Program-made: the position numbers and the translations under genes
In this document: positions 1 to 64,000 of the stretch, in pieces
How positions within the stretch are numbered: position 1 is the first letter of the stretch
Layout of the letters: each line of letters starts with the position of its first letter
Origin: Bacilli bacterium
Lineage (GTDB): Bacteria; Bacillota_I; Bacilli_A; RF39; UBA660
Assembly (NCBI GenBank): GCA_017409025.1
Contig: JAFQTN010000007.1
Span: forward strand, 3,038-67,037
Direction of reading: 5' to 3'
Length of the DNA: 64,000 nt
Notes under the pieces: generated by a model
Told to the model about the DNA's origin: nothing
The model's input: only the letters and a program-made list of their open reading frames with translations
Databases searched by the model: none

Positions 1-564
1 TGGGATATCTGAACCGTTACTTAATCCGTTGGCAAATCCTCCGCCATTTATACATACTGAACCGCCATAACGTTTACACATATCAATGACTCTAGCTCCG
101 AATGTACCATTATCAAATTTTTCAGTTCTTATTAATCTTACTTTTTCTGGTTCATATATAGCTACAAGATAGCCTTTGGCATTTCCTACTTTAACATCTA
201 AAACTTTATATGAATCATTACCTGGGTCTCTTGTTAATAATTCTTTTTCATATTCATCTTTATATGTATTTTTTTCTCCAGTATCAATTACTATATCATC
301 TAGATTTACATCTTCTTTAATACTAACGAAATAGTTGCTAGCCATAATACTTTTAACTTTTTCTTCTGTATAGAAGACATATGCAAAGTATTGATGATTT
401 CTTGTTTTCATAGCAGTTGTTACAAATAAGTTTTGGAAATATGTCCATGGACCATACATTACGATAAATCCTGTTATAGCAATGATGTCTCCTAGTGCAA
501 ATAGGATAGTAATAATTGTCCATAATCTTTTTTGGTTATTACTTTTCTTTTTAACTCTTTTCAT
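1..564 (-). CDS. Phosphodiester glycosidase (NAGPA/EpsL-like) family membrane-anchored protein, runs off window start
   Basis: Manual translation from ATG 564: N-terminal TM, LFVTTAMKTRNHQYFA motif, then INGGGF motif typical of the family; not in ORF track because truncated. Confidence 0.7.
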   Translation of the reverse strand, partial: MKRVKKKSNNQKRLWTIITILFALGDIIAITGFIVMYGPWTYFQNLFVTTAMKTRNHQYFAYVFYTEEKVKSIMASNYFVSIKEDVNLDDIVIDTGEKNTYKDEYEKELLTRDPGNDSYKVLDVKVGNAKGYLVAIYEPEKVRLIRTEKFDNGTFGARVIDMCKRYGGSVCINGGGFANGLSNGSDIP

Positions 565-567
565 ATT

Positions 568-1887
568 TTACTCCATTTCAAGTGGACTATCGTAAGTTCC
601 AGTTCCTTTTATTAATAAATTAGTATCAATACTTATTGTTGGAACGACATAATTTTCACTTACAACACTTTTAGTATATACTTTTTTATTATTTCTTATT
701 GTATAGATCATACTACCTTTATTACTAGTACCAGTTAATGTAGCATAATTTTCTAAGTCATTATTAATTATTATATCTCCGATACTTATAAGCGCTACTT
801 TACTATCTATAGTTTTATCAAGTGCAGATTGATAATCATAGTTAGATTCACTTCCATAGTAACCATTAGACCATTTTACTTCTTTTATTTTATCTTTATA
901 ACTTAGTTTATTTAAGAAATCATGATTTAAATAGTAAGCAATACTTCCATATTTTGTATCATTGTGGTATGAATTCGTGTTTGAATAACGATATTCAAGG
1001 TTAGCGTTGTTTACTTTTAAATAATCATTTAATACAAGTCTCACTTCTGTTTCGTTTACTTGATATATTCTCCATAATTGGTTATCCAATTTAACGTAAC
1101 TTCCAAATAATCCAATTTCTTTTTCAATAGTATATGGGTCATCTTTAGTGCCGTCACCTTTAATATAATCAATATTAGATTTGATTGTAATAACTGGTTT
1201 TACTCCGATGATATCTGTTCCTTTACTAGTAGATAATTTACCATCATCAGTTATGTACCATACTTCATTTTCGTTGTTAGTATTATTTAAATAAAAATAT
1301 TCATTATTATTAACATAACTTTTTTTATTACCAATGTTTGCATAATCAGTAGTAGATAATAGAGAAATATAATTATCTTTTAACACATTTTCACAATCTT
1401 TATTATCAACTTCATTAACAATATCTAAACAAGTATTAGTTTTTTGAAGATAAGTTTTAACTTCGTTCAAGTTTGATTCAAGAATACCAGAATATTCATC
1501 ATCAGTATTATTTAACCATTTATTAATATAAGAATTTTCATATGTTAAATTAACTCCATATGCTAATGATGTAAGTGCTTCCTCACTTATTACTGTTAAT
1601 GAATTGTCATCATTAATTTTAATAATTCTCCATAATATATTAGAATATATTAAATAGTTATTATCAGAATCATTTATAAAATATTCACTACCATTAATTT
1701 CTTTAAAGTTATCTTTGTTTTCATTATTTTTTCTTATAACTTTGACTAAAGAATTTTTTTCTATTTTCTGTTCTTCTTTATTTTCTAAATATAATTTAAT
1801 AAATCTTGTTCCATAAAAAATACAACAGGATAATATAAATAGGAAACTTATGAAACAAAATATCTTTTGGAAACTTAGTTTTTTCAT
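568..1887 (-). CDS. Membrane-anchored surface protein with two tandem DUF6273-like domains
   Basis: N-terminal TM; two repeats each with WRI(I/Y)...(K/V)P(V/T)I(T/S)I...G(D/T)GTxDxP. Confidence 0.55.
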   Translation of the reverse strand: MKKLSFQKIFCFISFLFILSCCIFYGTRFIKLYLENKEEQKIEKNSLVKVIRKNNENKDNFKEINGSEYFINDSDNNYLIYSNILWRIIKINDDNSLTVISEEALTSLAYGVNLTYENSYINKWLNNTDDEYSGILESNLNEVKTYLQKTNTCLDIVNEVDNKDCENVLKDNYISLLSTTDYANIGNKKSYVNNNEYFYLNNTNNENEVWYITDDGKLSTSKGTDIIGVKPVITIKSNIDYIKGDGTKDDPYTIEKEIGLFGSYVKLDNQLWRIYQVNETEVRLVLNDYLKVNNANLEYRYSNTNSYHNDTKYGSIAYYLNHDFLNKLSYKDKIKEVKWSNGYYGSESNYDYQSALDKTIDSKVALISIGDIIINNDLENYATLTGTSNKGSMIYTIRNNKKVYTKSVVSENYVVPTISIDTNLLIKGTGTYDSPLEME

Positions 1888-1987
1888 TTTATCACCTTAA
1901 TTAATTATATCAAAGAAGACAAAAAACAACAATTATTATTGTTATATTTTTTTATTTATAGTATAATTTAATAGAGGTGTGTAAAGT

Positions 1988-2302
1988 ATGCAATGGTATC
2001 AATATGTAATAGTATTAGTTATACTTTTGATTATAGCATTTGCTATTATGAAGAGTAATAAAAAGGATTTAAAGTTGGAACTTAATAAGTTAGTAGAGTA
2101 TTTAGGTGGTTTAGATAATATAATAGAGACTGAGACGGAAATGTCTAGATTTAAGGTAACTCTAAAAGATATTACTAAGGCTAATAAAGAAGGAATTATA
2201 AAACTTGGTGCTCAGGGTGTAGTAGAAATAGATGATCAATTAAAAATAATTTTTGGTAACAATGCTAAACAATTAAAAAAATATATTGATGAACTTAGAT
2301 AG
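1988..2302 (+). CDS. Stand-alone membrane-anchored PTS EIIB-like (glucose/sucrose family) protein
   Basis: N-terminal TM, LGGLDNI...SRFKVTLKD...LGAQGV...LKIIFG pattern of EIIB domain. Confidence 0.7.
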   Translation: MQWYQYVIVLVILLIIAFAIMKSNKKDLKLELNKLVEYLGGLDNIIETETEMSRFKVTLKDITKANKEGIIKLGAQGVVEIDDQLKIIFGNNAKQLKKYIDELR

Positions 2303-2401
2303 GACTATTTAATAGTCTTTTTTTCGACAAAAAAATTATATTATGACAAAAATCGACAAATTGTGACATCTGGTAAGTTATATAATTAAATTGGTGATAA
2401 A

Positions 2402-3610
2402 ATGAATTCAATAATTATTAATGTTATACTTATTATATTTCCAATACTTATATATCTTGTTTTTAGTTGTTATAATTTACTTACTAATAACAAAATAAAA
2501 AAACTTATATTTATAATAACAATGTGTACATCTTTATATTTAAGTCTAAATTTTAATCAAGAAAATAATTTACTTTTAATATTTTGTAATATACCAACGC
2601 TTATATGTTATTTTAAAAAAGAAACTAAGTTGGGAATTATATTTTCTTTGATAGTAGTTTTAATTAGTTATTTTAAATATGATATAAATGTTTATATAGT
2701 TGGACTTAAATATTTAGGTTATTTTATAACATATATTTTACTTTTAAAGAATAAACAATTTAATTATTTATTTTTTAAGATCATGGCAATTATACAAGGA
2801 TTTTTTATATCTTTTGAATATTTTTATGTTACTAATAGTGGAATAGATAGAATATTTTATTTACTTTTATTTGCTTTTATAATTTACTTTATAACTTTCT
2901 TTTGTTTATATATGTTTAAATTAGCTGATGGAATTACTAATTTACATGAATTAGTTAATAATGTTGAGAAAGAGAATAAATTAAGAGATTCTTTATTTAA
3001 ACTTACTCATGAGATAAAGAATCCAATAGCTGTTTGTAAGGGTTATTTAGATATGCTTAATTTAGATAATAAAGATAAAAGTGAGAAATATATAGGGATT
3101 GTTAAGTCTGAGATTGATAGATCTTTAAATGTAATGAATGATTTTATGGAATATAATAAGATAAAAATAGAAAAGGAAGAATTTGATATGACAATGTTAC
3201 TTGATGAAGTGTATGATTCTTTTAAATTTTTAATAAATGATAAGAAGATTAAATTTAGATATGATAATCAGTATGAAGATATATATGTTATGGGGGATTT
3301 TAATAGATTAAAGCAAGTTTTTGTAAATGTTATTAAAAATAGTTTGGAATCAATAGAAAAAGATGGTATAATTGATATAAGAGTTAAAGTTAATGATTTA
3401 GAAGTTATCGTAGAAATTGAAGACAATGGAATAGGAATGGATGAATGGGAACTTGCTAATATAAAAGAGATGTTTTATTCTACTAAAAAAAATGGAACTG
3501 GACTTGGTGTGGCTTTATCTAATGAGATAATTTTAGCTCATAATGGTAAACTTAAATATAGTTCTAGGAAGAATGAAGGGACAATATGTAGTATTAGTTT
3601 ACCACTGTAG
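2402..3610 (+). CDS. Orphan multi-TM sensor histidine kinase (sporulation kinase-like)
   Basis: H-box LTHEIKNP, N-box LKQVFVNVIKNS, G1 DNGIGM, G2 GTGLG; no adjacent response regulator. Confidence 0.9.
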   Translation: MNSIIINVILIIFPILIYLVFSCYNLLTNNKIKKLIFIITMCTSLYLSLNFNQENNLLLIFCNIPTLICYFKKETKLGIIFSLIVVLISYFKYDINVYIVGLKYLGYFITYILLLKNKQFNYLFFKIMAIIQGFFISFEYFYVTNSGIDRIFYLLLFAFIIYFITFFCLYMFKLADGITNLHELVNNVEKENKLRDSLFKLTHEIKNPIAVCKGYLDMLNLDNKDKSEKYIGIVKSEIDRSLNVMNDFMEYNKIKIEKEEFDMTMLLDEVYDSFKFLINDKKIKFRYDNQYEDIYVMGDFNRLKQVFVNVIKNSLESIEKDGIIDIRVKVNDLEVIVEIEDNGIGMDEWELANIKEMFYSTKKNGTGLGVALSNEIILAHNGKLKYSSRKNEGTICSISLPL

Positions 3611-3620
3611 GAGGTATAAT

Positions 3621-4031
3621 ATGGAAAAAACTTCTAGAGTTGTTATTATTGAGGATGATAAATTAATAGTATTTTTTAGAAGAAAAATAGTTGATGGAAA
3701 AGAAATAACTTATTATGCAATACCTGGCGGGCATGTTGAAGGAAATGAAACCGGTGAAGAGACTGCTATTAGGGAAGTTAAGGAAGAATTGAATTTAGAT
3801 ATTGAAATTTTAGGTTATCTTGGAAAAATAGTAGTTGGTAATAAACAAGATGATTATTATCATGCAAAAATAGTTGGTGGAGAGTTACAATTTGGTGGTG
3901 AAGAACTTGATAGAAATAGTTATGAGAACTACTATGAAGTTAGAAAACTACCAATTTATGAATTAGATAATAGTGGTATTAGAGCATTAGATTTAGTAAA
4001 AAAGGCAATAATACAAGATTATGAAAACTGA
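3621..4031 (+). CDS. NUDIX hydrolase
   Basis: Nudix box GGHVEGNETGEETAIREVKEELN; start moved to ATG 3621 after GGAGG. Confidence 0.9.
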   Translation: MEKTSRVVIIEDDKLIVFFRRKIVDGKEITYYAIPGGHVEGNETGEETAIREVKEELNLDIEILGYLGKIVVGNKQDDYYHAKIVGGELQFGGEELDRNSYENYYEVRKLPIYELDNSGIRALDLVKKAIIQDYEN

Positions 4032-4281
4032 TATATTTTTAAATCGATATCCAACAATAGATTTACATGGATTTGACAGAGAGTCTGCTAGAGTAGCTAC
4101 GGATGATTTTGTATCAGAGAATTTGATATTAAAAAATGAAATAATAGTAATTATTCATGGTATTGGTAGTGGTATAGTTAAAGCTTCTGTTCATGAATCA
4201 CTTAGAGTAAATAAAAATGTAATAGAGTATAAGACGGATAATTTTAATTCAGGGTGCACAATTATTAAGTTAAAAATATAA
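4021..4281 (+). CDS. Smr/MutS2 C-terminal domain protein
   Basis: IDLHG, IIHGIGSG, NSGCT motifs. Confidence 0.9.
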   Translation: MKTDIFLNRYPTIDLHGFDRESARVATDDFVSENLILKNEIIVIIHGIGSGIVKASVHESLRVNKNVIEYKTDNFNSGCTIIKLKI

Positions 4282-4282
4282 A

Positions 4283-4308
4283 TATTCCTTATTAGGAGTA
4301 TTTTTTTT
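4283..4308 (+). terminator. Intrinsic terminator after smr gene
   Basis: aatattcct-tatt-aggagtatt hairpin followed by T run. Confidence 0.6.
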
Positions 4309-4327
4309 GTAAAATTTTTGTACAAAA

Positions 4328-4368
4328 AAAGTAAATCATAAAGTTTTTACGAATAATACTATTGAAGG
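4328..4368 (+). promoter_or_regulatory. cin-box/SigH-ComX-like promoter motif, copy 1
   Basis: AAAGTAAAT-N11-TACGAATAATACTATTGAAGG; nearly the same motif at 40120 and 62488. Confidence 0.65.
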
Positions 4369-4379
4369 GAGTGAATGAG

Positions 4380-5270
4380 ATGAATTATTATGAAGAGATA
4401 AAAAGTAAATTAGTTAATAATGAGGTATATTCAAGAGTCAAAGATTATTCGAAAGAAAGACATAAGGTAATTACTTATTTTGAAATAGGTAGATTATTGG
4501 AAGAAGCTGGTGGAAAATATGGTGATAACATAATAGAAGAATATTCTAAAAAATTAATTGTCGAAGTTGGTAAAAAATATAATAGAAGAACATTGTTTAG
4601 AATGAAACAATTTTATAATATGTTTAGTAATCAAAAAGTGTCGACAATGTCGACACAATTATCATGGAGTCATTATACTGAACTTTTACCAATAAAAAAT
4701 ACAAATGAATTATTATATTACCTTACTTTGTGTATAAATCAAAATATTAATGTAAGAATTTTAAGAGAAAAGATAAAATCTAATGAGTATGAAAGATTAC
4801 TATGTAATACTAAAAACAAATTAATATTAGAACAGGAAGCAAATGTAGTAGATTTTGTTAAAAATCCAATTAAGATTAAAAATAATAAAAATTATGAAAT
4901 AGTAACTGAAAAAATATTACAAAAATTAATATTAGAGGATATACCTTCTTTTTTAGATGAATTAGGTAGTGATTTTACATTTGTTAAAAATGAATTTAAA
5001 ATTAAATTAGGTGATAGATATAATTATATTGATTTACTTTTATATAATATTAAATTTAAATGTTATGTGGTTGTTGAATTAAAAATATCAGAATTAAAGA
5101 AAGAACATATAGGACAAATTCAAACTTATATGAATTATATTGATAAAAATATTAAAACAATAGATGAAGATAGAACAGTTGGTTTAATTATTTGTAGGAA
5201 GAATAATGAATTTATTATTGAATATTGTTCAGATGATAGAATAATTTACAAAGAATATGAGTTGGTATAA
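4380..5270 (+). CDS. YhcG/DUF1016 family PD-(D/E)XK nuclease domain protein
   Basis: LSWSHY, FLDELGSDFTFV, YIDLLLY...VVVELK, GQIQTYMNY, GLIIC motifs; start ATG 4380. Confidence 0.9.
   Translation: MNYYEEIKSKLVNNEVYSRVKDYSKERHKVITYFEIGRLLEEAGGKYGDNIIEEYSKKLIVEVGKKYNRRTLFRMKQFYNMFSNQKVSTMSTQLSWSHYTELLPIKNTNELLYYLTLCINQNINVRILREKIKSNEYERLLCNTKNKLILEQEANVVDFVKNPIKIKNNKNYEIVTEKILQKLILEDIPSFLDELGSDFTFVKNEFKIKLGDRYNYIDLLLYNIKFKCYVVVELKISELKKEHIGQIQTYMNYIDKNIKTIDEDRTVGLIICRKNNEFIIEYCSDDRIIYKEYELV
4638..4656. repeat. In-gene palindrome GTGTCGACA-A-TGTCGACAC (codes VSTMST)
   Basis: Perfect 9-bp arms read directly. Confidence 0.9.
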
Positions 5271-5282
5271 AATAAAAAATCC

Positions 5283-5966
5283 CTAAAATAGAGTATAGGG
5301 ATATTTATTCGGTAATTCAATTTCAAATGTTAGTAATTCATTAGTTGTTGGATGATAAAAAGATAATTCTTTTGCTATTAGTGCAATGTTTGTTTTGTTA
5401 TCATTAATAAAATTTTTATTGTATTTATGATCTCCATATAGAGGATAACCGTTATGTGAAAACTGAACCCTTATTTGGTGGTGTCTTCCGGTTATTAGGT
5501 TTATTTTTACTAGGCTTAAATTATCTTTATAATCAATTAGTTTGTATTCTAATATAGATTTTTTTCCATTTGATTCACTTGTTACATAAGATGTATTTGT
5601 TTTTTCATCTTTTGTTAAGTAATTTATAAAACTTCCTTCGTTTTCAATTTTATTTTCTATGACAGCATAATATGTTTTTTTGAATTTATTATCAGTAATT
5701 TGTTTTGATAAACGAGAAGCAGCTTTACTAGTTTTTGCAAATACTAAAATTCCTTCTACGGGTCTATCTAATCTATGGATTAATCCTAGATAGACATTTC
5801 CTGGCTTATTATATTTAATTTTTAAATATTCTTTTAATTTTGATAGTAAGTCAATATCATTAGATGAATCTAAGCATACGGGCATATTGGCTGGTTTATT
5901 AACTACGAGTAAGTGATTATCTTCATATAAGATATTAATGTTTTGATACTTTTCCATAAATTCCAC
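5283..5966 (-). CDS. RluA-family RNA pseudouridine synthase
   Basis: VVNKPA, HRLDRPVEG, TGRHHQIRV motifs. Confidence 0.9.
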   Translation of the reverse strand: MEFMEKYQNINILYEDNHLLVVNKPANMPVCLDSSNDIDLLSKLKEYLKIKYNKPGNVYLGLIHRLDRPVEGILVFAKTSKAASRLSKQITDNKFKKTYYAVIENKIENEGSFINYLTKDEKTNTSYVTSESNGKKSILEYKLIDYKDNLSLVKINLITGRHHQIRVQFSHNGYPLYGDHKYNKNFINDNKTNIALIAKELSFYHPTTNELLTFEIELPNKYPYTLF

Positions 5967-6795
5967 AAGGTAAGGATAAATTGTTTTCAGTTACAGGTAA
6001 GCCAATTTCACCAGTTTCAATATTACTATTTTCAAAAGTTAAGGAAAGAATATTTTTTAGTGATGTAGGAGATACTCCTGTAGTATAGGCACTAATTAGT
6101 AAAAATGAATAATTTTCGTCTAGAACATCTTTAGCTTTATTTAGGAGTTCTTGAATGTTATCTTCAAAACGCCATACTTCTTTATTAGGTCCTCTTCCAT
6201 AACTAGGAGGATCCATTATAATTCCATGGTATGTTCTTCCTCTTCTTTTTTCTTTTTCTAGGAATTTTATGACATCATCTTGGATAAATCTAATGGTATT
6301 ATTTTCTAAGTGAGAAAGATGCATGTTTTCTTTAGCCCAATCAATCATTCCTTTAGATGAATCTAGGTGAACAACTTCTTTAGCTCCGGCACTAGAAGCT
6401 GCCATGGTAGCACAGCCTGTATATGCGAAAAGGTTTAGAACTCTAAAATCTTCGATATTAGAATTTTTAATTTTATCCATAATATAATCCCAATTTGTCG
6501 CTTGTTCTGGGAAGATACCAGTATGTTTAAAATTAGTAGGGCTAACTTTAAAAGTCAAATTTTTATAATTGATAGTCCAGTATTCAGGTAATTTTTTTCT
6601 AAATTCCCATGAACCACCACCAAGATTAGATCTGTGATAATATCCGTCCCATTTGTTCCAAATAGGATTATTGGATTTATCCCAGATAATTTGTGGGTCT
6701 GGTCTATTTAGAATAATGTTTCCCCAACGTTCTAATTTTTCTTTATTTCCAGTAGCAATACATTCATAGTCTATCCATTTATTACTAATATTCAT
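5935..6795 (-). CDS. Class I SAM-dependent methyltransferase (RlmI/RlmK-like)
   Basis: HTGIFPEQ, LNLFAYTG, MDPPSY motifs. Confidence 0.85.
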   Translation of the reverse strand: MNISNKWIDYECIATGNKEKLERWGNIILNRPDPQIIWDKSNNPIWNKWDGYYHRSNLGGGSWEFRKKLPEYWTINYKNLTFKVSPTNFKHTGIFPEQATNWDYIMDKIKNSNIEDFRVLNLFAYTGCATMAASSAGAKEVVHLDSSKGMIDWAKENMHLSHLENNTIRFIQDDVIKFLEKEKRRGRTYHGIIMDPPSYGRGPNKEVWRFEDNIQELLNKAKDVLDENYSFLLISAYTTGVSPTSLKNILSLTFENSNIETGEIGLPVTENNLSLPCGIYGKVSKH

Positions 6796-6911
6796 AATTA
6801 CCTCGTTTCTTTATTAATTTTAACTTAAAAGTATAAATTTGTCTAGTATGTGAAATAGTTTGAAAAAAAGATGTAAAAATGATATAATTTTTAATGACTG
6901 GGGGATATATT

Positions 6912-7571
6912 ATGAGTTTAGGTGGATTTGCAGAAGATGAAAGTGTAGTTGATGGTGACTGGGAAGCATTTAATTATTGCTTAGCAGAAAATTATTACTC
7001 AGCAATGATTGGTGAAGAATGGGATTTGATTGGTGAGTCTTCGACAGATTTAATTGATGCTATAATTGATTGGCTTACTTATTGCGAAGAAATTGGAAAA
7101 GAAAATACTTATGATATTGAAGGTATTAGAAATGGTAATTTGATAACAGTTAATAATAGAACATTTATTGATGCGATAATTTCTGATAAGCAAGTTGATT
7201 TGGCAGAAACTTATATTCGTTTAGGTGTAAAAGATATACGGTTATATATATTGTTTATGCTTTATTATAAAGATGAGTTTTATGGTTTAAATGATCCGAT
7301 GAATACTATAAATTATGTTTATAAAGGTACCATTTTAAATGCTTATTTACCTTATGACAGAGATGATTTGATTAAGTTTTTATCTAATATTTTTAGTGAA
7401 CTTGATAAAATATACAATGGTTTAAAAAAGAATGCTGATAAAAAGAAATTTTTGAGTATAGTTAGATTTAACATTAATAATTTTAGATATAGTAAAAAAA
7501 TCGAAAAGATTAGTTTTGATGAAGTTTGTAGTCCTGGATTTGCTAGGATACTTCTAAAAAAAGGAGAATAA
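6912..7571 (+). CDS. Hypothetical protein (acidic N-terminus)
   Basis: ORF with RBS GGGGG and upstream TATAAT; no recognisable motif. Confidence 0.6.
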   Translation: MSLGGFAEDESVVDGDWEAFNYCLAENYYSAMIGEEWDLIGESSTDLIDAIIDWLTYCEEIGKENTYDIEGIRNGNLITVNNRTFIDAIISDKQVDLAETYIRLGVKDIRLYILFMLYYKDEFYGLNDPMNTINYVYKGTILNAYLPYDRDDLIKFLSNIFSELDKIYNGLKKNADKKKFLSIVRFNINNFRYSKKIEKISFDEVCSPGFARILLKKGE

Positions 7572-7572
7572 T

Positions 7573-8055
7573 ATGAATAGAAAAGGATTTACTTTAGTGG
7601 AGTTACTTGCTACGTTAGTAGTTTTAGGAATAGTAATGTCTATAGTTTTGGTTTCAGTAAATGGTGGTTTTGGTGAAGCAAAGAATAAAACTGAAGATGT
7701 TTTTATTGACACGATTAAGGATGCTATGGATATGTATTTGAACAGTGATGCTAAGGAATTAGATTTTGATACAACTTGTTCTAATTCTATTGATAAGACT
7801 TATGGTGAAGTAAAGGTATATAAGGCAAGTACTAATTTTCAGAATGTAATTAATTCTAAATATAAACCGATTACTCAGGATGATTTGGTGAATCCTGCAA
7901 ATAAAGATGTTGACTGTGTGGATGCTGTTAATATAATAGTCAATGTTTATAGGGATGAAGATTTTGTTTATTATTATAGTATTGATAAGAGTCGATTTGC
8001 TTGCTTAACTCAAACTGATAAGATAAGTAATTTACCTGAAGGATTTGATTGTTAA
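7573..8055 (+). CDS. Type IV pilin-like protein (prepilin N-terminal cleavage/methylation)
   Basis: MNRKG|FTLVELLATLVVLGIV class III signal; C-terminal cysteines. Confidence 0.85.
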   Translation: MNRKGFTLVELLATLVVLGIVMSIVLVSVNGGFGEAKNKTEDVFIDTIKDAMDMYLNSDAKELDFDTTCSNSIDKTYGEVKVYKASTNFQNVINSKYKPITQDDLVNPANKDVDCVDAVNIIVNVYRDEDFVYYYSIDKSRFACLTQTDKISNLPEGFDC

Positions 8056-8519
8056 TGCTAATATTATTTACAATAATATTTTTAGTTATTGATATAGTTA
8101 GTAAACTTTTAATCAGTAATTTAATGAACGTTGGACAAAGTATTCAAATTATTAATGATTTTTTCAATATTACATATGTAAGAAATACAGGTGCTGCCTG
8201 GAGTATTTTGTCAGGCGAGACTTGGTTACTTATAATAGTTAGTTTGATAATAATATCTTTGATTGTATTTTATATTTATAAAAATAGCCCTAAATCTGAC
8301 TTAGAAAAGATTAGTTATTCGATGATATTAGGTGGAGCGATAGGTAATTTACTAGATAGAATTATTTATGGTTATGTTGTAGATTTTTTAGATTTTAATG
8401 TATTTGGATATGATTACCCGATATTTAATTTAGCAGATAGTTTTATTCTTATTGGAGTAATACTTCTTGTTGTTTATACATGGAGGTGTAAAGATGGAAA
8501 TCAAAGTAATAGAAAATGA
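8055..8519 (+). CDS. lspA: Lipoprotein signal peptidase II
   Basis: NTGAAWS, GGAIGNLLDR, VVDF, FNLAD. Confidence 0.95.
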   Translation: MLILFTIIFLVIDIVSKLLISNLMNVGQSIQIINDFFNITYVRNTGAAWSILSGETWLLIIVSLIIISLIVFYIYKNSPKSDLEKISYSMILGGAIGNLLDRIIYGYVVDFLDFNVFGYDYPIFNLADSFILIGVILLVVYTWRCKDGNQSNRK

Positions 8520-9393
8520 TGGTATAAGATTAGATAAATATTTAATGGATAAACTAGAAATAAGTAGAAGTAAAGCACAGAAATTAATAGATAATGATAA
8601 TATATTAGTTAATGGTAATGTATCTAAAGCTAGTTATCTAGTTAAATTAGATGATAATATAGAAATATTATTATTGGATGATGAAGTTATCGATATAGAA
8701 GCAGAGAATATACCGTTAGATATAGTTTATGAAGATGATTATATGCTTGTTGTTAATAAACCTAGTGGAATGGTAGTTCATCCAGGAAATGGGAATTATA
8801 ATCATACTTTGGTTAATGCATTAATGTATCATTGTAATAAATTATCAACAGTTAATGGTGATATTAGACCAGGTATTGTTCATAGAATAGATGCAGATAC
8901 TTCAGGATTATTACTTGTTGCAAAAGATGATAATGCCCATAATGATTTAGCAAAACAAATAAGTGAGAAGAGTGTAGTTAGAAAATATTTGTGCTTAGTA
9001 CATGGTGTAATAAATGAAGATACTGCTACTGTGGATGCTCCAATAGGAAGAGATAAGAATAATAGAAAGAAAATGTGTGTTACTGGAGATAATTCTAAGG
9101 ATGCTGTTACTAATATAAGAGTATTAGAAAGATATAGTGATTCGACGTTAATTGAATGCATATTAGAGACAGGTAGAACACATCAGATAAGAGTTCATAT
9201 GGCTTATATTAATCATCCAGTTGTAAACGATCCTGTATATGGATATAATAAATTAGATGATAAGGAGTTTGGACAAATGTTACATGCTAAAGAGATTGGA
9301 TTTGTTCATCCTGTTACGAAAGAATTTATGGATTTTAAAATAGATCCACCATCTAAATTTTGGGAAATTTTGGAGATTTATAAAAATAAATAG
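8494..9393 (+). CDS. rluD: 23S rRNA pseudouridine synthase RluD (S4 domain)
   Basis: S4 domain RLDKYL, RPGIVHRIDADTSG, TGRTHQIRVH; follows lspA as in Bacilli. Confidence 0.85.
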   Translation: MEIKVIENDGIRLDKYLMDKLEISRSKAQKLIDNDNILVNGNVSKASYLVKLDDNIEILLLDDEVIDIEAENIPLDIVYEDDYMLVVNKPSGMVVHPGNGNYNHTLVNALMYHCNKLSTVNGDIRPGIVHRIDADTSGLLLVAKDDNAHNDLAKQISEKSVVRKYLCLVHGVINEDTATVDAPIGRDKNNRKKMCVTGDNSKDAVTNIRVLERYSDSTLIECILETGRTHQIRVHMAYINHPVVNDPVYGYNKLDDKEFGQMLHAKEIGFVHPVTKEFMDFKIDPPSKFWEILEIYKNK

Positions 9394-9438
9394 TTAATAA
9401 TTAGAAATTGAGATATAATAAAGTTACGAGGTGAATAT

Positions 9439-10572
9439 ATGGAACAAGTTAAAATTAATAATAAAGATATAATTATTATGAATTTAACTCATTATTTTAT
9501 AACTGAACAAAATTATAATCCAGTTATAGTACATGGAATTAATGATGAGATATGGTTAGAGAATATGAATAGTGATTATAAAATTATAAGAATAGTATCT
9601 AAGTATATCCATAATAATGAACAACTTAATTTTGATAAGTTTAGATCTAGACAAATTACTAAGAAATTAAAAAAGAAAACATTTTCTTTTAAGATGAATG
9701 TATTAAATATTTATATTGATTTAGGAGATAATGTTACTAATATAAGTAGTGAAGATAATAAGGATGTATCAGTATTTATTAGTAAGGTATCAGATATAGG
9801 TAAGTCTGTTATGAAAGAAATATTTCCGGATATAGTAGAAAAGACTCGTCATGAGGAGAAAGGGATGGATTTTCTATTTAAAATAACGGATGATATAAAT
9901 GTATCTAATGAAAAGAAAAATAAGACTATGGAAAAGATTTTTTCTTCGAAGAAACCAATAATTACTTATATAATAATGGCATTATGTTTACTAATGTTTA
10001 TAATTACTGGTATGGGAGTTAATACTTTGACTTTAGTTAGGTATGGTGCCAATGTAGGTAGTTTAGTTAAAAGTGGGGAAGTCTATAGACTTATAACATA
10101 TATGTTTTTACATGCTGGTATTATTCATATATTTTTCAATATGTATTCTTTATATGTTGTTGGTCCTAGAGTAGAAGATTTTTATGGTAGATGGAAATTT
10201 TTGCTGATTTATATTTTTAGTGGTATAAGCGGTGGACTTTTATCTGTTTCATTAAATGGAGATGCTATATCAGTTGGTGCTAGTGGAGCTATATTTGGTC
10301 TTTTTGGTGCACTTTTATATTTTGGATACAATTATAGAGGTTACATAGGTTCTATGATTAAAAGCCAGATATTACCAATAGTTATATATAACTTAGTTAT
10401 AGGATTCTTTATATCAGGTATTGATATGTGGGGGCATGTAGGAGGCCTTATTGGAGGAATACTTACTTCTTATATGTTAGGTACTATAGAAAATAAGAAA
10501 TATAGTTTTAGTAATATTTTAGTATTTTTAATATATTTTGGATTTTTAATATATTTAGCTATATTTAGATAA
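9439..10572 (+). CDS. Rhomboid family intramembrane serine protease (GluP-like)
   Basis: YRLITYMFLH, HIFFNM, GASGAIFG, GHVGG. Confidence 0.9.
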   Translation: MEQVKINNKDIIIMNLTHYFITEQNYNPVIVHGINDEIWLENMNSDYKIIRIVSKYIHNNEQLNFDKFRSRQITKKLKKKTFSFKMNVLNIYIDLGDNVTNISSEDNKDVSVFISKVSDIGKSVMKEIFPDIVEKTRHEEKGMDFLFKITDDINVSNEKKNKTMEKIFSSKKPIITYIIMALCLLMFIITGMGVNTLTLVRYGANVGSLVKSGEVYRLITYMFLHAGIIHIFFNMYSLYVVGPRVEDFYGRWKFLLIYIFSGISGGLLSVSLNGDAISVGASGAIFGLFGALLYFGYNYRGYIGSMIKSQILPIVIYNLVIGFFISGIDMWGHVGGLIGGILTSYMLGTIENKKYSFSNILVFLIYFGFLIYLAIFR

Positions 10573-10589
10573 AAAAACATAACTGTTAA

Positions 10590-10982
10590 TTATGATACAG
10601 TTATGTTTTTTGATGTTTTTTTAGGAATGTCTTCTTTAGGAAATGATATTTGAAGAATACCTTCATGATGAGTTGCTTTAATATCGGTTTCTTTTTTTAT
10701 GCCAATATAGAAACTTCTTTTTATTTCTCCATAAAATCTTTCTCTTCTTATATAAGTGTTTGGATTAGAAGTGAGAGTATTTTTTGTTGCTTTAATAGTA
10801 AGATATCCATTTTCATAATTGATTTTAATATCTGTTTTCTTTATACCTGGTAAATCCATTTCAATAATATACTTGTTATTTGATTCATATATGTCAGTTC
10901 TCATGTATTCTTTTTCTTTGTTATATGGTGTATCAAATAAATCAAAATAATCGTTTAAATAATAATTTCTTTTTGGTAACAT
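10590..10982 (-). CDS. Small heat-shock protein (Hsp20)
   Basis: MRTDIYE, DLPG, RRERFYG, GILQI..PK. Confidence 0.9.
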   Translation of the reverse strand: MLPKRNYYLNDYFDLFDTPYNKEKEYMRTDIYESNNKYIIEMDLPGIKKTDIKINYENGYLTIKATKNTLTSNPNTYIRRERFYGEIKRSFYIGIKKETDIKATHHEGILQISFPKEDIPKKTSKNITVS

Positions 10983-11098
10983 ATTATCTTCCTTTCTTTT
11001 ATAATATTAACTAAATATTTCCAAATATACTGAAAATGTTTAATTATGTAAATTATACTAGGAGTATTTATGAATGTTAGATTTTGTGATATAATTAT

Positions 11099-12196
11099 AT
11101 GGGTGGTTATATGTATAAGAAGGCTATTGAGGTTTTGAATAAATTCTATGAAAATGGTTATTTAGCTTATATAGTCGGTGGATATCCAAGAGACACTTTA
11201 CTTGGTATTAAAACTAAGGATATTGACATTTGTACTAATGCTAAGCCTATGGAGATTATGAATTTATTTGATACGGAAGCAGTTAATGATGTTAAATATG
11301 GTTCTGTATGTGTAATATATAAGAATTATAAGTTTGACGTTACTACTTTTAGAAAAGATATTAAATATGAAGATAATAGAAAACCTATTAAAATAAAATA
11401 TATTAATGATTTAAAGAAGGATTTACTTAGAAGAGATTTTACAATTAATACTATATGTATTGATAAAGATGGTAATTATATAGATTTACTTAATGCTAAA
11501 GATGATATAGATAGGAAGATCATTAAGACTGTTGGTAATCCTAGATATAGATTAATGGAAGATTCTTTAAGAATACTTAGAGCTATTAGGTTTGCTTCGA
11601 TATTAGATTTTGAAATTGATAATAAAACAAAAAATTATATTGTTAAATATGGATATCTATTAAAGAATTTATCTAGTTCTAGAAAGAAAGAAGAACTTGG
11701 GAAGATATTTTCTTGCGTTAATAAAGAAAAAGCTAGAAGTTTACTTATTTCTTTAGACATCGATAAATACTTGGGTATTAAAAATTTAGATAAAATAGTT
11801 TTATGTGATGATATTATTGGTATATGGAGTCAGTTAGAATTTGAGGATGATTATCCAATGTCTAAATCTGAAAAAGAATTAATAAAAAATATCAAAGAAA
11901 TGTTAGAAATGGATATTGATAGTTATAGTATTTATAAATATGGGTTATATGTATCTCAAGTAGTTGGTTCTATTAAAGGAATTAGTTATAAAAATATTAA
12001 TAATATATATAAAAGTTTACCTATATATTCTAAGAAAGAAATAAATATTAAAGCTATGGATATTGCTAGTATTTTAAAAAAAGAACCTGGTAATTATTTG
12101 AGTGATATTTTACTCGATATAGAAAAGAAAATAGTTATTGGAGATATTATTAATGAATATGATAGTTTGGTTAAATATGTTAAGGAAAATTATTAG
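11099..12196 (+). CDS. cca: CCA tRNA nucleotidyltransferase
   Basis: VGGYPRD, DIDI, RRDFTIN, EDSLRILRAIRF. Confidence 0.9.
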   Translation: MGGYMYKKAIEVLNKFYENGYLAYIVGGYPRDTLLGIKTKDIDICTNAKPMEIMNLFDTEAVNDVKYGSVCVIYKNYKFDVTTFRKDIKYEDNRKPIKIKYINDLKKDLLRRDFTINTICIDKDGNYIDLLNAKDDIDRKIIKTVGNPRYRLMEDSLRILRAIRFASILDFEIDNKTKNYIVKYGYLLKNLSSSRKKEELGKIFSCVNKEKARSLLISLDIDKYLGIKNLDKIVLCDDIIGIWSQLEFEDDYPMSKSEKELIKNIKEMLEMDIDSYSIYKYGLYVSQVVGSIKGISYKNINNIYKSLPIYSKKEINIKAMDIASILKKEPGNYLSDILLDIEKKIVIGDIINEYDSLVKYVKENY

Positions 12197-12204
12197 GAGG
12201 TTTT

Positions 12205-13179
12205 ATGGGTTTGTTTGATAAATTAAAAAATGTTTTTAAAACTGATAAGAAAAAGGAAGAGGAAGTAAAAAATTATGATACTGGTTTAGAAAAAACTAGA
12301 TGTGAGTTTGTTAGTAAACTAAGTAACTTGTCAGTAAAATATAAAAATATATCAGAGGATTATTTTGAAGAGTTAGAGAATATTTTAATTATGGCAGATA
12401 TTGGTGTAGGTACTGTTATGAATTTTGTTGATAGATTAAAAGATAGAGTTAGGAAAGAAAAAATTACGGATAGTAATATTTTGAAGGAAATAATTGTAGA
12501 TGAATTATTTATAATGTATGTTGGTAATAATATTATAGATAGTAAGATTCATTTTAATGATAACGGACCTACGGTAATTTTATTTGTTGGTGTTAATGGT
12601 GTAGGTAAAACTACGACGATTGGTAAGATAGCCTCAATGTATAAGAAAAAAGGTAAGAAAGTAATGCTTGTGGCTGGGGATACTTTTAGGGCTGGAGCTA
12701 TAGAACAACTTTCTGAATGGGGAGATAGAACAGATACAAAAGTAGTTAGTTCAGAGTCTAAAGATCCCTCATCTGTTATATATGATGCGTTAGAAATTGC
12801 TAAGAATGAAGAATATGATATGGTATTGATTGATACTGCTGGTAGATTACAGAATAAAAGTAATTTGATGGAGGAATTATCTAAAATAAATAGAGTTATT
12901 AAAAAGATTATTCCTGATGGAGCAGATGAAACATTATTAGTTGTGGATGCTACTACTGGGCAAAATGGCATTAGTCAAGCTAAGTCTTTTAAAGAAATTA
13001 CTGATATAACAGGAATAGTATTAACTAAATTAGATGGTACTGCAAAAGGGGGAATAGTATTAGCTATTAAGGAAGAAGTTAATATACCGGTTAAGTTTGT
13101 GGGACTAGGGGAAAGAGAAGATCAAATTGAAGCGTTTGATATAGAAAAATATATATATGGATTATTTAAGGATTTATAG
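12205..13179 (+). CDS. ftsY: SRP receptor FtsY
   Basis: GVNGVGKTTT, DTFRAGA, DTAGR, TKLDGTAKGG. Confidence 0.97.
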   Translation: MGLFDKLKNVFKTDKKKEEEVKNYDTGLEKTRCEFVSKLSNLSVKYKNISEDYFEELENILIMADIGVGTVMNFVDRLKDRVRKEKITDSNILKEIIVDELFIMYVGNNIIDSKIHFNDNGPTVILFVGVNGVGKTTTIGKIASMYKKKGKKVMLVAGDTFRAGAIEQLSEWGDRTDTKVVSSESKDPSSVIYDALEIAKNEEYDMVLIDTAGRLQNKSNLMEELSKINRVIKKIIPDGADETLLVVDATTGQNGISQAKSFKEITDITGIVLTKLDGTAKGGIVLAIKEEVNIPVKFVGLGEREDQIEAFDIEKYIYGLFKDL

Positions 13180-13189
13180 GGAGAAAATT

Positions 13190-13432
13190 ATGAATAAAGA
13201 AACACAGAAATTATTTAGTATAGTTAGTTTATTTGCATTTTTAGTAACATTAGTATTATCTTTTATGAATACATCATTTATTAGTGCTTGTATGCTTATG
13301 TTATCATTACTATTATTTAGTATTTGTTACACTCTAAAAAATGATAAAAAAGTTAAAGTATACATATTATTTATAGTAGGAGTATTATTAATAATAGGTT
13401 CATTAGTATATACTTATATGAGGATAAATTAA
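13190..13432 (+). CDS. Small 3-TM membrane protein
   Basis: Hydrophobic ORF, RBS GGGAG, coupled to ylxM. Confidence 0.6.
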   Translation: MNKETQKLFSIVSLFAFLVTLVLSFMNTSFISACMLMLSLLLFSICYTLKNDKKVKVYILFIVGVLLIIGSLVYTYMRIN

Positions 13433-13725
13433 TGGAAGATAGAGAATATTTAGTAATATTATATGATTATTATGGAGAATTACTTAATGATATTCAAAAA
13501 AAATACTTTGAAGAATATTATTTTGATAATTTATCTTTATCTGAGATAAGTGAAAATGATGGTAAGAGTAGGAATGCAATACATAAATCTATTAAGAATA
13601 GTTCTTCTAAATTATATGAATATGAAGAAAAATTAGGTTTATATGAAAAAAAGAAAAAATTAGATAGAGTAATAGATAAAATAGATGATGTAGAAATTAA
13701 GAATATATTAAAGGAGTTAATATGA
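13432..13725 (+). CDS. ylxM: YlxM/UPF0122 HTH protein
   Basis: LYDYYGELL...DNLSLSEI...SRNAIH...LYEYEEKLGL, next to ftsY. Confidence 0.9.
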   Translation: MEDREYLVILYDYYGELLNDIQKKYFEEYYFDNLSLSEISENDGKSRNAIHKSIKNSSSKLYEYEEKLGLYEKKKKLDRVIDKIDDVEIKNILKELI

Positions 13726-13883
13726 GAGATAGATTACCAGTACATATAGAGAATAGAGAAATGCCTAAGGATATAAGTGTTGATAATGATAGAGATTCTT
13801 ATGGGTATGTAAATATATTGTATTTAACTTCAATTATAATTACTATAGCAAGTATTTTAACAATAGTTTTTTTAGAAAAATAG
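13722..13883 (+). CDS. Unannotated 53-aa tail-anchored small protein
   Basis: AAGGAG RBS, ATGA overlap with ylxM stop; MRDRLPVHIENREMPKDISVDNDRDSYGYVNILYLTSIIITIASILTIVFLEK fills the gap to the next gene. Confidence 0.65.
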   Translation: MRDRLPVHIENREMPKDISVDNDRDSYGYVNILYLTSIIITIASILTIVFLEK

Positions 13884-13893
13884 GTGATAAATA

Positions 13894-14805
13894 ATGAACA
13901 ATAATGATAGTATATTGGAAAGATATGGAGAAAATTTAACTAAGGTTAAATATTTGGTTAATCCAGCTGTTGCTAGGGATAAAGAATTAAAAGAATTGGT
14001 TATGGTATTATTAACTCCAGAGAAATCGGCTGTACTTGTTGGTAAACCTGGTATTGGTAAGACAGCAATTGTTGAAGGTCTTGCTTATAGATTACAACTA
14101 GGTGACATTCCTAATGCATTAAAAGGATATTCTGTTTATAAAATAAGTACTCCATCTTTGATTGGAAATCATGGTGGTGAGAATAAAGTTATGGCTTTGG
14201 TTGAGGAGTTAAAAACGAAAGATAAAATAATTTTATTTATCGATGAAATACATATGCTTATGGGTGCTAGTAATCAAGGACCAATGGATTTAGCTAATAT
14301 GTTTAAAGAAGGTTTAAGTAGAGGTAGTGTTAAAATTGTTGGTGCTACGACAGTAGATGAGTATGAGAGATATATTTTAAGGGATAAGGCGTTTGTACGT
14401 AGATTTGAAAAAGTTGATATTGCTGAACCAACTCAAGAAATGTGTACTCAAATACTTATGAGAACTATTCCTAAAATAGAAATTCAAACTGGTGTAAAAC
14501 TTCCTTATACAGATTTTATAAAAGAAAATATTTGTAAATTTATTGTAAATATGACAAGTGAATATAAAAGAGTATATGAAATATCTTCTAGATATCCTGA
14601 TATTGCTTTAGTTGTTTTAAGACAAGCTTTTTCAGCTGCATTATATGATAATAAAAATCAAGTCGGTTTTAAACATATATATGAAGCTATTAAGACTACC
14701 AAAGCAGTATATCCTGATGTTATAAAAAAAGAGTTAGTAGTATTTATGGAAGAATTTAAAGATGAACTTTCTTTAGAGGGTGTAGTTGTAGAAATTCCAG
14801 AATAG
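13894..14805 (+). CDS. Single-domain Clp-type (ClpA/B NBD1-like) AAA+ ATPase
   Basis: GKPGIGKTAIVEGLA, ILFIDEIH, VGATTVDEY, DKAFVRRF; lacks N-domain and NBD2. Confidence 0.85.
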   Translation: MNNNDSILERYGENLTKVKYLVNPAVARDKELKELVMVLLTPEKSAVLVGKPGIGKTAIVEGLAYRLQLGDIPNALKGYSVYKISTPSLIGNHGGENKVMALVEELKTKDKIILFIDEIHMLMGASNQGPMDLANMFKEGLSRGSVKIVGATTVDEYERYILRDKAFVRRFEKVDIAEPTQEMCTQILMRTIPKIEIQTGVKLPYTDFIKENICKFIVNMTSEYKRVYEISSRYPDIALVVLRQAFSAALYDNKNQVGFKHIYEAIKTTKAVYPDVIKKELVVFMEEFKDELSLEGVVVEIPE

Positions 14806-14814
14806 GAGAATATT

Positions 14815-16275
14815 ATGAAATTAAATAAATTATTAGAAAAAATAGATTATACTTTACTTAAAGGAAATGTAGAAGTAGAGATTAGTGATTTGGCATATGA
14901 TTCAAGGAATGTATTTGATGGATATGTTTTTGTTTCAATTATTGGTAATAATGTAGATGGTCATGATTATATTGATAATGCAATAGAAAATGGTGCTAAG
15001 GCTATAATTGTTAGTAAAGATATAGAAATAGATAAAGATATTACTATTGTTAAGGTAGAAGATACTAATAAAGTTTTATCTAGATTATCAATGAATTTAT
15101 TTGATAATCCACATAAAAAGATGACTACGATAGCTATTACTGGTACTAAGGGTAAGACTACTACTAGTTTTATGATTAAAAAAATAATTGAAGAATCTGG
15201 TAGAAAATGTGGTGTTATTGGTACTACTGGTATATATATTGGAGATAAATATTATCCTAATAAGAATACTACACCACTATCTTATGATACTTTAAAATAT
15301 ATGAATGAAATGGTTTCTGATAAGATAGAATATGTAGTTATGGAAGTGTCTAGTCAAGCGTTAAAGTATGATAGAGTAAATGATATTATTTTTGATTATG
15401 GAATATTTACTAATTTAACACAAGATCATATTGGTGAATTTGAACATAGTGATATGGAAGATTATGTAAGTAGTAAATCTAAGTTATTTAAACAATGTGT
15501 TCATGGTGTATTTAATTTAGATGACAAGTATTTCTTTGATATGGTTAATATGGGTGAATCTTCAATAAATACTTATGGGTATTCAGATAAAGCTGATTTA
15601 AGGGTTACATCAATGAATTTATATAGAGATGGTAGTAAGATAGGGATAGATTTAGAATTAGACGGCGTTATAAAGGATAAATTTAGAGTAAGTACTCCTG
15701 GTAAATTTTCTTCCTATAATGCTATGTCTGCAATTTTAACTTGCTATTTAATCGGTATAGATGTAAAATATATATCACTTGCATTAAAAGATTTTTCTGT
15801 TAAAGGAAGAGTTGAACCTGTTCATGTATCTGATAAGTTTACGTTACTTATAGATTATGCTCATAATGGAGTTAGTACTGAGAGTATATTAACAACAATT
15901 AGGGAATATAATCCAAAAAGAATTGTAACTATATTTGGTTGTGGTGGTAATCGTAGTCGTGATAGAAGATATGAAATGGGTGAAATTGCTGGCAAATATT
16001 CAGATTATTGTATTATTACTGAAGATAATAATAGATTTGAAGAGTTTGATGATATAGCTAAAGATATATTAGTTGGAATGAATAAGACTGATTGTGAATA
16101 TACAATTATTTCTGATAGAAAAGAAGCTATTAAATATGCTATTTTGAACGGTCTTCCTGGAGATATTATTATGTTAATTGGTAAAGGACATGAAGATTAC
16201 AAGGAAATAAAAGGTGTAAGATATCCTTTTGATGAAAGAATAGTTATTAAGGAAATACTTGAAGAGATAAAATAG
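14815..16275 (+). CDS. murE: UDP-N-acetylmuramoyl-dipeptide amino-acid ligase MurE
   Basis: ITGTKGKTT, MEVSS, FTNLTQDH, DYAHN, GCGGNR, DNNR, GKGHE. Confidence 0.93.
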   Translation: MKLNKLLEKIDYTLLKGNVEVEISDLAYDSRNVFDGYVFVSIIGNNVDGHDYIDNAIENGAKAIIVSKDIEIDKDITIVKVEDTNKVLSRLSMNLFDNPHKKMTTIAITGTKGKTTTSFMIKKIIEESGRKCGVIGTTGIYIGDKYYPNKNTTPLSYDTLKYMNEMVSDKIEYVVMEVSSQALKYDRVNDIIFDYGIFTNLTQDHIGEFEHSDMEDYVSSKSKLFKQCVHGVFNLDDKYFFDMVNMGESSINTYGYSDKADLRVTSMNLYRDGSKIGIDLELDGVIKDKFRVSTPGKFSSYNAMSAILTCYLIGIDVKYISLALKDFSVKGRVEPVHVSDKFTLLIDYAHNGVSTESILTTIREYNPKRIVTIFGCGGNRSRDRRYEMGEIAGKYSDYCIITEDNNRFEEFDDIAKDILVGMNKTDCEYTIISDRKEAIKYAILNGLPGDIIMLIGKGHEDYKEIKGVRYPFDERIVIKEILEEIK

Positions 16276-16317
16276 TGGGTTTTTAATTGAATTTTAGTAG
16301 TAATGAGGTAGAGTTTT

Positions 16318-16926
16318 ATGATTTTTGACGAGTATTTTGATAGGGCATTATGGTTAATGTTACAAGGAAACAAAAAAAGTAGAGATATTTTAATTAATTT
16401 TGTTAATAGTTTAACAGATGAAATGTATGAGATTTTACGTAAAATATCAAAAGAATATTATTCAGATGCATCTATAGTTGCATCATATTATGAGCATTTT
16501 GGAAATAAATATGATTTATCAATAAAATATAAAAGTAATTATTTAACAATAGTATTAAAAAAGTATACAGACAGTAAAAAAGATAAATTAGATGAAAGTT
16601 ATGAAGTGTCATTATATTCAATTCTTAACAATTTTATAGGTAATAATAGTCCGTTAAAAAAAACAACGATAGGTTCTGTTGATTATAAAAAAAGTAAAGA
16701 AAAGAGTAATGTTGAGTCTTGTGGGAAAAAAACAACTTTTTTACGTACTAATTATGAATTTTCATATAATTTTAAACGTTGTTTATTAGAAACAAGGGAT
16801 CTTCTTGATTTTTGTTTATTTACTCCGAAAAGGGTTAATTTAGAACAAATGCCAAGTGATATTTATTCTTCATGTATTTTAAATGACAAGAATGAGAATA
16901 TTATGACTAAAAAGAGAAAAAAGTAA
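16318..16926 (+). CDS. Hypothetical protein, tandem paralog 1
   Basis: Shared N-terminus FDRALWLMLQGNKKSRDILINFVNSL. Confidence 0.7.
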   Translation: MIFDEYFDRALWLMLQGNKKSRDILINFVNSLTDEMYEILRKISKEYYSDASIVASYYEHFGNKYDLSIKYKSNYLTIVLKKYTDSKKDKLDESYEVSLYSILNNFIGNNSPLKKTTIGSVDYKKSKEKSNVESCGKKTTFLRTNYEFSYNFKRCLLETRDLLDFCLFTPKRVNLEQMPSDIYSSCILNDKNENIMTKKRKK

Positions 16927-16947
16927 AAAAATTAAGGATGGGAGTTT

Positions 16948-17541
16948 ATGGTATTTAATTTTGATTATGATAAGGCATTATGGATAATGCTACAAGGAGA
17001 TAAAATCAATAGAGAGGTTTTAATAAAATTTATCAATAGTTTAACTAATGATATGTATAAATGTATTCATGATTTAATATATAATGATTCTAGAAAATCA
17101 AATATAACTTGTCTTTTAGGTGATAATTTTACATTGTATGTTGAATTACATGATAAGGAGTTAACTATTAAATTAAATCAGTTTAATATATCAAAAGAAA
17201 GGGTAGAAGAATTTTTTTCCTTAACTTTGGTACCTTTAGAGAATACTGATAAATTATTAAAAAAGGATGAAAAAGAGTTATATATTGGAAATTTTAATTA
17301 TAAAACAAGACAACTATATCCAGTGGTAGATGAATTTGTTGAAATTAGAGAAAAAGAAAATGTTAATTATGTTTTAAAAAAGAAATTATTTGGATATAGT
17401 TTATTTATGGTATCACCGGGTAAAAATTGTGCATTAGAACAATCAATGGTAGATATAAAAAATATTCCTGATAAAATTTATCCTCATTATTTTACTAGTG
17501 AGTCAAGGCAAAGACGTCTTATAAGAAGAAGAAATAGATAA
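16948..17541 (+). CDS. Hypothetical protein, tandem paralog 2
   Basis: YDKALWIMLQGDKINREVLIKFINSL. Confidence 0.7.
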   Translation: MVFNFDYDKALWIMLQGDKINREVLIKFINSLTNDMYKCIHDLIYNDSRKSNITCLLGDNFTLYVELHDKELTIKLNQFNISKERVEEFFSLTLVPLENTDKLLKKDEKELYIGNFNYKTRQLYPVVDEFVEIREKENVNYVLKKKLFGYSLFMVSPGKNCALEQSMVDIKNIPDKIYPHYFTSESRQRRLIRRRNR

Positions 17542-17556
17542 CTTTTAGGTGAGGTA

Positions 17557-18147
17557 ATGGTATTAAGGGTAACTTATGATAAATCTTTATGGTTTATATT
17601 GAAAAATGATAAAAAAAATAGAAATAGAATATTGAGTTTTTTTAAAAACTTTCCTTCTAATTTATATCAACAATTATTAAATGAAATGCGTAATAGAAGA
17701 ATAATTAATGAATATAATGAAGAGGTTATTGATGGTATTTTATATTATTATGAGTTTAATCGTAGTGATGGTAGTATATGCATTGGTAATTGTTACAAGG
17801 ATAATTGTGAAGAAAATGACATATTTTTAATTAAATTATATCCTTTTAGAAGTGTTGATACAAATGGAAAAAATATTTCTCTTGGGAGTATAATTTATCA
17901 AAATAAAGAAGTGTATAGAGATTATATTTATGATTGTGGTAAACTGGAATATTGTTTAACTAAAAAATCAGACCGAGTATATTTTGTAACTTATAATGAA
18001 TATGGTGTTTTGGTAAAAAAAAGGAATAAAAAAGTTAATATTTTAGAGGTTCCTTCAACTGTTAATTTTGCATCTTTTGATAAAAAAAATAATCATGTTT
18101 TAAGAAGAAAAATAAATGGTACGGTTATACCACATAAACAATATTAA
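17557..18147 (+). CDS. Hypothetical protein, tandem paralog 3
   Basis: YDKSLWFILKNDKKNRNRILSFFKNF. Confidence 0.7.
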   Translation: MVLRVTYDKSLWFILKNDKKNRNRILSFFKNFPSNLYQQLLNEMRNRRIINEYNEEVIDGILYYYEFNRSDGSICIGNCYKDNCEENDIFLIKLYPFRSVDTNGKNISLGSIIYQNKEVYRDYIYDCGKLEYCLTKKSDRVYFVTYNEYGVLVKKRNKKVNILEVPSTVNFASFDKKNNHVLRRKINGTVIPHKQY

Positions 18148-18185
18148 AATTATATAATATAAAAAAATCAAGAATTCTTGATTTT

Positions 18186-19124
18186 TTATTTATTTATCAT
18201 TTTACTTTCATAGAATAATGGAAGTAGAACATAATTTTTATTTTGTAAGTATTCGATTACATCAGGTAATATACTTAGTGTGATATTACTATAATCGTGA
18301 AATAAGATTACTTCGATATCTTCGTTGATAGTTTTTTTAAGATTGTTCATAGCATCTTGTTTGCTAGCAACAAATCCGCCGTCACCATTAGATGCTGTCC
18401 AATCGACCCATCCATATCCTAAATTTTTAAGTTCTTTAACAATGCTATTTCTTAAACTTCCAGCTGAAGCAATTCCTCCAGGGAATCTAACAATATTAGT
18501 AGTTATTCCAGTTCTATCTTTGATTAATTTTTCTTGTTTTTTAACATTATTTATAAAAGAATTGGTACTACTGTAAAGTCCATAAAATATTTGGTGAGAA
18601 TATGTATGATTTGCCATTGTGTGACCATATTTAGCAGTTTTTGCATATAATTCTTTACAAGATTTACTTCTGTTATCATAACAGCTTTCTTTATCTAGAC
18701 CAATTGTGAAAAATGTTGCTCTAACATTATATTTTTCTAAAACTTCTAAATACTTATGAGTTAGATAATATGGACCATCATCAAAGGTTAAATATGCTAT
18801 CTTATAATCTACTTCTTTATTTGATACTTTATCTTCAAAGGCTTTTAAATTTTCAAAATATTCATTTTTTATTTCATTAATTTCTTCATCAATGTTTTTA
18901 AGATGAGTTAATTCTTTTTCTAATTCTTTAGTTTTAGTTTCACTAGTGTTGAAATTGTTTTTTTGGGAATTAAGTTCATTAATATTTAAATTTCTTTTTT
19001 TATCTATATTTATATTTAATTTTATAAAGTATATGTTGGCAACAATTAATAAAATTATAAGAGAAATGTTTAAAAAATTAACTAGTTTATTTTTTCTTTT
19101 ATTTCTTGATTCCATTTTATCCAT
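18186..19124 (-). CDS. Polysaccharide (peptidoglycan) deacetylase, membrane anchored
   Basis: YLTFDDGP, ANHTYSH, RFPGG, LFHD. Confidence 0.92.
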   Translation of the reverse strand: MDKMESRNKRKNKLVNFLNISLIILLIVANIYFIKLNINIDKKRNLNINELNSQKNNFNTSETKTKELEKELTHLKNIDEEINEIKNEYFENLKAFEDKVSNKEVDYKIAYLTFDDGPYYLTHKYLEVLEKYNVRATFFTIGLDKESCYDNRSKSCKELYAKTAKYGHTMANHTYSHQIFYGLYSSTNSFINNVKKQEKLIKDRTGITTNIVRFPGGIASAGSLRNSIVKELKNLGYGWVDWTASNGDGGFVASKQDAMNNLKKTINEDIEVILFHDYSNITLSILPDVIEYLQNKNYVLLPLFYESKMINK

Positions 19125-19357
19125 CTTTCATATTCCCATATTTTATCTTCTTTTTCTGTTTTTATTTTGTTAATTTCTGTTACTAATTCTTCATTCTTTT
19201 TATTATTTATATTTATTTTTTCTTGATAAGAATTAGAATCTTTAACAATATTTTTATTATCAGAAAAAGATGTATAATATTTTAGAATATTAATTGCTAA
19301 TGCAATTAATAAAATAATGGGAATTATGATTGATAAATATTTACTTATTTTATTCAT
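19082..19357 (-). CDS. Small TM plus coiled-coil hypothetical protein
   Basis: N-terminal TM, heptad-like C-terminus. Confidence 0.55.
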   Translation of the reverse strand: MNKISKYLSIIIPIILLIALAINILKYYTSFSDNKNIVKDSNSYQEKININNKKNEELVTEINKIKTEKEDKIWEYERWIKWNQEIKEKIN

Positions 19358-19417
19358 TACTACCAACTACCTTATGTATTTATTTTAACATAAAATAGTT
19401 AAAGATGGTATAGTTAT

Positions 19418-19984
19418 TTATAATATTTTATCAATTATTCCATAATCTAGTGCTTCTTTTGAATTCATATAATAGTCTCTATCGGTATCTTTTTCTATTT
19501 GTTTTATATTTCTTTTAGTATTTTTTGCTAATATAGAGTTAATTTTATTTTTAAGATTTATTATTCTTTTTGCTACGATGTCTATTTCTGTTGCTTGTCC
19601 ATTTACACCACCTAATGGTTGATGAATCATTACTTCACTATTTGGTAGGCAATATCTTTTTCCTTTTTTTCCACAAGATAATAGGAAAGCTCCCATAGAT
19701 GCGGCCATACCAACACAAATTGTTGATACATCACTTTTTACAAAATTCATAGTATCATATATTGCCATACCTGAGGTAATAGAACCACCAGGTGAATTAA
19801 TATATAGTGAAATATCTTCGTTGGAAATACTATCAAGATATAATAATTCGGCAATTACTATATTAGCGGTGTCATCGTTTATTTCACCACTTAATAAAAT
19901 AATTCTATTTTTTAATAATCTTGAGTAAATATCATATGCGCGTTCACCCATACTGCTTTTTTCAATTACTGTTGGAATTAACAT
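19418..19984 (-). CDS. clpP: ATP-dependent Clp protease proteolytic subunit
   Basis: [33 protein letters not shown]. Confidence 0.97.
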
Positions 19985-20085
19985 TTTTATCACCTGTTAA
20001 TATCATAATATAAATATTTTTATTTTGTTATATAAATGATGCGACAAAAAATTTATATTATGATAAAATTAGATTGGTGATAACT

Positions 20086-20625
20086 ATGAATATAGAAATA
20101 ATTAAAGTAGGAAATTTAAAATGCAATTGTTATTTATTAATTAAAGACAATAAGATTTTAATAATAGATCCAGGTGACGAAGGAGATAAGATAATAGAAA
20201 AAATAGGTGATAGAGAAGTAGTTGGTATAATTATTACGCATCATCATTATGATCATATTGGTGCAGTTAAAGATGTTGTTAATAAGTATAATGTTTTAGT
20301 ATATGATAGAAGTAATTTAGAAGAAGGACAAAATAAAATAGATGAGTTTATATTTGATATAATATATACTCCTGGTCATAAAGAAGATTTAATTACTATT
20401 TATTTTGAAAAAGAAAAAATGATGTTTACAGGCGATTTTTTATTTAAAGATAATATTGGTAGATGTGATTTAGTTGGTAGTGACATTAATGATATGAAAA
20501 AATCTATAGATAAGATAAAAAAATATGATAAGGATATCATTGTATATCCAGGACATGGTGTTAAAACTAGTTTAGGATATGAGATAGATAATAATGTTTA
20601 TTTTTTAGATGAAGATATGTTATAA
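20086..20625 (+). CDS. MBL-fold metallo-hydrolase (glyoxalase II-like)
   Basis: THHHYDHIG, TPGH, FTGD, PGHG. Confidence 0.9.
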   Translation: MNIEIIKVGNLKCNCYLLIKDNKILIIDPGDEGDKIIEKIGDREVVGIIITHHHYDHIGAVKDVVNKYNVLVYDRSNLEEGQNKIDEFIFDIIYTPGHKEDLITIYFEKEKMMFTGDFLFKDNIGRCDLVGSDINDMKKSIDKIKKYDKDIIVYPGHGVKTSLGYEIDNNVYFLDEDML

Positions 20626-20714
20626 TATTAAAAAAATTTTAAATATTTAAGAACGGACATAGTAAAAAAGTATTTAGATGAATAAAAAAATAATAATCAG
20701 AAAAGAGGTGTAAG

Positions 20715-22667
20715 ATGTTTGAATTAGTATCAAAATATATTCCATCTGGAGATCAGCCACAATCTATAAATAAGTTAGTTAATGGAATTAAAGAAGGAAA
20801 AAAGCATCAAGTATTACTTGGTGCTACAGGTACTGGTAAAACTTTTACAATTGCTAATGTAATTAAAGAAGTAAATAAACCTACTTTGGTTTTAGCACAT
20901 AATAAGACTCTTGCCGGACAATTATATTCAGAATTTAAAGAATTATTTCCTGATAATGCTGTTGAATATTTTGTTAGTTATTATGATTATTATCAACCGG
21001 AAGCTTATGTTCCAAGTACGGATACATATATAGAGAAAGATGCTAAAATAAATGATGAGATAGATGAACTTAGACATAAAGCAACTTCTAGTTTATTAAG
21101 TCGTGATGATGTTATTGTAGTAGCGTCAGTTTCTTGTATATATGGTATTGGTGAAGTAGAAGAATATAAAAACAAAATGTTAACTTTAGTTAAGGGACAA
21201 GAAATAGAAAGAAATTATGTTCTAGCTAAACTTGTTGATATGCTTTATGAGAGAAGTAATTTTGATTTAAAAAGAGGAACATTTAGAGTGCGTGGGGATG
21301 TTATTGAATTGATTCCAGCATATCAAAGAACTAATGGTATTTTGATAGAGTTTTTTGGTGATGAAATAGATAGAATTAGTGAATTTGATGTTGTTACTGG
21401 TGCTATACTTAAAGATAAAAAAAGTGTTTCTATATTTCCAGCTTCACACTTTGTAACAGGTGAAGAAAAATTAAAAATAGCTGTTAATAATATAAAAGAA
21501 GAATTAGATAATAGACTTAAATATTTTTTAGAAAATAATAAATTAATTGAAGAACAAAGGCTGAGAGAAAGAGTTAATTACGATATGGAGATGTTACTTG
21601 AAACTGGTTTTTGTAGAGGGGTAGAAAATTATTCAAGACATTTAGCTCTTAGAGGTGAAGGAGAGACACCTACGACACTTATGGATTTCTTTCCAGATGA
21701 TTTTCTTTTAGTTGTTGATGAATCTCATGTTACAGTTCCACAAGTTAGGGGAATGTATAATGGCGATAGAGCTAGAAAGATGAATTTGGTTAATTATGGT
21801 TTTAGACTTCCAAGTGCACTTGATAATAGACCTTTAAAGTTTCATGAATTTGAAAATAAAATTAATCAAGTAATATATGTAAGTGCTACTCCTGGAGATT
21901 ATGAATTAGAACTTGTTAATAATAATACGGTAGATCAAATAATAAGACCTACTGGATTATTAGATCCTCTTATTGAAGTTAGAGAAAGTAAAAATCAGAT
22001 TGATGATTTAATTAATGAAATAAATATTAGAATAGATAAAAAAGAAAGAGTTCTTATTACTACTTTAACTATTAAAATGGCTGAGGAACTTACTAATTAT
22101 TTAAAAGATATTGATATTAAAGTTGCTTATTTACATAATGAAGTGAAGACTTTACAAAGAATGAAAATAATTAGAGATTTAAGACTTGGGGTATATGATG
22201 TAGTAGTTGGTATTAATCTTCTTAGAGAAGGTATTGACATTCCTGAAGTATCTTTAATAGCGATTATGGATGCGGATAAACAAGGCTTTTTAAGAAGTAG
22301 TAGAAGTTTAATTCAAACTATAGGTAGATGTGCTAGAAATAGTGAAGGTAAGGTTATAATGTACGCTGATACTATCAGTGATAGTATGAAAATTGCTATT
22401 GATGAAACTGTTAGAAGAAGAAAAATACAAGAAGAATATAATAAAGAACATAATATTATACCTAAGACGATTATTAAAGAAATTAGAGATTTAATATCTA
22501 ATGAAGATGAAATAGCTAGTCAAGAAAATAAGAATAAGATGAGTAAGAAGGAAAGAGTAAGTTTAATTGAAAAATTAACTAATGAGATGAATATGGCGGC
22601 TAAAAATTTAGATTTTGAAAGGGCTATGGAACTTAGAGATATTATATTTGAAATGGAAAGCGAGTAA
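20715..22667 (+). CDS. uvrB: Excinuclease ABC subunit B
   Basis: [31 protein letters not shown]-terminal UVR domain. Confidence 0.98.
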
Positions 22668-22698
22668 ACTTTCAAAAAAGTTACTCGCTTTATTTTTT
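22658..22698. terminator. Bidirectional intrinsic terminator between uvrB and convergent gene
   Basis: aagcgagtaa...ttactcgctt inverted repeat with T run. Confidence 0.7.
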
Positions 22699-23170
22699 AT
22701 AAACAACTTCCGTCAGTTGAAAATAATACTGGTGAAGTTGTTAATGCTTGAATTTTAGAACTGTCATTTGTTGGTTCAATGTTATTAAAGTAATATACAA
22801 ATGGAGATAAATTAACACCGCTTGATATACATATAATAAAATCTTCATTATCATGATTATTAATAATTTTATCAATAGCCTTCATATTTCTTAATGAAAA
22901 TTCTTTCCAGGTTTCGCTAGAATTCATTTCATTAAATAGAGTTTCTTCATAAATTGGAACGTTAATATATTTATTGATAATTTCAGCTGTATGAATACAT
23001 CTTAAATATGGAGAAGAGTAGATTGCTTTAATATTTAAATTTAATTGTTTTAATTTTTCTCCAAGAATTTCTGTTTCTTTAATTCCATTTTCGGTTATAT
23101 CTTGTAATTGTCTATCAACGGCTTTATTTTTTTTATCTCTTTCAGCATGGTGTACATATAAAATTTTCAT
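22697..23170 (-). CDS. Histidine phosphatase (phosphoglycerate mutase-like) family protein
   Basis: HHAE (RHG-like), SSPYLRCIHTA. Confidence 0.75.
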   Translation of the reverse strand: MKILYVHHAERDKKNKAVDRQLQDITENGIKETEILGEKLKQLNLNIKAIYSSPYLRCIHTAEIINKYINVPIYEETLFNEMNSSETWKEFSLRNMKAIDKIINNHDNEDFIICISSGVNLSPFVYYFNNIEPTNDSSKIQALTTSPVLFSTDGSCL

Positions 23171-23173
23171 AAT

Positions 23174-24175
23174 TTATTGCTTCTTTCTTTTTTTATTTAA
23201 CATGTAGGCATATCCTAATGCTATTGTATTAATTAAAAATCCTAATTTTACATAATTATGTCTATATACATCTCTTTGATCTTCAGAGTATTTCTTTATG
23301 TATACTAAATCATCGTTGATTATTTTAACTCCTAGTTTTTCGACTTCTTTCTTGTCTAGAATAACAGGATCTTTTTGTTCTTCAGTAGCATATTTATTTG
23401 CTAAATTTCCATCAATTTCTCCGTCATTAGCAATGACATATTCTATTTTTCTATTACCTAAATAACTATTAAGAACATTTATATGATCACTGACTTTAAA
23501 CTCATCTGTTTCTCCAGGTTGAGTAAATAAATTACAGCAATATACAATTGAAGCATTACTTTTATCAATGGCAGATTTAATTTTATCACTTAATAAATTG
23601 GGTATTACACTTGTAAATAAGCTTCCCATACTAAGGATGATTAAGTCAGCAGAGTTTATTTCTTCTAATATTTCTTCATTAATAGTAGGATTTTCTTTGT
23701 AATAGACTTTTTTAATATTTCCAGGTGTTTTTGTTATATTATGTTCACCTTCAACGATAGAACCATCATCCATTTCTCCAATTAGGGTTACTTTATCTTC
23801 TGTAAAAGGAAGAACACGTCCTTTTAATTTAAGAATATCACTTAGGGTTTCTATTGCTTTTTGAGCTGAACCTTGTATTTTCATTTCTGCTAGTAATATT
23901 AGGTTTCCTAATGAATGATTATTTAATTCTCCATTTGATTCAAAACGATAGTTTAATAGTTTACTTATTTCATTTTCATTATCAGATAAAGATTCAATAA
24001 CTTTACGTATATCTCCAGGTGCTAAGACATTGAATTCAGTTCTTAATTTTCCTGTACTTCCTCCATCATCACATACAGATACTACTGCTGTTATATCAAG
24101 AGGATATTGTTTTAAACCTCTTAGTAGATAACTTAAACCGGTTCCGCCACCGAATACGATAACTTTCTTATTCAT
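23174..24175 (-). CDS. yvcK: YvcK/GlmR (UPF0052) gluconeogenesis morphogenetic factor
   Basis: GGGTGL, DDGGSTG, PGDIR, GSLFTSVIPNL, TQPGET. Confidence 0.92.
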   Translation of the reverse strand: MNKKVIVFGGGTGLSYLLRGLKQYPLDITAVVSVCDDGGSTGKLRTEFNVLAPGDIRKVIESLSDNENEISKLLNYRFESNGELNNHSLGNLILLAEMKIQGSAQKAIETLSDILKLKGRVLPFTEDKVTLIGEMDDGSIVEGEHNITKTPGNIKKVYYKENPTINEEILEEINSADLIILSMGSLFTSVIPNLLSDKIKSAIDKSNASIVYCCNLFTQPGETDEFKVSDHINVLNSYLGNRKIEYVIANDGEIDGNLANKYATEEQKDPVILDKKEVEKLGVKIINDDLVYIKKYSEDQRDVYRHNYVKLGFLINTIALGYAYMLNKKRKKQ

Positions 24176-24785
24176 AATTTTCTCCAATCTTTTCTATGTA
24201 GTTGTTTTTTGTTAATTCTTCAAAATTTTTAAATTCTGGAATATTTTCAATGTTTAATGGAATTTTAGAATATTTATCAATATTTCTTTTGATTCTAATT
24301 AAATGTGCTGCTTTAGAATTATAAAATTTTTCTAATTCTTTTGGATTGTTGTCAATAAATATTCCTTTTGTATAATCAATATTTAGTTTTGATTTATCTT
24401 TGTCGGTAATTATAATATCTTTAAAATATTTTTTTAGTTCAGATGATTTAATCTTTTTTTCTTGGTGTTGTATATTACCTAGTGTAAGTAAAATTAAATC
24501 ATATTTTTTAGAGTATTTTTCTAGGAATGGGATTACATCAGGGTATACTAAATCTTTAGTATATATACTATTTATTTCTTTTTGTATGTGCGAGTTTATT
24601 TTTTTTTCTTCAATAATTTTTGTAGCTAATATATCATAGCTTTTTTCTTTTTTATAAAAATCTTCTTTCATAAGAGTTTTGATATAATCTTCAGAGATAT
24701 TATATTTTTTTAATATATTGATTAATCTTTGGTATTGAATAGTTGAATCAAACAGTGTTCCATCAAAATCTATATATATTTTCAA
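24168..24785 (-). CDS. HAD-family hydrolase
   Basis: DFDGTL motif I, FIDN motif IV. Confidence 0.75.
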   Translation of the reverse strand: MKIYIDFDGTLFDSTIQYQRLINILKKYNISEDYIKTLMKEDFYKKEKSYDILATKIIEEKKINSHIQKEINSIYTKDLVYPDVIPFLEKYSKKYDLILLTLGNIQHQEKKIKSSELKKYFKDIIITDKDKSKLNIDYTKGIFIDNNPKELEKFYNSKAAHLIRIKRNIDKYSKIPLNIENIPEFKNFEELTKNNYIEKIGENYE

Positions 24786-24833
24786 ATAGTATCACTTCTT
24801 TCCATAACATATATGTTTATTATATCATTAAAT

Positions 24834-25907
24834 TTATTGTTTGGAAATATTTAAGATAATACCAATATTTATCATAGATACGAGTAAGCTAGAACCTCCA
24901 TAAGATAAAAAGGGAAGAGTTACCCCTGTTACTGGGATTAGGCCTACTACTACCATTAAGTTTAGGATGGTTTGGAATGCAAGAGAAAATATTAGACCAA
25001 AAGATAAATATTTAGCAAAATTATCTTTTTGATATATAGATATTTTTATTCCTCTATATATGATGGTTATAAAAAGGGTAGTAACGATTAATACTCCCAT
25101 AAATCCTAGTTCTTCACTTATTATTGAGAAGATAAAGTCTGTTTGTGGTTCTGGTAAGTAGAAATGTTTTTGAACAGAATTACCTAATCCTGCTCCAAGG
25201 AGACCACTTGGTCCAATTGCATATAGAGATTGTATTATTTGGAATCCGCTTCCTAAAGGATCTGCCCAAGGATTAACAAATGAAACAATTCTTTTTAGTC
25301 TATATGGTGCTATAATGATTAAAGCGACAATTCCGATTAATCCTAAAATACCTAATTTTATAAAGAAATTCATTTTAACACCGGATACGAATAGTAATAC
25401 AATGATTGTTACTACGATAATAATACCGGTACCAAAATCTGGTTGTAACATAATAAGACCAAAAATTAAGAAGACAACACTTAAGATAGGGAATACTGAA
25501 TGTTTAATATCTTTCATCTTATTGTTTGTTAAATATTTGGCAGTGAAGATAATAATTCCAATTTTTGCAAACTCACTTGGTTGAATACCGAATGAACCAA
25601 TACCAAACCAACTTCTAGAGCCATTTCTAACTGAACCAATACCTGGTATTAAGACTAGAATTAGAAGGATAATGCATCCTAGTAAGATGATGTTACTATA
25701 TTTAAAATATATTTGATAATTTATTTTAGATATAATATATATTATAAAATAGCCGATTATTACAAATATACCTTGTGTTTTTAGAAATTTATATGGATCA
25801 TTAAATTTATATTCTGCCCATACGGAAGAAGAAGAATATATCATGAGTAATCCAAATAAAGAAATTAAAACTACACTTATTAATATTAATTTATCTATTT
25901 TTTTCAT
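24834..25907 (-). CDS. ftsW: SEDS peptidoglycan polymerase FtsW/SpoVE
   Basis: SRSW, IQPSEFAK, QPDFGT, LPEPQTDFIF, LPFLSYGGSS. Confidence 0.9.
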   Translation of the reverse strand: MKKIDKLILISVVLISLFGLLMIYSSSSVWAEYKFNDPYKFLKTQGIFVIIGYFIIYIISKINYQIYFKYSNIILLGCIILLILVLIPGIGSVRNGSRSWFGIGSFGIQPSEFAKIGIIIFTAKYLTNNKMKDIKHSVFPILSVVFLIFGLIMLQPDFGTGIIIVVTIIVLLFVSGVKMNFFIKLGILGLIGIVALIIIAPYRLKRIVSFVNPWADPLGSGFQIIQSLYAIGPSGLLGAGLGNSVQKHFYLPEPQTDFIFSIISEELGFMGVLIVTTLFITIIYRGIKISIYQKDNFAKYLSFGLIFSLAFQTILNLMVVVGLIPVTGVTLPFLSYGGSSLLVSMINIGIILNISKQ

Positions 25908-25967
25908 ATTATCAACCTTATTAAATTATATGTGGGTAGATATGAAAAAAACACTTCAATTGAAGTG

Positions 25968-26960
25968 TTATAACCATACTCCGTATACTAGAGCTAGTAG
26001 GCATAGTATGAAACCTACTATCCAGAATAATTTAACGATATCTCCTTCACGCCAACCTAATCTTTCAAAGTGATGGTGAATAGGTGTCATTAGGAATACT
26101 TTCTTTTTAAATAAAACTACTGATACTATTTGAATTATTACTGTTAGTGTTTCTATTACGAATACTCCACCAATAACTGCTAGTGATAATTCATGACCGG
26201 TTAAGATAGCAATAGTAGCTAATGTAGCTCCTAGTGTTAGACTTCCGGTATCGCCCATAAATACTTTGGCTGGATTTGCATTATATACTAAGAATCCCAT
26301 AATAGAACCTACTAATATAAATGAGAATATACCAATATCTTGATAACCTTCAATCCAATAACTTCCCCAAGAAATTAAACCGAATGCTAAGAATGCGATA
26401 GCTGATAGGCCACCAGCTAATCCATCAAGACCATCTGTTAAGTTTACAGCGTTAGATGAACCTACTAATAAGAATAAAATAAATACTCCATAGAACCAAT
26501 CTAGACGCCATTCAATATTCAATAGAGTTATTTCTAAAATAGAATTAGCATCTGTATATTTACGATATAAAATATAAAATATTAAGGCTACGATAAATTG
26601 AAGTAATAGTTTTTGAAATTGAGATAGTCCTTTATTTTGATTTTGCTTTATACTTAGATAGTCATCTAGAAAACCAATTAATCCATATGATATAAAAACA
26701 AACATAACTATTAATAGGTTTACTGAAAATTCTATTTTATTAGTTAATAATAGAAAAACAGTAGTAATAATCGTTGGTATTATAAAGATTAATCCTCCCA
26801 TAGTAGGAGTTCCTGATTTTCTTTGATGGTTTTCTACATAAACATTTATTCTTTGTCCTGCTTTAATTTTTTTTAGTAGTGGTATAGCTATAAGACCAAA
26901 AGCAGTTGATAGTAAGAAACCTATCATTAAAGCAAATAGCGACTTTGTTAAAGTTAGCAT
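25968..26960 (-). CDS. mraY: Phospho-N-acetylmuramoyl-pentapeptide transferase
   Basis: KSGTPTMGG, NLTDGLDGL, FMGDTGS, PIHHHFE. Confidence 0.97.
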   Translation of the reverse strand: MLTLTKSLFALMIGFLLSTAFGLIAIPLLKKIKAGQRINVYVENHQRKSGTPTMGGLIFIIPTIITTVFLLLTNKIEFSVNLLIVMFVFISYGLIGFLDDYLSIKQNQNKGLSQFQKLLLQFIVALIFYILYRKYTDANSILEITLLNIEWRLDWFYGVFILFLLVGSSNAVNLTDGLDGLAGGLSAIAFLAFGLISWGSYWIEGYQDIGIFSFILVGSIMGFLVYNANPAKVFMGDTGSLTLGATLATIAILTGHELSLAVIGGVFVIETLTVIIQIVSVVLFKKKVFLMTPIHHHFERLGWREGDIVKLFWIVGFILCLLALVYGVWL

Positions 26961-27043
26961 ATTACACTTCCTTTTCTTAGATAGATTATATCATAAAATC
27001 TATTATAATATTTAAAATATGTATGGGACTTTACATACGGTTG

Positions 27044-28951
27044 TCAATTACTTAACAATATTTTGATAGTAGAATTTTCTTTAACTATAGTTCCAGGTTC
27101 AGGAGAGATTGATTTAATGATATTACCAGTTCCAGAATAATTTATAGTTAGTTTTTTTAGCTGTGATTTTGCTTCTTTTATGGTAAGCCCAATTACATTA
27201 GGTACTTCAGTATATTTAATATCATACCAAAATTCTTCTTTATCTAGAGTATATTCTGATTTTTTAATATTTAGGGAAGCAATAACATCTATCATAATAT
27301 TTTTAGCAATTGGAGCTGAGACGGTACCTCCATATTGGGTTATTCCTTTAGGATTATCAATAGCTACGTATACTACGGCTTGAGGATTATCTGCTGGTAA
27401 GAAACCAATAAATGATACGATATAGTTTCCTGTTAGATAAATTCCATTTTGAACTTTTTGTGCAGTTCCTGTTTTGCCACCTACACGGTATCCTTCAATA
27501 TAAGCGTTTCTTCCAGTACCGTATGCTACGACAGTTTCTAGGGTACTTCTTACAGTCCTACTAGTTTCATTACTTATTACTTTTCTTACAATATGTGGTT
27601 TAGTCTCTTCAATAATTTCTCCGGTATTAGGTTCAACAATTCTTTTTACGATGTATGGTTTATATAGAGTACCTCCATTAATGGCTGCTGATACTGCGGT
27701 TATTTGCTGAATTGCGGTTACACTTATACCTTGACCAAATGCAGTAGTAGCAAGTTCTACAGGCCCAACTTTATCTAAATTAAATAATATTCCATTTCCT
27801 TCGCCGTTTAAGTCGATTCCTGTTTTTTCTCCAAAGCCAAACAAATTGATATATTTAAATAATTTTTCTTTACCTAATTTATTACCTAGGGATACAAATC
27901 CTGGGTTACAACTATTTTGAACTACTTGTAAGTATGTTTGTGAACCGTGTCCGCCTGACTTCCAACATTTAATTCTAGCACCATCGACGTTAACGCTTCC
28001 AGAGTCATGAAAGGTATCGTTAATTAGATCAACGGTATTTTCTTCAATTGAAGCTGCTAGAGTGATTATTTTAAATGTAGAACCTGGTTCATATGTCGCC
28101 CAAACGGCATGATTTCTATTAATTACTTCTGTAGAATAATTTTTATAATTAGATGGATCAAAGTCAGGTTTAGAAGATAAGGCTAATATTTCACCATTAT
28201 TAGGGTTCATGACAATTGCCCAAGCACCATTAGCATTATATTTATCCATAACATTATTTAATTCTCTTTCTACGGCTGCTTGAATATCATAATTAATAGT
28301 TAAATATAAATCCATTCCATTAGTGGGTTCTTCGTAAATGCTACTTTTTTCTAATTTGTTACCTTTAGCATCGGAAAAATATTTAATAGCACCAGATACT
28401 CCGGTTAAGTATTTATCGTATGTTAATTCTAATCCAGATAAACCTTGATTATCAATGCCAACATAACCGATGGAGTGAGAAAGAAGAGTATTATATGGAT
28501 AATATCTTTTACCTTCTTTTAATAAATATACACCTTCATAATTTAATTCATTTATTTTATCTGCTACATCAAATGATAGTTGTCTACCTTCTGGATGGAT
28601 AATTTCTACGGAAGAACGTTTATTTACGTGTTCGCTTATAACTTTTTCATCAACATTCAAAATATTTGCTAAATCCTTTACAACATCATCTTTATTTTTT
28701 ATTTGATTGGGAATTACTACTAAAGATACTGTTGTAAGGTTAGAGGCAACAGTTACATTATCACTAGTTATAATTCTACCTCTATTAGCTCCAATTATTA
28801 GATTTCTACTCCAAAGATTATTAGCTAAATTATTTAATTTATCATAATCAATTACTTGAATATAAAATACTTTTCCAATAATTAATATAAAACAAAATAT
28901 AATTACTAATAATGTTATTTTTATTCTTTTATGTATTTTTTTATTAAACAT
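27044..28951 (-). CDS. Class B penicillin-binding protein with PASTA domain (SpoVD/FtsI-like)
   Basis: YEPGSTFK (SxxK), SCN, KTGTAQ, C-terminal PASTA VPNVIG. Confidence 0.9.
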   Translation of the reverse strand: MFNKKIHKRIKITLLVIIFCFILIIGKVFYIQVIDYDKLNNLANNLWSRNLIIGANRGRIITSDNVTVASNLTTVSLVVIPNQIKNKDDVVKDLANILNVDEKVISEHVNKRSSVEIIHPEGRQLSFDVADKINELNYEGVYLLKEGKRYYPYNTLLSHSIGYVGIDNQGLSGLELTYDKYLTGVSGAIKYFSDAKGNKLEKSSIYEEPTNGMDLYLTINYDIQAAVERELNNVMDKYNANGAWAIVMNPNNGEILALSSKPDFDPSNYKNYSTEVINRNHAVWATYEPGSTFKIITLAASIEENTVDLINDTFHDSGSVNVDGARIKCWKSGGHGSQTYLQVVQNSCNPGFVSLGNKLGKEKLFKYINLFGFGEKTGIDLNGEGNGILFNLDKVGPVELATTAFGQGISVTAIQQITAVSAAINGGTLYKPYIVKRIVEPNTGEIIEETKPHIVRKVISNETSRTVRSTLETVVAYGTGRNAYIEGYRVGGKTGTAQKVQNGIYLTGNYIVSFIGFLPADNPQAVVYVAIDNPKGITQYGGTVSAPIAKNIMIDVIASLNIKKSEYTLDKEEFWYDIKYTEVPNVIGLTIKEAKSQLKKLTINYSGTGNIIKSISPEPGTIVKENSTIKILLSN

Positions 28952-29000
28952 ATTATCCCTCTACATAAGTATATTAATAAGTGAGAAAAAAATAACAAAT

Positions 29001-29107
29001 AAAAAAAGAGGCTGACCCCCTTAAGGAACAGCCTCCCAAAAAGAATAAAAAGGGGTTGGCTAGTGTGATACTAGCACCAATTCGCCTAAGAAATTTGAAT
29101 TGGTGAT
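29001..29107 (-). ncRNA. Candidate ~105-nt small RNA or leader RNA
   Basis: Minus-strand TTGACA(29140-29135)-N17-TAGTAT; two hairpins, C-rich linker, GC-rich terminator gaggctg/cagcctc followed by U7. Confidence 0.55.
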
Positions 29108-29233
29108 TAATATACTAATCGAAGTCATCTTTTTTGTCAATACTAAAATTAAAAAAAATGTAGAATTTTTTAAATTTATTCAAATTTATTGAAAATATAG
29201 ATGATATATGTTAAAATTTTCATTAGATAGTAG

Positions 29234-31081
29234 GTGAATACTTTGACTGATAATAAAAGATTAAGTGATAATAAAAAAAGGTTATTAATATCTATATCAA
29301 TAGTAGTACTTGCTTTAACTTTAGTTGGTGGTACTTTTGCATATTTAATGCTTGGAATGGATATTACTAATGGTAATTATATATCTAAAACTGATTGTTT
29401 TGATATTATTTATGATAATACTAATGATGATGGTACAATGGATATTGCAGGTACTTTAATGCCTTCTGTTAGCTATAAAGGTGGATTATCAGGTAATATG
29501 GGTATTGGTTCATCTTGTGATATCGATGCACAAGGTAATTTACTTTTAAATATTAGTGAACAATCCTCAATATTAACTAGTCAGGTAGAAGATCATTGTG
29601 AGAATATTGATACATTGGAAACTTTACATTATAATCAAACTAAATGTAATAGTACTGAAAATGCAGTATGGGTCGTTAATGGTTCTGCCTTAAAGTATGC
29701 TGTTTATGATGAAAATAATGATGAATTTATTTCGGTTGGGTATGTAGATACTGTTAGTAGAGATATAAAAATGTATGAAAATTTTGATATACCATCTGAT
29801 GGTAGTTTGTTAGATTTTAAAATATATATATGGTTAGATGGTAATTTAGTTGATGAAGGTTATTCATTCGCTAGTTTGAGTGGGTATATATATGCCGATG
29901 TTAGACAAATTGGTGAAGTTCAACCGGAGGTTCCGGTCTTGGATTCTGGTATGGTGCCAGTAACAATAACTGATAATGGTACTGTGATAACTATATCTCC
30001 TGATGATTCAAATTGGTATGATTATAATAATAAAGAATGGGCAAATGTTGTATTAGTAAAGGAAAGTGGAGTAAATTCAAGACAATATTATTTAGATAAT
30101 TCTAATACAAAGGTATTACAGTCTGATATTTTAGCATATTATGTATGGATACCTCGATATAAGTATAAAATATCGTCTTTAGAGGCTGTTTCAATTGATA
30201 TTGATTTTGAAACTGCAGAGTCGGCTATGTCATTAGGAAATGCAAAAACAAACTATAGAACACATCCAGCTTTTTGGTGGGATAATGATAATGATAATGT
30301 AGTAGATTCAAATGAAATGTTATCTGGAATATGGGTAGGAAAATTTGAGACAACAGGTTCATCAACATCTCCGACGATATTACCAAATGCTGTTCCTCTT
30401 GTGAAGCAAAAATTAGGTAATCAATTTACAACAAGTCAAAAATTTATTCAATACGGATTATCTAATTCTAGTACTGATGCTCATTTAATGAAGAATAGTG
30501 ACTGGGGAGCAGTGGCGTATTTATCACATTCCAAATATGGAATAAATAAAGAAATACGAATAAATAATAGTTCTGTATATACAGGTTGTGGTGCAGCTAC
30601 AGTAGATGATGGTGCAAGTACAACATGTCCAAATGCATTTGGAACAGTGTCAGTATATCCACAAAGCACAACTGGAAATATAACCGGAGTATTTGATATG
30701 TCAGGTGGAAAGAATGAATATGTAATGGGCCATTATGGAGATATACTTACTAGTAATGATAATTCAGCTTTTACTGTAATGCCAGATAAAAAATATTACG
30801 ATTTATATTCAACAACTGTTTTTTCAGGAGATGTTAATAGTAATTTATCAAAATGTACAACAGAAACATGCGGTGGTCATGCTTTAAATGAAACAGCAGG
30901 ATGGTATAGTGATAATAAAACGGGAGGTTTTGTTTCTGCTTCAAGTAAGCCTTGGTTCGTACGTGGTGGATTATACAGCGGTGGAGCATCAGCAGGTATA
31001 TTTTACTTTAATGACCATTATGGTACTGGATTTGACACCTACTCATGGCGTTCTGCGATTGTAACAGGGATTGTAGCGTAG
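29234..31081 (+). CDS. Secreted TasA/SipW-class-signal protein with C-terminal C-type-lectin (FGE-like) domain; putative DGR target
   Basis: GGTFAY signal; YYVWIPRYKY, THPAF, GIWVGKFE, GVFDMSGG..EYV, WFVRGG...SWR. Confidence 0.65.
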   Translation: MNTLTDNKRLSDNKKRLLISISIVVLALTLVGGTFAYLMLGMDITNGNYISKTDCFDIIYDNTNDDGTMDIAGTLMPSVSYKGGLSGNMGIGSSCDIDAQGNLLLNISEQSSILTSQVEDHCENIDTLETLHYNQTKCNSTENAVWVVNGSALKYAVYDENNDEFISVGYVDTVSRDIKMYENFDIPSDGSLLDFKIYIWLDGNLVDEGYSFASLSGYIYADVRQIGEVQPEVPVLDSGMVPVTITDNGTVITISPDDSNWYDYNNKEWANVVLVKESGVNSRQYYLDNSNTKVLQSDILAYYVWIPRYKYKISSLEAVSIDIDFETAESAMSLGNAKTNYRTHPAFWWDNDNDNVVDSNEMLSGIWVGKFETTGSSTSPTILPNAVPLVKQKLGNQFTTSQKFIQYGLSNSSTDAHLMKNSDWGAVAYLSHSKYGINKEIRINNSSVYTGCGAATVDDGASTTCPNAFGTVSVYPQSTTGNITGVFDMSGGKNEYVMGHYGDILTSNDNSAFTVMPDKKYYDLYSTTVFSGDVNSNLSKCTTETCGGHALNETAGWYSDNKTGGFVSASSKPWFVRGGLYSGGASAGIFYFNDHYGTGFDTYSWRSAIVTGIVA

Positions 31082-31145
31082 CATTTTGCTTTTTTACAAC
31101 GTGTAGATAATATTTAGAATCAAAAAAATAAAATTTTAAAATAAT

Positions 31146-31187
31146 AAAAAAATCTCTGGTTCTATTAATTGGCCAGAGATTTTTTAT
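31146..31187 (+). terminator. Intrinsic terminator
   Basis: aaaaaaatctctgg...ccagagattttttt. Confidence 0.75.
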
Positions 31188-31346
31188 GCATTTTTTTATT
31201 TTTGAAAAAGTAGTTATAATACAAAATAGTGAACTTTGATAAAGTTAAGTATATTAGCAAATATATTTATTTAATATAGAGAATGTTGGTTCTTTATATT
31301 TTTTTCATTATGTGATAAAATATATTTAATTATTTGGAGGTGCTTT

Positions 31347-32270
31347 ATGAGTTTTTCTACGGATATAAAGAATGAAGTGACTAGGTTAGATTCTACTAGG
31401 GAAGAATTAATTAGTGAATTATCTGCTATAGTTAGAAATAGTGCATTAATAGATAGAAGTATCGTTATTACTATTGAGAATAATTCTGTTGCTAGAAGAA
31501 TATTTAAGTTATTTAAGAATGTTTATGATATAACTCCAATTATTACCGTTAGAAAGAAATATTTTAATAATGGTTTATCTTATATATTAGAAATTAAGAA
31601 TAAGAATAAGCAAATATTAGATGATTTATCAATTATAAATAATGGTGAGTATAAATCTATTCCTTTAGAATATATATATTCTGATGATGATTTGGTTAGA
31701 GCTTATCTTAGAGGAGTATTTTTATCATGTGGTAGTATAAATGATCCGAAAACTTCAAAATATCATTTAGAACTACTTGTAGATACTTTGGAATATGCTA
31801 ATTTTATTAGTAAATTACTTAATGATAATGATTTAAATAGTAGGGTAATTTCTCGTGAGAAAAAGTATATGGTATATATAAAAGAGGCTGAGAAGATTAG
31901 TGATTTTTTAAGAATAATTAAGGCTTATAATGCAGTAATGTATTATGAAGATATACGTATATATAGAGATCATAAGAATATGACTAATAGACTTAATAAT
32001 TGTGAACAGGCTAATATGGATAAGATATTTTTTACGGCATCTAATCAGATTAGAGATATAGAAAAATTAAAAGAATATGATATGATGGATTTAATTGATG
32101 AGAAACTTAAAATAGTAATTGAATATAGGGTTAAGTATCCAGAGGCTAGTTTAAATGATCTTAGTGATATTATCAGTTTAGAAACCGGGAATAAGATTAG
32201 TAAATCGGGTTTAAATCATAGGTTTAGAAAAATTAGAGAGATTGTTGCTAATATAGAAAATAAAGATTGA
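31347..32270 (+). CDS. whiA: Cell division/DNA-binding protein WhiA
   Basis: MSFS..IKNE, YLRGVFL..GSINDP..KYHLE, NRLNNCEQAN, SKSGLNHR. Confidence 0.95.
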   Translation: MSFSTDIKNEVTRLDSTREELISELSAIVRNSALIDRSIVITIENNSVARRIFKLFKNVYDITPIITVRKKYFNNGLSYILEIKNKNKQILDDLSIINNGEYKSIPLEYIYSDDDLVRAYLRGVFLSCGSINDPKTSKYHLELLVDTLEYANFISKLLNDNDLNSRVISREKKYMVYIKEAEKISDFLRIIKAYNAVMYYEDIRIYRDHKNMTNRLNNCEQANMDKIFFTASNQIRDIEKLKEYDMMDLIDEKLKIVIEYRVKYPEASLNDLSDIISLETGNKISKSGLNHRFRKIREIVANIENKD

Positions 32271-32295
32271 TAAAATATAAAAAGAATGTTATAAT
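32267..32295 (+). promoter_or_regulatory. SigA promoter of tyrS leader
   Basis: TTGATA-N17-TATAAT with extended TG. Confidence 0.7.
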
Positions 32296-32319
32296 TAGTT
32301 TGTGAGTTATTAGTATTTT

Positions 32320-32495
32320 AAATAAAGAAGTAGTTATTATTTTATAATTATAGAGAGTTAGTGGTTGGTGGAAACTAATATATTGATAATAATGAATTAC
32401 ATATTTATAGCTAATCGGGTGAAACCGTTATCTAATTAAGGAAATAAAAGGATGGTACCGTCTTCAAGAGACTCCTTTGGTATCATTCTTTTTTG
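32320..32495 (+). promoter_or_regulatory. T-box riboswitch (Tyr)
   Basis: AGAGA and GGTGGAA stem-I motifs, specifier TAC at 32398-32400, CCGTTA, antiterminator AAGGATGGTACCGTC...GACTCCTTT. Confidence 0.85.
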
Positions 32496-32513
32496 TTTGT
32501 TTAGGAGGTATTT

Positions 32514-32846
32514 ATGGATAAAAAATATTTTAGTAGAGCTGGTAATTTAGATGAGAATTTTTTTAAAAGACCTGGAGATATTCCAGAAACACCTAGAAAA
32601 AATACTTTAAGATCAATAGATAATATAGAAGAATATTTGCTTAAAGTAGTTAGTGGTAAGAAATATGATTATGTTTGTGAACTTGGTACTTTAGTAGGTG
32701 GAGGAAATACAATAGTAGATATTAATAGATTACAAGAAATGGTAAATTCAGGTTTTAATATTATTAGTGCTGAATATATAAATGATAATATGATAATGGT
32801 TGAATTTCAAGAATTTAGAAAAGATACAAGAGGAATTAGGAGGTAA
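32514..32846 (+). CDS. Hypothetical protein (paralog of next ORF)
   Basis: AGGAGG RBS; EEYLLKVVSG...GFNII...VEFQ. Confidence 0.7.
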   Translation: MDKKYFSRAGNLDENFFKRPGDIPETPRKNTLRSIDNIEEYLLKVVSGKKYDYVCELGTLVGGGNTIVDINRLQEMVNSGFNIISAEYINDNMIMVEFQEFRKDTRGIRR

Positions 32847-32848
32847 AT

Positions 32849-33169
32849 ATGTCTTATTATAAAAATAGTGATGGTATTGGACAGGATATGATGTCTTCAG
32901 ATAGTTTTTTTAGAGGTCATACACCAAAAAGTGGACCATATACTGAAGAAGAAGTTAGAGAATACTTAGATATTGTAGTAAGTGGAACGATGATTCCAGG
33001 TGCTAGTGAATGTGGTAAAATGTATGTAAGTTTTGAAAAATTAAAAGAATTAGTGGATGAAGGATATAATATTATAAGGTTATTAAATCCAGAAGATGTA
33101 AATCCACATAAAATATATATAGAATATCAAAAATGTGATAAAGTAAATAATAATAAACACGGGAGGTAA
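32849..33169 (+). CDS. Hypothetical protein (paralog of previous ORF)
   Basis: REYLDIVVSG...GYNII...IEYQ. Confidence 0.7.
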   Translation: MSYYKNSDGIGQDMMSSDSFFRGHTPKSGPYTEEEVREYLDIVVSGTMIPGASECGKMYVSFEKLKELVDEGYNIIRLLNPEDVNPHKIYIEYQKCDKVNNNKHGR

Positions 33170-33173
33170 TAAA

Positions 33174-34400
33174 ATGACATTATTTGAAGATTTAAAATGG
33201 AGAGGATTAGTACAAGATATTAGTGATGATGCATTAATAGATAAATTAAACAATGAAAGTCTAACTTTTTATATAGGAACAGATCCAACTGCGGATTCTA
33301 TGCATATTGGACACTATTCATCGTTTCTAATTAGTAAAAGGTTAGCAAAATATGGACATAAACCAATACTTTTAGTAGGGGGAGCCACTGGTTTGATTGG
33401 AGATCCTAAACCTACTGCTGAAAGGCCTATGATATCTAAAGAAGAAGTAGAACATAACTTTAAAGGATTAAAGAAACAAGCTGAAGAAATTTTTGGATTT
33501 GAGGTTGTTAATAACTTTGATTGGACTAAAGATATTAATGTAATTGATTTCTTAAGAGATTATGGTAAATATTTTAATATTAATTATATGTTAGCGAAAG
33601 ATAAAGTAAAATCAAGAATGGAAAGTGGAATTACATATGCAGAATTTTCATATATGATTTTACAAGCATTAGATTTTATGTATTTATATGAAAATAGAAA
33701 TTGTATATTACAAGTAGCAGGATCAGATCAATGGGGAAATATAACATCAGGAATTGAACTTGTTAGAAAGAAATTAGGAAAAGAAATATATGGTATGGTT
33801 ATGCCACTTGTGACTGATTCTAATGGGGTTAAATTTGGAAAAACTGAAGGTAATGCTTTATGGTTAGATAAAAATAAAACATCATCATATGAACTATATC
33901 AATACCTAATTAACTTAGAAGACTCTATGATTATTGATTACTTGAAGAAGTTGACATTCTTAACTAAAGAAGAAATCGAAGCAATAGAAGAAAGTCATAA
34001 AGAAAATCCACATCTAAGAGAAGCTCATAAGAGATTGGCTAAAGAAATTATAACTGATTTACATGGCGAGGAAGAATATAATAAAGCAGTAATGATGAGT
34101 GAAGCGCTATTTACTGGTAAATTTAATGATTTAAATAAGAACGAAATAGAAGAATTATTTAATGGATACAATAAAATAGAAGTATCTGTTGGTTTAAATA
34201 TAATGGATTTACTTCTTAATATGGGAATTGCTAATAGTAAAAGAGAAGCAAAAGAATATATAACTGGAAATGCAATCTCTATTAATGGAGAAAAAGTTAA
34301 CGATTTAGAATATATTATTAGTGATAAAGATTTCTTAGATAAAACATATATTATTGTAAAAAGAGGAAAGAAAAATTACTATATTGGTATAAATAAATAG
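33174..34400 (+). CDS. tyrS: Tyrosine--tRNA ligase
   Basis: DPTADSMHIGH, GSDQWGNI, KFGKT, C-terminal S4 domain. Confidence 0.97.
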   Translation: MTLFEDLKWRGLVQDISDDALIDKLNNESLTFYIGTDPTADSMHIGHYSSFLISKRLAKYGHKPILLVGGATGLIGDPKPTAERPMISKEEVEHNFKGLKKQAEEIFGFEVVNNFDWTKDINVIDFLRDYGKYFNINYMLAKDKVKSRMESGITYAEFSYMILQALDFMYLYENRNCILQVAGSDQWGNITSGIELVRKKLGKEIYGMVMPLVTDSNGVKFGKTEGNALWLDKNKTSSYELYQYLINLEDSMIIDYLKKLTFLTKEEIEAIEESHKENPHLREAHKRLAKEIITDLHGEEEYNKAVMMSEALFTGKFNDLNKNEIEELFNGYNKIEVSVGLNIMDLLLNMGIANSKREAKEYITGNAISINGEKVNDLEYIISDKDFLDKTYIIVKRGKKNYYIGINK

Positions 34401-34409
34401 GAGTATTGT

Positions 34410-35273
34410 ATGAAAAAGAAGTTCTTAGATAGAAGGGATGGTACTAGATTAAAATCTGGTGGATTCGAAAAAATTTGGTATGCACTAAAAAGTAAAAGAA
34501 GTGAGAATGAAGTACATATATTAAAAGAAATAGATGTTACTGAATTAAAAAAATATTATGAAAAACTAAAAAAAGATAATAAAGATATTACTTATTTTCA
34601 TTTATTTTCTACGGCTACTGCTAAAATTCTTTATAATAAACCATTATTAAATAGATTTGTAATTAATGGGAGTTGTTATAAAAGAAATGATATAAGTTTA
34701 TCTTTTGTAGCTAAAACAGAATTTACTGATGATGCTAAAGAATTATTTACTGTAATGAAAGTAGATAAAGAAGATAATCTTAATACAATTAGTAAAAAAA
34801 TATTAGGTGATGTAAAAAAAGTTAGAAGTAATCAAGGAAATAATACTGACGATTTCATGGATAAATTAAAAATATTACCTAAATTCTTAATAAAAATTAT
34901 TACTTGGTTAATTAAATTTTTAGATAATCATGATTTATTACCAAGTTCATTAACTGATGGAAGTATCTATCATAGTACAGTACTTTTATCTAATTTGGGT
35001 AGTATTCATTGTGATGGAATATATCATAACTTAACTAATTTTGGAACTAATTCTATTGTAGTTACTATTGGTGAAATAAAAGAAAGTGTAAAAGTAATTG
35101 ATGGAAAAATAGAGAAAAGAGCTGTATGTCAATTTGGTATAACACTAGATGAAAGAATTGCTGATGGTGTATATTTTGCTAAATGTGTTAATATGTTAGA
35201 GTATATATTAAATAATCCTAATTTATTGGAGGATAGAGTAGATGCTAAAGTCAATCTTACTGAGAATAAATAA
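34410..35273 (+). CDS. 2-oxoacid dehydrogenase E2 acyltransferase catalytic-domain-like protein
   Basis: LSNLGSI, TLDERIADG (DHRxxDG-like); no lipoyl domain. Confidence 0.75.
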   Translation: MKKKFLDRRDGTRLKSGGFEKIWYALKSKRSENEVHILKEIDVTELKKYYEKLKKDNKDITYFHLFSTATAKILYNKPLLNRFVINGSCYKRNDISLSFVAKTEFTDDAKELFTVMKVDKEDNLNTISKKILGDVKKVRSNQGNNTDDFMDKLKILPKFLIKIITWLIKFLDNHDLLPSSLTDGSIYHSTVLLSNLGSIHCDGIYHNLTNFGTNSIVVTIGEIKESVKVIDGKIEKRAVCQFGITLDERIADGVYFAKCVNMLEYILNNPNLLEDRVDAKVNLTENK

Positions 35274-36993
35274 ATTTGTTAGTGATGTCTTGGATAAAAT
35301 TACTAAAAAAGAACCTTGGTATAAATATTATGATAAGGGTGATAAGATAAATTATCCTGATTTAACTATTTATGAACTTATTGCTAAAACAGCTGAGATG
35401 TATCCAAATAATTATGCATTTTTATACTATGGTAAAAAAATTAGTTATAGGGAATTTCTTATCAGGATAAAGAAAACTGCTAGTGCTTTACTTGAATTAG
35501 GAGTCAAAGAAGGAGATAGAGTAACTATTTGTATGCCTAATACTCCTGTAGCAATAATTACTTTTTATGCTATTAATATGATAGGTGCTACTGCTAGTAT
35601 GATTCATCCATTGTCAAGTGAAAATGAAATAGAATTTTATTTAAATGAAGCAAGTAGTAAACATATATTAACTATCGATTTAGTATATGATAAATTAATG
35701 AAAGTTATTGATAAAACCAAGGTAGAGAATATTATTGTAAGTAGTGTTAGTGATGATATGAATAGTTTTATGCATTTTATGTATTGGTTCTTTAATGGAA
35801 GAAAAAATAAAATTGTAAAGAATGAAAAATCTATTTTCTACAAAGACTTTATTAAAAAAGGTATATATATAAAAGAGTTTGAATGCGCGAAGAGAGGTCA
35901 AGATGATGAAGCAGTAATATTATATAGTGGAGGAACAACTGGTAGTCCTAAGGGAATAGTTTTGACTAACTTAAATTTTAATGCGTTGGCTATGCAATGT
36001 CATTTAATGTGTCATCCAGCTAAAGCAGGAGATTCTATTTTAGCAATATTACCAATATTTCATGGTTTTGGATTGGGTGTTTCTATACATACTCCTTTAT
36101 ATATTGGTATGCAAGTTATATTAGTTCCTGATTTTAGCCCAAGAAAATTTGGTAGTTTGATAAAAAAATATAAACCTAATTTTATTACTGGAGTTCCTAC
36201 TTTATATGAAGCATTATTAAAAACTAAATTAGGTAAGAATGATTTGTCTTCTTTGACTTGTGTTGTTAGTGGTGGAGATACTTTAATACCATCATTTAAA
36301 AAGAAAATAGATGAATTTCTATTAAAGCATGGTTCAAAGACTAAAGTTAGATGTGGATATGGATTAACTGAATCTACTGGTGCTAGTTGTTTGAATCCGA
36401 AGAATGAATATAGAGATAACAGTATTGGTATTCCTTTACCAGATATGTTATATAAGATTGTTAAAATAGGAACACTAACTGAAGCTAATACTATGGAAGA
36501 TGGAGAAATATGTATAAATGGACCTACTGTTATGAAAGGTTATTTAAATAATCCTGAAGAAACTAATAAGACGTTAGTAAAACATCCTGATGGAAAAGTA
36601 TGGCTTCATACTGGTGATATTGGTTGTATGGATAAAGATGGTTTTATTTATTTTAAACAAAGATTAAAAAGACTGATCGTTTCATCTGGTTATAATATAT
36701 ATCCTTCATATGTGGAAGATATTATATGTAGTCATCCTTTAGTTGATCAGGCAGTAGTTATTGGTATTCCACATGAATATAAAAAACAAGTTGCTAAGGC
36801 ATATATAGTATTAAAAAAAGGAGAAAAACCAAGTATTAGTACTAAGAAAAAAATAAAAAAATATTGTGAAGAAAAATTATCTAAATATTCATGGCCTTAT
36901 GAATATGAATTTAGGGATAGTCTTCCAACAACATTAGTTGGTAAGGTAGCATATAAAAAATTAGAAGAAGAAAATAACAAGAAAGGAGAATAG
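35242..36993 (+). CDS. Long-chain fatty acid--CoA ligase (AMP-binding)
   Basis: YSGGTTGSPKG, GYGLTE, WLHTGDIG, LPTTLVGK. Confidence 0.9.
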   Translation: MLKSILLRINKFVSDVLDKITKKEPWYKYYDKGDKINYPDLTIYELIAKTAEMYPNNYAFLYYGKKISYREFLIRIKKTASALLELGVKEGDRVTICMPNTPVAIITFYAINMIGATASMIHPLSSENEIEFYLNEASSKHILTIDLVYDKLMKVIDKTKVENIIVSSVSDDMNSFMHFMYWFFNGRKNKIVKNEKSIFYKDFIKKGIYIKEFECAKRGQDDEAVILYSGGTTGSPKGIVLTNLNFNALAMQCHLMCHPAKAGDSILAILPIFHGFGLGVSIHTPLYIGMQVILVPDFSPRKFGSLIKKYKPNFITGVPTLYEALLKTKLGKNDLSSLTCVVSGGDTLIPSFKKKIDEFLLKHGSKTKVRCGYGLTESTGASCLNPKNEYRDNSIGIPLPDMLYKIVKIGTLTEANTMEDGEICINGPTVMKGYLNNPEETNKTLVKHPDGKVWLHTGDIGCMDKDGFIYFKQRLKRLIVSSGYNIYPSYVEDIICSHPLVDQAVVIGIPHEYKKQVAKAYIVLKKGEKPSISTKKKIKKYCEEKLSKYSWPYEYEFRDSLPTTLVGKVAYKKLEEENNKKGE

Positions 36994-36995
36994 AT

Positions 36996-37826
36996 ATGAT
37001 TTTAGATGGTAAAAAAATTAAAAATCAAATACTAGATGAATTAAAAGATGAAGTTAATAATCTAACAATCAAACCTAAATTAGTAGTAATTCAAGTTGGT
37101 AATAATGAAGCTAGTAATGTATATATAAAACAGAAAAATAATATGTGTAATTATATAGGTTATAATTTTGAACATTTTAAATTAGATGAAGATACTAATA
37201 TAGATAACTTATTGGAATTAATATATAAATTAAATAATGATGATAGTGTTAATGGAATACTTGTGCAATTACCATTACCAAAACATATTGATTCAAATAA
37301 GATTATTAATGCAATATCTCCAGTTAAAGATGTAGATGGTTTAACTGATACAAATATTGGTATGTTATGTCATAAGAAAGATTCTCTATATTCTTGTACG
37401 CCTTATGGGGTTATGGAATTATTAGATAGATATGATATAGATGTAAGTGAGAAGAATGTAGTAATTGTTGGAAGAAGTGATTTAGTAGGGAAACCTATGA
37501 GTATGATGATGTTAAATAAAGATGCAACAGTTACTATATGTCATTCTAAAACTAATAATTTGACGGAATTTACTAAAAAAGCAGATATCTTAATTGTAGC
37601 TATAGGAAAACCAAATTTTATAACTACTGATATGATAAGAGAAGATGCTATAGTTATAGATGTTGGAATATCTAGGACAGAATTAGGACTATGTGGAGAT
37701 GTGGATTTTGATAGCGTAAAAGATAAAGTAAAATATATTACACCAGTACCTGGTGGAGTAGGTCCAATGACTGTAGCGATGCTTGGTAAAAATATTTTAA
37801 AAGCTTATAAATTACAAAACAAATAA
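36996..37826 (+). CDS. folD: Bifunctional methylenetetrahydrofolate dehydrogenase/cyclohydrolase
   Basis: GILVQLPLP, KDVDG, GRSDLVGKP, TPVPGGVGPMT. Confidence 0.97.
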   Translation: MILDGKKIKNQILDELKDEVNNLTIKPKLVVIQVGNNEASNVYIKQKNNMCNYIGYNFEHFKLDEDTNIDNLLELIYKLNNDDSVNGILVQLPLPKHIDSNKIINAISPVKDVDGLTDTNIGMLCHKKDSLYSCTPYGVMELLDRYDIDVSEKNVVIVGRSDLVGKPMSMMMLNKDATVTICHSKTNNLTEFTKKADILIVAIGKPNFITTDMIREDAIVIDVGISRTELGLCGDVDFDSVKDKVKYITPVPGGVGPMTVAMLGKNILKAYKLQNK

Positions 37827-37986
37827 AGAAATTAGTTATTTAACTAGTTTCTTTTTAAATATAATAAAAAAGATTGATTTTAATTAAAAATTATGTTATG
37901 TTTATATGGACTGCAAAGAGTAATTTGATAGATAAAACGTTTTTTTAGATAAAAAGAACGTTTTTTTGCGTTGTTCGGAGGTGTTT

Positions 37987-39996
37987 ATGGAATTATCTAA
38001 AAAAGAGATAATACTTGAAGAGAAAAGGCTTGAAGATACTACTGATATCATACGTAGTAAGATATCAGAACTAGGTCAAGAACTATATGATAGAGATGAT
38101 AAAGTTCTTGAATTTAAAAAGTTTATGTGGGATAACAGAACTGATATGGATCCTACAGAACTTAAAACCATGATGAGTGATAATGACCTAGAAATTAGTA
38201 TGATGATGAATAAGGGGGAATATTTACAAAAATTATTTAAGGTTCAAAATAATCCATATTTTGGCTCAATAATATTTAATGATGGGAAAAATAAAGATGA
38301 AGTATATATTGGGATAACTCATGTAATCGATAATAAAAATAAATATTATGTACATGACTGGAGAAGTCCTATATGTAGTTTGTTTTATGATTATGAAGTT
38401 GGACCATGTAGTTATATGGCTCCGATGGGTAAAATTAATGGTAATATTGATAGAAAAAGACAATATACTATTAAAGATGCTAAACTACTTCATATATTTG
38501 ATAATAATATCAATATAGATGATGAATTATTACAAGAGGTACTTGCTAATGAATCTAATGATAAGATGAAGAATATTGTTAATACAATTCAAATGGAACA
38601 GAATAAGGTTATTAGAAATACTGATGATAAAACTTTAATAGTACAAGGAATAGCGGGTTCAGGTAAAACATCAGTTGCTCTTCATAGAATAGCATTTCTT
38701 TTGTATAAAATAGAAAATTTAAAATCTAATAATGTCTTGATATTTTCTCCGAATAAAGTATTTTCAGAATATATTTCTAACGTTTTACCAGAACTTGGTG
38801 AAGACAATACAATGCAGACAACAATTAATGATTTTCTTGATATGGAAATAAAAGAATTTAAAAAAGTAGAAAGTTTTACTTCATTTATTGAAAGAAGTTA
38901 TACTATTAGAGGTGATTTTGAATTTATTAAATATAAACAAAGTGATATGATATATGATGATATAGATAAATATATTGATAGTATTTGCAAGAATGTTAAG
39001 TTTATGGATGATTTATTTACAAGAGATTATAGTTATACTAAAGATGAACTTAATTATATGTTAAATAATAGATATGGAAAATTTCCTTTATGTGAAAGAA
39101 TTAAATTTATGGCTATAAAATTAAGTGAAGTAAATTTTAAAGGTAGACTTCATAAGGCTAAAACTATAGAAAAAGAATTATATGAAAGATTAAATATGGA
39201 TAGAGATTTAATCAAAATATATATTAATTTCTTTAGTAGTGAATTTAGTAAGATAAATAAAGATATTTCTTATATTAAAGATAATAAAAATATAATTCAC
39301 TATGATGATGCTTGTTTATATGTATATATGAAGTGTAAGTTATTTGGATATAACTATAATACATATATTAAACAAATAGTGATTGATGAAGCCCAAGATT
39401 ATAGTATGGGTCAATTAAAGCTAATAAATAAAATATTTAAGAATGCTTCTTATACGATACTTGGTGATGTTAATCAAACTATTAATCCATATTATAAATA
39501 TAATAGTTTAGAAGATTTAACAAAAATATTTGATAGTAGTAAGTATATAGAACTTACTAAAACATATAGATCATCAGAAGAAATAATTGAATTTAGTAAT
39601 AAAGTATTAGGTCTTAATCATGTAACTGCTATTAGAAGAAATACTAATATTCCAGTAATTGAAAGAGAAGAAGATAATTTATATGAACAACTTATTAGTG
39701 ATATTAATGAATGTAGAAAATATGGTAAGAGTATAGCAATAGTTACTAAAAATGATTCAGAATGTGATAGGATATATAAATTGTTTAAAGACACTGATAT
39801 ATCTAAGATAGATAATCAAAGTAAGAAGTTTAATAGAAAATTTGTTGTAGTTCCAGTATATATGGCTAAAGGATTAGAATTTGATAGTGTAATTATTTAT
39901 ACTGATAAAGATAATAAATATATGGAAAGTGAGAAATATTTATATTATGTTGCGATAACTAGAGCACAACACAAATTAATTGTTTATAATCAATAG
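37987..39996 (+). CDS. helD: HelD-like RNA polymerase recycling SF1 helicase/ATPase
   Basis: PYFG, DWRSP, GIAGSGKT..ALHRIAFLLY, IDEAQD, AKGLEFD, YVAITRA. Confidence 0.85.
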   Translation: MELSKKEIILEEKRLEDTTDIIRSKISELGQELYDRDDKVLEFKKFMWDNRTDMDPTELKTMMSDNDLEISMMMNKGEYLQKLFKVQNNPYFGSIIFNDGKNKDEVYIGITHVIDNKNKYYVHDWRSPICSLFYDYEVGPCSYMAPMGKINGNIDRKRQYTIKDAKLLHIFDNNINIDDELLQEVLANESNDKMKNIVNTIQMEQNKVIRNTDDKTLIVQGIAGSGKTSVALHRIAFLLYKIENLKSNNVLIFSPNKVFSEYISNVLPELGEDNTMQTTINDFLDMEIKEFKKVESFTSFIERSYTIRGDFEFIKYKQSDMIYDDIDKYIDSICKNVKFMDDLFTRDYSYTKDELNYMLNNRYGKFPLCERIKFMAIKLSEVNFKGRLHKAKTIEKELYERLNMDRDLIKIYINFFSSEFSKINKDISYIKDNKNIIHYDDACLYVYMKCKLFGYNYNTYIKQIVIDEAQDYSMGQLKLINKIFKNASYTILGDVNQTINPYYKYNSLEDLTKIFDSSKYIELTKTYRSSEEIIEFSNKVLGLNHVTAIRRNTNIPVIEREEDNLYEQLISDINECRKYGKSIAIVTKNDSECDRIYKLFKDTDISKIDNQSKKFNRKFVVVPVYMAKGLEFDSVIIYTDKDNKYMESEKYLYYVAITRAQHKLIVYNQ

Positions 39997-40099
39997 AGAA
40001 AGAAACAATTTGTTAGGAATAACAAGTTGTTTTTTTGTTTGATAATTCGTTAAATAATAAAATTTGTTTGTCCAAAATATGTCAAATTAATAATTTTAA

Positions 40100-40140
40100 A
40101 AAGTAAATAAAAAACTTTGTACGAATAATGTTATTGAAGG
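40100..40140 (+). promoter_or_regulatory. cin-box/SigH-ComX-like promoter motif, copy 2
   Basis: AAAGTAAAT-N11-TACGAATAATGTTATTGAAGG. Confidence 0.65.
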
Positions 40141-40148
40141 AGGAATTA

Positions 40149-41015
40149 ATGAAAGAAAATAAAATAGACACAATTACAAATTTATTTGAGGGTAGTGAAA
40201 TAAGAAGTATTTGGGATAGTGAAAAAGAAGATTATTATTTTAGTGTAGTTGATGTTATTAGTGCATTAACGGGAAGTAATAATCCAAGAAATTATTGGAA
40301 TATGCTTAAGAAAAGATTAATAGAAGATGATGGAAGTGAGTTGTACACAAAATGTGTACAACTGAAAATGAAATCTCAAAAAGATGGAAAGAACTATCTA
40401 ACAGATACACTGGATACTGAAGGAATCTTTAGACTTATTGAATCTGTTCCGAGTCCTAAAGCCGAACCATTTAAAATGTGGTTTGCTTCTTTAGGAAAAG
40501 AAAGAATTGATGAAGTATTTGATCCAGAAAAAGCAATTGATAGAGCGATTGATTATTATCGTAAAAAAGGTTATTCAGATAACTGGATTGAAACTAGATT
40601 AAAAGGAATTCTTAATCGCAAGAAATTAACAGATGTGTGGAAAGAGAATGGAATTACTGAAAATTATGAATATGCGATGCTAACTAATGAAATTTATAAA
40701 ACTTGGTCTGGTATGAAAGCTAATGAATATAAAGATTTTAAAGGTATTAGAAAAGAATCTTTAAGAGATAATATGACAGATATAGAAGTAATACTTACTG
40801 ATTTGGGTGAAATAACTGCAAGGGATATAGCAAAATATGAGCGTCCTCAAGGTTTGAAAGATAATTTAAAAGTTGCTAAAAGAGGTGGAGATGTATCTAA
40901 AATAGCAAGAGAAAGTTATGAGATACAAACTGGTAGACGTGCGATAACTAGTAGAAATAATCTCTATATAAAATATTCTGGTGATACTAAATTAACAACT
41001 AAAAATAAATTTTAG
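40149..41015 (+). CDS. Bro-N domain DNA-binding protein (phage antirepressor-like)
   Basis: IRSIWD...YYFSVVDVI, RNYW..LK.RL, RLIESVPSPKAEPFK.W, SLRDNMT; start ATG 40149. Confidence 0.85.
   Translation: MKENKIDTITNLFEGSEIRSIWDSEKEDYYFSVVDVISALTGSNNPRNYWNMLKKRLIEDDGSELYTKCVQLKMKSQKDGKNYLTDTLDTEGIFRLIESVPSPKAEPFKMWFASLGKERIDEVFDPEKAIDRAIDYYRKKGYSDNWIETRLKGILNRKKLTDVWKENGITENYEYAMLTNEIYKTWSGMKANEYKDFKGIRKESLRDNMTDIEVILTDLGEITARDIAKYERPQGLKDNLKVAKRGGDVSKIARESYEIQTGRRAITSRNNLYIKYSGDTKLTTKNKF
40339..40363. repeat. In-gene palindrome AGTTGTACACA-AAA-TGTGTACAACT (codes LYTKCVQL)
   Basis: Perfect 11-bp arms read directly. Confidence 0.9.
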
Positions 41016-41024
41016 AAAATAATA

Positions 41025-41053
41025 TTGCTTAATTTAATAAAGAATGTTATAAT
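41025..41053 (+). promoter_or_regulatory. SigA promoter of glyS leader
   Basis: TTGCTT-N17-TATAAT with extended TG. Confidence 0.65.
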
Positions 41054-41069
41054 CTAGTTAACTTATTAA

Positions 41070-41190
41070 TTAATGCGAAGACGGGCTTGGAAACCTATCA
41101 GCAATATGTATATATAGAGGGATTCTTATGAATAAGTAAAGTGGAACCGCGGCATTAGTCGTCTTTACAATTAAAGAATTTCTCTTTTTA
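41070..41190 (+). promoter_or_regulatory. T-box riboswitch (Gly, short stem I)
   Basis: T-box AAAGTGGAACCGCG at 41138-41151 with complementary GTCTTTAC; weak terminator tcttta/taaaga plus U-rich tail; upstream of glyS. Confidence 0.75.
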
Positions 41191-41210
41191 TTATTTTGGA
41201 GGTAGTAGTT

Positions 41211-42038
41211 ATGAGTGTAAAAATTGAAGGAATAGAAAGACTTAGGGCTAATTATTATAATAAAATAGTAATTAATCAGGATCCTGCTTATGGGAATTAT
41301 AGTGTTTCAGTAAAAGGTAATCCAATTAAACATGATACGGAACGTGTTGGTGAAAGATTTGGAGAAAGTTTTAAAAATAAAAGTGATGATGAACAAATAA
41401 GAGAAATAATTGAAGATTATCTTAGATATACTAAAATATGTGGATATACAGATTTAATACGTTTACCTGGTTATGGAGAAAAAAGATTTAATGTAGTATA
41501 TGGCAATTTTGGTTATAGGGAAATGTTACTTCGTTTGTTTAAATTTAATAAAGATTTTGGTGATATTTTAGGAAAAATACAACAGAAATATTATCAAGAT
41601 AGATTTGATTTTTGTTATGAAGAAAAAGGGATAAAAACATTTAAAATAAGTGCTGATGCAACTGGTACTGGTTATACTTTAGATTTAGATAAATTATATA
41701 GTGGTGCTAAAGAAGAAGAATATTTTAAACATATAATATTAATGGAAAAAGATTTTAGATTAACTGATTGTGAAAAAAAATTCATAGATGATTTTATAAT
41801 AAATATTTTTTCTAAATTTGGTGAAAAAATAGAAATCGAAAAAGTATATAATAGTGAATATGAATGGGCAAGAAGTAAAGTTACTGGATATATATTTAAA
41901 TGTGGTGATGTAAAAGTATATATTGATAATTGTTATCCATTATTGCATATTCTTGTAACAGTTGGTAATTATAATTTAAGTTTAGAAGCAAAAAAAGAAA
42001 ATAGTATGAAAAGACAATTGGCTATGGAGGGATTTTAA
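41211..42038 (+). CDS. Hypothetical protein
   Basis: GGAGG RBS, ATG 41211; coupled to glyS. Confidence 0.7.
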
Positions 42039-42039
42039 A

Positions 42040-43422
42040 ATGAAAGAAGAAAAAATAACAATGCAAGAAATGGTAAATTATTGTAAACAATATGGATTTA
42101 TTTTCCAAGGAAGTGAAATATATGATGGGCTTGCAAATACTTGGGATTTTGGTCCTGTTGGAGCAATGCTAAAAGATAATATTAAGAAAGCATGGATAAA
42201 AAAATTTATTCAAGAAGATGTTAATAATGTTGGTTTGGATAGTGCAATTTTAATGAATCCTAAAACATGGGAAGCATCAGGACATTTAAAAACATTTTCT
42301 GATCCACTTATAGATTGTAGGGAATGTAATACAAGACATAGGGCAGATAATTTAATTAATGATTATGCTAAAGAATCTATTGGGGATTCAATGACTCAAG
42401 ATGAGATGATTAATTATATTAAAGATAATAAGGTTCCATGTCCAAAATGTGGTAAATCTAATTTTACTGATATTAGACAATTTAATTTAATGTTTAAGAC
42501 ATTCCAAGGTGTAACTGATGATGCCAAAGCTACAATTTATTTGAGACCAGAAACAGCTCAGGGTATATTTGTAAACTTCTTAAATGTTCAAAGAAGTATG
42601 AGATTAAAAGTTCCTTTTGGTATAGGTCAAGTAGGAAAGAGTTTTAGAAATGAAATAACACCAGGAAACTTTATATTTAGAGTAAGAGAATTTGAACAAA
42701 TGGAATTAGAATTTTTCTGTAAACCTGGAACAGAATTAGAATGGCATAAATATTATAAAGATTATTGTTATAATTATTTATTATCCTTAGGTATTGATAA
42801 AGATAGATTAAGATTAAGAGATCATTCAAAGGAAGAATTAAGTTTTTATAGTAATGCTACTACTGATATTGAATATTTATTCCCGTTTGGATGGGGAGAA
42901 CTTTGGGGTATTGCTTCAAGAACAGATTATGACTTAACTCAACATCAAAATGTATCAGGTACTAGTATGTTATATAATGATCCTGAGACTAATGAAAAAT
43001 ATATTCCTTATGTAATAGAACCATCTGTTGGTGTAGAAAGAACTGTACTTACTGTTTTATGTGATGCATATACTAAAGAACAAATATCAGAAACTGATAC
43101 TAGAGAAGTTATGAAGTTTCATCCATATTTAGCTCCATATAAGTGTTGTATCTTACCACTTGCTAAAAAATATCATGGTGAAAAAGCTACAGAAATTTAT
43201 AGAGAGTTTAGTAAATATTTTACTACTACATATGATGAATCAGGTTCTATCGGTAAACGTTATAGAAGACAAGATGCTATTGGAACTCCGTTCTGTATCA
43301 CTATTGATGATGAGACTATTAATAATGGTACAGTAACAATAAGAGATAGAGATACGATGGAACAAGTTACTTTAAAACTAGAAGATGTAAGAAAATATAT
43401 TGAAGAGAGAATTGAATTCTAA
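42040..43422 (+). CDS. glyS: Glycine--tRNA ligase (alpha2 type)
   Basis: [41 protein letters not shown]. Confidence 0.95.
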
Positions 43423-44165
43423 TGATGATCAGGGCAGTTTTGGAAAGTAGACATAAATTTATTTATTATGATAATGAAAGTATTGACTCATTAAGAGAAT
43501 TATCTAATGAATATGTAGCAAAACTTAATAGTACTGAACCAATAGTAATTCATATATTAGATGAAACCCTTCCTGTTCCTAGCGATAATCCATTATTAAA
43601 TAAAGATATAATTAATAGCTTTCATAATAGATACTATGAATTATTAATATTTTTATCTATTATAGATGAGATTATAAATCATATAAATAATGAAGAATTA
43701 AATAAATATTTACTACGTTTATTTAAAATGGTTTCGTATTGTGGTAATGCTGAAATTAAAGATGTTAAAACATTAAGAACGATGTTAATAGATAGCAAGA
43801 ATATATATAAAGAAACATATATAGAATATATAACTACCGGTAATTATGGGGATTTTTATAATAAAGTTCCAATTAAATTTGTTATGTTAGATAATATATT
43901 ACCAGTATTAAAAGAAAAAATTAATTTAGAAGAACATTTTAACATATTATTAGAATTAAAGGGTGATATATCTAAATATACATCTAGAGCTATCAATGAC
44001 TATATTGCATCAAGATGTAATGGATATTTATCTATGAATGTATTATTAGAAAGTGAAACTGATTGGAAAAGTTGGCATTCAAATAATGGACAATTAATTG
44101 AATGGTGTCATGATTATACAAATATTGATTTGAGAACTGTGAAAAAAAGAACTAGACAGAATTAA
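43422..44165 (+). CDS. Hypothetical protein
   Basis: ORF overlapping glyS stop, followed by terminator. Confidence 0.65.
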   Translation: MMIRAVLESRHKFIYYDNESIDSLRELSNEYVAKLNSTEPIVIHILDETLPVPSDNPLLNKDIINSFHNRYYELLIFLSIIDEIINHINNEELNKYLLRLFKMVSYCGNAEIKDVKTLRTMLIDSKNIYKETYIEYITTGNYGDFYNKVPIKFVMLDNILPVLKEKINLEEHFNILLELKGDISKYTSRAINDYIASRCNGYLSMNVLLESETDWKSWHSNNGQLIEWCHDYTNIDLRTVKKRTRQN

Positions 44166-44248
44166 AAAAAGAATATTTAATATATTCTTTTTTTCTTGTT
44201 TAATCAAATATTTTATAATATAATTATCTTAGTAAAGGAGACTTAAAT

Positions 44249-45856
44249 ATGGAAAATAGTTCTTTTAAAAATAGAAATTTATTAGTATTAGCATTTGAAA
44301 TATTACTTATTATAGTAGCAATAGGTGGTTTAACTTTCGCTACTTCTAGATTATTAGATAGTAGTTCTAGTGCAATTTTGACTTTTGGTGAATACAATGT
44401 TGATTATATTGGGAAGACTGAAATTGCTGTATCAGAATTAGAACCAATATCTGATAGTTTAATTAATTATAATACTAGTGAAGATGTAATTAGAGTAGAG
44501 TTTTCTTTCAGGGGAGTAGATACTAATGAGAATGAAGATTTAATATATGATATTATGTTAAAAGATATTAATATAGATTGTTCTTTATTGAATGAGTATA
44601 CTAAATGGAATTTATATAAAAATGGAAAATTATTATATAATGGTAATTTTGATCCGGAGTTTGATGGTAATATTTTAACTGATAATTATAGATTTACAGA
44701 GACTCAACAAGATTTACCTAAACATAATCAAGATTATGATGATTATGTACTAATAATATGGATTAGTGAGGCTTGTGAAGATTTAACTAATTGTGAATAT
44801 GTAGATCAAACTAATATAGTTAATAGCAATTTAGATATGAAATTATTTATAGCAGTATCTACTGGTAAAAAGGTAGAATATCAAAGAGTTGCTAATGATA
44901 ATTATGTATGTGTAAATAAACCAGAGTTATATAACAAAATGGTACCTGTTTATTATGATAGTGGTAATTGGAAGGTAGCGGATACTACTAATAGTGATGT
45001 TAGTAAATTATGGTATGATTATGGAAAAGCTAGATGGGCTAATGCAGTAGTTGTTAATACTGATAAATATAATAATAGTAAAGTAGGTGCTATAGTTAGT
45101 GAAGAAGATATTTTAGCATATTATGTATGGATACCTAGATATAAATATAAATTATGGAATAGTGAGGAATTAATAACAGATAGTTATAATGCTTATGAAA
45201 AGGGAATTGAAATTATATTTGAGAGTGGTGTTAATAGTAGTGGTACTGTTAAGTGTATAGAAGATAAATGTAATAGTAAGAATAATAATTATTTAACACA
45301 TCCAGCTTTTTCAGATAATTTAAGAGGTTTTTGGATAAGCAAATATGAAATAAGTGATGGTAATAAATTTATTCCTAATGCATCTATACTTATGAATAAA
45401 AATTTAGAAGAATATAATAATATTATAAATAATTTAAGTGTAGATTATGGATTAGAAGATATTGCTACTAGTCATGTTGTTACTAATTTAGAATGGGGAT
45501 CAACATTATATTTAAGTCATTCAAAATATGGAATCTGCGATAGTAATGGATGTAAAAGTGTATCTGTAAATGATAGTTATATTTCTGAAAAAGATAAGAG
45601 AGATACTACTACTAGCGATGTATATGGAGTATATGATATGGCTGGTTCTACTGGTGAATATGTTCAAGGAACTACTGGTCTTGGTAGTGCGCTATCGGAA
45701 GTGATAATTAAAGGTAATGATACTTGGTATAATGGCTACTATAATAATAATTATAAAGATTATATTATACGTGGAGGCGTGGATACGGGATTATTTAATA
45801 CTGGAGATATTGGGATGACTAATGTATCTACGAGAAGTGTTTTTGTTAGTAAATAG
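44249..45856 (+). CDS. Secreted TasA/SipW-class-signal protein with degenerate C-type-lectin (FGE-like) domain; paralog of 29234 ORF
   Basis: GGLTFA signal; ILAYYVWIPRYKY, THPAF, YLSHSKYG, GVYDMAG, IIRGG shared with 29234 ORF. Confidence 0.65.
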   Translation: MENSSFKNRNLLVLAFEILLIIVAIGGLTFATSRLLDSSSSAILTFGEYNVDYIGKTEIAVSELEPISDSLINYNTSEDVIRVEFSFRGVDTNENEDLIYDIMLKDINIDCSLLNEYTKWNLYKNGKLLYNGNFDPEFDGNILTDNYRFTETQQDLPKHNQDYDDYVLIIWISEACEDLTNCEYVDQTNIVNSNLDMKLFIAVSTGKKVEYQRVANDNYVCVNKPELYNKMVPVYYDSGNWKVADTTNSDVSKLWYDYGKARWANAVVVNTDKYNNSKVGAIVSEEDILAYYVWIPRYKYKLWNSEELITDSYNAYEKGIEIIFESGVNSSGTVKCIEDKCNSKNNNYLTHPAFSDNLRGFWISKYEISDGNKFIPNASILMNKNLEEYNNIINNLSVDYGLEDIATSHVVTNLEWGSTLYLSHSKYGICDSNGCKSVSVNDSYISEKDKRDTTTSDVYGVYDMAGSTGEYVQGTTGLGSALSEVIIKGNDTWYNGYYNNNYKDYIIRGGVDTGLFNTGDIGMTNVSTRSVFVSK

Positions 45857-45906
45857 CAAGAAAAACTAAATGAATTTTAATTTATATATAATGAATTATT
45901 TTAAAG

Positions 45907-45934
45907 AAAAAAGGGACTCAAATGAGTCTCTTTT
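45907..45934 (+). terminator. Intrinsic terminator
   Basis: aaagggactca-aa-tgagtctcttt hairpin. Confidence 0.65.
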
Positions 45935-45936
45935 CG

Positions 45937-45965
45937 TTGACATAATACTATTAGAATGATATAAT
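45937..45965 (+). promoter_or_regulatory. Consensus SigA promoter for giant surface-protein operon
   Basis: TTGACA-N17-TATAAT with extended TG. Confidence 0.8.
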
Positions 45966-46010
45966 TTTTATAGTATGGGAAAGTACCTAAAATAGTTATG
46001 AGGTGGAATA

Positions 46011-49000
46011 ATGAAGAAATTATTTAATAGTAGATTTTTATTTATAATGGCTGCTAGTTTAATAGTATTAATATTATTAGTTATTGGAGCTTTTTATTTG
46101 TTTGATGACGAGGATAACGAATTTATTAAAAGTGGTTATGTACTTAATCCACTTAGTTCTACTTCGGAAAAATATTTCTTTAATGAAAATGTTGGCTATA
46201 AAGAAAATTTGTCTTCGATGATAGAATTTAAGGATGTGGATGATAATACTGTTACTATTTTAAAGGATAGTTTTGTTCATTATTTAGATGAATCAATTTC
46301 TTTTCTTAAGAATGGGGCTATTTTAGATTTGAATTCTATTGAAGGGAATAGAGCTGTTTCTTTTTATAATATTACTAATGAATCTGTAATAGAAAAAAAA
46401 GATGATAGCTATTTAATTGAATCTGCTAGTGGAGATATTAAACTTAATAATTTTATTGGTAGAATTAGTGATGATAAATACATTGTTGTAGGTAATTTGA
46501 ATTTAAAGATGGCTGGTAATTCTACGATGATTAAGGGCGATTACTTTGAAGTTGTTTATGTAGAAGAAGGAATTGTAAATATTGAAAACAAAGATGTTAA
46601 ATATCAAGTTGCTGCAGCAGATACACTTATTCATGTTGACAATGATATTGTAATTGATTTAGGAAATAAAAAAATTAGTTCTTCGGACCAAGATGTAATG
46701 TCAATTACTTCAATAACAATAAATGGCAATGAAAATATTGAAATTGTACCTAAAGCTCCTGAAAATAACGAAACTGGCTCAGGTGGTGGTTCTGGCTCTG
46801 GATCTGGAAGTGGTTCAGGTTCTGGAAGTGGAGATGGAACTGGTTCAGGTGACGGAAGTGGTGAAGGTACAGGTAATGAAGATGGTGCCGGAGATGGTTC
46901 TACCGATGGAAGTGGTTCAGGTGACGGAAGTGGCTCTGGTGGTACTGGTAATGATGGTTCTTTAGGAGAAGAAACTGATGATGTTACAATTTCTTTGAAA
47001 GAAGCTACTATAGGTAGTACAAAAATAGATGTAATATTCGATGTTGTTAATAATACTGAAGAAGATTTATTTAAATTACAAGTTGTTAATTTAAATACAG
47101 GTAGAACTGTGGATATAGTTGCAGAGGTTTTAAAAGATGTTCAAATTCAAGTTAATTTGTTGACTCCGAATACTAAGTATTTATTTATGGTTGTTAATGA
47201 AAAAGATAATGGTAAATATTTTCAAAAAGTATTAGAAACTACTGGATTTGGTATTAAATTGGAAAAATCTTATGCTACTGAAAGTTCTTTAGTTTATAAA
47301 GTAATTGTTGATGAGAATGCTGATATAACTAATGCTAAATTATCGTTATATAAATTTAATGAAGAAACGATGCAAAATGAAATTGTGACTACTAGTTATT
47401 ATGATACTGAGACTGGTGAAATAAAAGAAATAGAAAAAATTACTTATTTATCTAATATAGATGGTATAGAATCGGGAGAATATGAAATAATTTATGATGG
47501 TTTGGATAGCAATACTATTTATACTGCTGTATTGGATGAATTTTCTGTTGCTTCTTCTAATTTTAAAGATGTATATAATATTACTTTGACATCTATGACT
47601 TTAAAGAAAACACCGTCTTTTAACGAAATGGTTGTATCTAAGAATACTAGTAATGGAAGTTTTGATTTATCTCTTAGTAATATTCAAGATAAGGATAATG
47701 CTATTGTTAATTATACTTATATGGTATATAACAAATATGATGATTCGTTGGCAATTAATCCAATTGTTAATAACAATGCTTCTCCAATTACTGTTAAAAT
47801 AGGACAAGGTGCTAATGAACTGAAAAATGATATTAATTATTATTATAAGGTTATTATAGAGTATTTTGATAATGAAAAATATATTGAATATATTACTACT
47901 GATAGTATTGTTTTTGTAATGGGTACTGATCCTTATATCACTGTTGTTCCTAATAGTAGTTTAGTTAGTTATGATGCTATTGGTGCAACAATATATTTGA
48001 AAGATAATAGTTGTTTAATTTCAATGCCAGGAAGAGAAATGTGTAATGGCAGCAGTAGTACAGTGATTGAAGTTAGTAGAGTAAATTCTTTAACTGGAGA
48101 ATTGTTTCCAATATTTACAAAACTTGTAGATTTTGAAGTAACTGATAACGAGATAAAATATGATTTATATGTTGATGGACTTCAAGCTGGAACTACATAC
48201 AATATTGAAGTTCGGGCTGATAGAATTGATATCGAAGGTGAAGATAGAGATTATATTCTTCATACTGATGAGTCAAAAAGAACTATTACAACAAAATCTT
48301 TAACAAATTTTATTGCTGAGTGGACAGATTTTGGTAGTAGTGCAAATCATGTTGTTAATTTAGAAAGTAAATTTATATCAGATGAAGAAACTGGGACAAT
48401 GACTGGTGAAGAAAGTGCTGCTTCAATTGAAAAGGTTACTATTAAATTATATACGGGAAATAATATTACTGATTTAGAAAGTGTTCTTCCGATAGCTACC
48501 AAGAATTTTTATAATACTGATGGATTTAATATAAAAGAGCAATTTTATGATAATGGTTATGTTATAACTACTGATGAGACATTTGGCCTTAATTTAGAAG
48601 CGTTAAAAGATATTGGTGTAGATGGAAAACTAAGCGAATATTATACAATTTTGGTTAATGCTTATTATGATATGGCTGGTAAAAATGAAGTTAATTTAAC
48701 TAATAATGTTACTGCTTATCAGATAAATCCAATATTATTTATGGATGATATTGAAGAACCTATTATTGAAATTCAAGGCATTAATAATAGTGCTTCAGGA
48801 AATAAATTTAAGAATTTAACTAATAATGGGACAATAGTTGGTTATAAAGTAACAGCAGCGTTTGATAGAGCTGGTATGGTGCTTAATAAATTGATACCTC
48901 AAAAGATTAATTTCTATGTTTATAATTCTAATAAACAGAAAATTAAATTCTATGTGGAGAAAGATAATGGAGATTTACAATTAGTTGATAAAATTTCTTC

Positions 49001-51824
49001 TGATTTAGGTGAGAGTAATTATTATGAGACTATGATATATATGGATTATGGTACTGCATATGAAATTAAAGATAGTGTGATGAGTCGTGGAAATTTATTC
49101 TATATTGGATACGAAATTGAAACTTTAGCAGATGGTGAATCTTTATTATATCCTGTAGCTAAGGGAGAGGATACTCCTTCTGATTATGGATTATATGAAC
49201 TAATTTTATCTGAGAAAGAAACTCCTAGTATTAAGATGTATATCTCTAAATCTGATAGAAATAGTATTACATATACTTATAATATAAAAGATCCTGATAA
49301 TGCTTTATATAAAGAAGTAGATAGTGAAAATTATGGATTTTATGCTAAAATTGGTGATGGTAATGAGATAAAACTTGATTTAACAAAAACAGACGGTGCT
49401 TATAATATGTTTGATGGTAGTGTTACTGTATCTGAAATGAAAAATGGAGATTTATATTCATTATATTATAAGAAAAATTTAACAAAGACAGGTTTGTTTG
49501 AAACAGATGTTGTTAATTATTTAGATGGTGAAGATTTAGGGGTAAGAATCTTTGATGGATATTATGATGCTAATAGTGGTGATTATAATTTTAAATATCA
49601 GATTATTAATAATCCTTTAGTAGACAATAAGGTAACTATTAAGATATTAGCTAGTGATGAGATGTTAAGTAGAATTTTAAGTTATAAGATTAATTTTACT
49701 GATTCTAAGAAAAATACTTTAGATAAAGAACTTTGGAATTTGTCTAGTTGTGATGGTGATTTAGAAGATGATTTACCAAGATGTCTTTCTATTGATTATA
49801 CAGAGTTAAAGAATGCTGGTATGAAATCTGAACAAAATAATATAAATTCGATTAAAGTTAAGGTTGTTGCTTTATATGATAACGGTCTTACTGGATATGA
49901 TTATAAGGTTGGCAATATGGAAGATGCTGATTATGAATATATGATAATGCAAAATAATAATACTGAATTAGGCTTAGGTAATTATGTGTCTTTTGATAAT
50001 AATGGCGAGTTAGCTTTATGGAATATTGAATTTCCTAAGGGATATTATACTTATTCACGTAGTAATTCATTAGTATATTATGAAAGTAAATTAAATAAGG
50101 CTCATAAGACTAATATTTCTGTTAATTTATCTAGTGTAGGTTATTCTTCACTTTATGGAATTTTAAATCCTAAAATGGTTTCATCTGATGCAATGGAATG
50201 TTCTACTAATGTTGATGGAACTTGTAATACCTTTTCATTTAGTAGTATTACACCTAAGGTAAACGTTTCTGAAAAATCTTCTTTATTAAACGGCAGTGTT
50301 ATGAATTTAGCATTCTCTGGAGTAGATTTAAGTGATATAAAAAATGAAGGTACTAGTAGTGAACCAGAATATTATATATATATCGAGACATGGAATGATG
50401 AGAGTTTAGTTGGAGAGCTTAGTGCTGTTGTTAGACCAACATTAAAAATAAAATTAGATAATAATAGTCCTAATAAATCGATTTCTACAACAATTGATGG
50501 ATTACAAAAAGATAATAAATATTACTTTAATATTTATGCAAATATGTATATAGATAATAAAGTGATTTATCAACAGTTATTTGATGCTGGTTATACTGAT
50601 AGATATGAAAGTAAGACTTATAGTTTTACAACACTTAAACCAAGTGATATATTTCATAGTTTAAATGTTAGTTATTCATCATCTGGTGAGATATATGGTA
50701 ATAGAAGTTTAAATACTCAAATTAATTTATCTGCTTATAAGAATAATATTCCTTATAACTTTGATTTGGTTTATGTATTGTGTAACGTTGATAATTATGA
50801 TGAGTGTGGACCAAATGATTCAGATAAAAATATATTTAAGAAAAATATCTCAGTAGATGATATATCAACAAATGTTGTTGATAGTTATGATATATCTGAA
50901 TTTGATTTAGAATTTGATAAGAATTACTATTTAATGGTATACGCTATTGTAGATACTTATAAGTTAAATAATAGTAGTGAGTTAATTTTAACAAAAGATA
51001 ATATTTTACTTAATAGATATGATATTAATGTAAAATTAAAGAAACTAACTGAACCTACTTTTGTAGTTACTAGAAATGCAGTTTTAGCGGGAATTGATGA
51101 GTATGCTATTGATTTTGAAATAGTGGTAAATGATTCAGATAGAACTTTAGAAAATGGTAAATACTATGTTAAATTAACTGATATTACTGGTAAAGTTGTT
51201 GGCACAATGCAACTTTTGGGTGATGATGGTAATTATTATGATATATCTGATTATGAGAATTATGCTTTTGATGCGTTTGTTGTTAATAAGAAAGTAAGAA
51301 TTACTGGATTAGAACCTGATACAAAATATATTTTTAAAGTATATGGCGATGCATATTTAAATAACTATACTGAAGATACTTTACCTGGTAGAGAAAATAG
51401 AACATATGAAGTTAATAAAACTTATACTATATATTCTACAAATAATTATGGGGTGGCATTTGGTAAGGAAATTTTATATAGTGCTACTGAAAAAAGTATA
51501 GTTGTAACATTTTCTGGTGGTTCTAACTTTGATAATGTTGTAGAAGTTAATTATACAGTTACGAATTATGAAGTTGGTGCTAATTATAGTGGTACATTTG
51601 TAATTGGAGAAAATAATAAATATTTTGAGATTTATAAGAATTCAGATAACTGGGTATTTATAATAGATCCCACTGATATGAAAAATATTTTAGGACAAAT
51701 ATATAATATCAATTTAAGTTTTAAGGTAAAAATACCTGAAACTGAAGAATTTGTTGTTTTAACAAGTGCTGATAATCCTAAGTTTGAAGGACAAGTTCTA
51801 TATGTAGAAGAAGAAAAAAAATAA
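46011..51824 (+). CDS. Giant (1937 aa) membrane-anchored surface protein with Gly/Ser linker and FN3-like repeats
   Basis: N-terminal TM; GSGSG linker; repeated LxPxTxY-type motifs (LTPNTKY, GLDSNTIY, GLQAGTTY, GLQKDNKY, GLEPDTKY). Confidence 0.75.
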   Translation: MKKLFNSRFLFIMAASLIVLILLVIGAFYLFDDEDNEFIKSGYVLNPLSSTSEKYFFNENVGYKENLSSMIEFKDVDDNTVTILKDSFVHYLDESISFLKNGAILDLNSIEGNRAVSFYNITNESVIEKKDDSYLIESASGDIKLNNFIGRISDDKYIVVGNLNLKMAGNSTMIKGDYFEVVYVEEGIVNIENKDVKYQVAAADTLIHVDNDIVIDLGNKKISSSDQDVMSITSITINGNENIEIVPKAPENNETGSGGGSGSGSGSGSGSGSGDGTGSGDGSGEGTGNEDGAGDGSTDGSGSGDGSGSGGTGNDGSLGEETDDVTISLKEATIGSTKIDVIFDVVNNTEEDLFKLQVVNLNTGRTVDIVAEVLKDVQIQVNLLTPNTKYLFMVVNEKDNGKYFQKVLETTGFGIKLEKSYATESSLVYKVIVDENADITNAKLSLYKFNEETMQNEIVTTSYYDTETGEIKEIEKITYLSNIDGIESGEYEIIYDGLDSNTIYTAVLDEFSVASSNFKDVYNITLTSMTLKKTPSFNEMVVSKNTSNGSFDLSLSNIQDKDNAIVNYTYMVYNKYDDSLAINPIVNNNASPITVKIGQGANELKNDINYYYKVIIEYFDNEKYIEYITTDSIVFVMGTDPYITVVPNSSLVSYDAIGATIYLKDNSCLISMPGREMCNGSSSTVIEVSRVNSLTGELFPIFTKLVDFEVTDNEIKYDLYVDGLQAGTTYNIEVRADRIDIEGEDRDYILHTDESKRTITTKSLTNFIAEWTDFGSSANHVVNLESKFISDEETGTMTGEESAASIEKVTIKLYTGNNITDLESVLPIATKNFYNTDGFNIKEQFYDNGYVITTDETFGLNLEALKDIGVDGKLSEYYTILVNAYYDMAGKNEVNLTNNVTAYQINPILFMDDIEEPIIEIQGINNSASGNKFKNLTNNGTIVGYKVTAAFDRAGMVLNKLIPQKINFYVYNSNKQKIKFYVEKDNGDLQLVDKISSDLGESNYYETMIYMDYGTAYEIKDSVMSRGNLFYIGYEIETLADGESLLYPVAKGEDTPSDYGLYELILSEKETPSIKMYISKSDRNSITYTYNIKDPDNALYKEVDSENYGFYAKIGDGNEIKLDLTKTDGAYNMFDGSVTVSEMKNGDLYSLYYKKNLTKTGLFETDVVNYLDGEDLGVRIFDGYYDANSGDYNFKYQIINNPLVDNKVTIKILASDEMLSRILSYKINFTDSKKNTLDKELWNLSSCDGDLEDDLPRCLSIDYTELKNAGMKSEQNNINSIKVKVVALYDNGLTGYDYKVGNMEDADYEYMIMQNNNTELGLGNYVSFDNNGELALWNIEFPKGYYTYSRSNSLVYYESKLNKAHKTNISVNLSSVGYSSLYGILNPKMVSSDAMECSTNVDGTCNTFSFSSITPKVNVSEKSSLLNGSVMNLAFSGVDLSDIKNEGTSSEPEYYIYIETWNDESLVGELSAVVRPTLKIKLDNNSPNKSISTTIDGLQKDNKYYFNIYANMYIDNKVIYQQLFDAGYTDRYESKTYSFTTLKPSDIFHSLNVSYSSSGEIYGNRSLNTQINLSAYKNNIPYNFDLVYVLCNVDNYDECGPNDSDKNIFKKNISVDDISTNVVDSYDISEFDLEFDKNYYLMVYAIVDTYKLNNSSELILTKDNILLNRYDINVKLKKLTEPTFVVTRNAVLAGIDEYAIDFEIVVNDSDRTLENGKYYVKLTDITGKVVGTMQLLGDDGNYYDISDYENYAFDAFVVNKKVRITGLEPDTKYIFKVYGDAYLNNYTEDTLPGRENRTYEVNKTYTIYSTNNYGVAFGKEILYSATEKSIVVTFSGGSNFDNVVEVNYTVTNYEVGANYSGTFVIGENNKYFEIYKNSDNWVFIIDPTDMKNILGQIYNINLSFKVKIPETEEFVVLTSADNPKFEGQVLYVEEEKK
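46776..46960 (+). repeat. Low-complexity (GS/GD)n coding repeat
   Basis: Encodes GSGGGSGSGSGS...GDGSG linker. Confidence 0.85.
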
Positions 51825-51840
51825 TTGGAGGTTAGAATTT

Positions 51841-53436
51841 ATGAGGAGAAAATATGATATAAGGAATAAGAAAAATTTTATTATAATTTTAGTGTTATCA
51901 ATTATTATAGTTACTATTTTCTCCTTATTTATCTATAAATATAGTAAGGCATCTAAAATAGAATATATAATTGAATCTGGAAGTGTATTACAAGATGTTG
52001 ATAAAAATTATCTTTCTATAGATGATGATGCTATATTAAAAATAAGATGGAATGGTAGTTATTATTTAGTTTATAATGATGAAAATATTAATTTAGGTAA
52101 GAAGGTAATTATATATAATACAATTACTGGTGGTATGAATTTATATGGTACTTTTTACGAAATAGGTAGTGATGGTAAAATTATTGAGAATAAGGAAGAG
52201 ACAGTTTTAGCTAATACTACCAATGCTAAATTTTATAAATTAGATGATAGAGAATATTTAGTAGTTGATAGGACAATATCTAGTGATGATAAATCTATAG
52301 AAGCTAGTAATTATATTTTAGTGGAATTAGATAAAGCAGGTAATGCTAAATTATCTAATAATAAGATTAATTTAAAGACTATTACTCCTACTAAATTAAT
52401 TACTTCTAAATATACTTTTGATATTGCTAATGAAATACTTAATTTTGGAAAATATGATATAGATTTAAAGAAAATTATTGGAACTACTAATCAGTATAAA
52501 CCAGAAGATGATGAGAATGGAACTGATAGCGGTACAGGTGATGGTATCGGATCAGGAACGGGTAGTGGTTCAGACGGAGGAAGTGGAACAGATACCGGAA
52601 CTGGAAATGGATCGGGAGATGGTGCTGGCTCTGGAACGGGGAGCGGCAATAATATCGGAACAGGTAGTGGTACTGGATCAGGAACTGGTACAGGTTCTGG
52701 TAATGGAATAGGCAGTGGTGAATCTACTGGACCTGGAGATATTATCAATAATGGTGATGTTGGAAATATTCCTGATATGGATGATATTTTAGATAAGATT
52801 AAGATGACGTCTATAATTAGGGTAGTTGAAGGACTTACTCAAATCGATGTTGATTATGTTATATATGATCCTTATAATGAATATAAATCTGTTTATGTAG
52901 AAGTTATTAAACCTGGAGAAGTGGAGATAGTACATTTATCTAAGACTGATACTCATGTCACTATTGATTCACTTAATGCTAATACTGATTATAGACTTAA
53001 TTTTATATATACTACGGTAAAAAAAGATGTTGAAACTGAAGTTGAAGAATTGATTCCTTATACATTTGAACAATTTGATTTAAGAACTAAGATGCCAGAA
53101 TATTCTATATCAATTTATAAATTATCTAAAGTAACAAATATACTTACTTATAAAGTTAATTTACAAAGTGGATATAGTATATCTTCTCTTAATGTTAATT
53201 TATCGTTTGATTATAATGAACTTGATGTCGAGTCTGGAAATATGATACAAAAGAAAGCATCTTTAGATGGGACTGTTTCTGTAAATAGTGGAAGTAGTTA
53301 TGTTTTAGGTAATTTTGATATATCTGGTTATGAATTTGATGCTGATACAGTACTTAAGTTAACTGTTAAGAATGTTACTAAAGGCGATATAGTACTTCCT
53401 GTTAATGCAACATATTCCTTTAGATTTGGGAGGTAG
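51841..53436 (+). CDS. Membrane-anchored surface protein with GS/GT linker and FN3-like domain; N-domain similar to the giant protein
   Basis: N-terminal TM; KLDDREYLVV vs RISDDKYIVV; LNANTDY motif. Confidence 0.7.
   Translation: MRRKYDIRNKKNFIIILVLSIIIVTIFSLFIYKYSKASKIEYIIESGSVLQDVDKNYLSIDDDAILKIRWNGSYYLVYNDENINLGKKVIIYNTITGGMNLYGTFYEIGSDGKIIENKEETVLANTTNAKFYKLDDREYLVVDRTISSDDKSIEASNYILVELDKAGNAKLSNNKINLKTITPTKLITSKYTFDIANEILNFGKYDIDLKKIIGTTNQYKPEDDENGTDSGTGDGIGSGTGSGSDGGSGTDTGTGNGSGDGAGSGTGSGNNIGTGSGTGSGTGTGSGNGIGSGESTGPGDIINNGDVGNIPDMDDILDKIKMTSIIRVVEGLTQIDVDYVIYDPYNEYKSVYVEVIKPGEVEIVHLSKTDTHVTIDSLNANTDYRLNFIYTTVKKDVETEVEELIPYTFEQFDLRTKMPEYSISIYKLSKVTNILTYKVNLQSGYSISSLNVNLSFDYNELDVESGNMIQKKASLDGTVSVNSGSSYVLGNFDISGYEFDADTVLKLTVKNVTKGDIVLPVNATYSFRFGR
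52519..52737 (+). repeat. Low-complexity (GS/GT)n coding repeat
   Basis: Encodes GTDSGTGDGIGSGTGSGS... linker. Confidence 0.85.
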
Positions 53437-54173
53437 TGATGAAAAAAATTATTGAGTTTTGTAAGGAAAAATATAAAATATTGATACCTTTTATGGTGGG
53501 GATAGTACTTCTTGTAACTTTAGTTTTCTTATATAAAGAGTATAGATATGAAAATACTAAAAATAAAAAAGAAATTAGTGTATATCAATATTTTGGTGGT
53601 ATTAGAACTGAATATACTGCTATAGTCACTTATAATCTAAAGGATATTCTTGTTGGTATTGAGGCTAAGGATAAAAAAATTGAATATGATTCTAAGCCTG
53701 TATATTATAAGGATGAGGATAAAGTAATATTTCCTAATGAGATGACTGCTATTTTTCCTTTAAATAATGGGTTGCAATATAAAATCTATAAATATGCTAC
53801 TTATTATAAGGAAAATGATTTACATTATATTAAGAATAGTAGTGATATTGGAAATTATAGTTATTTCTTCTTATATGATGGAAAAGATGTATTTTTCTTT
53901 CCGGATGAAGTAACACTTAATATTAATAATAAAAAATATAAAGATTTAGGTGCAATGTCTTATGTTACTTTAGTTGGAGGTACTACATTAATTTATTATG
54001 ATACATCTACAGATACATCTGAAGTAATTGAAACTGATAATGATATAGTAACTGTTACTAGTAATAATGTCAATGTAAATATTAGTGAACGATACTTTTT
54101 ATCTTTTGGTAAAAATGTATTATTATTTAGTCCTAATAATTTAAATCCGTTATCCAAAATGATTGACAAATAA
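53436..54173 (+). CDS. Membrane-anchored beta-rich hypothetical protein
   Basis: N-terminal TM; translationally coupled to upstream gene. Confidence 0.65.
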   Translation: MMKKIIEFCKEKYKILIPFMVGIVLLVTLVFLYKEYRYENTKNKKEISVYQYFGGIRTEYTAIVTYNLKDILVGIEAKDKKIEYDSKPVYYKDEDKVIFPNEMTAIFPLNNGLQYKIYKYATYYKENDLHYIKNSSDIGNYSYFFLYDGKDVFFFPDEVTLNINNKKYKDLGAMSYVTLVGGTTLIYYDTSTDTSEVIETDNDIVTVTSNNVNVNISERYFLSFGKNVLLFSPNNLNPLSKMIDK

Positions 54174-54192
54174 TTATAGCAAATGTTATAAT
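54163..54192 (+). promoter_or_regulatory. Consensus SigA promoter for ATPase-like cluster
   Basis: TTGACA-N18-TATAAT with extended TG. Confidence 0.7.
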
Positions 54193-54199
54193 GAAATAA

Positions 54200-54478
<279 letters not shown>

Positions 54479-54479
54479 G

Positions 54480-55244
54480 ATGATTGCTTTATTTGCATTT
54501 GTTTGTTTAATTGTTGCCTTTCTTATTTTCTTAATGTTTCTTATTCTTAGAAAGACTGTAAGGATCGTCAATGAACAAACAAAATCTTACTTTGTAAATA
54601 AGTTACAGGGTTATGACGATTTAATTTCTGAGAGAGAAAACAAACTATTAGAAATTGATGAATTAATTAAGAATAGAGAAATAGGGAAAAAGGAAAATAA
54701 AAAGGAACTTTCTAAGGGTGGTTATGCGTTTGATACTAATGTTATTGATTTGTTTAATTCTACACAGTATCAAGATAAAAATATATTTGAACTAAATAGA
54801 AAAATAGATGAAAATTTTGTAGTTAATTATGAAGAATTAGTTAAAGATTTTTTAACATTTTGTGATGATTCTAAAGATTATAGTTTTTGTTTAAATTTAA
54901 GAAATAAATTTAATAGTGATGAGATATATAGACTTAAAACTTTAATGAATTCAGAATTTGAGGATGAATTAAAAGTATTTTTAACTAGTAAGGAATATAA
55001 AGTATATGAAGCTTTTAAGTTAATTATTAATGAACATACTATTGAGAATTTTGTAATGTATTTAGATCAACTTGTAGATTTGAATAGTCCAATGGTAACT
55101 ATTTTGGTTGGTAGTAAGAATGAAAATTATGATCATTTAAGTGAATATATTGAAACTAAATACAACGATAGAATTTATAGAGGACTAAAAATTATATATA
55201 AAAATAGAGTATATGATTTTAGTTTAAGTGAAAGGAATATATGA
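54480..55244 (+). CDS. Peripheral-stalk-like b-delta fusion protein
   Basis: N-terminal TM and coiled coil; C-terminal IYRGLKIIYKNRVYDFSL resembles delta C-terminus (GGxxIxxGDxVxDxS); lies between c and alpha. Confidence 0.6.
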   Translation: MIALFAFVCLIVAFLIFLMFLILRKTVRIVNEQTKSYFVNKLQGYDDLISERENKLLEIDELIKNREIGKKENKKELSKGGYAFDTNVIDLFNSTQYQDKNIFELNRKIDENFVVNYEELVKDFLTFCDDSKDYSFCLNLRNKFNSDEIYRLKTLMNSEFEDELKVFLTSKEYKVYEAFKLIINEHTIENFVMYLDQLVDLNSPMVTILVGSKNENYDHLSEYIETKYNDRIYRGLKIIYKNRVYDFSLSERNI

Positions 55245-55245
55245 G

Positions 55246-58206
<2,961 letters not shown>

Positions 58207-58207
58207 T

Positions 58208-58744
58208 ATGGATGCAAATGTGATTTTAGAAAATATTATTAATTTCTTATTTGTTGCCTTAATATTTCTTGGAGTATTAGCTGTAACATTTAAGATAACT
58301 CTTAAAAATTATAATGTTAAAACTGGTAAATTAAAATTTTATGGATTATTTTTAGGAATGGATAATAAATCAATACTTGCATTTGGATCAATTACTTTGA
58401 ATTATATTTTCTTGATTTGGTGTACTGCTACATTTTCTGGTATGAATATCTTTTATATATTAATTACAACGATTTTTGTAGTACTATCTGATATTTTAAT
58501 TAAAGATTATAGACGTATACCAATAGATTTATTATTTACTTTAATAAATTGTGTATGTATGTTTGTTATAAGTTTAATTTATGATTATTTAGTTAATGAA
58601 TATACGACAATATTTTTACTTATAGTACTTGGATTAGTTATTATATTTGTATTTTTATATTTTACATATATTACATTTAAGTGGCTAAACAATATAGTAC
58701 TTAAACAGGAGCATTTACAAAAAAAGAATTATAAAAAACTATAA
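58208..58744 (+). CDS. ~5-TM membrane protein within ATPase-like cluster
   Basis: Five hydrophobic segments; no subunit-a RLxxN motif. Confidence 0.65.
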   Translation: MDANVILENIINFLFVALIFLGVLAVTFKITLKNYNVKTGKLKFYGLFLGMDNKSILAFGSITLNYIFLIWCTATFSGMNIFYILITTIFVVLSDILIKDYRRIPIDLLFTLINCVCMFVISLIYDYLVNEYTTIFLLIVLGLVIIFVFLYFTYITFKWLNNIVLKQEHLQKKNYKKL

Positions 58745-58760
58745 AAGGGGAAGTGAAATA

Positions 58761-59525
58761 ATGAAAATTAAAAACGTTGTTAAAGTTATGAACTTCCAAG
58801 CTCTTCTTAGAATGGATAAATCATTAAAAGAAGCGGATAAATATAGAAATGTTGGTAAAGAAGTTACTGATATATTAAGTAGGATTATGTATAATAAAAA
58901 CTTAATATTAGATAAGAAAATATTATTTCCAGAAGCTACTTTACCTGAACTTAATATATATATAGCTAATGATTATGGTTTTTGTGGGAATTTTAATTCT
59001 GGTATTAGTAAATGTATAAGAAATGATAAAGATGCTTACAAAATTATTATTGGTAAGAAAATAATTTATACTGATGATAAGGTATTGTTAAAAATAGATA
59101 AAGAGGATTTCTTAAAAAGATTTACTGAAATTGAAAATTGTATAGATAAGGCAGTAAAGTCGATGAATTATAGTAGAATTAATGTTTATTATAATCATTA
59201 TTATTCACTTACTTCATTTGAACTTTTAAAAATACAGTTATTTCCTGTTGAGTTTAAAGGAGAATATTATGAAGGTGAAGATTTTGTTGCTGAGACTAAT
59301 TTAAATAATATACTTGGTAGTTTGATGACATTTTATATATGTTATCAACTTAAGATGTGTGAGAGTATATCTTATGCAGCAGAGAATGTTTTAAGAACAC
59401 AAATTACTTCTTCGGCGTTAGAAAAAATTGAAGAAAAAGAAGAAGAACAAAAACATGAAGAAGCAAAGTTAAAAAAGGAAAAGAGTGTCTTGAAGAGTGT
59501 TGAAAACTTTAAAAAGATTGCTTAG
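58761..59525 (+). CDS. atpG: F1-like ATPase gamma subunit (divergent)
   Basis: KIKNVVKVM N-helix, ANDYGFCGNFNS (cf. SDRGLCGxFN), YNHY, SYAAEN..R C-helix. Confidence 0.8.
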   Translation: MKIKNVVKVMNFQALLRMDKSLKEADKYRNVGKEVTDILSRIMYNKNLILDKKILFPEATLPELNIYIANDYGFCGNFNSGISKCIRNDKDAYKIIIGKKIIYTDDKVLLKIDKEDFLKRFTEIENCIDKAVKSMNYSRINVYYNHYYSLTSFELLKIQLFPVEFKGEYYEGEDFVAETNLNNILGSLMTFYICYQLKMCESISYAAENVLRTQITSSALEKIEEKEEEQKHEEAKLKKEKSVLKSVENFKKIA

Positions 59526-59542
59526 ATATAGAGGTGATTATA

Positions 59543-61456
59543 ATGATAAGACAAAGTTTAGAATTTGATGATATATTAGAGAAGAAGTTTAAAATACTTA
59601 GAACTAGTATAATGTTAGGTAATTTAAGAAATAGGGAAGATACTTTAAGAGAGTATGAAGATACTGCTAGAGAGATAGATAAGATTAGAAAAAATGTTTA
59701 TGAAGAACTTTTAGCTAGTAAGTTATATACTACAATAACTTTAGAAGAAGAAGAAACTAGACTTAAAGATTTAATTACTTTTATTGAAAATAGAATACAA
59801 GAAAGAAATGACTTTGTAGACGATTATATTAAAATTACCTCAAACTTTTTAGATGGGCTTGATAAAGTTTCTTTAGAAAATGAATTAGATAATTATAAGA
59901 ATAGATATAGTAATATAGAAGAATATTTGAAAAATTGTGAACAAATAGAGTCTCTTAATAATAGGTTAAAAGAGTTAAGAGATGGACTTGAGGAAAAGTA
60001 TGAAAACAAAGCTAATAATGAAATAGTTAATTCTAAATTAGAAGAAGAATTAATTGATGAATTTAATAAATATATATCTAATTATGAATATTATTCAGAA
60101 TTAAATTATACGGATATAGATTTAGAACTTACTAAGATTGAAGAATCGTTGTTAGAAAAGAAGAGTGTATTAGATACATTTTTATCTTCATATCAAGCAT
60201 TAGTTAATGCTGGTATATCTGGTGCAGAGAGAGAAGAATATGCATCTTATGTATCTGAAGCTAGAGTTAATTATTATGAAGATTTAGAAAAGAAATATAT
60301 TTTAAATATATATAAACTAGTACTTGATAAACAAACAGATTATGAAAGATTATATGATAAGAGAAGTAGAATTGATTCTATATTAAACGAAAGAGAAGAA
60401 ATGAGAAATTCTCTTGATATAAGTAGAAGAGACGATTTTAAATATTTTGTTACTTTATGTAATGAACAATTTAGTATTATTAAATCTCAAAAATTTAATA
60501 TGGAAAGTATTGATAAATTAATATTAGAAATTTCTGAATGTGAAAATAAATTAACTGAATTAATGGAAACTAATAATAGAACTGAAATACAAGATATATT
60601 AACTGAATTTTCTGTTGATGCTCCGGAAATTGAAAAAATAGAATTACCAGATGAAAAAGAAGTTTATGAAGAGGTAATTAAAGACTTAGAAAAGAAACCA
60701 GATAATATGGTTGTTAGAATAAGGGATCCAATTAAGATAAATGTTAAGGGTGTTACTGATACTGCTAAATTAGTAATGAAGAAAGTAGTTATTGTGTTAG
60801 AACCTAAGAAATTTAATCAAAAAAGAAATAAATTAAAAGAAGCTGAATTAGAACTAGAAGAAGAGAAGAAAAATATAGAAGAGTCTATATTAGAAGATAA
60901 TTTAGTTACTGAGAAAGTTAATGAAAATATAGATAATCAAATAGATTCAGTAGAAGAAATTGATAAAGAAGAAATAGATACTGAAAATTTATTTGAGGAT
61001 GAGATAAAGATAGATACTAGTGGTAATACTGAAGATATATTCTTAGATGATGGTATTGGAATTGAACTTGATACTAAAGAAGTATTTGATAATGATGTAA
61101 CTGAGACTAAGGAGTTAACTGAAATTAAGATAAATGCTGATGATATATCAAATATGACTATTCCTACGGAGATATATGTAGAAGAACCACCTGTAGAACC
61201 AGAACCTGACTTATTTACAGTTACTGATCCATTCTTGGATGATAATGAATTTGAGGTGGCTCACGATAAAGTAAGTGAAGGTATTAAAGCTAATATGCCA
61301 ACTCTTGGTAATATTGGTACGGTTAGACCTACGAATGTATTATCTAAAATAGAGGATGTTGTTAGAAATAATGATGATATAATTCTTCCTAATTTAGGGC
61401 TAGTTGACAATACAAAACAAGAGGTTCCAATAGTTAGTGAGAATTATATAAATTAG
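59543..61456 (+). CDS. Long coiled-coil protein with very acidic disordered C-terminus
   Basis: E/K/L heptads over ~450 aa, D/E/P-rich tail; last gene of ATPase-like operon. Confidence 0.65.
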   Translation: MIRQSLEFDDILEKKFKILRTSIMLGNLRNREDTLREYEDTAREIDKIRKNVYEELLASKLYTTITLEEEETRLKDLITFIENRIQERNDFVDDYIKITSNFLDGLDKVSLENELDNYKNRYSNIEEYLKNCEQIESLNNRLKELRDGLEEKYENKANNEIVNSKLEEELIDEFNKYISNYEYYSELNYTDIDLELTKIEESLLEKKSVLDTFLSSYQALVNAGISGAEREEYASYVSEARVNYYEDLEKKYILNIYKLVLDKQTDYERLYDKRSRIDSILNEREEMRNSLDISRRDDFKYFVTLCNEQFSIIKSQKFNMESIDKLILEISECENKLTELMETNNRTEIQDILTEFSVDAPEIEKIELPDEKEVYEEVIKDLEKKPDNMVVRIRDPIKINVKGVTDTAKLVMKKVVIVLEPKKFNQKRNKLKEAELELEEEKKNIEESILEDNLVTEKVNENIDNQIDSVEEIDKEEIDTENLFEDEIKIDTSGNTEDIFLDDGIGIELDTKEVFDNDVTETKELTEIKINADDISNMTIPTEIYVEEPPVEPEPDLFTVTDPFLDDNEFEVAHDKVSEGIKANMPTLGNIGTVRPTNVLSKIEDVVRNNDDIILPNLGLVDNTKQEVPIVSENYIN

Positions 61457-61549
61457 ATATAAAAAATAATAAAAAAATGTGTTAATTAGTATTGCAAATT
61501 TTATAAAAATTTGCTACTATTAATATAGTAAAGGAGGAAATAAAAAATT

Positions 61550-62341
61550 ATGGAAAATAATGGAAGAGGAATTTTTTATGGAGTTATAGGTGTTGCAACT
61601 TTAGTTGTAGCAATAATTGGTGCTACATTCGCATACTTCTCAGCAAGTGCTGGTGGAAACGAAACAGTTACTGCTGGTGGTGCTACAATCGACTTAAAAT
61701 GGAGTGAAGATGTAACATTAATTCAAGATAACTTAGTACCAGTTGAAACTGGATTTGTTGATGAAAATCAAGAAGAAGGAAAACTTCAAAATACTGCTGC
61801 ACAATTTGCTACTTATGCAAATTTAGACCCTACTAAAGCAGCTACTACTTGGTGTCAAGATAAAGATGGTGTATACAATGTTTGTAGTGCATATAGCATT
61901 ACAATTACTAATGAAGGTACTGCTCCAATCACACTTGATGGAAGTTTTACTACTGTAAGTAATAGTGTAGAACATTTAAAATTTGCAATTTTTAGAGGAA
62001 CTGCTACAAATGTATTTTCTACTGCTAGTGTAGAAGGTGGCGAAATTGGTTGGGATGTTAATGCTGCTAAAGGACAAGCTGCAACTTCATATTTTGCTTC
62101 TGGAGTAGCGGATGGAGCTTTATTAGTAAGTGCTACAGATATAGCTTCAGGTGAAAATACTGTTGGTACTAAGTTGGATCTTACACTTGGAGCTGCAGGT
62201 TCTGGTACTGAAACAGCGACATTTACAATTCTTCTATGGATTGAAGAAATTGGTACTACTCAAAAATCAGGTGGAGATTTCATTGGTAAAGTAAACTTCA
62301 CTACTGCTGATGGAACTGGTATTACTGGTTTAATAGCTTAA
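61550..62341 (+). CDS. TasA/camelysin-like secreted protein with SipW-class signal peptide (candidate major fibre subunit)
   Basis: IIGATFAYFSA signal; own promoter (TTGCAA...TACTAT), AAGGAGG RBS and terminator; C-ending codons suggest high expression. Confidence 0.7.
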   Translation: MENNGRGIFYGVIGVATLVVAIIGATFAYFSASAGGNETVTAGGATIDLKWSEDVTLIQDNLVPVETGFVDENQEEGKLQNTAAQFATYANLDPTKAATTWCQDKDGVYNVCSAYSITITNEGTAPITLDGSFTTVSNSVEHLKFAIFRGTATNVFSTASVEGGEIGWDVNAAKGQAATSYFASGVADGALLVSATDIASGENTVGTKLDLTLGAAGSGTETATFTILLWIEEIGTTQKSGGDFIGKVNFTTADGTGITGLIA

Positions 62342-62384
62342 TAATTCTATAAAAAAATAATATAAAAAATAAATTCCAAAATTC

Positions 62385-62420
62385 AAACAAGATAAGAAAT
62401 TATCTTGTTTTTCCTTTTTT
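62385..62420 (+). terminator. Intrinsic terminator
   Basis: aaacaagataa-gaaa-ttatcttgttt followed by T run. Confidence 0.75.
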
Positions 62421-62466
62421 TATTTTGTATTAAAAATAATAATTCTTGGTAATATTTTATTAATTA

Positions 62467-62508
62467 AAAGTAATTATAATTTGATTTTACGAATAATACT
62501 ATTGAAGG
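62467..62508 (+). promoter_or_regulatory. cin-box/SigH-ComX-like promoter motif, copy 3
   Basis: AAAGTAATT...TACGAATAATACTATTGAAGG, core 21 nt identical to 4348-4368. Confidence 0.65.
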
Positions 62509-62516
62509 AGTAAGAT

Positions 62517-62810
62517 ATGGATTATTATAGTGAGATAAAAAATAAATTAATAGACAACGAAGTTTATTCAAGAGTTAAGGATTATTCGAAAGAAAGACAT
62601 AAGGTAATTACTTATTTTGAAACAGGTAGACTTTTGTCTGAGGCTGGAAGTGTTTAGGGTGAAGATATAATTGGAAAATATTCAGTCAAATTGATGAATG
62701 AGGTTGGCAAGAAATATGATAAAAGAACTTTGTTTAGAATGAAACAATTTTATTTTATTTTTAGTAATGAAAAAGTGTCCACAATGTGGACACAATTAAA
62801 ATTTAAATAA
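62517..62810 (+). pseudogene. Truncated DUF1016 N-terminal fragment, paralog of 4380 gene, with internal TAG
   Basis: MDYYSEIKNKLIDNEVYSRVKDYSKERHKVITYFE...; TAG at 62655-62657 where the paralog has Tyr; homology ends just after VSTMWTQL. Confidence 0.85.
62775..62793. repeat. Palindrome GTGTCCACA-A-TGTGGACAC
   Basis: Perfect 9-bp arms; covaries with the 4638 palindrome. Confidence 0.9.
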
Positions 62811-62834
62811 TTAGTCAGACATGTCTGACTAATT
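62809..62834. repeat. Perfect 26-bp palindrome AATTAGTCAGACATGTCTGACTAATT
   Basis: Read directly; lies 20 bp upstream of second DUF1016 gene. Confidence 0.9.
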
Positions 62835-62854
62835 TGAAAGGAAATTATTGATAT

Positions 62855-63853
62855 ATGATTGGTAATAATAAAATAGTTGAGGAAATTACACAATTAGTAA
62901 GTAATGTTAAAAATAATATAGCAAAAGAAATTAATAGATCTATTGTTTATGTATATTGGAACATAGGAAAAATAATTACTTCTAATGAAAATGAATTTAA
63001 TAATAGGTTAGAATATGGTAAAGAAATATTAAAAAGTTTATCAGATGATCTTACTAAGTATTTAGGTAAAGGATATTCTGTATCTAATTTAAAATATATG
63101 AGAATGTTTTATAAAAAATATCCAGATTTTGAAGTTGTTTCTAATCAACTAACGTGGTCACATTATTGCGAATTAATGATTATTGATGATCTAAATAAAA
63201 GAAGTTTTTATGAAAAAGAATGTATAAATTCTAATTGGTCTGTTAGAGAATTAAAAAGACAACTTGGAACATCTTTATTTGAAAGATTATTATTATCTTC
63301 TGGTAAAAATAATAAGAAAAAAGTAATGGAATTGTTGCATGTTGGACAGGTTATAAATAAACCTACTGATATTATTAAGGAACCATATGTGTTTGAATTT
63401 TTAGGAATTAAAGAGAACAAACCAATATTAGAAAGAGATTTAGAATACAAATTAATTAAACATATAGAGTATTTTTTATTGGAATTAGGAAAGGGTTTTA
63501 TGTTTGTAGGAAGTCAACAAAGAATTACGATTAACAATATAGATTATTATATTGATATGGTATTTTATAATAAGTTTTTAAAATCATATGTTTTGATAGA
63601 TCTAAAAATGGACAAGTTAAAAGCAGAAAATTTAGGACAAATGAATTTATACTTGAATTATTATGAACAAGTTGTTAATAGTGAAGATGATGGAAAACCA
63701 GTTGGAATAATATTGTGTGCTGAGAAAGATAATATAATGTTGGAATATGCTTTGGGTGGTCTTTCTACTAATATATTTACATCAACTTATACTTATTATA
63801 TTCCAAATAAGGATGATTTAATAAGTGAAGTGGAAAAGGTGTTAAATGAATAA
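62855..63853 (+). CDS. YhcG/DUF1016 family PD-(D/E)XK nuclease domain protein
   Basis: YWNIG, LTWSHY, WSVRELKRQ, IKEPYVFEFL, FLLELGKGF.FVG.Q, GQMNLYLNY, GIILC. Confidence 0.92.
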   Translation: MIGNNKIVEEITQLVSNVKNNIAKEINRSIVYVYWNIGKIITSNENEFNNRLEYGKEILKSLSDDLTKYLGKGYSVSNLKYMRMFYKKYPDFEVVSNQLTWSHYCELMIIDDLNKRSFYEKECINSNWSVRELKRQLGTSLFERLLLSSGKNNKKKVMELLHVGQVINKPTDIIKEPYVFEFLGIKENKPILERDLEYKLIKHIEYFLLELGKGFMFVGSQQRITINNIDYYIDMVFYNKFLKSYVLIDLKMDKLKAENLGQMNLYLNYYEQVVNSEDDGKPVGIILCAEKDNIMLEYALGGLSTNIFTSTYTYYIPNKDDLISEVEKVLNE

Positions 63854-63883
63854 TTTTTTTGTATATAACAGGTTGTTGTATTT

Positions 63884-64000
63884 ATGATTGATTTTAAGAA
63901 AATACCTAATCAAGATAAACCAAGGGAAAGACTTTATGTTTATGGTAGTGAAAACTTATCTAATGAAGAATTAATTTCTATAATACTTAGGACGGGAACT
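63884..64000 (+). CDS. radC: RadC (JAB domain) N-terminus, runs off window end
   Basis: MIDFKKIPNQDKPRERLYVYGSENLSNEELISIILRTGT matches RadC PRERL...LSxxELLxIxLRTG. Confidence 0.88.
   Translation, partial: MIDFKKIPNQDKPRERLYVYGSENLSNEELISIILRTGT

Follow-up and report, generated by a model that had tools for sequence, protein, structure and literature searches.

The 64,000-nt window, that is, the whole stretch of DNA analysed, contains three loci at which the same short module lies directly upstream of an accessory gene (Table 1). The product of the first gene (P0001) matched the Pfam profiles YhcG_C (3e-33) and DUF1016_N (3.8e-26) and the PADLOC profile PDC-S02 (2.6e-65). The product of the second (P0002) matched Pfam Bro-N at its N-terminus (3e-11), PADLOC PDC-S13 over residues 9-277 (6.5e-113) and phrog_15286 (5.5e-105), which is annotated as function unknown. 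PADLOC lists both families, YhcG/DUF1016 (PDC-S02) and Bro-N (PDC-S13), as candidate defence genes. A close relationship of P0002 to E. coli DinD was rejected, with 22% identity over 59 aa. The Rfam check of the modules and palindromes gave one notable match at E up to 1, a T-box leader at 41019-41169, outside the module.

At the third locus, the module is followed by a pseudogene fragment that comprises only the N-terminal part of a YhcG gene and carries an in-frame TAG at 62655-62657. Homology between copies 1 and 3 starts at the -35-like block of the module and stops at 62798. The protein encoded by the intact second YhcG gene is 32% identical to P0001, and radC starts 30 nt past this gene, ~1.4 kb past copy 3. 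A scan of 62200-64000 found terminator-like sites on the minus strand only, leaving none on the plus strand between module 3 and radC. Judged from the sequence, the module 3 unit very probably extends into radC, and the first-pass annotation was right to place radC downstream of this copy, with the second YhcG gene in between.

Table 1. Positions of the modules, genes, hairpins and palindromes at the three loci (window coordinates).
Feature	Position	Strand	Details
Terminator-like hairpin + U-run after Smr-domain gene	4280-4303	+	-9.4 kcal/mol, z -2.74
Module 1	4328-4379	+	AAAGTAAAT 4328-4336; 11-nt spacer ending TTTT; TACGAATA 4348-4355; 21-mer 4348-4368; RBS GAAGGGAG; TTTT-0-box-24-ATG
YhcG/DUF1016 PD-(D/E)xK nuclease gene (P0001, 296 aa)	4380-5270	+	domain profile matches
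43-nt run identical to 62580-62622	4443-4485	-	P = 0.002 for such a run length
In-frame palindrome, copy 1	4638-4656		9-nt arms, 1-nt centre; -12 kcal/mol, z -3.8
Strong terminator hairpin + U-run after helD	39999-40036	+	-18.5 kcal/mol, z -6.1
Module 2	40100-40148	+	AAAGTAAAT 40100-40108; 11-nt spacer; TACGAATA 40120-40127; 21-mer 40120-40140; RBS GAAGGAGG; TTT-1-box-21-ATG
Gene for Bro-N domain protein P0002 (288 aa)	40149-41015	+	domain profile matches
In-frame palindrome, copy 2	40339-40363		11-nt arms, 3-nt centre; -14.8 kcal/mol, z -4.6
Terminator hairpin + U-run after 61550-62341 gene	62385-62410	+	-10.5 kcal/mol, z -4.3
Module 3	62467-62516	+	AAAGTAATT 62467-62475; 12-nt spacer; TACGAATA 62488-62495; 21-mer 62488-62508; RBS GAAGGAG; TTT-0-box-21-ATG
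Truncated copy-1-type YhcG remnant	62517-62810	+	80.5% identity to 4380-4661
Palindrome of copy 3 remnant	62775-62793		sequence
Perfect 13/13 palindrome	62809-62834		20 nt upstream of second YhcG gene start
Intact second YhcG/DUF1016 gene (332 aa)	62855-63853	+	YhcG_C 3.4e-54, DUF1016_N 2.8e-41
radC 5' end	63884-64000	+	UPF0758_N 1.8e-12

The search of both strands of the window for TACGAATAATNNTATTGAAGG with up to 2 mismatches returned three matches, each with 0 mismatches; the chance expectation was 0, and none of 100 dinucleotide-preserving shuffles contained a match. At the two variable positions, copies 1 and 3 have AC and copy 2 has GT, and the RBS, GAAGG(A/G)G, lies directly 3' of the 21-mer in all three. 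This recovered exactly the 21-nt repeat of the first-pass annotation, described there as occurring three times with AAAGTAAWT 11-12 nt upstream and followed by an RBS. Between the box and the RBS, all but two positions are invariant in the three copies. The box TACGAATA alone was found 7 times in the window (2.39 expected; 7 reached in 3 of 100 shuffles), and the four occurrences away from the modules (25386, 26157, 30555 and 56220) all lie within ORFs according to the ORF table. All five occurrences of CGAATAAT on both strands of the window are at the three module loci. Since a terminator-like hairpin with a U-run precedes each copy and an RBS and ATG directly follow, the 21-mer is read as the core of a compact promoter-plus-RBS module of 50 nt, with the ATG 21-24 nt past the box.

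A housekeeping sigma-A promoter was taken to have a TTGACA-like and a TATAAT-like hexamer separated by 16-18 nt and, in many cases, a TG extension. No qualifying promoter was found next to the three module gene starts, at which neither a TTGACA-like -35 nor a TG extension was detected. The best upstream scores were 7.5 for copy 1, 9 for copy 2 (102 nt from the start) and 8 for copy 3 (158 nt from the start). The score of copy 1 is the second lowest among the surveyed intergenic upstream regions, with only uvrB (7) lower; 7.5 and 8 fall at the low end of the surveyed range and 9 is common in it. Textbook sigma-A promoters elsewhere in the window reached 12/12 with an extended TG (46011 and 54230) and 11/12 (6894). 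Given the lack of qualifying hexamers at the three starts against 11-12/12 at other units, the module was rejected as a housekeeping sigma-A promoter.

Of the promoter types known, the best fit would be one read by an alternative sigma factor of the ComX/SigX-SigH family of Firmicutes. In order, the module has the -35-like block AAAGTAAWT, 11-12 nt of spacer with a T-run at its end and the -10 box TACGAATA(AT), and then a brief conserved region around the putative start site that leads into the RBS GAAGGAG and the ATG. The module would thereby start three units, namely the solitary YhcG/DUF1016 nuclease gene, the solitary Bro-N gene, and the decayed YhcG gene with the second YhcG gene and very probably radC, and the three would be induced together. 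Overall, that a non-sigma-A promoter module of the ComX/SigX-SigH type heads these three transcription units is a call we regard as evenly balanced.

In copies 1 and 3 the 21-mer is identical at 21/21 positions, as against 227/282 in the adjoining coding DNA and 65/94 at third codon positions, which puts P at 0.0105 (0.0004 if the rate at third positions is used) and indicates constraint on the module. The spacer has diverged between these two copies and differs in length by 1 nt, as expected of a promoter. Modules 1 and 3 would be common by descent, because promoter and gene appear to have been duplicated together. Copies 1 and 2 share a sharply bounded block of 41 nt in unrelated flanks, including the start-site region and the RBS, and 19/21 positions of the 21-mer are identical. 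This likeness points to block copying and not to independent recruitment to a regulon; copy 2 would have brought this module to an unrelated gene, the simplest route being a promoter-block transfer.

The repeat might instead mark where a mobile cassette ends, as a recombination or attachment sequence rather than a promoter, since it occurs only at the 5' edge of apparently horizontally acquired genes between housekeeping genes and the homology of copies 1 and 3 starts at the -35-like block. However, the block is non-palindromic, a search 3' of the three loci gave only A/T-rich 8-11-mers, with neither a repeat partner in direct or inverted orientation nor a 3' flank in common, and no recombinase gene adjoins. 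Moreover, the RBS is correctly spaced from the ATG in all three copies and the spacer varies in a promoter-like manner. We therefore regard a cassette end as very improbable. A motif absent from competence genes and confined to duplicated cassette ends had been named beforehand as the finding that would speak against a competence link; a weak form of this applies, in that the motif precedes only accessory genes in the window, but no cassette-end repeats were found.

Read on its minus strand, the 43-nt run shared by copies 1 and 3 closely resembles the module (AAGTAATT, 15 nt, TTCGAATAAT) and is directed towards the sense promoter, with CGAATAAT at 4444-4451 in copy 1. This may constitute a putative antisense promoter in both copies; the scan of both strands of the window for CGAATAAT found no such element in copy 2. 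If transcribed, it could yield an antisense RNA covering the leader. Together with the near-invariance of the box-to-RBS stretch, this would agree with a stretch acting mainly as an RNA leader for a common translational regulator or sRNA, possibly in addition to any promoter. Transcription starting 6-8 nt past the box would, however, leave ~15-18 nt with little room for structure, copy 2 is without the antisense element, and Rfam gave 0 matches at the gathering threshold in the whole window and, with the cut-off relaxed to E = 1, none over the modules. Such a leader is considered improbable, though it would be compatible with a promoter.

The genes behind the modules also carry palindromes. 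A palindrome-bearing gene behind each copy, as claimed in the first-pass annotation, was found at all three loci, the gene of copy 3 being a truncated fragment. The palindrome of copy 1 scores as a hairpin with a T-run on the minus strand. The copy 3 remnant breaks off 5 nt after its own palindrome and is continued by a different YhcG allele, the second YhcG gene, in which no in-frame palindrome of at least 7 nt was found at the family position. In-frame palindromes are kept across phyla in both the YhcG and Bro-N families and also occur in relatives without this promoter, indicating that the promoter does not explain them. The palindromes are old family features independent of the module. They pose a separate puzzle, probably a more unusual one than the module itself.

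Whether the state inducing the three units is competence was considered next to the genes at hand. No comE, comF, comG, dprA, ssb, coiA, cinA or recA gene was found within the 64-kb window, and no sigma-factor domain among the 65 window ORFs scanned. The sole pilin-like gene (7573-8055) has a canonical sigma-A promoter upstream and no TACGAATA box. The pattern AAAGTAAWT-N11/12-TACGAATAAT gave 45 single matches in genome_contigs, in 45 different records, none with a module-like continuation; three matches in low-GC Firmicute or 'Mycoplasma' MAGs were examined, and none lies before a competence gene. Competence-type regulons comprise about 15-20 promoters per genome, and three copies in 64 kb, all before accessory genes, would be more than such a regulon is expected to place there by chance. 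Competence as the inducing state is proposed tentatively, with somewhat less than even confidence.

A different reading is that the module is a private promoter block travelling or copied among accessory defence-type genes, used by sigma-A with an activator, another sigma factor or a stress regulator, with a coincidental cin-box likeness and no role in competence. All three copies precede PADLOC candidate defence genes, the block of copies 1 and 2 spans the start-site region and RBS within sharp bounds, and no motif-bearing competence gene was found in the window or at the three genome_contigs matches examined. In addition, CGAATAAT contains AATAAT, which agrees with the sigma-A -10 hexamer at 5/6 positions, and the conserved ATNNTATTG past the box is weakly dyad-symmetric and may act as an operator. 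Against this reading, the three starts have neither a TTGACA-like -35 nor a TG extension, and downstream of copy 3 is radC, a conserved member of the competence regulon. Furthermore, the 8/8 match to TACGAATA, the T-run beside it and the ATG 21-24 nt on reproduce the layout published for SigX. The claim of a cin-box inside the repeat, made before this analysis, accordingly stands, the box being exact in 3/3 copies. The probability of an exact box 17-25 nt before any of the ~27 window gene starts is ~0.005, a rough value before any look-elsewhere correction that was built on the TACGAATA shuffle rate and the upstream regions of the sigma-A survey. A private promoter is rated as rather unlikely.

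Extending the competence reading, solitary defence-type nuclease and DNA-binding genes may have been drawn into a ComX-like regulon of an uncultured low-GC Firmicute lineage as promoter-plus-gene units, with the palindromes as exchange or regulation sites and the genes acting on, or spreading via, transformation DNA. This would fit the break of copy 3 at 5 nt past its palindrome, the antisense module of copies 1 and 3 and the position of radC under the module; we consider it a long shot. If the ComX/SigH-type reading is true, the module would be sequence evidence that an uncultured Bacillota lineage, so far represented by MAGs alone, has a competence-like regulon. It would also bring YhcG/DUF1016 and the PDC-S13 type of Bro-N, both widespread and uncharacterised candidate defence families, under DNA-uptake control, extend the paratox precedent of accessory genes listening in on competence, and provide a search handle for the remaining regulon, namely TACGAATA, 21 nt and ATG. 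A private promoter copied among accessory genes would merely be ordinary promoter sharing.

Relatives of the two families lie in defence loci elsewhere, between hsdM and hsdS of type I R-M systems on Cetobacterium somerae and Clostridium estertheticum plasmids and between cas4 and cas1 of a CRISPR-cas operon in Arcobacter cloacae. The window genes belong to the same protein families as these embedded candidates (PDC-S02 and PDC-S13), but they are solitary between housekeeping genes and each has its own promoter of the special type.

The sigma-H consensus of the Listeria/Bacillus type is RMAGGRWWW, N11-12, RRMGAAW (PMC4754846). Like the sigma-H competence promoters of Listeria, Staphylococcus and Latilactobacillus sakei, the module has two blocks, an 11-12-nt spacer and GAAT in the -10; unlike the consensus, its -35 reads T where AGG has its second G, and its -10 reads T in place of the first purine. 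The modules agree with the consensus at 14/16 positions. The sigma-H resemblance noted earlier held for layout and positions but did not discriminate, since the window has 155 matching sites when up to 2 mismatches are allowed, compared with 89.9 on average over 30 Markov simulations, the consensus being loose in an A-rich genome. Searches of PMC3364868 and PMC3486894 by term gave no promoter sequences.

The likeness to SigX/ComX cin-box promoters extends to details (PMC6328492 and the available part of PMC6001120): TACGAATA is exact and at the -10, a T-run precedes it by 0-1 nt, the ATG follows after 21-24 nt, a sigma-A -35 is missing and radC is in the operon downstream of one copy. Table 4 of PMC6001120, within the part available, gives the streptococcal boxes as a T-run, 0-10 nt, TACGAATA and mostly 17-25 nt to the ATG, as in coiA (TTTTT-0-box-22-ATG) and dprA (box-21-ATG); the same part counts radC among the SigX core genes, with 167- and 298-fold induction in S. 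mitis. Unlike these promoters, the module has an extra conserved -35-like block, AAAGTAAWT, and unlike their hosts, the window organism (~25% G+C) is not a streptococcus, its closest relatives with a name being 'Firmicutes/Bacillota bacterium' MAGs.

For accessory genes with a cin-box near the ATG, paratox (prx) appears to be the nearest precedent, going by the available part of PMC6224593. There, 6 of 68 cin-boxes of S. pyogenes MGAS315 lie no more than 21 nt from the ATG of the prophage gene prx, and these are XIP-induced with transcription running into host genes. The window genes differ from paratox in that they encode a nuclease and a Bro-N protein instead of a small ComR inhibitor and have no prophage around them. 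As with paratox at streptococcal prophage ends, so far as that source extends, a perfect cin-box lies within ~21 nt of the ATG of a multicopy accessory gene, and copy 3 probably reads into radC much as prx transcription reads into host genes.

The first-pass annotation had described a promoter-like sequence recurring before three genes, and this repeat proved real. A window scan tolerating up to 2 mismatches returned three matches to the 21-mer TACGAATAATNNTATTGAAGG, all on the (+) strand (at 4348, 40120 and 62488) and all without a mismatch, and none of 100 dinucleotide-preserving shuffles contained any match. The -35-like block precedes the 21-mer as AAAGTAAAT at 11 nt in copies 1 and 2 and as AAAGTAATT at 12 nt in copy 3, and the ribosome-binding site GAAGG(A/G)G follows directly 3' in all three copies. 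The -10 box within the 21-mer, TACGAATA, lies 24, 21 and 21 nt from the ATG in copies 1, 2 and 3, respectively. This box alone occurs 7 times in the window versus 2.39 expected. By the ORF table, the 4 occurrences outside the modules fall within ORFs, as do all 12 weaker two-block copies (2-3 mismatches), none of them at a promoter position. All five window occurrences of CGAATAAT, both strands counted, are at the three module loci, and intergenic CGAAT is found at six sites, namely the three modules on the (+) strand and 29080, 40045 and 62584 on the (-) strand.

Features of the three module loci in window coordinates
Locus	Feature	Position	Details
Copy 1	Terminator-type hairpin + U-run before module	4280-4303	z -2.7
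Copy 1	Module (+)	4328-4379	
Copy 1	YhcG/DUF1016 PD-(D/E)xK nuclease gene	4380-5270	296 aa; neighbours Smr / rluA-like
Copy 1	In-frame palindrome	4638-4656	
Copy 2	Terminator-type hairpin + U-run before module	39999-40036	-18.5 kcal/mol, z -6.1
Copy 2	Module (+)	40100-40148	
Copy 2	Bro-N protein gene	40149-41015	288 aa; neighbours helD / T-box-led glyS operon
Copy 2	In-frame palindrome	40339-40363	
Copy 3	Terminator-type hairpin + U-run before module	62385-62410	z -4.3
Copy 3	Module (+)	62467-62516	Locus neighbours camelysin-like gene / radC
Copy 3	Fragment of copy-1-type YhcG gene	62517-62810	In-frame TAG; homologous with copy 1 as far as 62798
Copy 3	In-frame palindrome	62775-62793	
Copy 3	Intact second YhcG gene, downstream of fragment	62855-63853	32% identical to copy-1 YhcG
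Copy 3	radC		30 nt after second YhcG gene

The repeat is a non-sigma-A promoter-plus-RBS module. A hairpin with a U-run closes the gene upstream of each copy, so each copy heads a new transcription unit. Consensus scans found no sigma-A promoter adjoining the three gene starts. The best scores in the module regions were 7.5 (copy 1), 9 at 102 nt (copy 2) and 8 at 158 nt (copy 3); in the survey of upstream regions, 7.5 and 8 are at the bottom of the range and 9 is common to many other regions. Canonical sigma-A promoters occur elsewhere, scoring 12/12 with an extended TG in front of 46011 and 54230 and 11/12 in front of 6894. The 21-mers of copies 1 and 3 agree at 21/21 positions, as compared with 227/282 in the adjoining coding DNA and 65/94 at third positions (P = 0.0105; with the third-position rate, P = 0.0004), and the spacer separating the two blocks has changed in sequence and, by 1 base, in length. 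A conserved 21-mer with a diverged spacer is what a two-block promoter would be expected to show. Rfam gave no match over the modules or the palindromes.

Copies 1 and 3 arose by duplication of promoter and gene together; they are homologous from the -35-like block to a point 282 nt inside the gene. Copy 2 has only a 41-nt block in common with copy 1 (19/21 within the 21-mer), with unrelated flanks and gene. Because this block reaches through the start-site region and RBS, it suggests copying rather than independent evolution. That the repeat might be the end of a duplicated cassette, and thus a mobility or attachment sequence, was not borne out: neither direct or inverted repeats flanking the three loci nor a common 3' end was found, which argues against such a reading. 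Compared by blastn with plasmids and phages, 4320-4490 had no more than short matches attributable to chance (E >= 0.003), and the copy-2 locus, compared with phages, had a single weak coding match.

The copy 3 locus (62517-62855) has the appearance of a gene replacement. A copy-1-type YhcG gene is represented by its promoter and initial 94 codons, the homology stops 5 nt after the palindrome, and a second perfect palindrome and then a complete YhcG gene (32% identical) follow. Separately, 4443-4485 and 62580-62622 agree without a single difference over 43 nt, in coding DNA whose overall identity is 80.5% (P = 0.002). On the (-) strand these 43 nt contain an element closely resembling the module (AAGTAATT, 15 nt, TTCGAATAAT), which faces the sense promoter about 95 nt off. 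This element is possibly an antisense promoter of the module's class.

The genes under the module belong to candidate defence families of PADLOC, with PDC-S02 for the YhcG genes (E 2.6e-65 and 5.4e-125) and PDC-S13 for the Bro-N gene (E 6.5e-113). PHROGs assigned no function, and a PDB sequence search returned no relatives. In the literature covered, papers on YhcG with defence and on PDC-S02 came down to defence-system surveys. Plasmid relatives are located between hsdM and hsdS, and the module genes stand solitary among housekeeping genes in the window. On Arcobacter cloacae pACLO, a type I-B CRISPR-cas operon has a Bro-N/PDC-S13 homolog inserted between its cas4 and cas1 genes.

Several other features were recorded in the window. 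Four nt after the Bro-N stop begins a T-box leader (41019-41169; full-length model match, E 3.7e-6, 36.5 bits, under the gathering score of 93), followed by an unknown 280-aa ORF (41196-42038; no usable match in the ESM Atlas) and a glycine-tRNA ligase gene. Relatives of GlyRS at 80-91% identity come from Firmicutes or Bacillota MAGs. The cluster at 51841-61456, which departs from the standard atp operon layout, has one ATP-synthase c-subunit-like, two alpha/beta-like and one gamma-like gene amid ORFs without family match, and adjoins a 1937-aa protein with a fibronectin type III match. At 16318-18147, three ORFs in a row (196-202 aa) are without Pfam or NCBIfam match, and the 263-aa protein at 61550-62341 has a weakly camelysin/TasA-type N-terminus (Peptidase_M73, E 0.0014, below cut-off).

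The promoter had also been tied to genes carrying an in-frame palindrome. This association stands for the three loci of the window and did not extend to the 9 relatives inspected, none of which has the module in the upstream 90-100 nt. Perfect palindromes (arms of at least 7 nt, centre of at most 5 nt, at the homologous codon position) are present in 8/13 YhcG/DUF1016 relatives, including several in E. coli K-12 yhcG, and in 5/7 Bro-N (PDC-S13) relatives from Campylobacterota, Bacteroidota and Alphaproteobacteria. The genes that bear them have hardly any palindromes elsewhere; the stems vary by paired changes and the centre is mostly CA-N(1-5)-TG. The palindromes proved to be old family traits, independent of the module promoter. 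No mention of them was found in titles, abstract openings and some passages of the DUF1016 literature.

The fixed codon position of the palindromes recurs in two unrelated families and across phyla. E. coli K-12 yhcG (7828-8955 of its locus) has an insert at the same DUF1016_N position with three in-frame palindromes of a common CAGAC...GTCTG core, one with 15-nt arms, each encoding Q-T-x-S-A/G; the window palindrome at 62809-62834 has the same core. The second YhcG gene of the window is without an in-frame palindrome, and in its place a perfect 13/13 one lies 20 nt upstream of the gene start; the copy 3 break is 5 nt past its own palindrome. Upstream palindromes as remnants of older YhcG genes were unsupported in Butyrivibrio, where the upstream ORF has no DUF1016_N match, and in Fusobacterium, where it is Fic-like by eye. 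Four or five A's precede the palindrome on the coding strand in copies 1 and 3, Fusobacterium, Butyrivibrio and one further locus (L063), which on the antisense strand makes a hairpin plus T-run; the palindromes of copies 1 and 3 were scored as (-) intrinsic terminators. For RNA- versus DNA-level selection, palindrome extension was counted over 15 rows, with the mis-registered copy 1 row left out, giving G-T on the coding strand in 0, A-C in 4 and neither in 11.

That competence induces the three units together is plausible, if somewhat doubtful. Since no (+) terminator was found between module 3 and radC, radC is probably co-transcribed from this module; in streptococci radC belongs to the SigX core, and in S. 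mitis its induction reaches 167- and 298-fold (PMC6001120). In S. pyogenes MGAS315, 6 of 68 TACGAATA boxes stand no more than 21 nt from the start codon of the prophage gene prx (PMC6224593), and these prx cin-boxes (late-competence promoter boxes) are XIP-induced, with transcription reading into host genes. This precedent shows that accessory genes can bear real cin-boxes in several copies. Within the 64-kb window, neither operons for DNA uptake or recombination nor sigma-factor genes are present, the sole pilin-like gene has a sigma-A promoter, and nothing relevant joining DUF1016 with competence was found in the literature covered. The scan of a genome-contig collection for AAAGTAAWT-N11/12-TACGAATAAT gave 45 unrelated single matches in 45 records, none module-like and none from this genome; three that were inspected (L022, L025 and L034) were dismissed as chance. 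The main rival, a private promoter copied among accessory genes with a merely coincidental cin-box likeness, is considered rather unlikely.

The module most likely belongs to the ComX/SigH promoter class, an assignment made with even confidence. The proposed sigma-H resemblance holds formally, with 14/16 consensus positions (PMC4754846) and the right spacer, but does not discriminate: at up to 2 mismatches, 155 sites match in this A-rich window versus a mean of 89.9 in 30 Markov simulations, so the likeness carries no weight and the consensus was dropped as a discriminator. A by-eye comparison with the consensus sequences of other Firmicute sigma factors gave a poorer fit; sigma-D, ECF and sporulation sigma factors were unfit in spacing or core bases. 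A LexA/SOS reading was also rejected, as no Cheo-type box was seen in the module or upstream of uvrB. The streptococcal SigX/ComX promoter, as described in PMC6328492 and PMC6001120, carries TACGAATA as its -10 box and a T-rich tract ahead of it. Table 4 of the latter gives TTTTT-0-TACGAATA-22-ATG for coiA and TTTTTT-0-TACGAATA-21-ATG for dprA, with box-to-ATG distances of mostly 17-25 nt among core late genes. The window modules, written likewise, read TTTT-0-box-24-ATG, TTT-1-box-21-ATG and TTT-0-box-21-ATG, which is a good match to the published SigX/ComX layout.

What the first reader, a model, noticed from the sequence alone, without database searches (positions are those of the whole stretch)
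4638..62793. In-frame DNA palindromes in YhcG/Bro-N genes with compensatory covariation
Seen: the DUF1016 gene has GTGTCGACA-A-TGTCGACAC (4638-4656, VSTMSTQL). Its paralog has GTGTCCACA-A-TGTGGACAC (62775-62793, VSTMWTQL): two substitutions that exactly preserve the symmetry, one of them non-synonymous (S to W). An unrelated Bro-N gene has AGTTGTACACA-AAA-TGTGTACAACT (40339-40363, LYTKCVQL) at a comparable position after a helix and before QL. These are GC-richer than the background. Inference: symmetry is maintained or regenerated at DNA/RNA level. Options are a hairpin-templated hypervariable peptide segment, a self-encoded operator, or a recombination/nicking site shared across two protein families.
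Basis: partly seen in the sequence, partly recalled or inferred. Interest (0 to 1): 0.82.

Follow-up and report, generated by a model that had tools for sequence, protein, structure and literature searches.

The report
Genes carrying their own protein's DNA site
Several families of mobile, defence-linked bacterial genes carry, inside their own coding sequence, a short DNA palindrome that looks like the private docking site of the protein the gene encodes, so each gene comes labelled with its own target.

Summary
All three palindromes are in the window as described. They are not chance. In DUF1016/YhcG genes from many phyla and phages, a 9+1+9 (up to 15+1+15) palindrome sits in one fixed codon register just before the LSWSHY motif. 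Its sequence differs from gene to gene: 88 of 110 sites have at least 8 of 9 pairs, against 0.7 expected under synonymous shuffles. Bro-N, RhuM and ORF6N genes have equivalent in-frame palindromes. All four families match PADLOC single-gene phage-defence candidates. Mismatches show no G·T excess, which argues for a DNA-level rather than an RNA-level constraint. The decisive result is that residues on a helix 13-18 codons upstream track the palindrome bases like a recognition code. Arg70 goes with G, Lys/Arg73 with G, aromatic 73 with T, Asn71 with A and Arg74/100/125 with C. This held in independent-pair tests on all tree branches and in leave-out prediction. The window's one DUF1016 gene without an internal palindrome has its predicted site just upstream of its start codon. 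Best reading: a self-encoded, dyad-symmetric operator bound by the gene's own dimeric N-terminal domain, probably for autoregulation. Binding and its effect are inferred, not shown.

The parts
4362..5270 (+). DUF1016/YhcG gene 1 (N-terminal helical DNA-binding-like domain + C-terminal PD-(D/E)XK nuclease domain; PADLOC PDC-S02)
   Evidence: ORF; Pfam; PADLOC; AF2 model pLDDT 88.5; fold matches
4584..4601 (+). codons of residues 69-74 (R R T L F R; numbering from the ATG at 4380), the N-terminus of the helix whose residues 70, 71, 73 and 74 covary with palindrome bases 3, 5, 2 and 5: candidate recognition helix
   Evidence: sequence
4638..4656 (.). in-frame 9+1+9 palindrome (encodes VSTMSTQ, a low-confidence linker or short helix): proposed cognate site of gene 1's own protein
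   Evidence: unique in the genome at <=3 mismatches apart from the fragment's copy
4677..4679 (+). codon of residue 100 (T), which covaries with palindrome base 6 (R goes with C; other residues mostly with G)
   Evidence: a relative with the C variant has R here
62517..62810 (+). broken N-terminal DUF1016 fragment (stop after 46 aa; homology ends 3-4 nt after its palindrome)
62775..62793 (.). palindrome of the fragment; differs from 4638-4656 by one compensated pair (pair 6, G-C to C-G)
62813..62830 (.). 9+0+9 palindrome (core of the 26-nt palindrome 62809-62834), 24 nt before the start of gene 3; its half-site is the one predicted from gene 3's recognition residues: proposed operator in a conventional upstream position
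   Evidence: a
62855..63853 (+). DUF1016/YhcG gene 3, the only full-length copy examined in this genome without an in-gene palindrome
40128..41015 (+). Bro-N family gene (PADLOC PDC-S13)
40281..40313 (+). codons of residues 52-62 (helix NPRNYWNMLKK); positions 52, 58, 59 and 62 track the palindrome class across 50 relatives: candidate recognition helix (not controlled for phylogeny)
40339..40363 (.). in-frame, codon-aligned 11+3+11 palindrome (encodes ELYTKCVQL): proposed cognate site of the Bro-N protein
   Evidence: unique in the genome

Best explanation
Each palindrome is the dyad-symmetric DNA site recognised by the protein that the same gene encodes: a self-encoded, private operator. In DUF1016/YhcG the N-terminal helical domain, presumably as a homodimer, reads a 9-bp half-site. 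It uses residues 70, 71, 73 and 74 at the start of the helix GKGFSxRNLRxMRxFY, plus residues 100 and 125. The site lies 13-18 codons downstream, in DNA that encodes a structurally permissive linker, so the bases can change with little cost to the protein. Both arms must stay identical because two identical subunits bind them, and that produces the 'compensatory' covariation. Paralogs have diverged to different sites, and each site occurs once per genome, so each protein addresses only its own gene. The same logic appears to hold for the Bro-N, RhuM and ORF6N genes. SHOWN: position-fixed, sequence-variable palindromes in four families; a DNA-type mismatch spectrum; residue-base covariation that survives independent-pair tests on all tree branches. 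INFERRED: physical binding, dimer stoichiometry, and function. The most likely function is negative autoregulation (a roadblock or operator) that travels with the gene wherever it lands. Such genes are often embedded in foreign operons such as type I R-M loci. I put this function at about 0.45 within the 0.65 given to the whole reading.
For: (1) The palindrome keeps a fixed register. 23 of 24 family sites in relatives have >=7/9 pairs. 88 of 110 sites in loci L001-L110 have >=8/9, against 0.7 expected (maximum 6 in 2000 synonymous shuffles). Mean pairs are 7.6 at the true offset and <=3.9 at 116 other offsets. The tool count gives 88.0% paired against 54.3%, and covariation 0.725 against 0.178. 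(2) Other families show the same. Bro-N has perfect arms >=8 in 28/48 segments against 1.3% under the null. RhuM has arms >=9 in 7/15 against 3.1%, and ORF6N in 7/11 against 0.4% (examples). DUF1016 scored register-free gives 85/125 against 1.8%. (3) The constraint looks DNA-level. For DUF1016 pairs 2-8 the non-standard pairs are G·T 5, A·C 10, other 11. For the other three families they are G·T 14, A·C 11, other 22. Broken copies keep the palindrome: all 23 family sites in broken ORFs have 7-9/9. (4) There is a recognition code. R70 goes with G at base 3 (35/36). K/R73 goes with G at base 2 (41/43), and F/W/Y/T/M/A/S at 73 with T (28/28). N71 goes with A at base 5 (43/45) and R74 with C (20/21). 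Independent pairs on a tree built without these columns give 12 same/0 opposite, 12/0, 11/0, 10/0, 9/0 and 9/0. The target column ranks 1st of about 208 control columns in 7 of 8 tests. Leave-out prediction using only genes <50% identical elsewhere gives base 2 60/66 (baseline 28/66), base 3 62/79 (37/79), base 5 40/41 (33/41), base 6 56/64 (15/64) and base 7 57/61 (36/61). (5) A prediction was met. Gene 3 has no in-gene palindrome and carries residues S,N,K,Y. It has AGTCAGACA|TGTCTGACT upstream. That is the half-site class of the four genes with T,N,K,Y (identical in one, one base different in another). The 9-mer occurs 3 times in the genome, and 2 of those are this palindrome. The C variant at pair 6 is followed by R100 in an intact-reading relative, while gene 1 has G with T100. 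(7) Each of 10 palindromes tested is unique in the genome at <=3 mismatches, apart from the gene 1/fragment pair. (8) The encoded residues lie in a linker with the lowest pLDDT of the N-domain and rank 4, 12, 25 and 34 of 290 in variability. (9) The N-domain resembles the ParB/Spo0J and KorB DNA-binding domains, which bind palindromes: 1vz0_A Z 8.7, rmsd 2.7, 101 aligned; 1r71_A Z 7.2, rmsd 3.2, 108 aligned. (10) E. coli K-12 yhcG has three tandem 39-nt units, each with a palindrome sharing one core, which looks like an operator array. (11) There is a precedent: lambda ori, four 19-bp repeats bound by the N-terminal half of O, lies within gene O (PMC4488673, passages). DUF1016 and RhuM genes are enriched next to, and embedded in, type I R-M loci (PMC9881135, passages).
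Against: No binding, dimerisation or regulation was measured. On well-supported ('starred') branches only, treekit gives median p 0.004 for R70/G3, but 0.06 for K/R73/G2 and 0.13 for N71/A5. The tree is a FastTree tree of 91 sequences. The residue columns were found by an MI scan of the same data, although the control columns got the same best-residue treatment. Arms reach 15-16 bp in some genes, longer than a small dimer needs. Arms are G+C-rich (59% against 29% in flanks), which also fits selection for hairpin stability. The fold match to ParB/KorB is in the range that helical domains reach by chance (note). There is no extra cognate half-site near promoters (4/76 against 6.7% control, call 107d), so any regulation would have to act from inside the gene, which is unusual. 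The Bro-N and ORF6N residue-site associations are not phylogenetically controlled. For a nuclease, a site in its own gene could be a cleavage target rather than an operator.
Confidence: 0.65

Rival explanations
1. The site is bound by the gene's own protein, but as a substrate rather than an operator. The tethered PD-(D/E)XK nuclease cuts or nicks at or near the palindrome. That would drive gene conversion, allele replacement or exclusion of incoming relatives carrying the same site (a homing- or restriction-like selfish cycle).
For: It shares all the recognition evidence. The C-domain is a NucS/Shedu/Can2-like nuclease. The window fragment loses homology 3-4 nt after the palindrome. A common E. 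coli yhcG allele class ends inside the right arm of the third palindrome and is followed by unrelated DNA; this class is 4 of 25 evenly spread rows, and one was inspected. Some mosaic breakpoints map to the palindrome (positions 84-99 in 5 of 13 chosen pairs). Tandem partial copies lie around the palindrome in L049.
Against: There is no global hotspot. Only 8 of 121 strong pairwise breakpoints fall in positions 80-99. Only 3 of about 48 3'-truncated matches end within 0-4 aa of the palindrome, and two of those are the same window fragment. Bro-N, RhuM and ORF6N proteins have no recognised nuclease domain. Gene 3 has its site upstream of the gene, in operator position. A self-cutting gene with no visible protection would be costly.
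Confidence: 0.15
2. The palindrome works as a DNA secondary structure (hairpin or cruciform), independent of any sequence-specific reader. It might act as a supercoiling- or replication-sensitive block, or as a fragile site, and is kept for stem stability only.
For: Arms are G+C-rich in A+T-rich genes (59% against 29%). Arm length varies from 7 to 16 bp. The centres are A/T-rich in Bro-N, RhuM and ORF6N. Mismatches cluster at the outer pairs. The folds are stable on both strands. There is no strand bias in mismatch type.
Against: It does not predict that residues 13-18 codons upstream, and at positions 100 and 125, should track particular bases with Arg-G, Asn-A and aromatic-T preferences. It does not predict gene 3's upstream site. 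The innermost pair, which cannot form in a hairpin with a 1-nt centre, is still kept (A-T 74, G·T 9 of 85).
Confidence: 0.1
3. It is an mRNA hairpin inside the ORF that tunes translation, pausing or mRNA decay.
For: It lies in a transcribed region and the predicted stems are stable. The position within the ORF is conserved.
Against: G·U-type pairs are not enriched over A·C or other mismatches: 19 against 21 against 33 in all. Real RNA stems tolerate G·U. The 1-nt centre cannot be a loop. Broken, untranslatable copies keep the palindrome. No Rfam family matches in the window. The protein-residue covariation is unexplained by this reading.
Confidence: 0.04
4. There is no function. A quasi-palindrome that arose once is kept symmetric by replication template switching, which copies one arm from the other.
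For: Template switching is reported to homogenise inverted-repeat arms, invert spacers and maintain hairpins (PMC8794818 and PMC8604942; only the search listing and start of abstracts were seen). Both complementary centre bases are common: C 39, G 24, T 14, A 8. Pseudogenes keep the symmetry.
Against: It does not explain the enrichment in four particular families: 9 of the 17 least probable in-ORF palindromes of this genome. It does not explain retention across phyla at about 30% protein identity, the G+C richness, or the residue-base code. It may well be the mutational route by which both arms change together.
Confidence: 0.04

Closest known systems
Phage lambda O protein and ori-lambda (binding sites inside the initiator's own gene)
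   Same: The DNA sites bound by the N-terminal half of a protein lie within that protein's own coding sequence (PMC4488673, passages). E. coli yhcG even has three tandem repeat units, each with a dyad.
   Different: Lambda's sites are four 19-bp iterons next to an A/T-rich region and form a replication origin. Here there is usually a single dyad and no sign of an origin. The genes are nuclease or effector fusions, not initiators. That lambda's iterons lie in linker-coding DNA and are type-specific is recalled, not checked here.
ParB-parS and KorB-operator (HTH domains reading short palindromes)
   Same: The N-domain model superposes on the Spo0J/ParB and KorB DNA-binding domains (Z 8.7 and 7.2). 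The targets are short perfect palindromes bound by dimers.
   Different: No sequence family match was found. The Z values are in the range helical domains reach by chance.
Autoregulated HTH-effector and toxin-antitoxin/defence modules with palindromic operators
   Same: A DNA-binding domain fused or linked to a potentially harmful effector; dyad operators; specificity that diverges between paralogs to avoid cross-talk (general knowledge, recalled).
   Different: Those operators overlap promoters. Here the site sits mid-gene in a fixed codon register. The exception is gene 3 of the window, where it is upstream.
Quasi-palindrome template-switch mutagenesis / covariation in RNA stems
   Same: Paired, symmetric substitutions in both arms, and inverted centre bases.
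   Different: Here the symmetry correlates with protein residues elsewhere in the gene, and wobble pairs are not favoured.
PADLOC phage-defence candidates PDC-S02 (DUF1016), PDC-S13 (Bro-N), PDC-S05/S23 (RhuM, ORF6N, RhuM-Fic)
   Same: The window and genome proteins match these models strongly.
   Different: These are candidate systems only. No in-gene palindrome or self-recognition was found described for them in the searches.

Membership tests
Pfam DUF1016_N + YhcG_C (YhcG family) | Both HMMs matched above the curated cut-off | tested here: met
   Gene 1: 92.4 and 115.4 bits. Gene 3: 141.3 and 183.4 bits. The fragment scores 21.1 bits only, below the cut-off.
Pfam DUF1016_N + YhcG_C (YhcG family) | PD-(D/E)XK nuclease fold of the C-domain | tested here: met
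   The AF2 model matches NucS 2vld_B at Z 12.3, rmsd 2.2, 107 aligned. It also matches Can2, Card1 and SduA. Catalytic activity was not tested.
Pfam Bro-N | HMM matched above the cut-off | tested here: met
   44.2 bits against a cut-off of 25.6.
PADLOC PDC-S02 / PDC-S13 (candidate single-gene defence) | Match to the PADLOC models | tested here: met
   E 1.8e-65 and 5.4e-125 (PDC-S02); 6.8e-113 (PDC-S13).
PADLOC PDC-S02 / PDC-S13 (candidate single-gene defence) | Protection against phage | not testable with these tools
   Not assayed. The models cover candidates only.
Self-encoded operator (protein binds a dyad in or beside its own gene) | Dyad symmetry conserved in position, variable in sequence | tested here: met
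Self-encoded operator (protein binds a dyad in or beside its own gene) | Specificity residues of the protein covary with bases of the site | tested here: met
   Met for DUF1016. It is weaker on starred branches only, where two of three tests have p>0.05. For Bro-N and ORF6N the evidence is suggestive only.
Self-encoded operator (protein binds a dyad in or beside its own gene) | Physical, sequence-specific binding as a dimer | not testable with these tools
   No protein-DNA tool was available. The homodimer job gave no verdict.
Self-encoded operator (protein binds a dyad in or beside its own gene) | Binding changes the gene's own expression | not tested
   No RNA data: no RNA holder was listed.
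Lambda-type origin inside the initiator gene | Several iterons plus an adjacent A/T-rich unwinding region; replication function | tested here: not met
   Most genes have a single dyad. E. coli has three. No initiator or helicase-loader context was seen in the window. Replication was not assayed.
Structured RNA element (Rfam) | Match to an Rfam model; wobble-tolerant covariation | tested here: not met
   0 matches at gathering score in the window. G·T is not enriched.
ParB/KorB-type HTH DNA-binding domain | Shared fold of the N-domain | tested here: inconclusive
   Z 7.2-8.8, within the range reported for chance matches of helical models. No sequence match to solved structures.

The most novel reading that the evidence does not exclude
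Thousands of DUF1016, Bro-N, RhuM and ORF6N genes are 'self-documenting' sequence-specific DNA binders. Each ORF would carry its own cognate site, and the residue-to-base rules would be simple enough to read (and perhaps rewrite) from sequence alone. The family would then be a natural, diversifying set of addressable nucleases. Their self-targeting could both autoregulate them and drive allele replacement or exclusion among mobile elements.
Probability: 0.3. Interest if true: 0.92.

Novelty: new variant of a known kind. Interest (0 to 1): 0.86.

Why it matters
If the reading holds, four very widespread and functionally obscure gene families gain a concrete, testable mechanism. DUF1016/YhcG is present in 4465 of the 5426 E. 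coli genomes searched. The finding also shows that a cis-regulatory site can be hidden in a fixed codon register of the gene it controls. That forces amino-acid changes which follow reverse-complement codon rules (Y-V, T-S, P-R, V-H, L-Q in Bro-N). It offers a free, very large training set of cognate protein-DNA pairs, because every homolog reports its own site. It gives a simple explanation for how genes embedded in foreign operons (type I R-M loci) could regulate themselves without a promoter of their own. It is also a warning for annotation and for tests of selection: strong covariation inside ORFs need not mean RNA structure.

Tried and rejected
RNA-structure reading: no Rfam hit and no wobble excess.

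Expression: no RNA holder was listed for the window. Contigs of four DNA runs laid at 80% likeness mixed paralogs and other organisms, and showed nothing usable on variants or ends.

Homodimer prediction for gene 1: no verdict (after repeated queue-full answers).

Recombination hotspot: there is N/C mosaicism, but breakpoints are spread out. Only 8 of 121 fall in positions 80-99. Truncated matches do not pile up at the palindrome.

Second cognate site near promoters: none beyond chance, 4/76 against 6.7%.

Promoter scan around 62400-62900: 6 promoter-like sites against 4.6 expected, which is uninformative.

Programmed frameshift idea (A-rich run before the stem): dropped. The run is not conserved outside the A+T-rich clade and there is no spacer (read).

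Protein-level explanation of the symmetry: rejected. The encoded residues are hypervariable, and synonymous shuffles keep only about 3.9 of 9 pairs.

Sequence match of DUF1016 to solved structures: none.

A Bro-N structure model was planned, but two chosen ranges held stop codons and I dropped the step.

Literature: no paper was found describing these palindromes or an in-gene operator in these families. In particular, Term-seq or 3'-end tables for E. coli yhcG may hold relevant data that I could not see.

The other improbable in-ORF palindromes of the genome lie in ordinary genes (a GATase, a sulfatase, a BrkB-like protein, a Fic protein, a Germane-domain protein and a large helicase-nuclease; an hsdM and an RNase J-like ORF were named from their sequence only). 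Most are A+T-rich, and I treat them as chance.

Full report
WHAT IS THERE.

- 4638-4656 lies in frame in a 302-aa gene with DUF1016_N and YhcG_C domains.
- 62775-62793 lies in a broken N-terminal fragment of a paralog. The fragment has a stop after 46 aa, and its homology to gene 1 ends 3-4 nt after the palindrome.
- 40339-40363 lies in a 295-aa Bro-N gene.

The genome (1.28 Mb, 37 contigs) has 26% G+C. Palindromes this G+C-rich are rare in it. Of the 17 least probable perfect palindromes that lie inside ORFs of 150 aa or more, 9 fall in only four gene families: DUF1016 5, RhuM 2, ORF6N 1, Bro-N 1. The other 8 lie in ordinary genes, and most of them are A+T-rich.

THE PALINDROME IS A FAMILY FEATURE, NOT A LOCAL ACCIDENT.

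Every other DUF1016 copy in this genome (contigs C21, C24, C33, C35, C36) has a palindrome of different sequence in the same codon register. Three codons form the left arm. The first base of a Leu/Val/Met codon is the centre. The right arm ends on the first base of the Gln/Lys/Glu codon before LSWSHY. Only the window's gene 62855-63853 lacks it.

The same holds well beyond this genome:
- In relatives, 23 of 24 family sites have at least 7 of 9 pairs.
- It also holds in 80 loci from one-genome-per-species contigs. These span Bacteroidota, Proteobacteria, Treponema, Omnitrophota, Selenomonas, Verrucomicrobia and others, at about 30% protein identity.
- Over loci L001-L110, 88 of 110 motif-defined sites have at least 8 of 9 Watson-Crick pairs. 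Synonymous-codon shuffles give 0.7 expected, with a maximum of 6 in 2000 shuffles. A few of the 110 are chance motif hits.
- The signal exists only at the true offset: mean 7.6 pairs there, at most 3.9 at 116 other offsets.
- Of the 11 low-scoring sites in loci, 6 have a palindrome with arms of 9 bp or more that is displaced by an insertion or a register shift. Two have 7-bp arms. Three have none: L080, L101 and the window's gene 3.
- The tool count on 79 rows (the window plus all 78 loci that have a site) gives 88.0% paired cells against 54.3% in shuffles (0 of 500). Covariation is 0.725 against 0.178. At most 42% pair when the partner is slid.
- Phage-borne copies and E. coli K-12 yhcG have arms of up to 15 bp.

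THREE MORE FAMILIES SHOW THE SAME THING.

- Bro-N relatives carry a codon-aligned 11+3+11 palindrome. In 30 rows, 92.1% of cells pair against 69.7% in shuffles, 0 of 500. Because of the palindrome, the amino acids covary as reverse-complement codons: Y-V, T-S, P-R, S-R, V-H, V-D, L-Q, L-K.
- RhuM and ORF6N genes, found through the genome-wide palindrome scan, also have position-fixed, sequence-variable palindromes with arms of up to 13 and 16 bp.
- In a register-free test against 100 synonymous shuffles per gene, perfect arms of 8 or more occur in 85 of 125 DUF1016 segments (null 1.8%) and in 28 of 48 Bro-N segments (1.3%). Arms of 9 or more occur in 7 of 15 RhuM segments (3.1%) and 7 of 11 ORF6N segments (0.4%).
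- All four families match PADLOC 'phage defence candidate' single-gene models: PDC-S02, S13, S05 and S23.
- A published survey lists DUF1016 and RhuM proteins among the annotations most enriched next to inversion-targeted genes. It also shows them embedded between the core genes of type I R-M loci (PMC9881135, passages).

DNA OR RNA?

Non-standard pairs show no preference for G·T.
- In DUF1016 pairs 2-8 (85 distinct sites) there are 5 G·T, 10 A·C and 11 others.
- In the other three families together there are 14, 11 and 22.

A selected RNA stem would tolerate G·U. The 1-nt centre cannot be a hairpin loop, yet the innermost pair is kept: A-T 74, G·T 9 of 85. Broken copies keep the palindrome: all 23 family sites in broken ORFs have 7-9 of 9 pairs. 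No Rfam family matches in the window. The constraint therefore acts on duplex-symmetric DNA.

THE ENCODED PEPTIDE IS A PERMISSIVE LINKER.

In an AlphaFold2 model of gene 1 (pLDDT 88.5), the seven encoded residues form a short helix or loop between helices, in the lowest-confidence block of the N-domain. Four of the seven columns rank 4, 12, 25 and 34 of 290 in variability, directly beside the most conserved motif of the protein.

THE DECISIVE OBSERVATION: A RECOGNITION CODE.

I asked which protein columns, other than those encoded by the palindrome, carry information about its bases. I used 80 genes with at least 7 of 9 pairs. The top columns are 73, 125, 100, 74, 71, 70 and 69, against a median normalised MI of about 0.25 everywhere else. 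Numbering is from the ATG at 4380. Five of these columns sit at the start of the helix GKGFSxRNLRxMRxFY, 13-18 codons upstream of the palindrome.

The contingency tables read like textbook protein-DNA contacts:
- Arg70 goes with G at base 3 (35 of 36), and Thr70 with T (12 of 15).
- Lys/Arg73 goes with G at base 2 (41 of 43). F/W/Y/T/M/A/S at 73 goes with T (28 of 28).
- Asn71 goes with A at base 5 (43 of 45).
- Arg74 goes with C at base 5 (20 of 21), which is G on the other strand.
- All 20 genes with Arg100 have C at base 6, and all 11 with Lys/Arg125 have C at base 7.

I then controlled for shared ancestry. On a tree built without columns 66-100, phylogenetically independent pairs give, as same/opposite/tie: 12/0/2, 12/0/6, 11/0/5, 10/0/5, 9/0/1 and 9/0/0. 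The target column ranks first of about 208 control columns in 7 of 8 tests. With treekit's stricter count on well-supported branches only, R70/G3 stays significant (median p 0.004). K/R73/G2 (0.06) and N71/A5 (0.13) have too few pairs.

Using only genes less than 50% identical elsewhere as the training set, the residues predict the bases well:

| Base | Correct | Majority-base baseline |
|---|---|---|
| 2 | 60 of 66 | 28 of 66 |
| 3 | 62 of 79 | 37 of 79 |
| 5 | 40 of 41 | 33 of 41 |
| 6 | 56 of 64 | 15 of 64 |
| 7 | 57 of 61 | 36 of 61 |

TWO CHECKS INSIDE THE WINDOW ITSELF.

(i) Gene 3 (62855-63853) has no in-gene palindrome, and its recognition residues are S,N,K,Y. Genes with T,N,K,Y have left arms of the AGTCAGACA class. 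Gene 3 has the perfect palindrome AGTCAGACATGTCTGACT at 62813-62830, 24 nt before its start codon. That 9-mer half-site occurs only three times in the genome, and two of those are this palindrome. So where the site is not inside the gene, it sits in a classical operator position.

Gene 1, with G at base 6, has Thr there. This is exactly the R100-C6 rule.

SUPPORTING POINTS.

- Each of 10 palindromes tested is unique in the genome at 3 or fewer mismatches, apart from the gene 1/fragment pair.
- The N-domain model superposes on the ParB/Spo0J and KorB DNA-binding domains, which bind short palindromes. The matches are Z 8.7, rmsd 2.7, 101 aligned, and Z 7.2, rmsd 3.2, 108 aligned. Z values like these are within the chance range for helical models.
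- The C-domain is NucS-, Shedu- and Can2-like.
- E. coli K-12 yhcG carries three tandem 39-nt units, each with a palindrome sharing one core. By eye, its helix (K70, N71, R73) fits the code for its site.
- In Bro-N, the non-encoded columns most informative about the palindrome are 52, 58, 59 and 62 of the ORF (helix NPRNYWNMLKK). In ORF6N, the residue after G-T-K in the HTH tracks the palindrome core. These two are not phylogenetically controlled and the samples are small or close-knit.

HOW IT MOST LIKELY WORKS.

Shown:
- a position-fixed, sequence-variable DNA dyad in four families;
- specific residues of the same protein that covary with specific bases of it.

Inferred:
- The N-terminal domain binds the dyad as a homodimer, which is why both arms must change together.
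- Paralogs have diverged to private sites.
- Binding inside or just before the gene feeds back on its own expression.

An in-gene operator would let a gene that is dropped into foreign operons regulate itself with no promoter of its own. That suits potentially harmful nuclease or effector fusions. The known precedent for a protein's binding sites lying within its own gene is lambda O and ori-lambda (PMC4488673, passages).

The main alternative keeps the binding but makes the site a cleavage or recombination target. The evidence for that is as follows:
- The window fragment loses homology just past the palindrome.
- A frequent E. coli allele class is truncated inside the right arm of the third palindrome.
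- Some mosaic breakpoints map there.

However, no global hotspot is seen. Pure hairpin/cruciform, RNA-hairpin and neutral template-switch readings do not explain the residue-base code. Template switching may still be the mutational route by which both arms change at once (listing only).

LIMITS.

- Nothing was measured at the bench.
- There was no RNA data.
- The homodimer job gave no verdict.
- The covarying columns were discovered and tested on the same 80-91 sequences.
- The tree is a quick one.
- The long, G+C-rich arms in some genes would also suit a structural role.
- I found no paper describing these palindromes. Supplementary files could not be read.

Noticed in passing
G000:C1:173259-174532 (outside the window): At least seven copies of a 24-32-nt perfect palindrome with the core TGTTCCACGTGGAACA lie within 1.3 kb. 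By recall this matches the parS consensus, so it may be a parS cluster near the origin.
   Followed up: no
window 4310-4379 and the equivalent stretches of G000 C21, C24, C33 and window 62450-62516: About 50 nt upstream of the start codon (promoter/leader and RBS) are conserved among five DUF1016 paralogs, while the downstream flanks are unrelated. The duplicated unit is therefore leader plus gene.
   Followed up: partly
L328:3001-3900 (E. coli strain 2011C-3911) compared with L214:12828-13955 (K-12): One E. coli yhcG allele class is cut inside the right arm of the third palindrome. It continues with unrelated DNA and a 101-aa ORF annotated 'transposase', and fimbrial genes yhcA-yhcF are also missing upstream. 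1116 of the 4465 genomes with a match have less than 80% of the gene.
   Followed up: partly
L049:1110-2591: A DUF1016 gene is broken into three consecutive pieces. Each piece repeats the palindrome-plus-LSWSHY region, and each has a different palindrome.
   Followed up: no
L034:1411-3650: Two intact DUF1016 genes lie in tandem, followed by a third broken copy. The third copy's palindrome is identical to that of the window's fragment.
   Followed up: partly
G000:C28:37652-37668: An 8+1+8 G+C-rich palindrome encodes the DPAAGS motif of a type I R-M methylase (hsdM) gene. It may be chance at a conserved motif.
   Followed up: no
window 22369-22387, 25950-25969, 30628-30643: Three other short perfect palindromes with 2-3 G/C per arm (9+1+9, 10+0+10, 8+0+8). 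Their context was not examined.
   Followed up: no
window 62385-62410: An 11+4+11 inverted repeat lies just after the surface-protein-like gene 61550-62341. It is followed by a T-run and looks like its terminator.
   Followed up: no
G000 and relatives: DUF1016, Bro-N, RhuM and ORF6N genes are multi-copy in these roughly 1-Mb genomes. G000 has 8 DUF1016 (counting the window fragment), 4 Bro-N, 2 RhuM and 3 ORF6N loci, and G033 has 15 DUF1016 matches. Many copies are broken.
   Followed up: partly
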